A stretch of 64,000 bases of DNA, taken from Phallusia mammillata. Lineage: Eukaryota. Of this stretch, positions 1-64,000 are shown piece by piece. Made by a program: the position numbers and the translations under genes. Where the stretch lies: positions 23,560,001 to 23,624,000 of the forward strand of contig OZ281496.1 of the NCBI GenBank assembly GCA_965637545.1, written 5' to 3'. The notes under the pieces are model-generated. The model was not told where the DNA came from and did not search any database. It worked only from the letters and a program-made list of their open reading frames with translations. The number at the start of each line of letters is the position of its first letter. Positions within the stretch are counted from its first letter, which is position 1.

Positions 1-456
1 CATGTATGTTTAGGCGATACAGTGAATTAACAGCACAGTAAACCAGGATAAGAAAACAGCTGTATTTCAATTCGTATAACGTAGGGGTTATTGTCCTATT
101 TAACATGTTTTTTTACATCAGGCCACACGATTTGCGTGTTTATATTGAAGTACTTGCTAACATAATTTAAACTGTTACATTACTTGCTTTAAATTTTCAA
201 ATAAGCAGTAATCTGAAAATCCAGTCTACACACCCAAAACTGTTTTCTCGCTGATTGATCTTGAGACCAGCTGGCACAGAACAATATTACCTAATATATT
301 GGCATACCATTACCACATGAAAATACCAAGTAAATTTGCAAGCAGCGCTCCAAAAGGTTGCCGACCCCTTCGCTTAACTATTGGGAATGCATGTTCGTAA
401 AAAAGTGACTAAAGGTTATTATTTGTCATAACATAACGCTACGTTTGAAACTGCAG

Positions 457-3400
457 GATATTGTGACAAGTACAAGCTGTGTGTTATGGGACGAAAACAA
501 CTTAACATGGACACGAGACGGGTGTCAGTTAGTGTTGGGAAGTTGGCCGCCGCAATGTCGATGTTCGCGACTCGCTAACTTCGCCATGCTAGTGGTAAGT
601 TACATAAGTTAGCATCCAAAAACTTTACTTTAGTAAAGATGTGTATCGACCCCATTTCGTATTTTAAATCTTTAGTACGTCATGTTTTTGTGTGGAAATA
701 CCAATTGTAACACCACCAGCTTAAACAAAGGTCAAGCCAAGTTATATTTTACTGCATCCTTATACACTAATAATTACGAAAGGTAATCAGGCGTGCGTCA
801 TATTGCCCTTATTTTGACTTATATGCGCCCATTTTAGTGTTTAATTTTCAGTAATTACATTGACGACTTCCTTTAGCAGAGGTCAAATCTGTTTAATGAC
901 TGCAGATACACTTCCCTAATACAATATAAATCATTAAAGTATTACGAGTTGTAATATGTGTTTTAGAGCGTGGACATTTTGCCGGCCGCCTTCATAATGG
1001 GAATAGTAAGTTACGTAGGATGTTCCTTATCCATCCTGGGACTGTTGATCACAATGTGCGTTTTCCTAGCAGTAAAGTAAGTGTACGAAAAATATGTATC
1101 TGTTTTTGTCATAATTTTCCCAGAATACTTCGTAACACAGTCTTGTAAGTCGGACCGGGCTTTTTGGCTCGGGTTTAGGGACTGATTCGGGCTTGTACTT
1201 TCGGGTTCGTGCCTGCTTACAACTTCACTGTAACAAACCTTTTTTATGGTAGCCTTTAACCAACAATGGTATTAAACAGTTCTGGTAATAGTCAAAATAA
1301 ATACAACGTTACTACTTACGGTTTGTGATAGGGAGCTGCGGGAACGAAAATCCACCATGTTCATAGTCAACATCAGCGTGTGTTTGCTGATAGTCAACGT
1401 TCTGTTCATCGGCGGCACCAGCCGTATCGAAAACCGGATCACTTGTTACATAACAACAGCCCTTTTGCACTACTTCCTCCTTGCCACGTGGTTTTGGATG
1501 ACCTGTAATGCAGTCAATATGTACATTGTATTTGTTAAGGTATGTGAAAATCGATAATTAAAGCACTAAATAAACATTGACACACACACGCCAGTTCATA
1601 TTTGCGGACACTTAAAATACTGAAGACTGTTCTTAATGATGAAATTAATAATTATGCATTGGTCCCAAACTAATAGGTATTTTTAGAATTTTAAGTAATT
1701 AATACATTTTAGTGTGCATGGTTTGTGCAATTTTCTATTTGGTTTTGGCGGCAGTGGGCATTAAAGTCGATGTAAGGCACAACTCTGAAACGTGTTTGTT
1801 AAGTTAGCATTGTATGTTTACTTTGTGACAGGCTATTTATGTAAGAAAAACAGAATTTAAATTAGATTTTCCCCCACAAAAGAAAGCAATTACCATGTGT
1901 TTTGCAACACAGCATGATCTGCGCCACACTTTCGTAGACTAATATTTCACAAAGGCGTGCTTTTCGAATGGCAGACTTACCATTTCATGACCCTGTATAA
2001 CTTATACAATCACACAAAACCTGCTGATTGCAAGGTCTACAAACTTGTCAACAAAATGCTCAAATTAAGCCTTAAATCAAAAGAACTAAAACAGGGGCAC
2101 AATTTCAGACGATGCCCACCACGGTTTAAAACAGAAAAACAAACAAACAAAAAAAACAATCTAACTGTTCTCATTAAAATACCCCAAATAGCCCTAAATT
2201 TAAATCTTGTTTTTCATTTGCAATAACGGTTTTGTTATTATTATAGGTGATACAAACGGAAAACCTGCTAAGACCAGTGGCAGCTGTGGTGTCTTACCTA
2301 TTCCCTTTGGCCATTGTATTAACAACAGTCGGACTGACGGTTTTAAAGTTTGACATTCAAACGTTTAGAGAAGGTGAGTTGGATAAATAGGAATTTTCGA
2401 TTTTAATAGAGTACTCAGTAAAGTATATATACTTGCAAAAATGGCATGATGTGTTTTCCAGGTTTACAGAAATATTGGGCTTGGCAACTGCATTGTGTGT
2501 CATAAACACAAAATAAATAAACGAACTTCAATGTTATCTTATTTTGACAAAGTTTTGCAGTGCTAGATTTGTGTTCATAACAAAATACTTGTGGCCTAAA
2601 ATGTTAATTGCTTTTTACATATCGGATGTGTACAGATGATATACTGTTCGAGTCGACCTACAACGCCAGGCATGTTTGCTGGCTTCACTCATATTCACTT
2701 AACTATGGTTTCCTAGTGCCAGTTGGTGTGATGACGCTCATTAATCTCGTCATATTCTGCTTAGTCATACAAAGCCTTACTTGCAAGAAACCGAAGGTAA
2801 GCGGAAGTAATTAGCCCATGTTTTTCGTCACCAACTGTACTTAAATGCGACTCCCTGAGAACAATAGAAACGACAATGAAAAGCACGATTATACTATGGT
2901 ACTACCGTAGCCGTTAAGACCTACGTTCAATTTAGTGATTTTCAACACGCCTATACAATGTACACAAGTTTGTTATTGTTTTGAAAAAGAAACAGGCATT
3001 TCGTACCACATTTTTAAAGTGAATATCGTTCCACTATATCTGAACAATACATGATGTATCAACTGTCACCATGCTCGTTTTTGTAATACTGTACAAATTA
3101 AAAAAAAAATATATTTATATTAATAAAACTTTCGTTGTGGCTTACAATTTAAACACGTTCCGTTTGATCCTGATTTGTTAAGCGCTAATTATTGGTAACA
3201 AAGAGACGTTTTACTTATGACCCACAGGTTAGGTCATCGCTACGAAAACAAACAAAGTCGCAGGAAATAATGAAAGCATTTCAACTGGTCATTCTTATGG
3301 GACTCACATGGATTTTTGGATTCCTATTGTTAATTGCAAACAATGAAGAATATAGGCTTGCAATGGCGTGGCTCTTCACTATTTTTAATTCTACCCAGGT

Positions 3401-3984
3401 AAGAATAACTGGTATGACTTTTGCAGTCTTAGTGTCCTGCGATTTATACACGAGTGTGGCCGGTATCGTTGGTTGACAAAACTCAGCATCAACACTGACT
3501 TCCGATTGAATACGCTCTTGCGCACATACTTAATTAATTAGTAAACGGTTAGGCCACACAGAACTACAAACTGGAGACTAATTGTGTCAGCATTTCTTTA
3601 CAAAATGCGTCATTCTATATTGCCTCCGTATTACGCTAAAAAAACAGTTCATTAGGTAGGTTCAAACGACAACAAAACGTTGAGGTCACCGAACCTTCAC
3701 CTGTAATGGTAACAGTTGGTGCGCAAATATGTATCTATGGCAACCAACTATTTGAAACAAAACAACTTCACACGTCGTTTCGAAACACTGCAGTGGCTTA
3801 TTGGTTATACAAATTTGCATTGTTTTTGCAGGGGTTTCTCTTGTTTTATGTAAACTGCGTGCGAAACGGTCAAGTTCGAAAGCTATGGTTGGACCCTTGT
3901 TTGCGAACAGTTTGCTGCTTGGAGCGTCCACAAACTCAAACCAGCTTTAACCAACTACGAACAATCAGCACCTCGAAAACGTAA
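457..3984 (+). CDS. Adhesion GPCR paralog A, 3' part only (GPS + secretin-like 7TM); the N-terminus lies upstream of the window
   Basis: GT-AG exons 457-594 (GPS: DIVTSTSCVLWDENNLTWTRDGCQLVLGSWPPQCRCSRLANFAMLV), 967-1076 (TM1: IVSYVGCSLSILGLLIT), 1332-1539, 2247-2373, 2636-2796 (ECL2 HVCWL), 3228-3398 (LMGLTWIFG) and 3832-3984 (stop) join in frame. Motifs GCSLS, LHYFLLATWFWM, CWL and LGLTW-FG, QG are typical of adhesion GPCR 7TM domains. Confidence 0.92.
1138..1230. mobile_element. Short decayed relic of the CAGAGTTGCAAG hAT-like family
   Basis: Ends cagtcttgtaagtcgg ... gcttacaacttcactg and internal gggctt/ttcgggtt motifs resemble the termini of the 57836-61108 element. No clean TSD. Confidence 0.45.
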
Positions 3985-5530
3985 AGATTGAGTTCACGAG
4001 ATAGACAAACACTCTTTAACTTTGCTACGCTGTTAACAAGCTACTGTGGAATATTAGTTTGTGTTTGCAAAATGGAAATCGCTGAACTGATTTTGCTAAA
4101 AAGTAATTTCTTCCGAAAATTATTCAAAAAAAACATTGTAAATATTCTCATCGCCACTGTTTTTCATTATTTGTTACCACTGTATTTAAAAAATATGTTG
4201 CGTAGTAAACACTGTTAATTGAATGCGAGTTTCATTTGCACCTTACCGCAAAAGTCACTAGAATTAAGCACCTGAATAGCAACGTCTAAATATACGACTT
4301 TTGCTTTGTAGCCTACATTTTTCTTAACAATTCAATCAAAAACGCCAGGAGAATATTAACCATATGGATGACCACTGATTTGTCCAACCAACACAAATTG
4401 TCGGTAACTTCACGTCTGCAATTTTTGAACAAAAAAAAAACTTTTTTTGCATAATATTTTGGAATGTTTGATTCTCTGACGACTTCTAACGTTTATAATG
4501 TGCAGCGTGATTCAGAAAAAAAATATTCACTATAGTTTATCAAGTTTACGGTTGTAGCGGCCGTGATATTAATGTGTACAATGTTTACATTAGCGCGTAC
4601 ATTTTGTGTTCAAGAATGTTTCATATCACGTTGCTTAGATTTACTTTTCTTGTTGTTGTTGTTGTTGCTGTATATGAAAATTAGTAAATGGTAATCGCAC
4701 TTTGTTTTGGTTTTCAGCAAAAGCATAGTGGTTTGTACCATGTGTACAAATAAAAAGAAACAAGTCTTCAAATACGTCCTTTAGAACTTGTTTCAAAGAT
4801 TGTATAGAATAGAATAGATGACAAGACATTTACTTTCGGAAAAAGTTCTGTAGGTAAAACGGCAAGGCTCGAATTGACACGAAACTGATTCATCTAGTCA
4901 TTCTAGTGTATAGTCAAAGAGGTTCGTTCAACCCTCTTGCACTTCTTATTTAGTCACGGGGGCTGTTATAACAACCTATAAAGTTGTGAACTAAAAGCGG
5001 GGTTTCAGATGCAGGTTAAACCTACCATTTCCGACTGCATTCGCATTGAAAGAGAGGACGTGTCGATTATGCGAGATGCGCAATGTGCACATATATCCAG
5101 TTAAGATGGCACGGACTATGAGCCAAAACAATTGCATCACTTCGGGCTTATATTTACAATTTCAGTTGCACAGAGAACATGGAAGTCTGTGGTTGGTTGT
5201 AGAAACTTGGCACAAACTGTTTGCCACAGTTATCTTTGCCAAGAAGTATATTCTTACATTTCATTTCTATTGTCTTTTGGAGTAAAGCCGTTTTAGTTAA
5301 GAGTTAGTCGTACAAGTTAAGGGATAGAATTAGCTAAAGTTGTTTATTTAAATCTTATCACTGACTACAACTTGTAACTCTAGCTGTTCAAGTCAGGCTT
5401 GGTTAGCAAAGGTCGGGGGGTATTCATAACACAGATGGAATTTTAGTAGCATTAACATTATTCATTCATTTGACAGCACTGTTAATTTTACTTGTAAAAA
5501 TGCATTACTAACATCCCAACTGATCGAGAC

Positions 5531-7975
5531 ATGTACAAAAGGCGTTGGAAAGTGAAAATGAGTGTTACAGTGGCACTTGTTTTCATGTTGTGCCTTGTCA
5601 AAATATCTTCTGGTACGTTAAACAGTTTGTGTTAAACATTTTAGTCTCTCACTAATAAAATGCATTTTAGTAACTCCAAAGTAAAATTGACTTTGAAAGT
5701 CAACATGTCAGCTAATCTAAAATACGATCTAATGTTTACGTTTAGGACGATCAAACACAAAACTGTTTACAAACGTAACCAAGCAACAATGGTGGAACTT
5801 TAACTATCGTCTTTACACTAAAATCTTCGCCACGTTAAATAATCTGAGTTGAAATTATTGCGATTAAAACTAATCAATCATATCATAATTATGCAGCACA
5901 AACATGCGGTGGTGACTTCAATGCAACAAGCACCACGCAAGAGATATTTTCAACTGGCTACCCCAATTTTTACCAAGACAGCTTGGATTGTAACTGGACG
6001 ATATCATCCCAAAATGGAAGTGTGTATATTAACCTGGTAAAGCTTGACACCGAGAGCTGTTGCGATTACTTGGAGGTAGATAATACAGTAGTACACTGTC
6101 TGTAACTGTCGTTAAACGCAAAGGAAATTACGCGCAGGCTTATGATTGCATCGATGGCAATATAACAACTTTAAGCAGTAGTTTCATGAAACGTCATCAA
6201 AAGCACCACGGTAATTAGAGCAACAATAGAGCAATGCGCAAGTTTCGGAAATTTAACGAAGCTCGTAAGTTGCCAACGCAAGTCTTATCCCTATCGTGGA
6301 AGTTACACCCTCTAAACATGTTTTTCAAACAATGTGAAAGAAGTATGTAAGTGTGTCGCATCCATATGAATATCTTCCGAATAGTGTTTTAGCTTGCAAA
6401 TCGTGCCTTGATCAAAAGTGTAGTTTTTTAGTGTGCTGCATCTTAACAAAAGTTTTGAAACACTGTGCCTGTAACAACACTTATACCATGATTTTGTTTC
6501 ATTTAGATTTACGATGGAGAATCACTGCTTGGCAGATTTCAAGGAAGTGCAAGTAACATAAACATGGTAGTTCACAACTCGTTTGCGCGGATTTTGTTTC
6601 ACACCGATTCGTCTGTAAGTCGCCCGGGATTTCTTCTGCAATATGCTCAAGGTGCGTGAACCAAAGTCAACTTTTATGAACAAATTTTCTTCGTTTGGGT
6701 AATGACAATAGGGGATAATGTCACCTTTAAATGACTCAAACAATATCGTGCTCATGTAACAGTAAACGCGTTCACACCATAGAACAATACACGGATATAA
6801 GTAAATCATTGCACATGACAGTACAGGTTCAACTTAATGCACTTCTAAGATGGCATCAGAGTTAAAATCTAACCCACTGAACTCAATGTCTAACTGGTAT
6901 GCACTTTAAAATGTAATAAATTTCCATACTTCCGTCCTTCAATCAATTATCAACCAATTATTCTTGATACGGCCATAAATACGTGTCTACTTTGTAGAGA
7001 AGGGCTCGGAAAACATATCATGAAATGGGGATACAAAGTGCGTTTAAAATAGTATGGGTTTGCACAACCTGCATGGATATCAAAATTGTCAATACCCCAT
7101 GTCATACCCAACCCAAGTAATTTCTGTTGTTGTAAACGCAAACTAACATACCAATATGAACAAACTGTTCACCCAAACATATCACAACTGCGACCCTTTA
7201 TTGGCCAAATCAGTTAACACGAAACAAATCGTACGAACTACAAAAGTCGCAACGTGTACGAAGTCTTTTGAAAAAGGAATGCAACTGTCGCTATCACAAT
7301 GAACAGAACGAAACATTTTACTCAAGTCATTTTCCAGCAGGAAATATGCTACACCATAGCCATGTAGCAAATTTAAATCTGTGCTAACGTTATTTGTCTT
7401 GTAGTGGCCACATGTGGATACAGCACAACCACAGTGAGCTCAACACTTTCACTGGATTTTTCCCAATCGTCGGAACCCCAACGATGTGGGTGGAACTTTT
7501 TCACATCTGGTGATAACAAGATCGGTTTGCAAACCGCTGTCACGTTACAGAACACAAGTGATAGTATTTTTGAGGCAAGTACACAACGTTGAATGGTACA
7601 AGCGGTCGATGTTTGTACAGATTTACTAAAGCAGAACCATTTTTTTAACCACAGTTTTGCAGCAAATATTAAACGGCAAAAACATGCTGTATTAACGTTG
7701 TTGACCGCTTATTTTTTTGGTACAAAACGAAGAGATGGATTATGAAACGACTAACATATTTATCATTTAAGCACCGATTTATATATCTATCAGTACCAAT
7801 CTATGCTTATCCGCCTACTTTTCGGATTTTTCGCAGGTTTACGAAGGTAACGCTCGCTCTTTGAATCTGGTTGGAGGCCATTCTGTCGCGCAAACCTTTT
7901 CGTCCATATCAATTCTTAGAGTCTACTACTTTTCAGCGGGTGCCGGTGACAGTATAAACTCTTCAGCAACGCAAG
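5531..7975 (+). CDS. Signal peptide plus two CUB domains (exons 1-5 of the giant aGPCR)
   Basis: Exon 5531-5612 is the signal peptide ([27 protein letters not shown]). Exons 5897-6075 and 6507-6651 give a canonical CUB (QTCGGDF...[18 protein letters not shown]...[14 protein letters not shown]...LGRFQG...[16 protein letters not shown]). Exons 7405-7574 (donor AG|GCAAGT) and 7837-7975 give a degenerate CUB (ATCGY...RCGWNF.../VYEGN...LRVYY). Confidence 0.85.
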
Positions 7976-10900
7976 GTAACAATTATGTTTTAGTACACAA
8001 AAAAGTATTCGACAAATACCAGAACAATGGTCCTAAACCTTTAGAATCTAAAAATCTAAAGTTTAGTCCATAAATTTTCCTTTCGATTAACCTTTTATCT
8101 AGAAGCCTGTAGAGTCAAAATTAAATCATACTCAAAGCTCTAAAGCCGACCCAAGTCCTTTTGGGGTTCCACGAGACCCTGATTAGAGTAAAACCAAAGG
8201 TAGACTGTAGAAAAGGATACGTTTAGATTAGGCATATTCTTGCAACTCTATTTCCGCAGTTCGCTGACAATTGTTTTGACTTTCGAGTGTGTTTATCGCC
8301 AATGAAAACATTGCATTATTCACAGAGGTCAACCAGTGTCAATCATTTCCTTGTCAGAACAACGCCACATGCAGCGACGGAGTACTTGATTACACTTGCT
8401 TCTGTATGCCAGGATACACTGGACGTAACTGCGAAACGGGTAAGGTGGCAAAAACATATTCCAATACAGCATTAAACAACTTTGACTATCACAAAATCGT
8501 CATGAGCATAAAGATACAGGGATAATAAAAGACGCAATTATTAAGACTACGTGACAAAAGCCAAAATATTTCAACATTGTTTAATCGTGACATCGATACT
8601 GGAGACGTACTACCTCACATCTTATTAGTGATTATGAGTTTAGGTGGTCGATACTAAATGAGGTTAATCAAAGTTCAGATTTTGTGCACGGCACATCGTC
8701 TTTTGCGTCGACTGTGAACAAACAACGACATCCGTTTTGTTAATTGGTTTACAGATATAAACGAATGCGAACCATTACCATGCCAACACAGTACAACGTG
8801 CATCGACAACATAGCAGATTACGAGTGCATTTGTCAACCTGGATACACAGATAAAAACTGTTCCTCAGGTAAAAACAATCGAAGTACAACACTAATGTCT
8901 TTGGGTGTGAAATTTATTTTTCCTTTAGCGTACAGTGAACAACAGCTGCATATCAATTAAATCTGTAACGTCGATCTGCCTTTAGTGACGTTTTTTATCT
9001 GCGTGTTATACCTGTTGGTCAATGATTATATTAAACTGAACTGAAACCCCTTAGAAAACTAATTTTGCGAATTCATGTCATGTTGTAGAGCAGTGGTTCT
9101 TAATCATTTTGTGTAGTTTTCCACTAAAGTCAGCCACCAAGTTCGAATACCCGCTTTGTTATTTTTATGATGATGTTTTGTGACGTGCATTAACAATTAT
9201 GTTCTTGATGCGTGACAATTAACCAAATTTAGGAGCTAGATTTTCGAGTAAAACTTAAAACAATAATTTAAGTATCAAAAACTTAAAGAATGTCCTTCTG
9301 CATGAACATAATTTCCTACTGGTGGGAAATTTCCATCAGGTTAAAAATCACTGTGGTAGATAACAACGATAAGACATCAGTTTAAATTTATTGTTCCTAG
9401 AAGCATTCTCCCTTACCGCGTTATAGTGGCAAATCAATTTAGCTCGCACAGTTTACAGCAAACTGTGCGACTAGTAGGAAATGACCAAAAGCTTTGATGT
9501 AGAAATAAATGAATGCGACGTGGTTCCATGTCAAAACAATGCAACGTGCCATGATCAAATCAACAACTATACGTGCTCATGCTTACCAGGCTACAATGGA
9601 ACCAACTGTGAAACAGGTATTTTCTGTTTGTTGCCTAAATCCATTTGAAAATCTTTGAGGCGAATAATTACCATTAGAAAAATTACAAACATCGAAAATG
9701 AAAATGCCTGCACCCTTTGCGGAAAAAATCAAAACCTATTCGAACAAGAAACGCGGTAATGTCGGATAAGCTAAATACCTATTCCTTTTAATTTTTACCC
9801 AGAACCGAAATTTTCTAAAAGGGAATTTAAGAAACAACATTACAATAACAAATTTTAATAGATTCCGTGCGTTTTGCAGCTAATTTTTACTGATATCAAA
9901 ATGTGTGTTGTGTGTCAACAACACCGCTATTATTTATTCAAAAAGATATCGATGAATGTGATCCAAATCCGTGCCAGCATGAAAGCATTTGCATGGACCT
10001 CATAAACGATTTTAGCTGCAACTGCACACCGGGATACACTGACAAGTCTTGTTCAACAGGTACACACACCAGCACGCTCGTTGTAACAAAACAAGATCAA
10101 CAAATTAAGACATGTTGTTTTAGGGGATGGTTCTAGTCTCAAATTGCAAATAGCAGCGTTGCATTTCAGTTTTACTAGCAGAGTTACAACAATATAATTA
10201 ATTCACCTAGCAAGTCCAAACTGTGCCATCAAATCGAGACCAAGTCAATATTGCATATTATGTATACTGGTACACATTAAAATAAGCAATGCTGTCGTGG
10301 GCCATTTTCAATCCTGACAAAAAGTTATACTAAATAAAACACGCAGTTTAAACTAAAATCAATAGATTGTGCGCCAATCCAAGTAAGTACTTGTTACTAA
10401 ATGTAACCCTTTTACGAAATGCAAAAAAAACACGATTTGATCAAATATTTCATAGTTTGTAAGACGTAGTTAAAAATAACACCTGCTTTATGCATACATT
10501 TTGTTACGGTTCACAAGAAATAATGATCATGAAACAAAGCAATACGCTGTTTTTGACCGATGTCTATTTTGGTACATACAGATATCAACGAATGCATATC
10601 TGAGCCCTGTGTTCAAGGAAACTGTACAGATTTGGTAAATAACTATACATGCACTTGCACACCTGGATATACTGGAAGAAACTGTTCAGTAGGTAAGGTC
10701 AAAAAAATCCGCAGCAAATCGTTGGGGTACAATAGAAAACTGTTGTGTTTCAACTAGATATCAACGAATGCGAATCAAGTCCTTGTCAAAACAACGGAAC
10801 ATGTAGTAACTTATTAAACGATTACAACTGCACATGTTTGCCTGGATATACTGACAAAAACTGCTCGACAGGTAAGTTTGGTAGAGACATCCAAAAATGG

Positions 10901-13900
10901 GGATTTTGACATCAAACTTTTGTTCACAGACATCAATGAATGCGAACCACCACCATGCCAACACAACTCAACGTGTATTGACAACATAGCAGATTACGAA
11001 TGCGTTTGTCAACCTGGATACACAGATAGAAATTGCTCAACAAGTAATAAAAAGCATGTGCGTGGATGCAATTGAGTTTAATAATAAGTTTTTCTCTTCC
11101 AGATATCAACGAATGCATACCGGACCCGTGCGATAATGGAAACTGCTCGGATTTGATCAATAATTTCACGTGTTCATGCACACCAGGATATACAGGACGA
11201 AACTGTTCAATAGGTAGGTAATTCTATAAAGAGATCAAAAACCGAGATACCAAGTTCCGTTATTTAACAGATATTAACGAATGTGATTCGAGTCCATGTC
11301 AAAACAATGCAACATGTGGAGATTTGATCAACGATTACAACTGTTCATGTATTCCTGGATATACAGGCAAAAACTGCTCAATAGGTACAGTCTTCTCACA
11401 CCAATCAATGTCATTATTTTATTTTTGCAAGTTTTCGTTTCGGGAATTAACGCAATAACTTCTACACTGTATACAGATATTAACGAGTGCTTTTCGGAAC
11501 CATGTATTTACGGAAACTGCACAGATTTGGTGAATAACTTCACATGCACTTGTACACCTGGATATACTGGAAGGAACTGTTCAGTGGGTAAGGTCTTACT
11601 AAATCTGCAATCAATTTCTTGTGCACAATATAAAACGGTTGTATTTCAACTAGATATCAACGAATGCGAAGCAAGTCCTTGTCACAACAACGCGACTTGC
11701 GGTAACTTAATCAACGATTACAACTGCACATGTTTGCCTGGATTTACTGACAAAAACTGCTCGACAGGTAAGTTTGATGAACACACATTAAAAAAAAGAT
11801 TTTGATATTAAAACTATGCTCACAAGACATCGATGAATGCCAATCGTCACCATGTAAACACAACTCAACGTGCATCGACAACGTAGCAGATTACGAATGT
11901 GACTGTCAACCAGGATACATGGACAAGAATTGCTCAACAGGTTGGAACTTTGCCACAAAAATGATACATGAAACACTGATACAAAGCTTATTGTTTAATA
12001 GATATCAACGAATGCACGCCAGGCCCTTGCGATTTTGGAAACTGCACAGATTTAATCAACAACTACACTTGTTCATGTGCACCTGGTTACACAGGACAAA
12101 ACTGTAGCATAGGTAACTAACGGTTTACGTGACAAAAATTGTAGCGGTGGAAAAAAACTAATTCTAATTGTTTTTTTGCAGATATTAACGAATGCGATTC
12201 AAGTCCTTGTGAAAATAATGCAACATGTGGAAATTTGGTAAACGATTACAATTGCACTTGTCGACCAGGATATACTGGCAAAAACTGCTCCATCGGTATG
12301 TTTTTGTTTGAAACAAATTCAAAACACAGAATGCAACGATCCAATTTGCAGATATAAACGAATGCGAACCAGCACCATGCCAACACAACTCAACGTGTGT
12401 TGACAACATCGCAGATTACGAATGTGTTTGTCAACCTGGATACACAGATAAAAATTGTTCAACAGGTAATAAAATTACATGCTTGTGGTTGCTTCAAATT
12501 GCAATAAAAAGTATTTCTATTCCAGATATCAACGAATGTATACCAGACCCTTGCGATAAAGGAAACTGCACAGATTTGATCAATAATTTCACGTGCTCAT
12601 GTACACCAGGATATACAGGAAGAAACTGTTCAATAGGTAGGTAATATTATGTCCAGAACTGCGTCGGAGATACCAAATTACGTTGATTAATAGATATTAA
12701 CGAATGTGATTCGAGTCCATGTCAAAACAATGCAACATGTGGAGATTTGATCAACGATTTCAATTGTTCATGCGTTCCTGGATACACTGGCAAAAACTGC
12801 TCTATAGGTACATATTTTCGGTACTCCCAATTGCTCAATGATGCAAACTTAACTTTGACAAAAACACTCTGATAATTGCCCGATTCATGCAGAGATTGAC
12901 GAATGCATACCGGAACCATGTGTTCACGGAAACTGCACAGATTTGGTGAATAACTTCACATGCACTTGCACACCTGGATATACTGGAAGAAACTGTTCAG
13001 TAGGTAAGGTTTCGCAAAATCCGCAATAAATCTATTGTTTGCAATATGAAACGGTTGTGTTTTAACTAGATATCAACGAATGTGAATCAAGGCCATGTCA
13101 CAACAACGCGACTTGCGATAACTTAATAAACGATTACAACTGCACATGTTTGCCTGGATATACCAACAAAAACTGCTCGACAGGTATTTTGCTAATATTT
13201 AGTGGAAATTTAGATTTCGTCGTGTAACGACGCTGTCTTCAGACATTAACGAATGTGAACCACTGCCATGCCAGCACAACTCAACATGCACTGATAAAAT
13301 AGCAGACTACGAATGCGATTGTCAACCTGGATACACGGACAAGAATTGCTCAACAGGTTGAAACTTTGCCACAAAAATGATACATGCAACAATGATACAA
13401 AGCTTGTTGTTCAATAGATATCAACGAATGCATGCCAGGCCCTTGCGAAAATGGAAACTGCACAGATTTAATCAACAACTACACTTGTTCATGTACACCT
13501 GGCTACATGGGAAGAAACTGCAGCATAGGTAACTCACGGTCTAACTTGACCAAAGTTGTAGCATTGAAAAATACGAAATATTATTTGTTTGGTACAGATA
13601 TTAAAGAGTGCGATTCAAGCCCTTGTGAAAATAATGCAACATGTGGAAATTTGGTAAACGATTACAATTGCACTTGTCGACCAGGATTCACGGGCAAAAA
13701 CTGCTCTATCGGTATGTTTTTGTTAAAACAAACCCAACCACAGAATGCAACGAACTAATTTGCAGATATAAACGAATGTGAACCAGCACCATGCCAAACC
13801 AATTCAACGTGTATTGACAATATAGCAGATTACCAATGCGTTTGTCAACCTGGATATACGGATAAAAATTGCTCAACAGGTAATAAAACTACATGCTTGT

Positions 13901-16900
13901 GGGTGTTTTAAAATTCAACAATTAGGTTTTCTCTTCCAGATATCAACGAATGTATACCTGACCCTTGCGATAACGGAAACTGCACAGATTTGATCAATAA
14001 TTTCATGTGTTCATGTACACCAGGATATACAGGAAGAAACTGTTCAATAGGTAGGTAATATTATGTCCAGAACTGCGTCGGAGATACCAAATTACGTTGA
14101 TTAATAGATATTAACGAATGTGATTCGAGTCCATGTCAAAACAATGCAACATGTGGAGATTTGATCAACGATTTCAATTGTTCATGCGTTCCTGGATACA
14201 CTGGCAAAAACTGCTCCATAGGTAAATATTTTCGGTACTCCAATTGCTCAATAATGCAAACTTAACTTTGACAAAAACACTCTAATAATTGCCCGATTCA
14301 TGCAGAGATTGACGAATGCATACCGGAACCATGTGTTCACGGAAACTGCACAGATTTGGTGAATAACTTCACATGCACTTGCACACCTGGATATACTGGA
14401 AGAAACTGCTCAGTAGGTAAGGTTTCGCAAAATCCGCAATAAATCTCTTGTTTGCAATATGAAACGGTTCTGTTTTAACTAGATATCAACGAATGCGAAT
14501 CAAGGCCATGTCACAACAACGCCACTTGCGATAACTTAATAAACGATTACAACTGCACATGTTTGCCTGGATATACCGACAAAAACTGCTCGACAGGTAT
14601 TTTGCTAATATTTAGTGGAAAGTTAGATTTCGTCGTGTAACGACGCTGTCTTCAGACATTAACGAATGTGAACCACTGCCATGCCAGCACAACTCAACAT
14701 GCACTGATAAAATAGCAGACTACGAATGTGACTGTCAACCAGGATACACGGATAAGAATTGCTCAACAGGTTGAAACTTTGCCACAAAAATGATACATGC
14801 AACAATGATACGAAGCTTGTTGTTCAATAGATATCAACGAATGCATGCCAGGCCCTTGCGATAATGGAAACTGCACAGATTTAATCAACAACTACACTTG
14901 TTCATGTACACCTGGCTACACGGGAAGAAATTGCAGCATAGGTAACTCACGGTCTAACTCTAACTTGACCAAAGTTGTAGCATTGAAAAATACGAAATAT
15001 TATTTGTTTGGTACAGATATTAACGAGTGCGATTCGAGCCCTTGTGAAAATAACGCAACATGTGGAAATTTGGTAAACGATTACAATTGTACTTGTCGAC
15101 CAGGATTCACGGGCAAAAACTGCTCTATCGGTATGTTTTTTGTTGAAACAAACCCAACCACAGAATGCAACGAACTAATTTGCAGATATAAACGAATGTG
15201 AACCAGCACCATGCCAAAACAATTCAACGTGTATTGACAATATAGCAGATTACGAATGCGTTTGTCAACCTGGATATACGGATAAAAATTGCTCAACAAG
15301 TAATAAAACTACATGTTTGTGGGTGTTTTAAAATTCAACAATTAGGTTTTCTCTTCCAGATATCAACGAATGTATACCGGACCCTTGCGATAATGGAAAC
15401 TGCACAGATTTGATCAATAATTTCACGTGTTCATGCACACCAGGATACACAGGAAGAAATTGTTCAATAAGTAATATTATGACCAGAATTTAAAAACTGA
15501 GATACCAACTTTAATTATTTAATAGATATTAACGAATGTGATTCGAGTCCATGTCAAAACAATGCAACATGTGGAGATTGGATCAACGATTACAATTGTT
15601 CATGCGTTACTGGATACACTGGCAAAAACTGCTCTATAGGTAAATTTTACAGTACTCAAATAGTTTTTGGGTGCGAAATATCACTTCAACAAAAACACTC
15701 CAATAATTACCCCAAATTCATATAGATATTAACGAATGCATACCAGAGCCATGTGTCCACGGAAACTGCACAGATTTGGTAAATAACTTCACATGCACTT
15801 GTACACCTGGATATAATGGAAGAAACTGTTCAGTAGGTAAGGTCTCACAAAATCCGCAACAATCTTATTTGTTTACAGTATACAAACGGTTGTATTATAA
15901 CTAGATATCAACGAATGCGAAACAAGTCCTTGTCACAACAACGCGACTTGCGGTAACTTAATCAACGATTACAACTGCACATGTTTGCCTGGATATACCG
16001 ACAAAAACTGCTCAACAAGTAAGTTAGGTGAACACACATAAAAAGGGATTTTGAAAGAAAAATTTTGCTCACAGACATCGATGAATGCCAGTCGGCACCA
16101 TGCCAACACAACTCAACATGCACTGATAAAATAGCAAACTACGATTGTGACTGTCAACCTGGATACACGGACAAGAATTGCTCAACAGGTTAAAACTTTG
16201 TCACGAAAATAAAACATGAAACACTGATACAAAGCTTATTGTTCCACAGATACCAACGAATGCATGCCAGACCCTTGCGATAATGGAAACTGCACAGATT
16301 TAATCAACAACTACACTTGTTCATGTACACCTGGCTACATGGGAAGAAACTGCAGCATAGGTAACTCACGGCCTTATGTGACAAAACTTTCAGTAGTGCC
16401 AAATACCAAATTCTATTTGTTTGACGCAGATATTAACGAGTGCGATTCCGGCCCTTGTGAAAATAACGCAACATGTAGAAATTTGGTAAACGATTACAAT
16501 TGTACTTGTCGATCAGGATTCACTGGCAAAAACTGCTCTATCGGTATGTGTTTGTTAAAACAAACCCAAACACAGAATGAAACGAACTAATTTGCAGATA
16601 TAAACGAATGTGAACCAGCACCATGCCAAAACAATTCAACGTGTATTGACAATATAGCAGATTACGAATGCGTTTGTCAACCTGGATATACGGATAAAAA
16701 TTGCTCAACAGGTAATAAAACTACATGCTTGTTAGTGATGGGACGATACCAGGATTTGAAGCGAGTACCGATACCGAGTACGAGTACCACACGTATATAC
16801 CTTCGATACCGAGTACTTAAGTGTAGTGTTGTACTTAGTTGTATATTAGTGGCTAATTTTTCTGCCATGGTCGGGGTACAGGCGTGCACACACACATGCA

Positions 16901-19900
16901 GAAAACTGTAATCTCCACGTGACAGAGAAAAAGATATACGTAAACTGGCGGAACGTTAATCCAAATTTGTGCTGTCCGAAGCCAATATAGGCATAAAGTT
17001 GCCAGTATTCTTATGGTGTAAATCGGCCTTGGTACTCGCATGTTGGTATCGAAAACTGGGACAAAATATTTCGATACCGAGTATCGATAACACTGAAATC
17101 GTTCGATACCATCGATACCGAGTACCGAGTACCGGGTACCCGGCCCATCACTAATGCTTGTGGATGTTTTAAAATTCAACAATAAGTTTTTCTCTTCCAG
17201 ATATCAACGAATGTATACCGGACCCTTGCGATAATGGAAACTGCACTAATTTGATCAATAATTTCACGTGTTCATGCACACCAGGATACACAGGACGAAA
17301 TTGTTCAATAAGCAAGTAATCATATAAAGAGATCACAAACTGAGATACTAACTTTCGTTATTTAATAGATATTAACGAATGTGATTCGAGTCCATGTCAA
17401 AACAATGCAACATGTGGAGATTTGATCAACGATTACAACTGTTCATGCATTCCTGGATATACAGGCAAAAACTGCTCAATAGGTACAGTCTTCTCACACA
17501 AATCGATGTCAGGAATTCTGCAAGTTTTTGTTTTGGGAATTAAAGTAACAATTTCTGAACTTTATACAGATATTAACGAGTGCTTTTCGGAACCATGTAT
17601 TTACGGAAACTGCACAGATTTGGTGAATAACTTCACATGCACTTGCACACCTGGATATACTGGAAGAAACTGTTCAGTAGGTAAGGTTTCGCAAAATCCG
17701 CAATAAATCTCTTGCGTGCAGTATAAAACGGTTGTACTTCAACTAGATATCAATGAATGCGAAACAAGTCCTTGTCACAACAACGCGACTTGCGGTAACT
17801 TAATGAACGATTACAACTGCACATGTTTGCCTGGATATACTGACAAAAACTGCTCAACAGGTAATTTGTTAGAGGAAAGTTAAATTTCGTCGTGTGATAA
17901 TGCCTTATTCAGACATTGACGATTGTGAACCACTGCCATGCCAACACAACTCAACATGCACTGATAAAATAGCAGATTACCAATGTGATTGTCAACCTGG
18001 ATACATGGACAAGAATTGCTCAACAGGTTGAAATTTTGCCACAAAAATGCTGCATGATCCACTGATACAAAGCTTGTTGTTCAATAGATATCAACGAATG
18101 CATGCCAGACCCTTGCGAAAATGGAAACTGCACAGATTTAATCAACAACTACACTTGTTCATGTACACCTGGCTACATGGGAAGAAATTGCAGCATAGGT
18201 AACTCACGGTCTAACTTGACCAAAGTTGTAGTGTTCATTGAAAATACGAAATATTATTTGTTTGGTACAGATATTAACGAGTGCGATTCAAGCCCTTGTG
18301 AAAATAATGCAACATGTGGAAATTTGGTAAACGATTACAATTGCACTTGTCGACCAGGATTCACGGGCAAAAACTGCTCTATCGGTATGTTTTTGTTAAA
18401 ACAAACCCAACCACAGAATGCAACGAACTAATTTGCAGATATAAACGAATGTGAACCAGCACCATGCCAAAACAATTCAACGTGTATTGACAATATAGCA
18501 GATTACCAATGCGTTTGTCAACCTGGATATACGGATAAAAATTGCTCAACAGGTAATAAATCTACACGCTTGTGGATGTTTTAAAATTCAACAATAAGTT
18601 TTTCTCTTCCAGATATCAACGAATGTATACCGGACCCTTGCGACAATGGAAACTGCACAGATTTGATCAATAATTTCACGTGTTCATGCACACCAGGATA
18701 TACAGGAAGAAATTGTTCAATAAGCAAGTAATCATATAAAGAGATCAAAAACTGAGAAACTAACTTTCGTTATTTAATAGATATTAACGAATGCGATTCG
18801 AGTCCATGTCAAAACAATGCAACATGTGGAGATTTGATCAACGATTACAACTGTTCATGCATTCCTGGATATACAGGCAAAAACTGCTCAATAGGTACAG
18901 TCTTCTCACACAAATCGATGTCATTAATACTGCAAGTTTTTGTTTTGGGAATTAAAGTAATAATTTCTGAACTTTATACAGATATTAACGAGTGCTTTTC
19001 GGAACCATGTATTTACGGAAACTGCACAGATTTGGTGAATAACTTCACATGCACTTGCACACCTGGATATACTGGAAGAAACTGTTCAGTAGGTAAGGTT
19101 TCGCAAAATCCGCAATAAATCTCTTGCGTGCAGTATAAAACGGTTGTACTTCAACTAGATATCAACGAATGCGAAACAAGTCCTTGTCACAACAACGCGA
19201 CTTGCGGTAACTTAATGAACGATTACAACTGCACATGTTTGCCTGGATATACTGACAAAAACTGCTCGACAGGTAATTTGTTAGAGGAAAGTTAAATTTC
19301 GTCGTGTGATAATGCCTTATTCAGACATTGACGATTGTGAACCGCTGCCATGCCAACACAACTCAACATGCACTGATAAAACAGCAGACTACGAATGTGA
19401 CTGTCAACCTGGATACATGGACAAGAATTGCTCAACAGGTTGAAATTTTGCCACAACAATGCTGCATGATTCACTGATACAAAGCATATTTTTCAACAGA
19501 TATCAACGAATGTATGTCAGAACCTTGCGATTTTGGAAACTGCACAGATTTAATCAACAACTACACTTGTTCATGTACACCTGGCTATACAGGAAGAAAT
19601 TGCAGCATAGGTAACATACGGGGCCTATGAGACAAAAATAGTAGCAATGCAAAATACCGAATATTATTTGTTTGATGCAGATATAAATGAATGCGATTCA
19701 AGCCCTTGCGAAAATAACGCAACATGTGGAAATTTGGTAAACGATTACAATTGCACTTGTCGACCAGGATTCACGGGCAAAAACTGCTCTATGGGTACGT
19801 TTTTGTTTGAATCTAAACCAAACACAGAATGCAAGAAACTAATTTGCAGATATAAACGAATGCGAACCAGCACCATGCCAACACAATTCAACGTGTATTG

Positions 19901-22900
19901 ACAACATAGCAGATTACCAATGCGTTTGTCAACCTGGATACACGGATAAAAATTGCTCAACTGGTAATAAAATTACATGTTTGTGGATGTTTTAAATTTA
20001 AATAAAAAGTTTTTCTCTTCCAGATATTAACGAATGCATACCGGACCCTTGCGATAATGGAAACTGCACTAATTTGATCAATAATTTCACGTGTTCATGC
20101 ACACCAGGATACACAGGAAGAAATTGTTCAATAAGTAAGTAATTTTATAAAGAGTTAAAAAACTGAGATACTAACTACTGTTATTTAACAGATATTAACG
20201 AATGTGATTCGAGTCCATGTCAAAACAATGCAACATGTGGAGATTCGATCAACGATTACAATTGTTCGTGTGTTCCTGGATACACTGGCAAAAACTGCTC
20301 TATAGGTAAATTTTTACAGTACTCAAATAGCTCTTTGTTTCAAAATATCACCTTGACAACTAGAAGGGTGGCTTTCTGATATACTTCCATTTTATATATT
20401 CTATACGATATTTACCAATTTACTATACACATAATTTGATCTACACATATGATTGTTTTTGTAAACAGAAACTAATGGGTCCCCATACGCTGTTTGTGCG
20501 GATTTACGGTAAACAAACGTTGCGGTGACTTTTAGATTTTTAGGAACAAATTTTTAGAAAGCATTAACCCAACAATAAAAATTTTTTGTTCGTATTCTTT
20601 TTGCACTATTATTGTCATATAATTACAAATACTAAAAAAAGAACAAAACAAATAATTTCAATTGATTCTCTTGCTTTGACCCAGATATTGTCGTCCAAGG
20701 TCGGGTTTTAAACACATTTTTTTCTAGAAAGCTGTAACAGTTGTGTTACAGACACTTTAAATTAAAAAGCAATTTGCTACAAGTGTACACATAACAAATT
20801 GTTTTTTATTTAACTTTGTTTCGCAAAACCATTGACCTGTAGTAACCTCTCAGGGTGCACACGCCAAACGACTGTTTGACCTGTTGACACCGTTTTCAAT
20901 AGCACTGTTCAACAACACCGTTTAACCTAATTTATACATGCCTTGAGCGTTGATTCCTAAATTTGTTGCAAAAAACGCTACGTTATGACGAAAGAAAGTT
21001 CGTGTTGGTAATACCTACTAGTTGACCTTAAGTAACCCGTGGTCATGCGGCGGCCGACCTGACAACGAGCATTTAAAAAAACATTTATCACGAAAAATTC
21101 GTAACGGTGTTGTAATGCCTACAAGTTGACCTTTAGTGACCCATGGTTATGAGACGGCAAAGCTGACAACGAGAATTTAAAGATCATTTATTGAGGCGTT
21201 CGAAAAAGTTAAGTTTATTAAATTTCATATTTATGTTGATCAACGATGTTTTGCCTGACATAAACGAAACCGAACTACGTTTATCGAGTTCGAATTACGT
21301 CTTAGGTGTAAAACCTGCGCCAAAACTGAAAATGCGCGTGATAACTTAATAAAACGACACAGCATTGCTGCACACACAAAAACTGATTACTAATCACCGA
21401 AACGACTGTCTCGTAAAACGTCTGTCCAGACGTCAAGCTGAGCACTCCCGCTCTGCCGCCTTAATCGTAAACCAGTGAATTCCTCCCTTGGGACTTATAT
21501 CTGACTGATAGCGTACACATATTATGGATTGTAAAGGTAACTGGCAAAATTTTAAATACTAAACGAATATCCTGCTTAAACAATTGTTAACTTTTTCAAA
21601 TATTTCTGCACCATAGGGCATGTATTTCTGCCTTAAAACTAAAACCGTTTATTTCGGGGTTTAAAGGGTAAAAAATGGGTGAATCCGAAAAAAAGATACA
21701 AAATTCTTTAAAAAACTTTACATTGCACCAAACAACAAAGCATGAAACTCCTAGATGCTGTACTTTAGTCAGTACAGCCGTTTCAAAAATTTTACGTTTT
21801 GGGGGCCTGTGGGTGAACCGCTGGGTCAATCGGGGTCAAACTTCAGGAGGATCAAATTTGGATTATTAACTAACATCTCTGTAAATTTGAATAAATTTGG
21901 AGCACTCTTTCTTGACCAAACGCGTCTCACAAGCCAGCGTTAGACAGAAAAAAGAATACGGACAAAAACAATATGTGTCCCCTTCAGGGAAGGGGACCTA
22001 TAATAACACTCCAATAATTACCCCAAATTCATTCAGATATTGATGAATGTACACCGGAACCATGCGTTCACGGAAACTGCACAGATTTGGTGAATAACTT
22101 CACATGCACTTGCACACCTGGATATACTGGAAGAAACTGCTCAGTAGGTAAGGTCTCACAAAAACAGCAAATCATCTCTTGTTTACAATACAAAACGGTT
22201 GTGTTTCAACTAGATATTAACGAATGCGAAGCAAGTCCTTGTCACAACAACGCGACTTGCGGTAACTTAATCAACGATTACAACTGCACATGTTTGCCTG
22301 GATATACTGACAAAAATTGCTCGACAGGTAATTTGTTAATAATTAGAGGAAAGTTAAATTTCGTCGTGTAATAATGCCTTCTTCAGACATAGACGATTGT
22401 GAACCGCTGCCATGCCAGCACAACTCAACATGCACTGATAAAATAGCAGACTACGAATGTGATTGTCAACCAGGATACACGGACAAGAATTGCTCAACAG
22501 GTTGAAACTTTGCCACAAAAATGATACATGAAACACTGATACAAAGCTGATTGTTTAACAGACATTGACGAATGTACGCCAGACCCTTGCGATACTGGCA
22601 ATTGCACAGATTTAATCAACAACTACACGTGTTCATGTACACCTGGCTACACGGGACGCAACTGCACCTTCGGTAACGTACCATACATTTCCAAAGCTGT
22701 TTTGGATTGTTTTGCAAAAAAACTATTTTTTTGTACAGATATTAACGAATGCGATTCAAGTCCTTGTGAATACAACGCAACATGTGGAAATTTAATAAAC
22801 GATTTTAATTGCACATGTTTGCCTGGATATACTGGCAAAAACTGCTCTATTGGTACGTTTTACTTCATGCTATGGTTGAAAAGTATCGCTCAAATAATAA

Positions 22901-25900
22901 ACCGATCAATAATTTCCCTGACGCAAACAGATATTGACGAATGCATACCGGAACCATGCGTTCACGGAAACTGCACAGATTTGGTGAATAACTTCACATG
23001 CACTTGTACACCTGGATATACAGGGAATAACTGTTCAGTGGGTAAGGTCTAAAAAATTAGTTAATGTTGTCGCGCTATTATACAACGTTTTACCTTACAA
23101 CTTGTAATACCGTAGATATTAACGAATGCGAATCAAGTCCATGCGAAAACAACGCCACTTGTGGAGATTTAATCAACGACTACGTTTGTACATGTTTGTC
23201 AGGATATACTGACAAAATCTGCTCGACAGGTAAGTTTTGTGAATATATGGCAAATACAATACTGCAGCTGCATCACGTATTGCTTTACTACATCTGCAGA
23301 CATAGACGAATGTGAGCCGTCACCATGCCAACACAATGCAACGTGCATTGATGAAATAGCGGATTACGATTGTATTTGTCAACCTGGATTTACCGACAAG
23401 ATCTGTTCAACAAGTAATAATAAATTTTACAAAGCCAAAGGACATTCTTGCCTTTTAAAACAATTATTGCTTAACAGATATAGACGAATGTACAGCACCC
23501 TCTTGTGATTTTGGAAACTGCACAGATTTAATCAACAACTACACTTGTTCATGTACACCTGGCTATACGGGAAGAAATTGCAGCATAGGTAACTTATAGC
23601 GCATGTAGCAAACCATTTTGAACTTTTATGCAAAAACTGATTTATCGGTGCAGATATTAATGAATGCGAGTCAAGGCCTTGCGAAAACAACGCAACATGT
23701 AAAGATTTAACAAACGATTTCAATTGTACTTGTTTACCCGGATATACTGGGAGAAACTGCTCTATCGGTAAGTCTCATCGTACAGTGATTTTGCAATATA
23801 GTCGGATGTTATTTTACTTGTGGTACAGTATGTTTTCGTTTTGACCTTCGTTGCATGTTGTAATGTATAAAAGGGCTATTAAATCTGATGATAACTTAAA
23901 CTTTTCGTATAATGCAACAAATGCGCGTGGAAAACACTGTTACTTCGTGTTATTTAAACTTTAAACGAAAGAGTACTTGCCATCAAAAATGCGTTGAAAA
24001 TACCCAAGGTACCTGAGGTTGTGAAGTCTCGGTTTCACTTGCTAGAGTAGAAATTAAATCGAAGTTAGAGATTGTGCGTCTGCGTGTAAGTATTGCTGCG
24101 CATTGTCCGCTAAATTGCCAATTTATACACACTACGTCATATTCAATGATGTATCAACATCTGAAATACATTGAGCTTGAACTTTAGTAGGTGTAGTCAT
24201 TTAGAAACTTCTATAATTTTGGTGCCTGTGGTTCTTCCGAAATCAAAGTTAAAAGTTACAGTACACAGCCTTGGATAACTATCTATCTCGTGTGTAATTT
24301 TGAAATAGTTAAAACTATTTTTCCTTGTCCAAAAGGCTAGGTTCATATGTTAAAAGAAAACGCATAAAAACAAAATACGACTACCATGACACTGATTTTG
24401 AATGTTCAGATATTGATGAATGTGCCAGTGATCCTTGCAATTTCCAGGGAACGTGTAATGATCAAGTTAATGGATTTCATTGCGAATGTCTGAATGGCTA
24501 TTCTGGCCCAGACTGTTCAATACGTAAGTATTAAACTTCATACAGTTAAGTACAACACTATCCGGAAATTTGAGACCAGAACCATAACGTGATATATGAG
24601 CGAAAATACCCCAGTTACAGTGAATAACTGTGTACCATTTTTCTCTGAAAGGGGCATTAAATAATTGCTACGATATAATACTCTTAGCCTGTCTGCTTTC
24701 TCAATGGTATTAAAATAGCCCGCACAAACTACTATTAAATTTACAAACAAGAATGTTGCCAGGCGAAGTCATTGCCGGTTTGACATGGCAAGTAAACTGG
24801 CAGACGGTGTTCAATACGTTGCCGACCACTAACTATGCGATACATATTAAAACATTTTTACTCGAAAAAGGAAACGTATTGCAGTGGCAGAGCAAAATCT
24901 GGTCGCAAATAAACTTCTAAGTTTATGTTTAGTTCCGGAGATTTGCCACAGTGCAATGTGTCATCAATACGCGACGTGTTTTACAAATACATCGCAGTTT
25001 TATTGCATATGTAACAGAGGATTTGAGGGTGATGGAAATCGCTGCCAGCGTAAGTCTTTTTGTATAGGCTTTACTTTATTCGTAAGACTTTTATTATAAC
25101 CTATGCTACATTAGTGAGTTTTTTATTCCAACATGTATTGGTAAGTCTTATGCATTATATTTGTAAATCTTTAACTAGAATATATGTCTTTGGTAACGTA
25201 CGAAACTGAACAATTTTGTTAGCGTTTTGCTTGCCTGGTGTGGTATTTGACGAAACAACAAATCGCAATTACACCTTCTCGAGATCCAGTCTAAGTGATT
25301 CCGCTAGTTCAATGGAAAACTGCTCCAGTGGTAAGTTAAACTGCTGTCATACTCGAGTTCATAAGTAACCACTACTAGTCTATAGTGTATTGTGAACGCA
25401 GGTGGAAGATCAATAGCATCAGTAAACTGTCTTCTCGACACAGACGATCAAACAAAGGCAACATTCCAAAACATTCGAGCACTAGATTGTAATCAAAGCA
25501 TAGCAGCAGCTCTTTCAGTTCAAGTAAGCTTTGTAAATAACTAATACTCCAAAGCACAAGTACGACATTTGTTAGTCAACAAAGGTGGTGATTTCAAAAG
25601 CGTGCTCACAACAACGCATCTTTGTTTTAGATTCGAGCGACAACAGAAGCAGTGGCAGAATCATTGTCCAAACTAAAACTATTAACATCAACCAATGTTA
25701 GTTCAACCGACGCCAACGCCGTAGCGGATGCTTTGATAAGCATCACCTTACTTGATCCGGAAAAAGTTAATGTAAGCAACAAATAAGAAACAATTTGGTG
25801 ACCTTTAAACCTTCAATGAAAGTTTTGTTTGTCTGCACGTTCTAGATCAGCGCATCTACTCTTCTCGATGCGTTTTTAGCCATTGATCAAATCACAGGCT

Positions 25901-28900
25901 CGCTTCCTCATGCAACAAGGTACAGCCGCTATAGCCAACAGTACAAACTTATTCTGTTCATACCTTACTTGCTGTCAACCTCGTAGCGTTTGTTGTGAAT
26001 TGCGTACATTTGTAATCCAAAACAATCACTCAAGCTTTTAACACTGTTGCGGAAAATTGTTATCCTATACCAGGGGTGAACACCCTGTGTTCGTACGGTA
26101 ACATGCGGTCTACCTCCTAGGAGATGAATTTATGCGGCGGTGAACGTACATGTATAAAAATAAACCGGAAGCCGTGAATAGGTTTAAATTATATTGTATT
26201 GCTGGACATTTAGTCTTAAAAACTGATTTGAATGGATTTTGCTGATGGAATATGTATCATACCGGGGCAGTAGCCATGGGCGCTAGATTTATTGCACGCC
26301 TACTATGTGCAAACATTTAAATAAACAGGCCAACAAACAACGTAACAATGCAAAGAGACGACACACACAGTTAAGACTGATTGCCAAATCGTTCAGCTAA
26401 ATCCATAGATGAAGTAAAAATGGACTTTTAGGTACCAGTAGATCGGATGCCCAGACAAATTTTATATCTTTACATAATTGATATGAAAACGATAAACATG
26501 GGGAAACCTGGCGACCGTGGGTAAAATAAGGACCCATGATGCAGTTGTACACCCCTGTTCTAAACTGTCAAACTAGCTTTAACACTGTTGTTTTATGCAG
26601 TGACTCTTCTGAACGCAACCAGAAGTTGTTGGGTGCTCTTCAAACGATGGCTGATCGAGTCGAGTTACCGGAAAACCAAACAGAACTTACTTTGACCACT
26701 GGTGGACTGACTGTACAGGTTAAAAACTATATATTAGTGCTATTACGTTGTCTAAAGAAATTGAAAAAATGCTTTGCGACAGCATCCAAACGCACACAAA
26801 AATAGAAAAAATTATGTAGAACTAGGCTCGCCAGTTCAAACTGTCATGTATATCTTAGTTTGGTATGAATATACTACGTCTACGTGTTTTTCTTATTAAA
26901 CATAAAGCCCCCGAATAAAAACTCACAATTTTCCTTTGAAATAAAACATTATGGTATCATACGTCCTTGGAATGCCTTGCCCAGTACATTGTTGTTTTTT
27001 CAAAAGGTTCAAGAAATGGAAAAAGACGGCGATGCATTTCGCCATGTTACATTTAAACCGCGGAACAAGGCCGGAATACCTTATGAACCACCTATAGCAA
27101 GCACCTTACCCGCTGATCTACTACAGCTAGCCTCTACGAACATGGGCACAGATGATCTTAGAGTTTCGTTTGTTTTGCATGAAACTAACTCTCTATTCCC
27201 ACCGGTGGAGGATAAAATTACTCGGGTAAAACAATAAGTTGAAATCTCGCCACGAGTTTGACTTCTTAGACCAAAATCTCTAATAAAAAAGCATTCATTT
27301 TGGCAAACCAATCCAGCAACAACCATCACGTCAAATTGATTAGCGTCTATATCTTTATTACAGATTATTTCTGCAAACATAAAAGGTTACGAAGGCCAGG
27401 TTAACAATATCAATGTTGCTAACTACTTCAACAACGTTTTTGAAAGGCAAGGAGCTGTTCCACTTGAATCGAATCCACTTAAGGTACGTTAGATACAGAA
27501 ATGCCAAACCAAGAGGTTTCGCATGCAACGTAACGTCCACACCACAGGCTGTACTGTTTGTTTTCAACTCCACAAACAATTTGAATTTTGCAGCCACGCT
27601 GATGGTAGTAACGGTACCAATCAATACGATTCTAACAGAATTATAACGCACTTGTCTATTTAGTTTCAGCCAAATTCTATTGTAATTTCACATACAGTAA
27701 TACAAGTTTATGAATGTTTTACAGGAAACCGTGACAAGGACCCAGTGCGTTAGTTTGGATCCCAACTTCAAATGGTCTCCTGATAAGTGCAGACTCGTAT
27801 CTAACCCAGGATCTGCACCACGCTGTGAATGTCAGGCTCTTGCAAACTTTGCAATGATTATTGTAAGTTGGCGTGTCACGGGCATCAAGGTCCACTATTA
27901 TGTTTTTTATTAAAAATACAACAAATATCGCGGGGTAGCCTGTATATGCGCTTATCCGAGACGATTTTTTTTTTAATTCAACAAAATAGGCAAGTTATAT
28001 ATCGTAAGCAGAGCCGTTAGTCGGGCTGGGCTTTTCGGGTCGGGTTTGGGCTTAAGTTTAAAAAAGGACTTGCTTGGGACCTGACATTTGGGTCAATTTC
28101 GCCGTATGCCTCAACAATTTCTAAGCCTATTTAGGGCTTTGTTTTTAAACAAAACTTGGTTTATGCCGGGTTTGAACTTTTGAATCCGAGCCACAGTTTC
28201 TTAGCCGCTTATTACTCAGATACCAAAGACTTAAAAATTTTTTGGGAAAGTTAAAAATCTATTCCATTCAGTCTTCGATCCTTGTCGAGCAACACTGAAA
28301 GGATTAATGACATATATAATTGATAGTAGGAAGTTAAGGACAGTGTATTTTTAGCATTACTTTTTGTATTTGAGATTAAATGGTGTTTACCGTAATTTTT
28401 TATTTTGCACAGAGATCAGTAGTTTTACCATCCGCAGCAGAACTAAATGTCGCTACATGGGTTGGATGCATACTTTCGATTGCAGGGTTATCCATGACTA
28501 TTATAATTCATTGCAGTGTCAAGTGAGTTTAACAGATTTCAAGAATTTAATTTACTGAACAAATGTTTCATTCACCAGGTCACATATATATTTGTTAAGG
28601 TTTTTGCCAAACTGTTTTTTTACTTTTTAACTTTACCAAAGTATTCAATTGGTCACCAATGTTCAAATAGGGTTTCAATCGCCGTTAATATACATATGCT
28701 AGTGAAGCCCAACAGTATAGTCATTGAACTAACTCATTAAACATTCACAGGAAGTTACGAAGTAAGAAGCCAACCATGTTTTTGATAAACATGTCGTTTT
28801 GTCTACTTGTGGTCAATGTTACATTTCTTACTGGATCTGGGAAAGTTGAAAACAGAAGCGAATGCTACATTATAAGTGCAATTTTACACTTCTTTTTGCT

Positions 28901-29508
28901 GGCAGCTTGGTTCTGGATGTCGGCGAATGCTTATGACTTATACAATGCATTGGTTAAAGTAAGTCTGAGAAAATGTGTGGGCTATTATTGAACAAATATT
29001 GGTTACTCACTTAAATAATCCTTGCAATTTCACACTGGATAACCAAAATGTACAAGTGCTGCTTTTCCCAAAAATATCCAACTACAATAGTCTAACCAAC
29101 ACACTTTTGAATATGTATATATCTGATTGGTAATTGCTCAATAATTTGACAACTAAAGGGCTAAATAGAAATTACTTGGGATTGATGGTGTCACTCTCAC
29201 ATCATAAAAAGAGCCAAAAGTCAATGGCTCTTTGTCAAAAACAAATCAGTTCAAAATCCTCAAAACATTTACATGACTAACTTGCATCAACAATACAGCA
29301 CCACAACCACAACGGTATTGGCAATCCTAACTTTGTCCCCTTTTGTTTTACAATCAGGTAATGGATAGGTCTTCTGTTAACATTCGACTAGTGTCAGCTC
29401 TGGTGTCTTATATTGCCCCCCTGGTAATTGTTGTGGTGAACATTGGGGTGGCAGTTTTGCACTCTGATCAACAGAACTATCGTGAAGGTATCGTACAGTG
29501 TAAAACCG

Positions 29509-29542
<34 letters not shown>

Positions 29543-31020
29543 TAATTTTATGTTCAACTGAAATATACATGCATCAACACATAAAAAAATACTTTCCAAG
29601 CACCAAATTTCATGACTAAGTTTTGAACATTATCAGTTGATTATAAGACAGACTAAACTACAATCACTGCAGACTGCAAAAAAATGTGACTCACCTTTTT
29701 ATTACAGATGACAACTTGTTCGAATCTGCATACCATGCACGACATATTTGTTGGTTACATCTCAGTTCACTTAACTACGGATTCTTGCTTCCTATTGGAA
29801 TACTGGCCATATTTAACTGCTGTCTCTTCGGTGTCATATTCAGCAGTCTGACATGCAGAAGAACGCAGGTAAATCTAGATATACATGTTTATATTGAAAA
29901 TCTAAAGACTTGTGTGGAAAACAAGAGCCCCAAAAATACTTTTTACTTTACTGCATTAACATATATAGTTAGTTTATACAAGTAAGTTTTTGTACAGTAC
30001 AATTTGTACAATCACAAACTATATGAAAATTACAGTGTTTTTATTTAGTACAACTCTGTGTCCTAAATGAAAGTTTTAATAATAATTAATTATATATTAC
30101 AAATCTAGTATATGAACACAATAAAATGTATTAGGTTCAGTCTTCTGCACAACAAAGAAGCACTTCACAGGATTTTATGCTCGCAATGACTTTGGTGCTT
30201 ATGTTGGGTTTGACCTGGTTGTTTGGTTTTCTAATGCTTTTTGCTGATGATGTTACCTATCAATCAGCAATGGCCTGGTTGTTCACATTACTTAATTCAA
30301 ACCAAGTAAGATCATAAATATATCATGTTACACAGATAAAAGTCACCGGTAAAAACAGAAAAATATAGAAATAAAGATATGTTTTCAAAATAAAAACACG
30401 AAAATCCAACCAAATTTGTTTCTATGTTAACTATTATATTTCTAATCTAATAGTTTGCCATATTCAGATAAATATACAAAAAATATGTTTGAAGGACATC
30501 TAATATCATGATTTTGTTTTTAAAGCTTTGGCTATGTTTTTTTTCTTCTGTGCATTGTAAACAAAAGAAATTAACATAGTGACAGTACCATAAACATGTC
30601 AACAGATAGGTGTATGCAATGATGATACACTATTAACAATTGCCTTCACTGTTTTTAGCTTCAATACTGAATATATGTGTAAAAAATGTAAAATCGTAAA
30701 CCAATAGTACATTATGATGACTAAGAAAAAAGAATAAAAAATAATTGAATAAAAATTGTTGAACAGGTTAAAAACTTACTTTCAAGTTTTTAATGATGTT
30801 TTATTATCAGGGGCTATTCGTTTTTGTTGCCAACTGTCTTCGAAATGTTGCTGTAAGAAGCTTATGGCTACATCCATTGATGAGAAAACTTGGGTGTGGC
30901 AGGTTCGCTAAAGTCCAAAGAAAACAAGGCATACGGCGAAACAATGACACAAGCACAGTTGGCACTGTTTCAACTTCTGTAAATAAATCACAAAACATTA
31001 AAACTGAGCCACAGCCTTAA
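5531..31020 (+). CDS. Giant adhesion GPCR: SP-CUB-CUB-EGFx69-HormR-like-GAIN/GPS-7TM, 88 exons, ~3,513 aa
   Basis: The 88 hand-read exons sum to 10,542 nt (3,514 codons including the stop) with consistent intron phases, from ATG 5531 (alternative ATG 5558) to TAA 31020. Three donors are GC (7575, 17312, 18724). Domain blocks are listed separately. Confidence 0.88.
9091..9353. mobile_element. Old hAT/Charlie-like MITE in an EGF intron
   Basis: Degenerate TIRs cagtggttcttaat / ggttaaaaatcactg. Flanks ttgtagag and tggtagat match at 6/8, consistent with a decayed 8-bp TSD. Confidence 0.6.
11477..20305 (+). repeat. Six tandem ~1.41-kb units, each with 8 EGF exons and their introns
   Basis: Units start at 11477, 12893, 14306, 15726, 17570 and 18982 (period 1412-1420 after removing one MITE). 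Exon size pattern is 111-114-114-111-114-114-111-114. Five-exon modules flank the array at 10582, 22037 and 22931. Confidence 0.93.
16733..17153. mobile_element. 421-bp hAT-type MITE inserted in an intron of EGF unit 4
   Basis: TIR TAGTGATGGG / CCCATCACTA, perfect 8-bp TSD ATGCTTGT (16725-16732 and 17154-17161), subterminal GATACCGAGTAC-type repeats. The empty site is visible in paralogous introns (e.g. from 13880). Confidence 0.92.
20360..22004 (+). mobile_element. Non-autonomous Helentron/DINE-1-like element (~1.65 kb)
   Basis: Starts (aa)CTAGAAGGGTGGCT and ends with hairpin GTCCCCTTC-agg-GAAGGGGAC followed by CTATAAT(aa). Inserted in an A-run without a TSD (empty site ...ac-aaaaa-cactc in the paralogous introns at 12808 and 15640). 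Internal ~103-bp duplication at 21009/21112. Termini are shared with 33582-34924. Confidence 0.75.
25223..27862 (+). CDS. HormR-like domain, GAIN domain and GPS of the giant aGPCR
   Basis: In-frame exons 25223-25330, 25402-25523, 25631-25771, 25846-25919, 26601-26718, 27007-27225, 27364-27483 (IISANI) and 27725-27862 ([41 protein letters not shown]). The HormR-like label for the two Cys-containing exons rests on position and Cys spacing only. Confidence 0.82.
26071..26557. mobile_element. Old hAT-like MITE in a GAIN-region intron
   Basis: TIRs caggggtgaacac / gttgtacacccctg. Flanks tcctatac and ttctaaac match at 6/8. Confidence 0.62.
28009..28200 (+). mobile_element. Decayed end of the CAGAGTTGCAAG hAT-like family
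   Basis: cagagccgttagtcgggctgggcttttcgggtcgggtttgggc aligns by eye to the left end of 57836-61108. Right boundary is uncertain. Confidence 0.5.
28413..31020 (+). CDS. 7TM domain and C-terminal tail of the giant aGPCR
   Basis: Exons 28413-28522, 28751-28958, 29358-29487, 29708-29868, 30135-30305 and 30811-31020. Sizes and phases match paralog A (110, 208, 130 vs 127, 161, 171 nt). Motifs [42 protein letters not shown]. Confidence 0.92.
29511..29540. repeat. (AT)15 microsatellite
   Basis: Perfect dinucleotide run in an intron, just downstream of the 29487 splice donor. Confidence 0.95.
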
Positions 31021-32014
31021 TAAGATATGGCAGGAACAATATTTATTGATTTAACTAACAGCACATGCATGAAAGCTGGTTGAATCTGTAAATGTGACAA
31101 GAAAAACAAAACGGAAGCAATACATGTGAATTGATCGGAATATACATGACTTACTTCAATATTGTCAAAACAATAATTGTTGAGCTTGTATACATTGCTT
31201 ATTTTTAGAGAAACTAAGAACATTATTAATTAATGTGCATCTATTTTTTATGTTTAAAAATGGTTAATAGATACAATGGGGTGATTTTAGCGTTATCTAT
31301 TTTGCGCACTTGTTAGTTGAATTTGATTAAACCATAAATCGTCTATGTTTGAACGACTTATCATTTGAGTACAGCGGTTGGTTGAGCGCAGTTATAATTT
31401 GAGTACAACAGTATAATTTGAGGTTTAAGCGTAGTGAGAAACAACAAATATACTTGTATACAAGTAAGTTTACACGCACAGAGATGAGAGACTTACCTTT
31501 TTTTCGACAGAATGTCAAAATGTTTATGATGAAATCAGTGACAATAACCTAAAAAACGACTAATGTAGTTAAATTCTAAACTTAAAGAAAACGGTTCGAC
31601 ATTGCCTGAATTACCGACCGACGAACGCCACAAAACTTAACATTTCCCGCTAAAACAATGGATCGCAGAAAAGAGCTCTGCATGGTAAACGCTAGAAGCA
31701 AAAACTTTAAACCAGAGCCACTTGACTCTGATTGAACAAACATGTGGACAATATAACGACTAGCGGAGGAAGCATTTTTAAATAAAATAAAATAAAATTA
31801 ATTAGATTGATATAAAATCTAGATCAATTTGATTGAAAACAATAATCTGTATTTCTGTTTGCTTTGTGCCTTGGAGTTTTCCTGTACTTCTAGTGACTCT
31901 GTTTGTTTGCCGATGAAACTGCATGACTTGACTTGTTTCGGGCAATGGTTGAAAATTTTTAACATTGCGTTTACGATAATTTTTTTCGACTGGAAATTAC
32001 GAATATTAAACAAA

Positions 32015-35000
32015 ATGCCAAGAAAAGCAACTAAGGCATCTAAAACTGCGAGTAAGGAACCGACTGACAATAATGTAGAAATGAAAGACGAAACTGAAAT
32101 CAAACCGGCTGAAAATGAAGAGTCCAAAGAAACAAAACCTGTGGAAAAGTCGCAAGATGAAATTGATTTGCTAACCGTTGAAGGTAGGGTGGATTTCTAA
32201 AAAAAGCGATAATGTTGTTTTTTACACAAAAAAAAAAACGATTTGGCAGCTTCTGAAACTATGTTAAATATTTTGGAGCATTTGTATCTGTATTAACGGA
32301 CTTGCTGCTTCTAGTATAGTTATATTACAGGTATCCTCGTGTTTTGATTAAAGTTTTATTTAAGTAAAACTTTTAACTTAAATTCTTAAATAAAAATTGC
32401 AAATGAAAAACAAATAACCTTCTAAAAGTTTTTTTTGTAATAGCACAGTTTATATTGAACTATTGAAGTCACGATTTTCCTTTTGCATTAAGTAATACAC
32501 GTAACTGTTACTTTCTGCAGATGTTCGAGAACACTTGATTCTCATAGAACGATCTGTAAACTCTAGAGAAAACAGGCACACTCTACGTGTACTTCGCAGT
32601 TTGCCTACAACCAGAAAAAGAATCAACAATAATGTCATGTATCGCCTTATTAGGATGTTTTTTAATGGGCGCCAACCAACAGATGAAATGTCCAAACTTG
32701 ATCTTTTGACATACATTGAAGAAGTAAGTTACTATTAGTTGGAACTAAATGTTTCTGCTGTGTACATATTAAGACATTACAACTTTTAGGATTGTGTGCA
32801 TTGGTTACAGCAGCCCTGGTATACAGTTTGTTTCTTTTTTTATTTTGTACTTTATCCGTAAATTAATCTTATGACTTTTTCACAGTCGATGGAAACTGAA
32901 AGTGAACCAACTAAACCATTGTCACGGCAAAACAAAGTTCCAAGGCTTCCAGAAACAGAAATATACATTTACCTTCTATTGCTCATATACTTAATAGATA
33001 ACAAGGTAAGTGTATTTTTTCCCTGTAAAGAAGACATGTGAAAAACTAAATATTGTGTTGACAGTCATACCCAAAGGCAATGAAGCTTGCTAATGCTGTT
33101 GTTACAAAACTTGTCAAAGAAAATCGAAGGTCCTTGGATCCTTTGGCAGCCAAATGTTACTTCTACTACAGCAGAGTGTTTGAACTGACTGACAAGTTTG
33201 AAGATGTCCGAAGGTGAACTAATGTTTGTTTAAATTTCCAATGCAAATTTGTTTTGTTCCTAAAGCTTTTAATATGGTACTCAATTTTGGCTAATGTTGG
33301 GTATTGTGTTTGATGCATTGGGATTTTGAGACACTATGTCAGGCTGTGTGTTATGAGTGAAGCCTGGTGGTAAATTAAAATCCTCTTCCTAAAATTTCCA
33401 AATAATTTTGTCCTCTGTCAAAAATGTAACACACCTTTTCAAATGCTTAAAGGTAAAAGATTTCCAGGTTAAAAACATATTAACCAAAGTACTGACAAAA
33501 CTTATAAATAGAAAACAATTAGTGTTCTGTTTTCACTCACATTAAACATAATTTAAGTATCAAAAGATTAAAAATCACCTTATTATGGGTCCCCTTCCTT
33601 GAAGGGGACACATCTTGATTTTACTCGATTTCTTTTTTTTTTTTTTCTTTTTTTTTCTTTTTTTTTTTTTTCTTCCCTGAAGTTTGTCCACCCCATTTTG
33701 CCCTGAAATGTTTGATGGATTTGGATGAAACTTTCACAGATGGTAGATATAGTTGTGTAGATGTGCCATCTGCTTCGTTTGTCATGATAACCCCAGTATT
33801 TACCCCGCTAGCCCCCAAAATGTAAAATGTGGTTTGTGCGCACCACAAACGTTAGTTTTGTGTGATGTTATAAAGGCAACTACATATGGTACTTATGTTT
33901 AAGGATCGCTTGGTGAACGTGTTTGCGGATAGCAGTGAAGGGGGTTGTTCACAGCCTTGTGACGTCACAAGTCATTACGGTTGTTGGTTAAAAGCCCCCT
34001 AGTGGTCAAAATTGAAACATTGGCCGATTTGGACAAAATTTTACAGGATTGTTGTTTGGGTCATTGTAGTTTCATATTTTCAACATTAGGGTGAAGAACC
34101 CCATCAGTTACCCCACTAGCCCCCTAAAATGGGTGAATTTTTAAACAGGGTCGGAATTGGCTGAAATTTGGATAGCTTGTACAATTTGCCATTTACAAAT
34201 GATGATTGTTGTGTTAAACCCTGTAGCCCCAGCATTGACCCCACTAGCCCCCTAAAATGGGTGAATTTTTAAACAGAGTTGGATTTGGCTGAAATTTGGA
34301 TAGCTTGTAGAATTTGCCATTGACAAATGACGATTGTTGTGTTAAACCCTGTAGCCCCAGCATTTACCCCACTAGCCCCCTAAAAAGGGTAAATTTTTTA
34401 AACAGGGTCGGAACTGGCTGAAATTTGGATAGCTTGTACAATTTGCCATTTACAAATGACGATTGTTGTGTTAAACCCTGTAGCCCCAATAGTCACCCTA
34501 CTAGCCCCCTAAAATGGGTGTGTTTTTAAACAGTGCGCAATTGTTGGAAATGTTATGCCATTTATAGGTATCGATTGTTGTGTTTTACTTCTTTGTTTTA
34601 ATCTAGACAAACTTTAAACAATGCTTCAATTGAGTCGATTTGTATAGTTTGAACTTTGGATAGCGTGACTATTTAATCCTAGTACCAATCACAGTGTTTT
34701 ACTTTACAACACCAAAGTTTCTTATGGTTATCTCTTGAAATGCAGTATTTACAACTTTGCATGTGTGGGGACCCATGAGTTTCTGCCTGCAGAAACAACT
34801 AACGTTTTAAAAGACGGTGGCTAATATGGGACCCAATATAAAATAAGTGAAGGAATTATATTTATGTTTTAAAATAGATCATAGTGTATGTGCAAGGGCA
34901 ATATGTGCTAAGCCACCCTTCTAGTTATCTTTGCATCCCTCAAATAAGATGCAATTTTTTTCTTCTTTTTGTATTTACATAAACTTGATGGGCAACACAA

Positions 35001-38000
35001 TGACTTTTGCGAAAATCTTGCTATTTTCAGTAAATATTAATTAGCCACTTGACAATTTATATAATATATATTTCAACAGTATAATAAGTGTTGACATCAA
35101 GAATAGTATGAGATAGAATGCAACCAAGTAATCCCTATTCTTTTTGTTTTACCATTTGATGGCAATGTCCCAAATATATACATGTATGTTTTACCATTTG
35201 ATGGTAATGTCCCAAATATCTACTTTTTTGCAGCATCTTACATGCACGTCTTCGAACTGCAGCTCTTGTTCATGACGCAGACACCCAAGCTTCACTGTTA
35301 AATCTGTTGTTGAGAAACTACCTTCACTACAACCTGTATGATCAGGCTGAGAAATTGGCATCCAAATCCACATTTCCAGAACCTGCTTCAAACAATGAGT
35401 GGGCAAGATATCTTTATTACACTGGTAAGTGTAGAAGTTTATCATGTGTACATTTACCTAATTTGAAACCTATCCAATTAAATGATATCCAGTGTATGGT
35501 GAGTTGTAGCTATGTAATATATTGTCTCAATGGTTAGCCTTGTCAATTTGTAAGTTTTGCATTCCCCATTTGTGCATCTTGCAATTGCAATGTGCCATCA
35601 GATTGACAGCATAAATTTGTCAGCAGAATATCAACATTTTTTCTTCCACATGTTGTTTTGTTGATGTTTACCATTTGTCATATCTATCATGCTGATTAAA
35701 TCAAAAGGTTTTTAATATGTTAAATTTGTCCACCCATCTTAACAAATTAGATGCTGAAATCAATTGATCTGGGGCTTTGGAACACAATGGAATAAAAACC
35801 AGTAGCTTACCATGTATGGTATCAGGGTACGACTTCTGGAAGAAGAAAAAAATGCGATACAGTACTGCCTAATGTGAAGCTAAATTTTATGTTATTTTTT
35901 CAATCAGTGGCAAAATTTCTTTACACAAGGCCAACGCATTTAAAAAATGTTGCTTTGTTTTGTTTGAGCTTGCTGATTAAGAGAGCTTAATGTTTGTATC
36001 TAAATTGCACAGGTCGTATCCGTGCGGTACAGCTTGAATATTCTGAAGCAAGACGAACTTTAATTGCTGCTCTTAGAAAGGCTCCACAGTCGACCGCCAT
36101 TGGATTTAAGCAAACTGTAAGCGTAATGTATAATTTTAGGCTTCTGTTTGAGTTTGAGGATAACATGAATACAAAATATATTTTGTGACCTGATAAATGT
36201 TTTTAATGCATATGGGTGATATCTTTGCCATGTTTTGTATATTAATTTTGCCATGTCGACCAGTTTGTAATTTTGATGTCAGGTTACCAAGCTTATGATT
36301 GTGGTTGAACTTCTTCTTGGAGAAATACCAGAGAGAGCTCAGTTCAAGCAAGCTGACATGAAGCGATCTCTGGCACCATACTTTATACTTACACAAGGTA
36401 CATTTAATCCAAACTGACTTAAAGATTGATTTCAACTGTTGTTAGTTGCAAGTAGTATGTTAGCCTTAACACTGATCATGTTGTGTTAATTGTTACAAGC
36501 CAAGCATGTGTATTATAATGTACTTTTACATTTTCAACTCATGTTAACTGTTTGCAAGTCCTTTGTTTTTGTGAATTACCTTTTTTAGCCTAAAATTACT
36601 CGACAAAAGGTTCTAGTTGGAAAGTTGCATCCTAAAATCCTTGTTCCTTTTAATGTACATTTGTCAGTTACTAGTTATGATACAAATAGATATTTAAAAC
36701 CATGCTTTAAATAGCAACCAATCCCACTAGTGGAGTAAAACCTTGGCATTGGCCTGGTACCATTAAATTTTGTTTGTAATACTGCCAGACTTGAATCTTG
36801 TTTTCTTTGTTGTGTAGCTGTAAGAACTGGTGATTTGCAAGCATTTAATGATGCTCTGAAGACACATGGAAAGGCATTTGAGCGTGATCGCAACTACACA
36901 CTCATTCTTCGAGTTCGACACAATGTCATTAAAGCTGGTGTACGAAGGATCTCAACTGGATACTCCAGGATTTCTCTCAATGATGTTGCTTCCAAACTGC
37001 AGTTGGATTCTGCTGAAGATGCTGAATTTATTATTGCCAAGGTGGGTTATGTTACTGATCTTTACAGTCTTTGATAAATTGTTTAAAAAAATCAAGCATA
37101 GGGACCCAGATTGCCAATTTTTAAAGAATATGTTTTTAGTGCTTTCAAAATTGATGCCTGAAACCAGTTTTTAGGTTCAGAACTATGGTAACACAGTTTA
37201 AGTGGATGAGACTGATTTATTTGGATTTTCGAGCGTGTAACGACTAACATTTTACATTACAGATATTTAAGCTTGTTGATTTTAGGAAATTGTTTAACAC
37301 AGAATCAGAGTTGATTGACATCCTAAATTTAAGAACAAAGTTGTTTTATCTAGCAGACAGCAGTTGTATCTTGAAAGGCTATATGCTACATAAGATCAGA
37401 ACAATTTGGATGAAAATTGATTGCAAATAAGCATTTTTTGCTTCTCACGTTCTGAGCTGTTACACTTTTGGTGTTGCCTATCTTTTTTTAATATTATTGC
37501 ATTGTAAATAATATACTTTACATTTTCTAGACTAGAACAACTGCATTTATCTCTTGATCTTGGTTTTCATGTTTGGTCACAACCCTTACAACTTTGTGTT
37601 TCTTGAGCAGGCAATTAGGGATGGTGTTATTGAAGCAGAGATCAACCACGAGGAAGCTTATGTTCAAACCAAGGATGTAAGTGACATCTACAGCACAAGA
37701 GAACCACAGAAAGCATTTCACAACCGGATATCATTCTGCTTGGACATATACCGGAATTCAGTTATGGTAAATGTAATTTTGCAGTTATCCAAATTGACAA
37801 CATTTTTTTTAAAGCAACACATGAATTAATGTGTGATAACACAGCACCCCCAAATATACTTAGTCCAGTGCCATGTATTTACAAAAGAAACTCTGTGCTT
37901 GCATTTTTGGTTGTCCTATTACAGAACACTTTTTTCATTTTTCCAGACATGTTTACTTTGATCAACTGGCCTGACTTCATTAAAAATAAAACTTATTTTG

Positions 38001-38333
38001 TCCTAAACTATTGTGCTAAACATTTTCATGTCAGATTTCCATTTTGATAAAACAACAAAGAAAGCAGTATCTCTTATACATATGCTTTCTAACAGTTTTG
38101 TGTTGTAACAATTTTTCCTCAAGATTTGTGTCTTGTTTTAAAAATTAAATTTAGTTGTATTGGTTTGGATATTGTATTTTCTCACATTAAAAAACCTCAC
38201 AACTTAGGCAATGCGTTTCCCACCCAAGTCTTACCATGTGGATTTGGAGAGTGCTGAGGAACGGAGAGAAAGAGAGCAGCAAGACATTGAATTCGCTAAA
38301 GAAATGGCTGATGAGGAAGATGACTTCCCTTAA
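32015..38333 (+). CDS. PSMD3: 26S proteasome non-ATPase regulatory subunit 3 (Rpn3), 10 exons, 518 aa
   Basis: Exons 32015-32183, 32521-32723, 32886-33005, 33065-33213, 35234-35424, 36013-36116, 36283-36397, 36818-37041, 37611-37766 and 38208-38333 sum to 1557 nt. Recognisable PSMD3 motifs: [88 protein letters not shown]. Confidence 0.97.
33582..34924 (-). mobile_element. Second Helentron/DINE-1-like element, in PSMD3 intron 4
   Basis: On + it reads tt|ATTATGGGTCCCCTTCCTTGAAGGGGACACAT ... AGCCACCCTTCTAG|tt, i.e. the same termini as 20360-22004 in opposite orientation. TT target, no TSD, different interior with a poly-T tract. Confidence 0.75.
34111..34530. repeat. 128-bp tandem repeat (~3.3 copies) inside the Helentron-like element
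   Basis: Units start at 34111, 34239, 34367 and 34496 (ccccactagccccctaaaatgggtg...). Confidence 0.9.
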
Positions 38334-38358
38334 AAATATATTAGCAGTAGGTCTATTA

Positions 38359-38538
38359 TTTAATCATAAACATTACTGCCAAGGTAGTGGTGTATATAGA
38401 ATACATCGTGTAGACGTTTCGACAATCTCTGTTGTCATCATCAGTACATCTACTGATGATGACAACAGAGATTGTCGAAACGTCTACACGATGTATTCTA
38501 TATACACCACTACCTTGGCAGTAATGTTTATGATTAAA
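38359..38538. repeat. Perfect inverted repeat: 88-bp arms with a 4-nt spacer
   Basis: 38359-38446 is the exact reverse complement of 38451-38538; the spacer is CATC. It begins 25 nt after the PSMD3 stop codon. Confidence 0.97.
38445..38495 (+). ncRNA. Minimal type I hammerhead ribozyme-like motif (mirror copy on the minus strand at 38409-38448)
   Basis: CUGAUGA (38453-59), an extra U, stem II GACAA-cagaga-UUGUC, GAAA (38477-80), a palindromic ACGU in place of stem III, GUC cleavage triplet (38482-84), and stem I UA/UA plus UACAUC/GAUGUA with a 3-nt bulge. Activity is untested. Confidence 0.65.
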
Positions 38539-38877
38539 CTACTTTTCAAGTCCGTGCATAGTGTTCCTAGGTCTATTATGTTTGGTAAGTATCTTAAAAA
38601 ACTTAACAAATTAGGCATAGAGTTATATGATTTCTATTGTAGATTTTCTGTTGTTGGATTTGACACAATAGCTTTGGGTTTGTGGAAATTGAGGAACACA
38701 ATACCAATTTGTATCTTTTGAAAATTTGGACCAATGAATTCATTTGGAAAATCATTTTTGCTGTCACTTGGATTTCTTAAAATTCTCTTGAAACTATGGA
38801 ATCTGCTTGCAGTTCAGCTTTGTTGTCAAATGCTTGCTATATTTGTGTTTTGTGCTCGCCAAACAAGTTCACACCCA

Positions 38878-38906
38878 AATAAATGAACCTACATTTAGGC
38901 AATAAA
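38878..38906 (+). terminator. Two candidate polyadenylation signals for PSMD3
   Basis: AATAAA at 38878-38883 and 38901-38906 are the first I found downstream of the stop codon. Confidence 0.5.
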
Positions 38907-39043
38907 CAGCAGACACATGAAACTCTGCTCGGACAGCAAGCATTATTGCTGCAGCTGAGGTATAAACAGAATCTTTAACACAGGCCATGTAGTATGCAAA
39001 TTGTTGTGGCAACTTGTCATTTTTTCTGCTTGTAATACAGTAC

Positions 39044-39869
39044 TGTAACGTCCCGTGAACGCGCCCCGGTTATAGCGCGGAACATCACACGAGGAGAGAA
39101 TTGAAACGCGATTCCTAATAGCCTCCAACAACCAGTCCACACAGATAGATGTTTAGCTGATCTTATTAGGCGAATTCTTTGAATGTAGGACGATGAAAAC
39201 GAATTGGAAACGTATAGGAAACGGTTTCTGCATAAAGCATGACATTAACACACTGCGCTTTAAATGCAGAAATATAGCACAAATCTTACCAACTGTTGTG
39301 GTAACCGGAGAGAGTAAATAGCACGGGTATTCAACTCGCATCAATTACTGGTACACACCTAAACATACAATAACATATGTCACCACACTGCGCCTTTATG
39401 ACGTCACACACAGTTCTTACCAAGCTGTTTGGCGACAGTACAGAATAAGTCACGCTTCACGTGAAGATAAAACAGAAATACTGCGTAAACAAAATGCAAC
39501 TTAAGCATCTTGTCTAAACCCAACTACACGTACAGTACAACTATTACAAAGCGAATGACATATTAAGTCATTGCGGTTAAGTTCACATTCATTACCATAA
39601 TTCACATTTTAGAGTCATTAAACACATATGTACAAAGTGACTCACCAATAATCGTCAACACGACAATAAATAGCCTTTTCTAATTCAACCGACGCAGCAC
39701 CGTGCTCCACGGAAGTCAGCAACGAAAAGAACTAAACCACGTTGCGTTATCACACAAAACTGGCAGTCCATTGTTACGTCACACAACGCAATAGATTACA
39801 ACACAAGTTGTACTGAGGAAATGCGGGAATCTATAGAAATCTGCAATTACTGGCAAATAAGATGTAACA
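39044..39869 (-). repeat. 3' LTR (826 bp)
   Basis: Direct repeat of 46105-46932; the only difference I saw is a 2-bp indel (caagctgttt vs caagctatgttt). Confidence 0.97.
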
Positions 39870-39871
39870 TA

Positions 39872-39878
39872 CCCCCCC
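39872..39878 (-). promoter_or_regulatory. Polypurine tract (G7) of the retrotransposon
   Basis: GGGGGGG on the minus strand, 2 nt before the 3' LTR. Confidence 0.75.
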
Positions 39879-39962
39879 ACAATGTACGAATCCAAGGAGT
39901 ACATTTACAACACAACACACAAACATCGGCAGTAATTGCGAACACAAAAAATAAACAACTAA

Positions 39963-42900
39963 TCACGCATCGCGGCATAGCAAGCACAATTTTGCAATTG
40001 GGCGTCTGAGTGCTCCAGTGTGAGTCTTGACGATCACCTGACGCACTACTCCCTTCCGATCAGGAAGCACATCGGTCACGCGTCCCAGAAGCCATTTGCT
40101 CCTAGGCTGATTATCATCCGCTACAAGCACAATGTCGCCGACCGTGAAATTAGAATGTCCATTTGCCCACTTCGATCTGGGCATTAGCGTCGGCAGGTAC
40201 TCGCGCGACCATCGCCGCCAAAATTGGTCGGCCAAGTATTGTACTTGGCGCCAACGGTTACGATGGAAACAGTCCTTCCCCGTAAACAGTCCAGGGGGCA
40301 TATTCGGCGCTGCACGTTGCAGCAGTAGGTGATTTGGTGTAAGGGGCTCCTCATCCTTCGAATCGAACGTCACCGGAACCAAGGGACGAGAGTTCAGGAT
40401 GGCCTCGACCTCCACCATCAGCGTCATCAGTTTCTCATCGGACAATGTCTGCTCCGAAAGCAGAGCGTTGAGAATTTTGCGCACAGAGCGTATCATTCGC
40501 TCCCAAACCCCACCCATGTGGCTGGCAGTGGGAGGATTGAAGCTCCACGCAATATCACGTTGTTGCAGATATTTGTAGATCTGCTTTTGATTCCACCTGT
40601 TCAGCTCTTCGCGCAGGATGCGCTCAGCTCCAACGAAGTTTGTGCCGTTGTCGCTGTAGATCTGGTCTGGCCGTCCTCGACGACCGATAAAACGTCGGAG
40701 AGCTCCAATAAAGGAGTCCGTAGACAGTGAATGCGCAATCTCAATGTGCGCGGCCCTGGTGGAAAAACAAGTAAAGATGCACCCGTACCTCTTTACCTCA
40801 CTTCGTCCTTGCTTCACAAGGAAAGGTCCAAAGTAGTCGACACCGACCACCGAGAACGGCGGCTTATTGGCCTGCAGTCTCGCAGCAGGAAGGTCTGCCA
40901 TCATCTGTTTGCCCAGGGGGCCATTTCTTCGGCGACAGGAAACACACTGTCCAAGAACACGCCGAACTGCTACCCCTCCTTTGATGATCCAGTAGCGTTG
41001 CCTGAGAGACGACCACGTGTGTCCCATTCCAGAATGGCCAACCTCGTCATGCTGTTGCATAATCACCAGGTCGGTAAACCGATGGTCGTATGGAAGAATC
41101 ATAGGATGTTTAACATCGAACTCGACACACGCACGCTCGATCCTTCCACCAACTCTCATAACTCCATCGACTAGAATTGGGTTGAGCTTTCCAAGAGCCC
41201 TCTTTTTCTTTGGTAAACGAACGTCTTCTCCTTTGGCCTTTGACATCGCAGCGATAACGTCCGGGAAACTTCGTCTCTGTACATACTTTACAATCTCAAG
41301 CTCGGCAGCCTTGAGTTCAACAACGGTCAGTTGCCCAGTAGGTACTTTATACTTGGCAGGAAACCTCCTTGACATCAACATCGATTTGAATCTGAGCAAC
41401 CAGCTTACAGCCCTTTTCAGCCGATTGAGTGATGAGTATCTCGCAATGAGTCGATCCGTAGCGGACTCGCTGGTGACCAGACAAACGGTTTGAGTTTCTT
41501 TCTTTATCAAAAGAAATTCGATTGGCAATGACGACAAGTCTGGGCATGAAGGCCATGTATCTTCTTGTTCCCAAAGAAACTGGGGTCCAGTAAGCCATCG
41601 GCTGGACCTAAGGAATTTATTCACACTGAGTCCACGAGACGCCTCGTCCGCTGGATTTACCTTGGTGCTGACGTGTCTCCATTGACTAGGCCGGGAAACA
41701 TCCTCGATTTTGGCCAAGCGATTTGCAACGAACACTGGGAAGCGCTTATTGCAGTTGCGAATACTTTGAAGAACCGCAGTCGAATCCGTCCAGAACACGG
41801 ATTGGCATTCGTCCAGTTGCAGCTCCTTTCTCACAAGTCGATCCAACTTGGCTGCAACAACGGCCGCCGTCAGCTCCAGGCGGGGAATCGAACATGTCTT
41901 CAGGGGGGCAACGCGTGCCTTGCCTATTAAAAACGAGCAGTGAATGCGTCCTTGCTCGTCTACCAGCCTCAGATAGGTCACCGCGCCGTAAGCTGTGGAT
42001 GACGCATCTGCAAAATGGTGCAATTCCGTTTTTCGCACCTTACCAAAATCGTGGGGCTTCACGCATCTAGGCAGAACGACGCCTCCTAACCGCGGTAGTT
42101 GCTGCAACCATTTTGCCCACGATTCGGAGTCTTCATCGGAAAGAACGTCATCCCATCCCAGCTGCTTTCTGCAGAGATCTCTTTGCATCGTCTTGGCCAC
42201 CACGATCACGGGCGCTGCAAAGCCAAGAGGATCGTATAAGGAACTTACCACCGACAGGATTGACCTTCTGGTGTAGGCTGTAGGCTGCTTTACATCGACA
42301 TTGAAACCGAACTCGTCCGACGAAACGTTCCATCGAACACCAAGTACCCTCTCGCAGGAGGAACCATCCACGTCCAGCTCCTTCACCGATTTAGCCCGTT
42401 CCTCTTCATCAATAGACGCGAGAACTCGCTCGCTGTTGCTAAGCCACTTGGTTAGCCGAAATCCCTTCTTCTTGAGAAGTGCACAGATACCTTTGACCAA
42501 CTGAACTGCTTCTGCTTCAGTCGACACGGATTTTAAACAGTCGTCAACGTAGAAATTCTTTTCTACCGTCTCGACGACTTCCTTTGGAAATTCGCTTCGC
42601 AAATCATCAGCGGCTTGTTTAAGACAAAAACTCGCACAGGAAGGGGAAGAAGTTGCTCCAAACAAATGAACAAGCATCCTGTGTGCGGTGGGCTTCTTCG
42701 ACACATCGCCATCGGGCCACCACAAGAACCGAAGTGCATCACAATCTGTCAGCTTCACACGGATCTGATGAAACATGGCCTCCACGTCGGCCACAAGAGC
42801 TACCCTTTCCATCCGAAACCTTGATAGAACTCCTACTAAGGAATTGGTCAGATCCGGACCCTGGAGTAAAGCATCATTCAACGACTGGTCGCGGTATTTG

Positions 42901-45869
42901 GCAGCACAGTCAAAAACTACCCGCACCTTTCCGGGCTTGTGTGGATTTGTGACAGGGTGATGCGGCAGGTACCATACTACCTCTGCAGACTGTTCCTCAT
43001 TTGGAACTTCTTCGGCATAGCCTTTAGCTATGTAACCCTGTACCGTCTTTGTATACGCATCACGTAGCACGGCGTCGCGTCTCAGGCGACGTTCTAAAGA
43101 ACCCAAACGGTTTAGCGCCATGTCCTGGTTGCACCGAAGCGGTTGTGCGTTCGGGCGCCATGGCAACGGCAACTCATAATGACCTTGCTTGAATTGCACA
43201 CTAGTTTTCATTTTATCCAATACGTAACGGTCTTCACGCGACATAGGCATCGCGTCGGCGTTGGTATCTTGAAAGTCGGTCTTCCACATTCGCTCTAACT
43301 TCTCGTGCAGCGAATCATTGGCAACTTGAGTAAAGTTGACGGAAAACAAATCAGTTGACTTGTTAGAGACAGGTCCTGCCAATGCCCATCCAAGTGGAAC
43401 CCTGAATGCAATAGGTTGCTTCGATTTTCCCTTCCGTACCTCTTGCACGAGAAAGGCCTCTGGAACGTCTAGCCCGATGAGCAACAAAGCTTCACTGCAA
43501 TCTACCTGTGGGAATGACAGGTCTCTAATATGTGGCAGTGCATCCAATTCCGCGTTTCTCGGAAACTTGTTGGCGGTGATAGGCAAACAATCAACAGCGA
43601 AAACCTCAGGAAGTTCCACTGTTGTAGAGCCATCGAGCGAAGCAACAGATAAATTCACTCTTTCGCCCTCGCGCTTGCGACTGTTCCCGTTGATCGTTTT
43701 AAGCGTCACGTTGCTAGGTTCACCTTGCAGCCCAAGCTTATCTGTCAGTTTCTTGTCGCACAAGGTAATGCCCGAGCCAGTATCTAAAAGAGCGTAAGTA
43801 TCAACAGTCCTACCGTTAGCACTGACTTTGACCGCAACCATCATCAAGTTGACGCTCTGTCTACCGGAGGAAGCATGACAGTTCTTTCCAATCGCCGACA
43901 CAACCGAACAAACTGTCCGTTCCGGCGCAGGTCCTTTGACAGGAGACTCGCCCTCTCTCTTCTCTGGCGGATGCAATAAGGTGTGATGGGCTTCATTGCA
44001 GTCCCTGACGGTACACGCTTTGGGGCTGTTGCACTTAGTGGCAAAGTGCCCAAATCTGAAACAATTATCACAGAGTCTACGGCGCCGGGTGACGCGCAGA
44101 CGATCGCGGTAAGGTAGGGATTTAAATTCCTCGCACTTAGCAAGCACGTGGTTTCCCGAACAGCACTGGCACAACGGGGTAGTGGGAAAATGGGAAGGTC
44201 CGGCACGAACCTTCGGCCTAGATTCTTGTTCGCTTACAACGACATGACTGGAAGCCTTTACATGACTACTTTTACCTTTCGCCTTCTTAGCTTCGTTGCG
44301 ATGCTCATCGAGCATGCGGCTGAACAGTGAATTTGCAATCCGATCCTCCGTTTCCACAAAGTCCACAAGATGCTCAAACAAAGGTTCACGGCCAGTATCT
44401 CTGAGAATTTTCTCAACACGCCGTTTCCAAGCCTCTTGCATCTTGAACGGTAGACGATTCACAACAGCAATCAACGTGGGGTAATTATTCATCTCGGAAT
44501 GCTCGTCAATGTCTGAAAGTGTAAGTAAACAATCGCGCAGCGACTGCGCAAGCTCGCTCAAACCAGCAGCATCGTTCGGTCGCAATTCTGGACCGTTGAC
44601 CACACACCTTACACATGCATGAGCGATTATGTGTGACTTGCCAAAGTGGTCGTACAGTAACTGTCTCGCTTGTTGGTACCCGTTTACCTTTAGTCTAAAG
44701 CAGTGTTCAATCAGTTTACGGGCCTTGCCATCACAATGCTGCGCCAAATACGACAATTTGGCACCATCGTCGTCGACCTTGTCGTCGATACGAGAATCGA
44801 AATTGCGCACAAACTTCCAATAGTCCATTGGATTGCCATCAAAAACGAGAACCTTAGGCTTCGGTCTGTTTATGTGCTTTACAAGTGATGCAATCTCATT
44901 GTCATGCACGCCAGTTGGCTTGACTGAATCGTATGTACAAATATTATTTACAATTGGGTTTGCTGCGGTAAAGGAACCTCTTTCGTCAAACGAAGATTTA
45001 ATTTTAGGCGCATATTGGGATGGGGACTTCGAAGGAGCAACATAGTCAACCACATACCGCTGGTCAGGAGGGCTTCGCTGCGACGTGACAGGCGGTGACG
45101 TGAACAATACGCGACGTTGATCCCCGAGCGGCTCCTCCGGGGGAGGCGTGGTCGATTTACCAGAACCTTCCTTCACCGTCACGTACTCCGTGTTTCCTGA
45201 CATCTCGTCCCAAACTTTCTCTTCAACCTCTGCGGCTTGGAGCTGGTGCTGCAGTTCCAGCATTTCCATTTTGTCCCTTTGACGCTGTTCTTCTTCAGCA
45301 CGACGAATTTCTTCTTCGGCGCGACGTCTGTCTTCTTCTGCGCGTCGCATGTTCTCTTCTGCGCGTAGTATATCGGTTTGCCGTTTCATTACTTCGTGCT
45401 GTCTGGCTAGCTCCTGCTTCTGCGCTGTCTGTTGAATAGCAAGACGCGCAAGCTGCGTAGTAACTTTAACTCTAGTTCTACTGTTAGTGGAAGAACTAGA
45501 TCGCCTACTTCGTCCGCAGAAGGAGTCGTTGTCCCTTGGACTCTTATCACCACTTCCACCCGGACTAGCTATGTTAACAGGTAAAGCAATGCTAGATGGA
45601 GAATTTACCTCACGAATCCAGTGAGAAACTCGGTCATCAAATTCGGCCTTGTTTTTCCTCACGCTAGCTAGTTCGGCGGCAAGATCGGGATGCGCCTCGT
45701 AGACAGCAACAGCATCCACAAAAAGGTGTTCAAGCGCAACCAAGATCGTCTCGAGCACCTGTTTGTTGCGGTGGTCCTTCATCAGACACTCGGCGGCTAG
45801 ATATTGATCATCTAGACGTCGACGACAGTCAGCGATCGCTTCAGGAGTTGTAACGTTTGATTGGCTCAT
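39963..45869 (-). CDS. BEL/Pao Gag-Pol polyprotein, 1968 aa
   Basis: Gag with zinc knuckles (CQCCSGNHVLAKC, CDNCFRFGHFATKC, CTVRDCNEAHHTLLH), protease ALLDTGS, RT FYVDD, Pao-type RNase H (HFADAS, FWTDS), integrase with HHCC and DYFG/SDNGTNF/WERMIRS, and C-terminal LTPNHLL...FWRRWSREYL...DIVLV. No stops and no env ORF. Confidence 0.97.
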   Translation of the reverse strand: MSQSNVTTPEAIADCRRRLDDQYLAAECLMKDHRNKQVLETILVALEHLFVDAVAVYEAHPDLAAELASVRKNKAEFDDRVSHWIREVNSPSSIALPVNIASPGGSGDKSPRDNDSFCGRSRRSSSSTNSRTRVKVTTQLARLAIQQTAQKQELARQHEVMKRQTDILRAEENMRRAEEDRRRAEEEIRRAEEEQRQRDKMEMLELQHQLQAAEVEEKVWDEMSGNTEYVTVKEGSGKSTTPPPEEPLGDQRRVLFTSPPVTSQRSPPDQRYVVDYVAPSKSPSQYAPKIKSSFDERGSFTAANPIVNNICTYDSVKPTGVHDNEIASLVKHINRPKPKVLVFDGNPMDYWKFVRNFDSRIDDKVDDDGAKLSYLAQHCDGKARKLIEHCFRLKVNGYQQARQLLYDHFGKSHIIAHACVRCVVNGPELRPNDAAGLSELAQSLRDCLLTLSDIDEHSEMNNYPTLIAVVNRLPFKMQEAWKRRVEKILRDTGREPLFEHLVDFVETEDRIANSLFSRMLDEHRNEAKKAKGKSSHVKASSHVVVSEQESRPKVRAGPSHFPTTPLCQCCSGNHVLAKCEEFKSLPYRDRLRVTRRRRLCDNCFRFGHFATKCNSPKACTVRDCNEAHHTLLHPPEKREGESPVKGPAPERTVCSVVSAIGKNCHASSGRQSVNLMMVAVKVSANGRTVDTYALLDTGSGITLCDKKLTDKLGLQGEPSNVTLKTINGNSRKREGERVNLSVASLDGSTTVELPEVFAVDCLPITANKFPRNAELDALPHIRDLSFPQVDCSEALLLIGLDVPEAFLVQEVRKGKSKQPIAFRVPLGWALAGPVSNKSTDLFSVNFTQVANDSLHEKLERMWKTDFQDTNADAMPMSREDRYVLDKMKTSVQFKQGHYELPLPWRPNAQPLRCNQDMALNRLGSLERRLRRDAVLRDAYTKTVQGYIAKGYAEEVPNEEQSAEVVWYLPHHPVTNPHKPGKVRVVFDCAAKYRDQSLNDALLQGPDLTNSLVGVLSRFRMERVALVADVEAMFHQIRVKLTDCDALRFLWWPDGDVSKKPTAHRMLVHLFGATSSPSCASFCLKQAADDLRSEFPKEVVETVEKNFYVDDCLKSVSTEAEAVQLVKGICALLKKKGFRLTKWLSNSERVLASIDEEERAKSVKELDVDGSSCERVLGVRWNVSSDEFGFNVDVKQPTAYTRRSILSVVSSLYDPLGFAAPVIVVAKTMQRDLCRKQLGWDDVLSDEDSESWAKWLQQLPRLGGVVLPRCVKPHDFGKVRKTELHHFADASSTAYGAVTYLRLVDEQGRIHCSFLIGKARVAPLKTCSIPRLELTAAVVAAKLDRLVRKELQLDECQSVFWTDSTAVLQSIRNCNKRFPVFVANRLAKIEDVSRPSQWRHVSTKVNPADEASRGLSVNKFLRSSRWLTGPQFLWEQEDTWPSCPDLSSLPIEFLLIKKETQTVCLVTSESATDRLIARYSSLNRLKRAVSWLLRFKSMLMSRRFPAKYKVPTGQLTVVELKAAELEIVKYVQRRSFPDVIAAMSKAKGEDVRLPKKKRALGKLNPILVDGVMRVGGRIERACVEFDVKHPMILPYDHRFTDLVIMQQHDEVGHSGMGHTWSSLRQRYWIIKGGVAVRRVLGQCVSCRRRNGPLGKQMMADLPAARLQANKPPFSVVGVDYFGPFLVKQGRSEVKRYGCIFTCFSTRAAHIEIAHSLSTDSFIGALRRFIGRRGRPDQIYSDNGTNFVGAERILREELNRWNQKQIYKYLQQRDIAWSFNPPTASHMGGVWERMIRSVRKILNALLSEQTLSDEKLMTLMVEVEAILNSRPLVPVTFDSKDEEPLTPNHLLLQRAAPNMPPGLFTGKDCFHRNRWRQVQYLADQFWRRWSREYLPTLMPRSKWANGHSNFTVGDIVLVADDNQPRSKWLLGRVTDVLPDRKGVVRQVIVKTHTGALRRPIAKLCLLCRDA

Positions 45870-45918
45870 CTTCGACCGCTTAAATATTTAACAAACGGTT
45901 AAACTGATCTTCAACACA

Positions 45919-46104
45919 CAGTTGAAGCTTATTTCAAGAAGCAGTTGAAACTTGATTTCAACTGTATTGTTCTGTTCAACGAACAGTTGAAACTTGATTT
46001 CAACTGCAGAGTTGTGTTCAACAACAGTTGAAACTTTCTTGCAGGAAGCAGTTGAAACTTGATTTCAACTGCAGATTGTCTTCAACAGCCAGTTGAAACT
46101 TTCA
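45919..46104. repeat. Array of CAGTTGAAA-cttga-TTTCAACTG hairpins in the retrotransposon leader
   Basis: Perfect copies at 45942-45964, 45984-46006 and 46049-46071; partial copies at 45919, 46025 and 46090, the last abutting the 5' LTR. Confidence 0.9.
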
Positions 46105-46932
46105 TGTAACGTCCCGTGAACGCGCCCCGGTTATAGCGCGGAACATCACACGAGGAGAGAATTGAAACGCGATTCCTAATAGCCTCCAACAACCAGTCCA
46201 CACAGATAGATGTTTAGCTGATCTTATTAGGCGAATTCTTTGAATGTAGGACGATGAAAACGAATTGGAAACGTATAGGAAACGGTTTCTGCATAAAGCA
46301 TGACATTAACACACTGCGCTTTAAATGCAGAAATATAGCACAAATCTTACCAACTGTTGTGGTAACCGGAGAGAGTAAATAGCACGGGTATTCAACTCGC
46401 ATCAATTACTGGTACACACCTAAACATACAATAACATATGTCACCACACTGCGCCTTTATGACGTCACACACAGTTCTTACCAAGCTATGTTTGGCGACA
46501 GTACAGAATAAGTCACGCTTCACGTGAAGATAAAACAGAAATACTGCGTAAACAAAATGCAACTTAAGCATCTTGTCTAAACCCAACTACACGTACAGTA
46601 CAACTATTACAAAGCGAATGACATATTAAGTCATTGCGGTTAAGTTCACATTCATTACCATAATTCACATTTTAGAGTCATTAAACACATATGTACAAAG
46701 TGACTCACCAATAATCGTCAACACGACAATAAATAGCCTTTTCTAATTCAACCGACGCAGCACCGTGCTCCACGGAAGTCAGCAACGAAAAGAACTAAAC
46801 CACGTTGCGTTATCACACAAAACTGGCAGTCCATTGTTACGTCACACAACGCAATAGATTACAACACAAGTTGTACTGAGGAAATGCGGGAATCTATAGA
46901 AATCTGCAATTACTGGCAAATAAGATGTAACA
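46105..46932 (-). repeat. 5' LTR (828 bp)
   Basis: Direct repeat of 39044-39869, with termini TGTAAC...GTAACA. Confidence 0.97.
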
Positions 46933-47199
46933 AGTACTGCAAATGTAAGTACTTCAAAATAAGAATGCTGATATGTTACTTTTATCTGGACATCATCAGC
47001 ATTCTGTGGTAAGGCTGCAAGTTCTCCTTTGTTGAAAACTGGTCGCGTTTCGGACCAACCCATGGTTTTCCAAATACTCTCACCCAGCCTTTATTACAAA
47101 TTTCGTTCCTAACGAATGTACAATATTACAATCATCGTACGAAAATGCATTAGAACACAGTATCCATGTGGCACCACTGCCATGTACACCAGAAAAATT

Positions 47200-48365
47200 T
47201 CAGGTTTTCCGATTGTTCTTTCGTTTTCTTGTGTTTTGGGCCAACTCGGAGCTCTCACTGGATTCCTTTTGAGCCATGGAAGCATCTTTCTGCAGAAAAA
47301 CGCGTTTTACAAATACTTAAACCTAGCAAGGCAATTTTGAACCCCGACTACCCAATGGGACTGGATAAAGTAACCTTATTTTTGGCTTGGTTACCTAACA
47401 AACCGTTCAACTGTTGCTAAGTTTTGTTTGGGTTTAGCCTGCAGTGGCAGTAGTTACTGTATGGAGCAAACCGTTAGCACTTCCTCTTTCCGGTATTTCA
47501 AATGCGTTTTTTACAATAGGTGCCCTAGCTAACTGTTTGACATGTAGCCTACCTTTTTCAAATGATCTCTTTTGTGTTGCTTTTGATGCAGCCAGTGTCT
47601 GTAGTATTCCAACACACAGCCCATCACGAAAAACGAGAGCAGTACCACCGCCATCTCCGCTGTAAAAAGCACTTCGCTTAGTACTTTGTTTACAAAGTTT
47701 TTCTTAACTGAGGCCCAAGTAATTATAAAACCGTTGTTACTATCCGCATGCTGTAAGTTCTTGAACTACTTACAAACGTCGCTCAATGTTACAAATTATG
47801 TTCAATATTACGAAAGTAGCTTATTCATCATAAAATATACAATTAAGTGTAGTTTAATCACTGTAGCGCGTGAAGGGATGGCGAACCAGTCGCCCTTTGA
47901 GTCTACATAAAATTGGCAAGAAGGGGCAAAATTTTGACATATAAGTTACATACTTGTATAGATGGTTACGACATCAAGTAGTTATGTACATAGGCGTAAA
48001 TTATAAACAGTTGCATTGCCTGAAACATTCTACGTTGTTTGAGTACGTCCTTCCGCCAATGGATATCTGATATTTTAGCGCCAGGATGCCAATTGAGTTT
48101 CAGTAAAACACGACAAAGAATATGCGGGACAGTCTCTTACGACGGTGAAATGTTTGGCACTTTGCATGATTTCTACTGTTAACCTAGTAAGCCCTCAACA
48201 CAATCCTTTTCCTTAACGACCAACCGCTTTCGGATCATAGCGTTTGGCATAGGCCTTATATAGTACGCTAAGCTACACATTAGGCCATTTGAACAAAAAT
48301 ATACACTGAACAAATTACTGTAGCTTACCTTTGTCTCCATGGAACAACGATAACAAATCAAACAT
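47200..48365 (-). CDS. Putative 77-aa single-pass membrane microprotein, 3 exons
   Basis: Exons 48365-48329, 47659-47553 and 47289-47200 with donors gtaagc/gtaggc, acceptors ttttacag/ttttctgcag and matching phases (1, 0). Product: MFDLLSLFHGDKAEMAVVLLSFFVMGCVLEYYRHWLHQKQHKRDHLKKKDASMAQKESSESSELAQNTRKRKNNRKT. In-frame TAA 6 nt before the ATG; AATAAA ~105 nt after the stop (47095-47090). Confidence 0.6.
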
Positions 48366-49585
48366 TTTTTAATACTGTTTCGTCGCTGCACGTTATACGC
48401 TGCCTTGAACGTAGCCAACAAACTTTGTAGATCAATACACGGATATTTAGGAACACATTACCTACGAGTGATTAATGGTAGTGTTGCTAAGCAACGTTTC
48501 CCCTTTTACGCAACGTGCGTCGATACAGTAAACACTTCAGAGTTGCTAGGCCTGCTAACTTTCCTTATTCCAAAATACTTTTTAACAACTATGTGCTTAG
48601 TTGGATCGGGACGCTACTTTGGCTGTAATATTGTTTTCTCACAGATCTTAAATAGAAAAGCTTCCCTCCACGACCAATACGAAAAATTGGTGATTTTTTG
48701 AACGACAGCAAAGTCAGCATTCATTTTGGGCAAACCACAATGACATACAATCGTGATAATGCGATAAGATAATGTTTATTGTACATCTCCTGAAAAACAA
48801 ATATTGCACATAAGTTAACCAGCAAAAAAATGTCATCTTGATCGAGGAATATAGATTTGAAGTGCATAAAATTGCGTGATGGCAAGAATAAAACATCTGT
48901 TATTACTATATAGTTGTCATTGTGGGTTAAATAATTAGTGGGTGTAATAAACCAATTTCAATGACAACACAGTCTAGTTTAACAGGTAAATAAGCGGGCA
49001 AATAGAAACAAAAAAGCTAGAAACATCTCAAAGTAAAATTGTGGCATTGGTAATGCAGACACCTCTCATGACAAATAGAATGAGCGCTGTTAAAACATGC
49101 CTTATTTGGAACTTTAAGGCATGATGACTTGGCTCACTTTAAAAACAAGCTGCTTAGCTCAATAATACTGTATATTTTATAAAAACCTTCATTTCTGACA
49201 TAAAGTTTAGGTTATCGAATGTTACATAGAAAGGCTGTGCATAACACAAAAGGCTACAAGGAGTCTTTTCAATGTAGCCTATTGTTACTCATTAGCAGCA
49301 TATACACTAAAAAGTGAAAGAAACGAAGTGCTCATTTATCGGATTGTTCAGAAAATGTAGAACTTGCCCTGTTGTGTTAATCGGCCAGCAAATCAATTGT
49401 ACAAAGCATTTCACTTTTTCAAACATATTTCATCTTTAGGGCGCGAAGTTATTCTTCAGTCGACTTCTGTTTAACATAGACATGAAAGTCTATTCACTTC
49501 TGTTCGCCACCACACAAAACTATTAATTTGTTCTGTGGGTGCATTCGTTTGTAGTCGTTTAAAGGCTTTTGTTTCTTTTAAAAAG

Positions 49586-52500
49586 CTATACGCCAAAATC
49601 AGGGGTTGCTCCTGTTACAGCAGTAGAAGTCGCCTCTGCTGGGGAAGTGGAAATGTGTTTGAAATGCAAGTATTTCACCAAAAACTTTTTCGTGTATTTC
49701 CGCATCTTGGCTGACCCAAGGTTGTAAAAAATCGGGTTAAGGCATTCGGAGAACCTCAGTAAAAGGTATTCGGTCATTCCAAACCAGTAGTCGAATCTGG
49801 CAAAGTAGTTGGTCTGTGGGTGATCTTCGATGGACCAAAATTCGTATGCTGTAAAACAGACAAAAATTTGTTCATGTATTCTTGCCAAAGTTGGTACGCC
49901 GGATGACATTGCTTCCTTTCTGTTAAAAAAATGCAGCACACACGCACGAATCCATCTTCACGATAGCCATTTAATTCAACTTGCACAAATCTATATCACA
50001 TTCAAAAATGTTATCACGCAAAGCCATTACCATTTTAAAATGGTAATAAAGTTGGCAAAAAAGTTGCCGCCATTGTTTCAAAGTACAACTCTAATTATGG
50101 AAACAGGTTTACCGACTGATTCTGTTTCTTTGGAAACATGTTTCCATAATTAGAGTTGTACTTGAACAAAAACAGTGATCGTCGTTAAGTATGTTGCCTG
50201 TCAGAGGGTCAGATACTGCTCGATCAATTGATTCTAAGTTTCAAAGTAAAACCATTGCATCTTACATTAGCTTTGCCATCGTATTTTGTAACCTTTGCCA
50301 ATTTACCTGTGAAAGGAATGTAGCCCAGCAAGAATGACAATACAATAAGAGCTAGCTGTAGGACCGCTTGCTTCTCTTTTCTTTTTTGTCGAACAGTTCC
50401 GTTCTGTTTTGATCGTCGCCGCACAGTGACGCTAATGAGAATGCAAAGCAATACCACGCCAATGGTAGGAAGATAGAGAAAAAACGGAAAGCCAATCTTC
50501 TGGTACAACTTGTACTCCTCCAACCTGGTAAACAATATTCACAAATTGTTAGATCTTACATTTTTGACCGCAATTCGAAGTAACTTTTTCTTTGAAAAGT
50601 CTTAAAAAATATCTTAATGTCATCAAAGAAACTTCTACTTACAAGTTAACGGTGCATGCCGGAAACCTAGCCTGAGGTCCACCAAGGGAACGATCTCGAA
50701 CTTTGGCGCCAAAGAAGATTGAAAATGGGATAAAACCGAATACAAAACAAGCTATCCATATTGCTGCAATCCAGATCTGAAAATACAATCAATTACTTCT
50801 GATGACCTAAAAACAGTCAGTAGTCTAACAAAGCTTGTCTTTTTAATCAAAGTCAGAGCTCCTGTTTTGCGTTAACAATCAAGTTAAGTGAGTAAGGATT
50901 GTTCGGTTGATGAGTCCGTTAGTAATTTTGTTGCGCAGTCATGTTATAGTTAAATTTTAGTTTAAAATAATTCATACAAGTATACAATTGCCAGAAAAGC
51001 TCTATAAAGTTGATATTATGTCTGGCAACAACAGATTTTATACAGTTTTTTGGACAGTTTTGTCTTATTTATCAAAGCTACTTTTTCTGTCGTTGTATGG
51101 TTCTTGGTGCGTGTTCTTCAGCACGAAAATTTTTTCATCAAAGAAATTTAAACCAGCGTTAGGAATTCAAAACACGTGTCAGTTTGTGCGTAGTTTTCAC
51201 GTATCGTTGGGGAGCCATGACACGTTGTCTCAAAACGTTATCTTAGTTTACAACTGCTGTTGTTGAGGCTTAATTGCATCATAGCGTGGGTGTCACCAAA
51301 GGTTGTGACTTAAATAGCAAATAATACCATCGTGTTGTCATGCAAAACTGGCGGCGTTACTAAATATGTCCAGCGTATTACGTGACGATGTCTACATCGA
51401 GTTTGAATCGAAAACATCTATTGGCATTTGAAAAACGGTTTTAAAAGTTTGAATAGCGACTAATATGTATTTAAACTCAGGTTCTGTACTTTGAAAAGCA
51501 GTATTTGGTGATATTTTTGTATTTATTTTCATAACTGAAAAATATTGTCACATTTCACATTCATTTTGATTTTCACGACTTTAAAGGCCAGTATAACTGT
51601 CTTTCGCATAAGCGTTGACAAACATATTTTAAAATGTTTGTCATTAAGCACGTAATACAAACAAAATATGATGACACCTCCTTGAAACATACCTTTCCAT
51701 GCTGAAAGCGAATTTTTGAGAAACTGATTGGAAATTGTATTGAGATATACCGCAAGATGGCGAAAGAGAGAATGTGTAAAGCTGTCACGTAGTTTGTCAT
51801 TAAATCAGCAGCCCAATAAAACTGCAAAATAACAAGAGTTTGTTAGTTTCTGTTTTAAAATAATTGTAGATGGGCAACAATTTTTGTATGTAACACCATT
51901 TTTACGTATACTTATATAAAGCTAAAATGGTGTTCGTAACGTGAAAAATTAAACGCTGTTTGAAGTGTAAAATGTTTATTTCTAATTACAACATATTTCG
52001 CATAAAGAATAGAGATAAAGTCGCACATAGAAATTTGACTGTAAACATACAAAGTTTTACATCGCTTATCGTTTTTTATTTTCAACTAACGATTGTTAAA
52101 TTGTAACGATGCAACTTTGCCCCAAACCCACGTAAGGTCATGTGACTCACCCGCATTTTTGTGAAAGCAACTGGATTAACGCAAAGCGATGACGTAACCG
52201 CAACTAATCAACGCGCGCTATAGTGCTCGTGTAGACGAAGAAAGAAGACCTGTTGACTCGCCTACTATGCGTGTAAATAACTGTTGGTCTATACTCGCGT
52301 GCGATTAGATTATTTGGGTTTTACGGATGGTGTTTCCAAGTTTCCATGCTAAATTTTGCGGTATTTGCTAAGGTTGGCTGCTTAGTGCAATTTTCCCTTG
52401 GGCTATTTGTACGAAAACACAAAATTGTTTTCCGTTTCGTATTCTTTGCGTGTTAAACTTTTGGTTTGGACTATACGAATTTTTTAGTTTGCTATTGGCA

Positions 52501-54631
52501 TTAGCAAAGGCGCCACACACAGGTATGACGGGTATGTCAAAAATATTTGGACGAAAATCTCATAAACTGCAAGCTTAAACGTAGTCTCACCCCATGTAAC
52601 GACAAAATTATATTTTGTAGTTCATGACGTCATACTATGTGGCACATCCGAAAAATTCAAAGTCAGCGCCTTTGGGTATTGGTATTTCGAATTTGGTGCA
52701 TCAATTCTCCTTACCCTGCATAGAAAGTCCGGCATTGGTTCCCACGTATCAAAGCCCCATGTGCGGCGGTATAGGAATAACCAACTGATTAGAGCCGATA
52801 TCAAATCCGATATGCACAGGGATAGGATAAAATGCATGAAAATATTCCTGTTAAAAAACACAAGTTGGAAATATAAAATCAGCAAAGGTTTTCAAACAAA
52901 TTTTTAACTACTATTTTTACGCCAATTTTAAAAATCGTTTTAAATGTCAGTCCTAATATAACATCTTCTTTATTGGGGCTTCGTATTTTTGGATTTAATG
53001 ATCACCAGTGGCGTGTATGTGGCATTTAATGTATGCCAGTGACATGTTTGTAGTGTTTGTCATTGGCAAGTGTCGTGTAAGTAGCCTACTCTGTACTTTC
53101 AAAGGTGAATGTCAAGTCTAAGCCTGAAATTGCATGTGACGAAATTGCTTCTTGGAATATCTGTTGTCCTCAAGTGGTATAGTTTAAAGCAGTGGTTCTC
53201 AACATTTTTGTGATTGTGTAACGGTAAAATTTCAAAGAAAAAAAAGAAAAAAGTATAAACGAGAGATCGATGTGCGTCTGCTAAAATAAGGCGAATTTTA
53301 AACCCTGTAACAACATAGAAGCATGTCCTAAAATTAGACCATATTTAGAAGAGAAATTTTAAACCCTTTAACAATTATATTCATTCAAAACATGTTTCTA
53401 AATGGACCGGTTTGCACCTACAACCGATTGAGAAACACTGCTTAAAGGATCTGTGTCACAAACGTGCATTGGTAGGATGATCTGATGGATACGCTTACAC
53501 AAAACACGGCTTCTTACAAAGTACTTAAATGCCTTCAACTACCCCTTGTTGTACAGTTCCACGAAAATTTATGCATGATTTAACCACCACTAAACTATGG
53601 GGCTTGTGTTCGTCTGCGAAAATCCCTCCAAACTATAGGGAATTTTTGTTGCATTACAAGCGGCCCGTTCCGCGTCAACAAGATTCAATAAATAGGCTGG
53701 CTAAGGATGTTTTGAGGACGAGGGGAAGGAATTTAAACAGGACAGTAGTTAGGACTGTGCAGGGTTGATTGGGTTTCGTGAAATTGCCCCCATTTATGTC
53801 TATGTAGTTCTGACTCCAATAAAATTACTACCTGTGCTACAATTTTCATTTAAAAGATTGATAAATTTTATGGCTACATTTAAGGCTCTTTGTAATTCTT
53901 GTTTTGTATCATTCGATTCCAACAGTTCGGGCATATGCAAACAATTTTTTTAATGTCACACCTGGCTCTTATTGGCAACGAAACGGCATTCGTTTGACCT
54001 TAGCAGTAATATGCAAATAAGATTCATGGTACTGTACCAAATAGCGGTGTTTTTCTCTGAAACAAAACCTACCTCAGTTTCGGGTTTGATCTGATCACCA
54101 AGATTGTCAGGAGATTTCCGAACAGACCAATCACGAGAAATGTGAAAATGATTGTAGCAGTTACCGCAATTCCAACGTCGGTAAAGGGTCGGACATAATC
54201 GAACGCTCTAAAAAAAAATTATGCTAGACTTACTCCAAAGCAGAGAGTTGCATTCTGGCAAAAAAATGCACCGGATTGGATTAAATGACAGATTTGGGCT
54301 AGATGGGGCACTTGCGAAACCTGATTAATGTGGCTACTTGGGGATTTTTGACATCGTAGAGTGCTTCTGGTATAGGCAACAGAATTGTACAGTACACGAT
54401 TTATGCCTATGTACAAACAAACTTGGTATTGTAGGAATGTGTTAAAATTTGCCCGCTTGTGCAAAATTTTCTGCCGGCACCTATGTTGGACTGTAGTTCT
54501 CTAAAACAACTTAAGATGAATGTACATAATGTTTAAATCACTACCATTTCCTTTACTCACGTTGCGTTATCAATTAACGATTGCGTCACTTCCACCATTG
54601 CCGTGGTTGTGTTCGTTGTAGCAGGAGTCAT
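49586..54631 (-). CDS. Rhodopsin-like (class A) GPCR, probable peptide receptor, 7 coding exons, 360 aa
   Basis: Exons 54631-54561, 54207-54073, 52847-52715, 51821-51693, 50776-50643, 50524-50307 and 49848-49586 sum to 1083 nt in frame. Motifs: N-terminal sequons, TM1 GLFGN, TM2 LCISDL, ECL1 W...FLCR, TM3 LSFAILRY, TM4 W, ECL2 Cys, TM5 YLP, TM6 FLLGYIPF, TM7 SECLNPIFY. Confidence 0.92.
53190..53440. mobile_element. Old hAT/Charlie-like MITE in a GPCR intron
   Basis: TIRs cagtggttctcaac / attgagaaacactg; flanks gtttaaag and cttaaagg (decayed TSD). Confidence 0.6.
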
Positions 54632-55307
54632 CGTTGTCCTAATACAGTAAACGAAAACTATGCAAAAACCTTTTTTACCTCTGTGGACACAATAAATGTT
54701 GGCTTTTAAAGTATCTCCTTGTAGTTATAGGGATTTGTAGCGAGAATAAGCTAAACTTGATTTTTTACGAGCCTTTTTGTTTCGGAATCAAACAATGCGG
54801 TTAAAAGCCTAACCGAGTTGAAATTTACTTGGAAGATTTCGCAAGAGGTTATTTAGGACATCAAACGATTGCATGTTTAAAAACTTTCCTTGCTACACAC
54901 TTGGATGCACAACTTGTTGTTTGTAAGCTTGCAGGCGCGTACAAAATCGTAGTTTAGAATTTGCAAGCTGGCTGCGCTATTTTGACCATAACACCTTCAA
55001 AACAGAATTTATCTCGTCAACCATAGCGTAGTTCAAAGTTTAGGCTAAAAAAATGTTTTCTCACCTGCCGTTAAAAAACCAGCGTTTATAATAATAAATA
55101 ATATTTTCCAACTTTTTATCTCAACTACATCACGGTTAATACGCATATAGTTTTACTCTGCGTTTTGATTTACGTCACTTTTCTGGTAAGACGTTCAAAA
55201 CCGATCGTATTACAACTGTCAATCCGTAGGCGGACTTACACTTACGAAACGCGTAAGCAATTGGGACTTTCCGAGCCGAGGGCACCGTAATGTTCTAATG
55301 CCTAGTA

Positions 55308-55625
55308 CAGTGGTTCCCAACCGGTGAGGAATTCCTCCCTAGGGAGGAATTTTATGAGTTCAGGTGAGGAATTTCATAAAAACTGCAAAAAAATTACATT
55401 GAAAATGTTACAGAATATTTTTGTTTTTACATTATTATGTATTATTATAATTTGGACCCGGTTCACATTTGGTGAAGGATTCTGAATGGACATCCCTAAT
55501 TATAAGGTCTATTTCAAAATGCTTTAATTTTTAATGTTATATTTGTTTTTCTTCTTATGGGAAGGAATGAATAGTTCGAAAATGGGCGAAGGGAGGAATG
55601 TAACAAAAAAGGTTGGGAACCACTG
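55308..55625. mobile_element. 318-bp hAT/Charlie MITE
   Basis: Perfect 15-bp TIR CAGTGGTTCCCAACC / GGTTGGGAACCACTG and perfect 8-bp TSD GCCTAGTA. Confidence 0.93.
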
Positions 55626-55775
55626 GCCTAGTACAATAAAATACCATAACAAGGCGACGTTCAACATATTAAGTTGGCAGGACGCATCTCTGGATGTCGT
55701 GTTGTAGTGAAGAAACTGATAAATTGTTGTGATCTTGAATTGTGTTGTGGTCGATAGCCTTACTATGCCCTACAC

Positions 55776-55815
55776 CAGTGGTACTCAAACGTTTTTAGAC
55801 GCGACCCAACTGTTT
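55776..55815 (+). mobile_element. Orphan Charlie-like left end
   Basis: cagtggtactcaaacgtttttagacgcgacccaac resembles the neighbouring TIRs; no cleanly matching right end or TSD was found. Confidence 0.4.
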
Positions 55816-56569
55816 TTGAAAATCTAATGTTGTAATTTTCCGCGAGTCTACATGGCCTACATTGTAGTTTATGTGCAATTTCATCCGTGGCCTAAAACGC
55901 ATTAGCTTTTCGAAAAGCTTCTCCAGACCAACTTTCAGGCGAACTAACTTTACTTCGCCACCGCTTCTGCACTTCATCATTCTATACCTAAGTATTCTTG
56001 ACAACAAATATCGCCGATTGCAGAAGGAAGCACATACAACTTCGGCTACCGCACATATGTGTTGAAGTTGCGTAACCGGATTATTCACTTATCATGGGCG
56101 AAATCAACGTTATCCAGATTAAAAAGCTCCGTTTATTCATTGGCTACTTTTTGTATTTTGTAGCTTCCGGGCACTGATCTTTACCACATCACCTCGATTG
56201 TCTGCAATTTACTATAAACCTGTTGCATTTAGACCTTTCTTTTACGTTTGTTTTGAAAAACAATACTGGATGATTTTATTTTTGTAATGAATCATATGAG
56301 GTGTGTATTGTCTTTGTCACCATGTAGTCAGACAGCACTATTGATGACTGAGAAAGCTTTGCTTATTTAACCAGCAACGGTTTTATTCCCACACAACAAT
56401 CAGTTTCCGCTACCTCTATCAGTGGAAATAGACAGAGGCCTGTTACTAGATTTACTTGAAACAAAAACATGACCATATTATATTTAGCCTATACGTAGGC
56501 GTGTGCGTCTTGTATACAACAAATACGAGCTATGGTTACTTTACCACACAAATTTATGTATTTCTAAAC

Positions 56570-57470
56570 CAGGGGTCTCCAACTCAAAGATTGTCCAGGG
56601 CCAATTTCCGAACTACCTTGAAGCCGCGGGCCACATGCGCCCATAGATGTCAAAGTGCTTTTAAAGAGCTTAATACTGCCTTATACACAACTCTAGGCCA
56701 GCTCTTTCCACATCAAAGTCTTTGGTCATTTATTGGCTGACGGCGCTATTTTCGTTGACCTCAAAGAGGTTATGTCTTTGCAATCGTATTTGCGTGATCG
56801 AAACTTTTTTGTGTAACCACAAGTAACAATGAATACAATTGTTTGCGCATAATTTCATATCTTAGTTTCGTCTGTGAAATCACAAACCGCTCTTAGATTT
56901 TTGGATATGCTTTACCAAGCCCATGATATCTAGGTGAAATGAATCCTAAAAGCTGTAGTGGTAAAACTGAAAATACTTTCAGCAGCTTAAGTTTTAGCAT
57001 TGAATTTATCTTCGACCGCAAGTCCAATTTGTTTCAAATGATATAGTTTGGAAACCACTGCCCTAGGCATCTGAATCCATATCTACGGCCTATTGAAGTG
57101 TCAATAAAATGTTGGTTGGACTATATAAGCGTAAACGTTCTCATCCATATGCTAAACCTGTATAGTAAACATAAAGAACTAAACGGATTTTGAAGTTTAC
57201 GTTTGACGATCAGACTGGGTTCGCGCTTGATGATCAGATTATTTCATCATAATTATGTATCACAAACGTTGAATTTTTTAACGTAGTGATATATGGTTGT
57301 CAGTTAAAGTTTCATTACTTTTCCTTTGTTGAGCACTTGACGGGTGAGTAAAACAAAATAAGTTGGTCATATTTAACAAGATATTCATTCATATTATTTC
57401 ATTCGGTAATGACGCCGCGGGCCACGGAAAATTGCCTCGCGGGCCAGATGTGGCGTGTTGGAGACCCCTG
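56570..57470. mobile_element. 901-bp non-autonomous hAT/Charlie element
   Basis: Perfect 14-bp TIR CAGGGGTCTCCAAC / GTTGGAGACCCCTG and perfect 8-bp TSD TTCTAAAC (56562-69 and 57471-78). Confidence 0.93.
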
Positions 57471-58232
57471 TTCTAAACGGTATTGTCTGTATCATTGCCA
57501 TGTTTCAAAACAAGAAACAAAAACTGTTCTTGATGGCACCTCTAGCACTATACGTACGGAACTTTGGAGAAATCCTTGCAGCCTACGGTTACTAGTCCTT
57601 TGTATCTTGCTAAAAATCATTCATAGCACAAATTTGTAAACTATGACCCTATTGGAGGAATTATGAAATCTGACCAATTTGAATTTGTTTAAAGTCACAC
57701 TTATTGTCCTTTCACTTTCCTGAAACAATCCGACTACAACAAACTCTGTTCATGCTCCTCTCATTTCACAAGGATGCTAACCGCATTTTTTCGTAGATCG
57801 GACTTTGGAAAAATGCTTGTAAAGCTTATTCATCCCAGAGTTGCAAGTCGGGCCGGGCTTTTCGGGCCGGGTTCGGGTTCGGGCCGGGTTCGGGCCGGGT
57901 TCGGGCTTGGGTATTTGTGAGGAAACGGGCTTAAAACGGGCTTAAAACGGGCCTAACTTTGCGTTACGTGTCCGCCATTTTCAAAAAAAAATCTGCTAAG
58001 TAATAAGTCTCTGGCTTTGACCTAATGCCCACCCTACTTTAAAACGTATTGTTTACGCCATTGTCTACTATTGTTCATTGTGTTTGTTGTCTTTCTCTTT
58101 TTTCTTTTTCATTTGTTTTTTGGGTCCCAGCATAGGCCTGTCAATCAAAATTTCGGGCCTAAACGGGCTTCACAAAAACGTTTCGGGTTCGGGCCGGGGT
58201 TCGGGAGACGGGCATGCGAGCGTTTTTTGCAC

Positions 58233-58480
58233 AATGTGCTCGAAAATGTGCAGGTCGAAATGTGCGCACATTTTTCGAAAATGTGCAGGTGCCAAAATGT
58301 GCAGGTCAAAATGTGCGCACATTTTTTGAAAATGTGCAGGTGCCAAAATGTGCAGGTCAAAATGTGCGCACATTTTTTGAAAATGTGCAGGTCAAAATGT
58401 GCAGGTGCCAAAATGTGCAGGTCAAAATGTGCAGGTGCCGAAATGTGCAAGTCATAATGTGCAGGTGCCAAAATGTGCAG
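58233..58480 (+). repeat. AAAATGTGCAGGTC / AAAATGTGCAGGTGCC minisatellite (left arm)
   Basis: Mixed 14-16-bp units interrupted by AAAATGTGCGCACATTTT palindromes. Confidence 0.92.
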
Positions 58481-60725
58481 TCGCTCAAATGAAGTATTGA
58501 TATTTAACGTCAAACTATTGTTGTGGTCATAAATTGTGCCAAAAATATTAGTTATAAGTTATGACCTATAAATTAAAATCGGATTTAAGAGAAACTTGTA
58601 AAAATGCATGTTGTGTTTGTTAGATATGGCAAAGCGTGAAATTATCTAGCATTCAGGAAATAGGAAACACTGTTTTTCAGACTAGATATGTACACGATCG
58701 TCACCTCAATCGGTTTGACTTTATTGTTTTTAATTTAAGGCCTGTTAGCTTGTAGCCTGCCCAGCTTCTATAGATTTTACAATTAGACAATAGTATACTC
58801 ATATGACAGTCCAGCTATTGTTTCCGTCACGCTTGATTAACACTACACGCTTGTCGGATGCTTGCATTGAGTTTGGTGCTTTAAGAGCAAGCAAATGACA
58901 AAGCTGGGCTTGTATGGTCAGATTTATGCATCTACCCTGTATAATGTTACTACGTGGTTGTGATTGTGCTGTTGGAGAGTATTTAATGTACGTTTTATCT
59001 TTTTAGTACTTCTTTAAACGCTTTGAAGTGATTTTACCTAACATATTAAAGGGTGCATAAAGTTTATTACTAATTGATTTAAAGTCTGGTAAAAATAGAA
59101 CTTTCCTAACTGGCTGTATCTTTGAACTGATGTTCAACGACTTTGGCCTCGACCAGGAACTCTGGACAGACGAAAGGTCAAGCTTGAACAAAGATCATGT
59201 TTTTTTCCAAAGTTACTCATTTTAAACTGTCAACAAAGGGTAAATTTTGTGAATCAAAAATTAAGTTTATTTGAAGAAAAATTCAAGGCACCAAAACAAT
59301 TGCTAGACATCATAACCACCAAGGAAACTGGTGCAGAAAACACAAGTCAAATTGCTATGATAAGTAACAAAGAGTTAGACACAACAGAGTATTTATGAGG
59401 ATATGTTTTTTCAAGGCAAAAAACTAGTTTACGGAAGTTATCAAAATTGTCAGCATGTTGTCAACCATGCGACCACAGGGCCAGCTGATTTCTTTAGTGG
59501 AGCCAAAGTCTGGAGCTCTCGCTTATCCTTTTATGAGTTACTGCAACTTTTACAAAGTGCGTAAATGCCTGTTTACGGCCAGCCAACAAGCTAGATTTTT
59601 ACTGCATTGCAAAAGTTACACTGATCCTCACAGAGTTTCCAAAAAAGACATATGTGAAATTCTAGAAGTTGCTGGACTACCATATGAGTATACTGTTATT
59701 AAACTCAAAACCAAGTCAAAGACCCAGCTGTCCAGTGATTTTTATTCAATGAAACAAATGAATTATTAGAAAGTTTTCCATCCTTTGGGTTATACTGCAC
59801 AATTGACAAAAGGACTATATATGTGTCTTTGGAAGAAACTCAAATGACAACATTCAAAAAGAAAAGGACAACCACACAGTTGCCCAACTTAATGTTTGAC
59901 ATTTTTTATTTGTTTGAGGCTCATTTACATGACATAACTTGGTATATGGGTATTTAATTAGGTTAGTTTTGAAACCCACACAAATACTTGATGTGATGCC
60001 CTAATTTTAAGTTTGCTAAAACATTCATGTTATTGCTTCTGACTTGCTATTGTGTGGACCAGATGGCTAAAAAGACCTACTGTAGGAATATCATAATACA
60101 CCAAAATATCATTAGATGCTTTTGCAAAATTTGTAATTGTTTCCTGACTAATATACAGAAACTAGATGATTGCCATTATGAACGAAAAAGGTGTATGTTT
60201 CATGTGGGATTGCAAATAAATAAACAAACTAAATCTGGCGTGAACAATTAGAGAGATAAAGAGACTGAAACAGCCAGAAAGAATATTAGGATAGGGAAAA
60301 TATTTTTTTGAGACCGCTGTGGGCATTCTGTATTATATTTTTGGTAAAAAATATGTACAATGGTAACAAAACGGGTTTAGAAAAGGATAATACTGAGATG
60401 TCATGAAAAAAATGATGGATGTGCAATGCAAAAGTATAAGTTCTCACCATTTATATAGGCATCAGTTATTTACCACTGCATTTGTTTGAAACCACATTGT
60501 ATTTTCAGTTATTTTTGCCCTGAAGGGTCATATTCTGTTCAGTTAAAAAACTTAATCCACTGCATTTAACAAGAAAAATAACATACCTATATAAGTTAAT
60601 TGATTTGCACAGAACACTATTTAAAATAAAAATGCAGGGAAAGATATATAATAATTATGTAATTGGGACAAAAAATTGTTTGTGTGAAAGGGACAGAAAG
60701 ACTTTTTTAGTATGAAAGGGAGAAA

Positions 60726-61031
60726 TTTTGGCACCTGCACATTTTGACCTGCACATTTTGACCTGCACATTTTGACCTGCACATTTTAACCTACACATTT
60801 TGACCTGCACATTTTGGCACCTGCACATTTTGACCTGCACATTTTGACCTGCACATTTTGGCACCTGCACATTTTGACCTGCACATTTTGGCACCTGCAC
60901 ATTTTGACCTGCACATTTTGGCACCTGCACATTTTCGAAAAATGTGCGCACATTTTAACCTGCACATTTTGGCACCTGCACATTTTCGAAAAATGTGCGC
61001 ACATTTCGACCTGCACATTTTGGCGCACATT
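60726..61031 (-). repeat. Same minisatellite in inverted orientation (right arm)
   Basis: GACCTGCACATTTT / GGCACCTGCACATTTT units, the reverse complement of 58233-58480. Confidence 0.92.
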
Positions 61032-64000
61032 GTGCAAATTCTTGCCGTAAGCCCTGTTGGGGTTCGGGCCGGGTTCGGGCTCAGATTTTGGGCCCGCTTG
61101 CAACTCTGATTCATCCTAATTCTGTATACCTGGCTACGAGCCGTTTTTGTCAAAAAATTGTAAAATGTGGACTAACATTAAAACAACTGTAAATAATGAC
61201 CGATCTATACCAATTTTATGCCAAATCTGAAATCCTCTGAATTTCCTAAAATTCCAACTGAAAGCAATATCTTTATATCAACGCTCTCAATGTACAAAGA
61301 TGCTAACCGCGATTTTCAAGCAAATTTCACGCAAACCGTTTGTGCCTTTTCGCCTGAGATATAGCGGTAGTACGACATAGTTCGAAAAAAAATAGCACAA
61401 CTTGTCGTTTTTTGCACATTCCTAAACGGATAAGATCTCTTCAACGCCGCTCCCGTGATATCAAGACAGACGTGTATATCTATCACCTGCACTTCACAAT
61501 CAGTGACAGCTGAGAAGGATGTAGTTACGACTGTGGCTCTTTTTAAAGTAAAGTTCCACTTCCTAATTTAATGCTCATTAAGATGTATGACGCGCGCAGG
61601 TGTACCGACGTTTTAGCTGGTAATTGTCGATTTGTCGAACTGTCGTTTTTTCGTCTAATACTCCGCGTGAGAATAGCATAACTCATACATGATTTATAGG
61701 TGTTTGTGGGCCCAATTTCAAGGTTAATTATTCCAGGCGTTTGGTTATTACTGTGTGTAGTAATAGTATGTTGTTTAATATATCAGGCTATACCGAAGTG
61801 TACGATTTAATTTTTGTTGGCCATGAAGAACAACTGTTGTTTTTGGTCTTTTCCCACAAAAGTTTTTCCAATGTTAAAAGCTAAAAGCAAGCGGCCACGA
61901 GGTTTGGTTTCTTGGTGACTCAGAAGAAACGAAGCGAGGAAAATGCTTTGTAGCCTGGCTTTTATTGAACGGCATTCGTGCGCAGGTTCTTTACAATGCA
62001 CGATCATTCGAATAAACCCAAAATCCTACGAAAACCGTGAAAGGCTGAACTCGTAAACTTAATCACACAATTCACAATTTTGAAAAAGATTTGACAAAAA
62101 GTCATTTTAGTTAATGACAATTGCTTATGTCGAAATAAACGTTTTACGTGCAGTTTTTATTTTCGTGGAAACGGGTTACGTACAGTTTTTCACTTCGTAG
62201 GAACGCTTTAAGTGCATCTCTCTATCCTGTTGGCTTTAACTTCACTCTTTAACTTACAACTCAAAGATTAACTCCTTACCATTAACGTTTGTGTCCGCCA
62301 AATATTGCCAAAAAAACTTGCAATTCCCGGTTAGTGGCAGTTTACCAATGTTAAGTTACATCTATGCCTGGTAAATTTCTATGTAGTTTTGACCTGTCTT
62401 ATAACAACATAATGGACCAGGCGGTCAGTGAATTGAAAGAAACGCGCTTAATTCATTGACCAAGATCTGTGAGCAATAGCTTTTCTGCTATAACACTTGC
62501 CAAACTCACAATAAACCTGCACCTCAAACAAAACATGCCTTCGCTTTGACAGAATTCTTCCGGTGTGTTTGTCATTGTCTGGTACTCGCTAACCTTAACT
62601 GCACGCGATCTCCTGGTATTCGGTTTGTAAACACAACACACTACCCACTTGATTCATCCACAACTGCTGACATCACGTTAAGCACAATACCATGTTTGTT
62701 GTTGTCGATTTCTCAACGATCCGCAATCGTCCATTGAGACCTAATGCCAGCGGCGATTAATACATGAAATGCGCGTCTGTTGAAACTGAGATCTCGGTAA
62801 CGCAGGGACACAGCAAAATAGCGTTGCATGACCCGCCTGGTTAGTTCGTTACGGTTCAAAAGTTCCGTTTTGCCCTGTCGGGTGTATGAAAGTCGCGTTT
62901 TCCATCAGTTTTAGTTCCCTTACTGAGCAAATTTCCCTCCAATTCCGACCTAATCACTACAAAATTCTATGCTTAAAAAGCCTAAACCTTTGTATGTGAC
63001 TTGTGTTAAAATAATGATTTTAAACAGGGTCTGCATACTTTTTCAGTTAAATAACGAGCACCACGTACTTCGCATACAAAGGACCATACAACAACCTACT
63101 CATTGTATATTATACACCGATGGACAACCTGTCATTTCTTTACCCTGAAATCTACATCGAAAAATGCAGTTTTCAAAGCGACCACAAAATTGCCATGCTC
63201 GCTGGAGCGTGGATAAAAGACATTTTCCTCACCTGGAATAGGCCATGATTATTATAAGTTACCTTTCAGAGGTTTCATTTTGAGTAAAATGACACACCAC
63301 TCATTAATAATGCATTCCAAAATTTCCGTTTTACCTCTTGTATAACCTGACCTAATTATAGTATTTCACTTAAACCTCAAATGGTTGCGTGTGATTGCAA
63401 AGAGCAGCAATGGAGGTGTTTCGTTTTCGTTGACATAATGTTTTGTAGAATACACCTTTACCTCTATACATCAACGTTTTTTCACGTAGCCTTGTTTAAA
63501 TTCCACCTATTATACCATCCGCAACAAACCACACGAGTTTTTTGGCAGCTCTTTTACTTTACGGACGCACCCTTTTATGCTGACTGCATATGCTAACAAA
63601 CAATTCCCAGTCAAGGCACTAAAATCTAAAATAACTTTCAATCTACAGAACAAACAAAAAATCTACAGAACAAAAACTAACATTACAGCGTATAGACTGT
63701 GCAAAGAATTTTAACTTAGCTGCTTAAACACATTTTAAGCCCACGGGGCAAGTGTTGTTCCATTACTGATCTAACTTATCTTGTGTGCTATCGATCTTAG
63801 CATAAAAAAGCCGCAGAGCGTTTTTCGTGTGCATAGATGCAATATAACACAATTAATAAACCGCCAAACGAAGCTATGACGCGAGGGTGACGAAACTCAC
63901 ATTTTTGCGTGATCCAAGGGAGGTAGCACGATTAACGGTTTAAAAGTGTCATGTCATGCATATGGTGCATACAAAAAGGTATTTTCTTGCTTAACCAATG

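Follow-up and report, generated by a model that had tools for sequence, protein, structure and literature searches.

Gene structure and domain organization

The window analyzed here, a 64,000-nt stretch of the genome of the ascidian Phallusia mammillata, carries on its forward strand a gene model that extends from an ATG at position 5531 to a TAA at 31018–31020 (Table 1). The initial annotation had proposed a single spliced frame of 88 exons and about 3,513 amino acids, and an exon chain built independently agrees with it: 88 exons join into a coding sequence of 10,563 nt (3,520 amino acids) whose sole stop codon is the terminal one. Splice phases are compatible across the entire chain, with 84 GT and three GC donors. 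The encoded domains follow each other in the order signal peptide, CUB1, a CUB-like domain, 68 calcium-binding EGF (cbEGF) modules, one module of the EGF_3 type, a GAIN/GPS region, and a 7tm_2 domain. Database domain searches were run exon by exon, while the joined model was used for counting, for the 7TM tree, and for tblastn against other loci of this genome. Counted on this joined model, the product contains 441 cysteines and 192 N-glycosylation sequons, and its EGF modules display Notch-type consensus sites for O-fucose (43 modules) and O-glucose (28 modules), so that the predicted protein would be heavily disulfide-bonded and heavily glycosylated. Some exon choices in the GAIN region are ambiguous, with 25846–25919 being optional and the boundaries of 26908–26953 and 27014–27225 uncertain. 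Every alternative that can be completed stays in frame; adding 25846–25919 requires a further exon, and none was found.

Table 1. Features of the gene model and positions in the window.
Feature	Position	Strand	Evidence
Exon 1 with ATG and signal peptide	5531..5612	+	Basic n-region, hydrophobic core, phase-1 donor
CUB1, exons 5897–6075 and 6507–6651	5897..6651	+	Pfam CUB on both exons
Second, CUB-like domain, exons 7405–7574 (GCAAGT donor) and 7837–7975	7405..7975	+	Cysteine pattern, intron position
68 single-exon cbEGF modules of 111 or 114 nt, phase 1-1	8326..24523	+	Splice offsets, consensus motifs
Intron with ~420-nt interspersed repeat	16712..17200	+	At least 40 scored copies, 87–91% identity
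Intron with ~1.65-kb interspersed repeat	20306..22036	+	87 genome matches
EGF module 69, EGF_3 type	24933..25049	+	Pfam EGF_3 (E 3.8e-7), collinearity
Cysteine-containing linker, exons 25223–25330 and 25402–25523	25223..25523	+	Sub-threshold GPR128_N similarity
GAIN-region exons 25631–25771, 26545–26718, 26908–26953, 27014–27225, 27364–27483	25631..27483	+	Collinear with Phallusia P0002
GPS exon, C-E-C-Q-A-L↓A-N-F-A-M-I-I	27725..27862	+	Pfam GPS (E 8.2e-6)
7TM and C-terminal tail, exons 28413–28522, 28751–28958, 29358–29487, 29708–29868, 30135–30305, 30811–31020	28413..31020	+	Pfam 7tm_2, phases, hydrophobic segments

The hydrophobic peak of exon 1 covers residues 10–28. Both exons of CUB1 match the Pfam CUB profile (E 1.1e-9 for profile positions 1–62 and E 7.5e-4 for positions 65–110), and they are separated by a phase-0 intron between L-E and I-Y-D-G. 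The next pair of exons has the cysteine pattern of a CUB domain and a phase-0 intron before V-Y-E-G, at a position equivalent to the CUB1 intron, and it weakly matches the Pfam-positive CUB of two paralogs, L001 and L002 (phmmer E 8e-4 in a small local set). Pfam searches of either exon came back blank both times. Of the two CUB domains initially annotated, the first is backed by Pfam, and the second is described here as CUB-like. Open frames from CUB1 to the first EGF module gave no Pfam match to pentraxin, SEA, or HormR domains, and with only 350 nt between the CUB-like domain and EGF1 there is no space for a pentraxin or HormR domain between these two.

Downstream of the array, the EGF_3 module is common to the window gene, its paralogs, and the Phallusia protein P0002. 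The linker that follows resembles GPR128_N (E 0.017–0.09), as does the same position in five relatives (E 5.6e-5 to 0.045), with scores of 13–16 bits for the window gene and 14–27 bits for the relatives that all stay below the Pfam cutoff of 27.2; models of the GPR128 GAIN subdomains found no match on the ascidian proteins. The GAIN fold was modeled on the paralog P0002 only, to which the window gene is tied by collinearity. The structure model of this region of P0002 (pLDDT 58.6, pTM 0.61) matches the solved GAIN domains of BAI2, BAI3, latrophilin, GPR126, and GPR110 with E values of 2e-10 to 6e-7.

The GPS motif scores 26.7 bits against a Pfam cutoff of 22.5 and ends a few residues ahead of the TM1 exon. 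Pfam 7tm_2 was matched at 28380–28523 (E 0.013), 28728–28988 (E 1e-10), and 30135–30314 (E 1.3e-4), and the hydrophobicity of this region reveals six clear segments and a weaker TM7. The gene thus combines a 7tm_2 domain with a GPS directly ahead of TM1, as expected of adhesion GPCRs (class B2). Typically, though not universally, adhesion GPCRs carry an H-L↓T/S consensus for autoproteolysis. The window gene instead reads Q-A-L↓A-N-F-A, and because this site has neither a His at −2 nor a Thr or Ser at +1, the predicted receptor is unlikely to undergo autoproteolysis. GPS sites lacking both of these residues are also found in relatives, namely R-L↓A in the upstream neighbor, Q-L↓G in L001 and L002, and K-L↓A in P0002.

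The cbEGF array, its constraint, and RNA data

Array modules were recognized by six cysteines, a D/N-x-D/N-E/Q-C start, and a C-x-D/N-x4-F/Y-x-C motif; the start pattern was loosened to admit E at position 1, K at position 3, and D at position 4, which five of the 68 modules make use of. On these terms both calcium-binding consensus motifs are present in every array module, and all 68 have an AG acceptor 11 nt 5′ of the Cys1 codon and a donor 7 nt 3′ of the Cys6 codon. Array exons that were sampled match Pfam EGF and EGF_CA. At the level of consensus motifs, this upholds the earlier description of a calcium-type EGF stalk, and the 69 EGF modules counted there correspond to 68 cbEGF modules plus the one of EGF_3 type. 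Modules 8–57 and, in part, 58–62 form an eight-module higher-order repeat of ~1.41 kb that is present in about seven copies. Array introns are mostly 52–92 nt long, with two long exceptions, each filled by an interspersed repeat. Scored copies of the ~420-nt repeat were drawn from 1,022 genome candidates, while the ~1.65-kb repeat has ~15 near-full-length copies at 89–98% identity in the genome, plus many partial ones.

Array exons of the same type are 93% identical compared to 78% for their introns, with the exons scoring higher in 108 of 121 pairs, and exon pN/pS is 0.18; these pairs all come from one array and are not independent, and gene conversion could add to exon similarity. The symmetric phase of all 68 cbEGF exons means that any subset could be skipped in frame, and the annotations of Ciona relatives include many isoforms (X3, X4, X5, and X8) that vary in EGF content. 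It is therefore a distinct possibility, short of even odds, that the locus is one gene whose 88-exon form is rarely or never made; skipping of EGF cassettes would then give far smaller receptors, with the array in the genome acting as a reservoir for isoform diversity. All 68 exons keep their splice sites and their constraint, however, an argument for at least occasional use of every one of them.

Three RNA-labeled sequencing runs (X3, X6, and X8) gave no contig of the gene over positions 5400–11399, only two short fragments of 90–95% identity that stem from other EGF genes. For positions 23600–29600, almost none of the sequence words occur in the 14 listed RNA runs; the only two runs that contain them are unlabeled as to kind, and one of these (X1) behaved as DNA. 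Together with the insertion of two interspersed repeats into introns and the likely redundancy among at least 77 adhesion-GPCR TM2-3 exons in the genome, this lack of RNA signal on the 5′ part and the 3′ stretch could indicate a silent or decaying locus at which a recently amplified array is no longer expressed. We consider this improbable: 10.5 kb of coding sequence are free of stops and frameshifts, 87 of 87 introns have usable splice sites, pN/pS is low (0.18), and conservation is markedly higher in exons than in introns. Moreover, the RNA runs are small and of unrecorded tissue, and a lack of signal in them is not evidence of absence.

Paralogs, probable single-gene architecture, and relation to known receptors

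The closest 7TM paralogs, L001 and L002, lie in the same genome at C3:24.76–24.78 Mb and share 65–66% identity with the window gene in the TM2-3 exon. Like the window gene, they combine two CUB domains (both Pfam-positive in their case), the EGF_3 module, the linker, a GAIN region with a non-cleavable GPS, and a 7TM domain; unlike it, they have no cbEGF array, and more CUB exons are possible farther upstream. Because these paralogs join the CUB and 7TM parts without an array, the two parts form one architecture into which the array was inserted, in line with the initial proposal that the CUB/EGF and GAIN-7TM parts belong to one gene. The C-terminal 770 amino acids are collinear with P0002, a protein that starts inside an EGF module. 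P0002 was considered as an ortholog but rejected, given that it is orthologous to a three-copy locus on C5 (82–94% identity) and hence a paralog of the window gene. Protein libraries contained no self match for the TM2-3 exon, with the best hit being 62% identity to a 142-aa fragment.

A split into two genes, the first for a secreted CUB-EGF protein and the second for an EGF-GAIN-7TM receptor, would agree with the finding that no RNA joins the two parts and that the upstream neighbor and P0002 are EGF_3-GAIN-7TM proteins with no CUB detected in the sequence examined. This scenario appears very improbable when set against the direct linkage in the closest paralogs, the absence of any in-frame stop, the mostly short array introns with only the two repeat-filled exceptions, and a module order that passes unbroken from type B to type C across the largest array intron (20306..22036). 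Furthermore, no second signal-peptide-like hydrophobic segment lies between exon 1 and TM1. An assembly artefact that inflated or collapsed the copy number is the least probable alternative, with hardly any weight left: tandem repeats of 1.4 kb and up to 97% identity are difficult to assemble and k-mer depth in DNA run X1 slightly exceeds the assembly copy number (6.7 vs. 6.0 and 3.1 vs. 2.0), but these ratios are near the assembly counts (6.7× where the assembly has 5–7 copies), the reading frame and the order of the modules are flawless from end to end, and the repeat unit has no second copy elsewhere in the assembly, where only single EGF exons of 73–76% identity were found near two C2 paralogs. 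The cassette copies are 83–97% identical, that is, 3–17% different, and each is distinct; the array is therefore not an assembly duplication. In addition, an 8.1-kb contig spans CUB1 to EGF4.

In the 7TM tree, the window gene falls into a clade of 13 rows (99/97) together with EGF receptors of Phallusia and Ciona. All named members are ascidian, and the subfamily is probably tunicate-specific. The initial suggestion of a lineage-specific adhesion GPCR with a CUB-tipped array of 69 EGF modules is supported. The novelty of the architecture had been overstated in one respect, since Ciona receptors with an EGF array, GAIN, and 7TM are already in public databases, where they are annotated as "Notch-like"; what does set the window gene apart is the combination of 69 modules with CUB domains. 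Specifically, Ciona XP_026691118.1 and its isoforms ("neurogenic locus Notch protein-like") and Phallusia CAB3245044.1 ("fibrillin-2-like") belong to the same 7TM clade and likewise have an EGF array adjoining the unit of EGF_3, linker, GAIN, and 7TM as well as an atypical GPS consensus, but the Ciona proteins have ~18–21 EGF-like modules and no CUB as compared to 69 modules and two CUB domains (the second being CUB-like) in the window gene. EGF-bearing unclassified adhesion GPCRs of Ciona had been noted in 2008 (Kamesh et al. 2008, PMC2396169).

Among vertebrate families, ADGRG7 (GPR128) is the best named match of one relative, P0007, with up to 67% query coverage, and six homologs show sub-threshold GPR128_N matches at corresponding positions. 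An "ADGRG7-like" protein of Antedon (P0173; EGF, GPR128_N, GPS, and 7tm_2) similarly has EGF modules ahead of GPR128_N. In the tree, the 7TM domain falls outside the ADGRG7 clade (100/100); GPR128_N is below cutoff, and the GAIN subdomain models gave no match. Assignment to a vertebrate family was discarded: PDB sequence matches are about equal for ADGRL3, G2, E5, and G6, the ADGRG7 signal stays sub-threshold, and the tree leaves the clade unplaced, also with respect to ADGRG7. ADGRG6 (GPR126) shares a CUB domain at the N-terminal tip and a similar GAIN-7TM part (PDB match E 3.2e-27 for P0002). Its layout is CUB-PTX-SEA-HormR with no EGF array, whereas no pentraxin or HormR was found in the window gene. 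The ADGRE receptors (EGF-TM7, i.e., EMR and CD97) also have an EGF stalk that is partly calcium-binding, but with 2–7 EGF modules, no CUB, and cleavage at the GPS, and 7TM similarity to ADGRE5 is at the level of other families. ADGRV1 (VLGR1) is a giant adhesion GPCR in which a long array of calcium-binding modules forms extended extracellular links; it serves as a working analogy only, belongs to an unrelated subfamily, and has Calx-beta modules, not EGF. We are not aware of any GPCR whose EGF array is longer.

Proposed origin and function

Taken together, the observation of this gene is real, and the gene represents an extreme form of a receptor type already known, very much expanded but still recognizable. 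We favor, at a probability of roughly 0.7, the reading that the locus is one ascidian protein-coding gene of an adhesion-GPCR subfamily, with an inserted and amplified cbEGF array and a long stalk predicted to stay uncleaved. The subfamily ground plan would comprise a signal peptide, at least two CUB domains, one EGF_3-type module, a cysteine linker, GAIN, and 7TM. In the window gene, cbEGF exons, all of symmetric phase 1-1, would have entered the phase-1 intron that separates the EGF_3 module from the last CUB, and an eight-exon cassette of ~1.41 kb would then have been amplified about seven times by unequal crossing-over, resulting in 68 cbEGF modules plus one EGF_3 module.

When calcium is bound, the array might form a semi-rigid rod. 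Fragments of fibrillin and Notch give ~2.5–3 nm per cbEGF. The rod would reach at most ~170–200 nm and present the CUB domains as a putative ligand-binding tip. The receptor probably remains in one piece because its GAIN cleavage site has neither catalytic residue, and ligand or force would reach the 7TM domain via an intact GAIN-tethered-agonist region rather than through shedding of an N-terminal fragment. Judging from the sequence, the classical mechanosensing model, in which the N-terminal fragment is pulled off, has limited scope for this receptor because the cleavage consensus is missing. The uniform phase of the EGF exons could allow cassette skipping to yield isoforms with different stalk lengths. 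A more tentative proposal, less likely than not, is that the complete 3,520-aa protein is produced and acts, without being cleaved, as an adhesion GPCR with a CUB tip and a rod of 69 EGF modules stiffened by calcium. In that case, recent amplification of the cassette, and perhaps skipping of exons, would set how long the stalk is.

The sensing of contact and force by adhesion GPCRs is commonly attributed to their long outer parts, and the contributions of ectodomain length, rigidity, and GAIN cleavage are still debated. The window gene couples an extreme, predicted rigid stalk with a GAIN domain predicted to be unable to cleave itself, and its paralogs offer the same head and receptor core without the stalk, a natural pair for comparison in assays of signaling or force. 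The locus further provides a clear case of an ectodomain enlarged via an amplified cassette of symmetric-phase exons, and it illustrates that adhesion-GPCR repertoires of ascidians can be much larger than the 30 genes reported for Ciona, with at least 77 matches to TM2-3 exons in this genome. If the gene is silent or mostly exon-skipped, it would be an ordinary lineage-specific expansion; if the full, uncleaved protein is made, it would be a natural test case for the influence of ectodomain length and rigidity on adhesion-GPCR signaling without shedding.

Gene model and domain order

The window contains no N and has a G+C content of about 37%, and when its forward strand is translated in three frames, dozens of EGF modules (D-I-N-E-C...C-x-C...G-x-N-C) appear between 5.5 and 31 kb, each within a short open stretch. 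We counted these modules with a strict six-cysteine pattern (n = 68) and chained the remaining exons via open frame, splice consensus, and phase, guided by a collinear alignment to a Phallusia relative; Pfam and sequence searches were run per exon or with database relatives, and the joined model was confined to local scripts. The resulting gene model, located at C3:23.56 Mb of this ascidian genome, comprises 88 exons from the ATG at 5531 to the TAA at 31018-31020, and its coding sequence of 10,563 nt specifies 3,520 amino acids without internal stops. This independently built chain agrees with the 88 exons and ~3,513 amino acids of the initial annotation. The 87 introns have a median length of 66 nt and begin with GT in 84 cases and GC in 3; each of these GC-AG introns carries the donor GCAAGT (7574/7575, 17311/17312, and 18723/18724), and the paralogous position 20134 reads GTAAGT. 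Exon choice is uncertain in part of the GAIN region: 25846-25919 may or may not be included, and alternatives exist for 26908-26953 and 27014-27225. Those alternatives that could be completed preserve the frame, and the further exon required if 25846-25919 is included was not found.

The second CUB-like domain has no Pfam match, but its phase-0 intron lies at a position equivalent to that of the CUB1 intron, and it shows a weak match to a Pfam-positive CUB of a paralog.

Domains of the predicted receptor in order, followed by other features of the window and the genome
Feature	Position	Strand	Basis
Signal peptide	first part of gene	+	gene model
CUB1	after signal peptide	+	Pfam matches to both halves
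Second CUB-like domain	after CUB1	+	intron position, weak paralog match
cbEGF modules (68)	after second CUB-like domain	+	six-cysteine pattern, exon geometry
EGF_3-type module (1)	after 68 cbEGF	+	Pfam
Cysteine linker	after EGF_3 module	+	weak GPR128_N similarity
GAIN region	after cysteine linker	+	collinearity with Phallusia relative
GPS exon	27725-27862	+	Pfam
7TM (six exons)	after GPS exon	+	7tm_2 matches, expected hydrophobic segments
~420-nt interspersed repeat	intron 16730-17185		genome matches
~1.65-kb interspersed repeat	intron 20306-22036		genome matches
Upstream tandem paralog (adhesion GPCR)	1-3985, extending upstream into L004	+	GPS ~523 (R-L|A-N-F-A), 7TM exons 1306-3903, stop near 3985
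1,968-aa ORF	39963-45869	-	retrotransposon domains
Three more CUB-like matches upstream of paralog L001	L005 93-3791 (G000:C3:24768093-24771791)	-	CUB-like matches
Nearest DNA relatives of array EGF exons outside the locus	G000:C2:30284972-30309465		73-76% identity

Regularity and constraint of the EGF array

All 68 calcium-binding EGF (cbEGF) modules share an exon geometry whose uniformity is far beyond chance: an AG acceptor 11 nt 5' of the first cysteine codon, a donor 7 nt 3' of the sixth (GT in 66 of 68, GCAAGT in 2), and both boundaries in phase 1. Every module combines the calcium-binding start motif with C-x-D/N-x4-F/Y-x-C, the consensus for O-fucose is found in 43/68 and that for O-glucose in 28/68, and the array contains 176 N-glycosylation sequons. 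Modules 8-57 follow a period of eight types, an eight-exon cassette amplified as 1.41-kb units that are 83-97% identical in pairwise comparison, so that no two are identical copies; no other locus with this unit was found in the 240-Mb assembly. In X1, a sequencing run behaving as DNA, a single contig of 8,143 nt spans 5400-10676 with 1 difference, and repeated 31-mers occur at 6.7x the unique depth where the assembly has 5-7 copies.

Exons of the same type are 93.2% identical compared to 77.7% in the introns 3' of them, with the exon better conserved in 108 of 121 pairs, and pN/pS among same-type EGF exons is 0.18. For both measures the pairs lack independence, and part of the exon similarity may stem from gene conversion. 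Both measures fit exons in use rather than decaying copies.

The two long introns of the array are both occupied by interspersed repeats that are multi-copy in the genome, and module order is unbroken across them. The longer repeat has 87 genome matches, around 15 of them near-full-length at 89-98% identity and many partial, as would be expected of a young family of elements with recent activity. The shorter one (1,022 first-look candidates; 40 scored copies 87-91% identical) looks like a SINE or MITE. Elsewhere in the window, the unbroken 1,968-aa ORF lies inside an island of 48-52% G+C and can be assigned to a BEL/Pao-type LTR retrotransposon whose polyprotein frame is intact because it encodes a Pao-retrotransposon peptidase, reverse transcriptase, integrase, and DUF1759/DUF5641.

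Paralogs and family placement

The listed RNA-labelled runs contain almost nothing of the gene's 3' stretch, and three RNA-labelled runs nothing of its 5' part; the best evidence that CUB head and receptor core form one conserved unit is comparative. Judged by the TM2-3 exon (a 7TM exon), its nearest paralogs are L001 and L002 at C3:24.76-24.78 Mb (65-66% identity). Each encodes two successive Pfam-positive CUB domains, then an EGF_3 module, the linker, GAIN, and 7TM, and neither contains cbEGF exons. Since these paralogs join head and core directly, the two belong together, as the initial annotation had proposed in placing CUB/EGF and GAIN-7TM in one gene, and in our gene the cbEGF exons lie between them in compatible phase. 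Two proteins can be set beside these loci. The relative P0007 combines CUB, GPS, and 7tm_2; its contig of 3,544 nt consists almost entirely of coding sequence. Phallusia protein P0002, a paralog that matches C5 of the same genome at 82-94% identity, is collinear with our gene from the last two EGF modules to TM7; its N-terminus falls within an EGF module, and it is therefore N-terminally truncated.

CUB number seems to vary within the subfamily because three more CUB-like matches lie upstream of L001. The upstream tandem paralog shares 56% identity with our gene over the TM2-3 exon and has an EGF_3 module and GAIN pieces in the adjoining stretch L004; no cbEGF array was seen in window 1-3985 or L004. 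Outside the locus, the DNA most similar to the array's EGF exons is found on C2, next to a pair of adhesion-GPCR paralogs, and may be the source of these exons. Genome-wide, at least 77 matches to the TM2-3 exon were found, many clustered in tandem (C3:24.74-24.97 Mb, C2:21.69-21.75 Mb, C2:32.9-33.1 Mb, and C5:17.37-17.44 Mb); for Ciona, 30 adhesion GPCRs have been reported (PMC2396169).

Our gene belongs to the adhesion GPCRs. For P0002, the modelled region preceding the 7TM consists of four helices and then a beta domain, with structural matches to known GAIN domains (E 2e-10 to 6e-7), and by sequence its GAIN-7TM part matches ADGRL3, G2, E5, and G6 about equally. In a 7TM tree of 39 rows, our gene pairs with P0002 (99/93), followed by two Ciona EGF receptors, all within a 13-row clade (99/97) that is set apart from ADGRG7, ADGRG2, and latrophilin-like rows. 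The earlier proposal of a lineage-specific receptor is supported; the tree does not resolve the branching order at deeper levels. The placement agrees with the Ciona "Unclassified Adhesion" group, two members of which have EGF repeats (PMC2396169), and CUB has been reported in invertebrate adhesion GPCRs of amphioxus (PMC2246102). An affinity to ADGRG7, considered for the best named matches of P0007 and recurrent GPR128_N matches, fell below threshold.

Cleavage site and a predicted giant stalk

The canonical GPS cleavage site, H-L|T/S, has been lost: the motif is Q-A-L|A in our gene, R-L|A in the neighbour upstream, K-L|A in P0002, and Q-L|G in both L001 and L002; H-L|T is retained in P0007 and many other relatives. 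Self-cleavage is unlikely, judging by the absence of nucleophile and base from this motif, and the tethered-agonist core x-N-F-A-M is preserved. Signalling would then proceed through an intact GAIN domain rather than by release of the N-terminal fragment.

The architecture had been flagged as unfamiliar, and each single element of it is already known; the databases also contain a related Ciona receptor with about 20 EGF modules as opposed to 69 here. As far as our searches per exon and with database relatives go, what is undescribed is the combination of two CUB domains, 69 EGF modules, and an adhesion GPCR that is probably not cleaved. In fibrillin and Notch, pairs of cbEGF modules adopt a rod-like shape when calcium is bound, at ~2.5-3 nm per module. 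Fully extended, the 69 modules could reach up to ~170-200 nm, with the CUB domains as the binding tip of the stalk, and the symmetric exon phases would permit isoforms of differing length. ADGRV1, a giant calcium-dependent adhesion-GPCR link with a long array of Calx-beta modules, offers a working precedent for such a stalk, built here from EGF modules instead.
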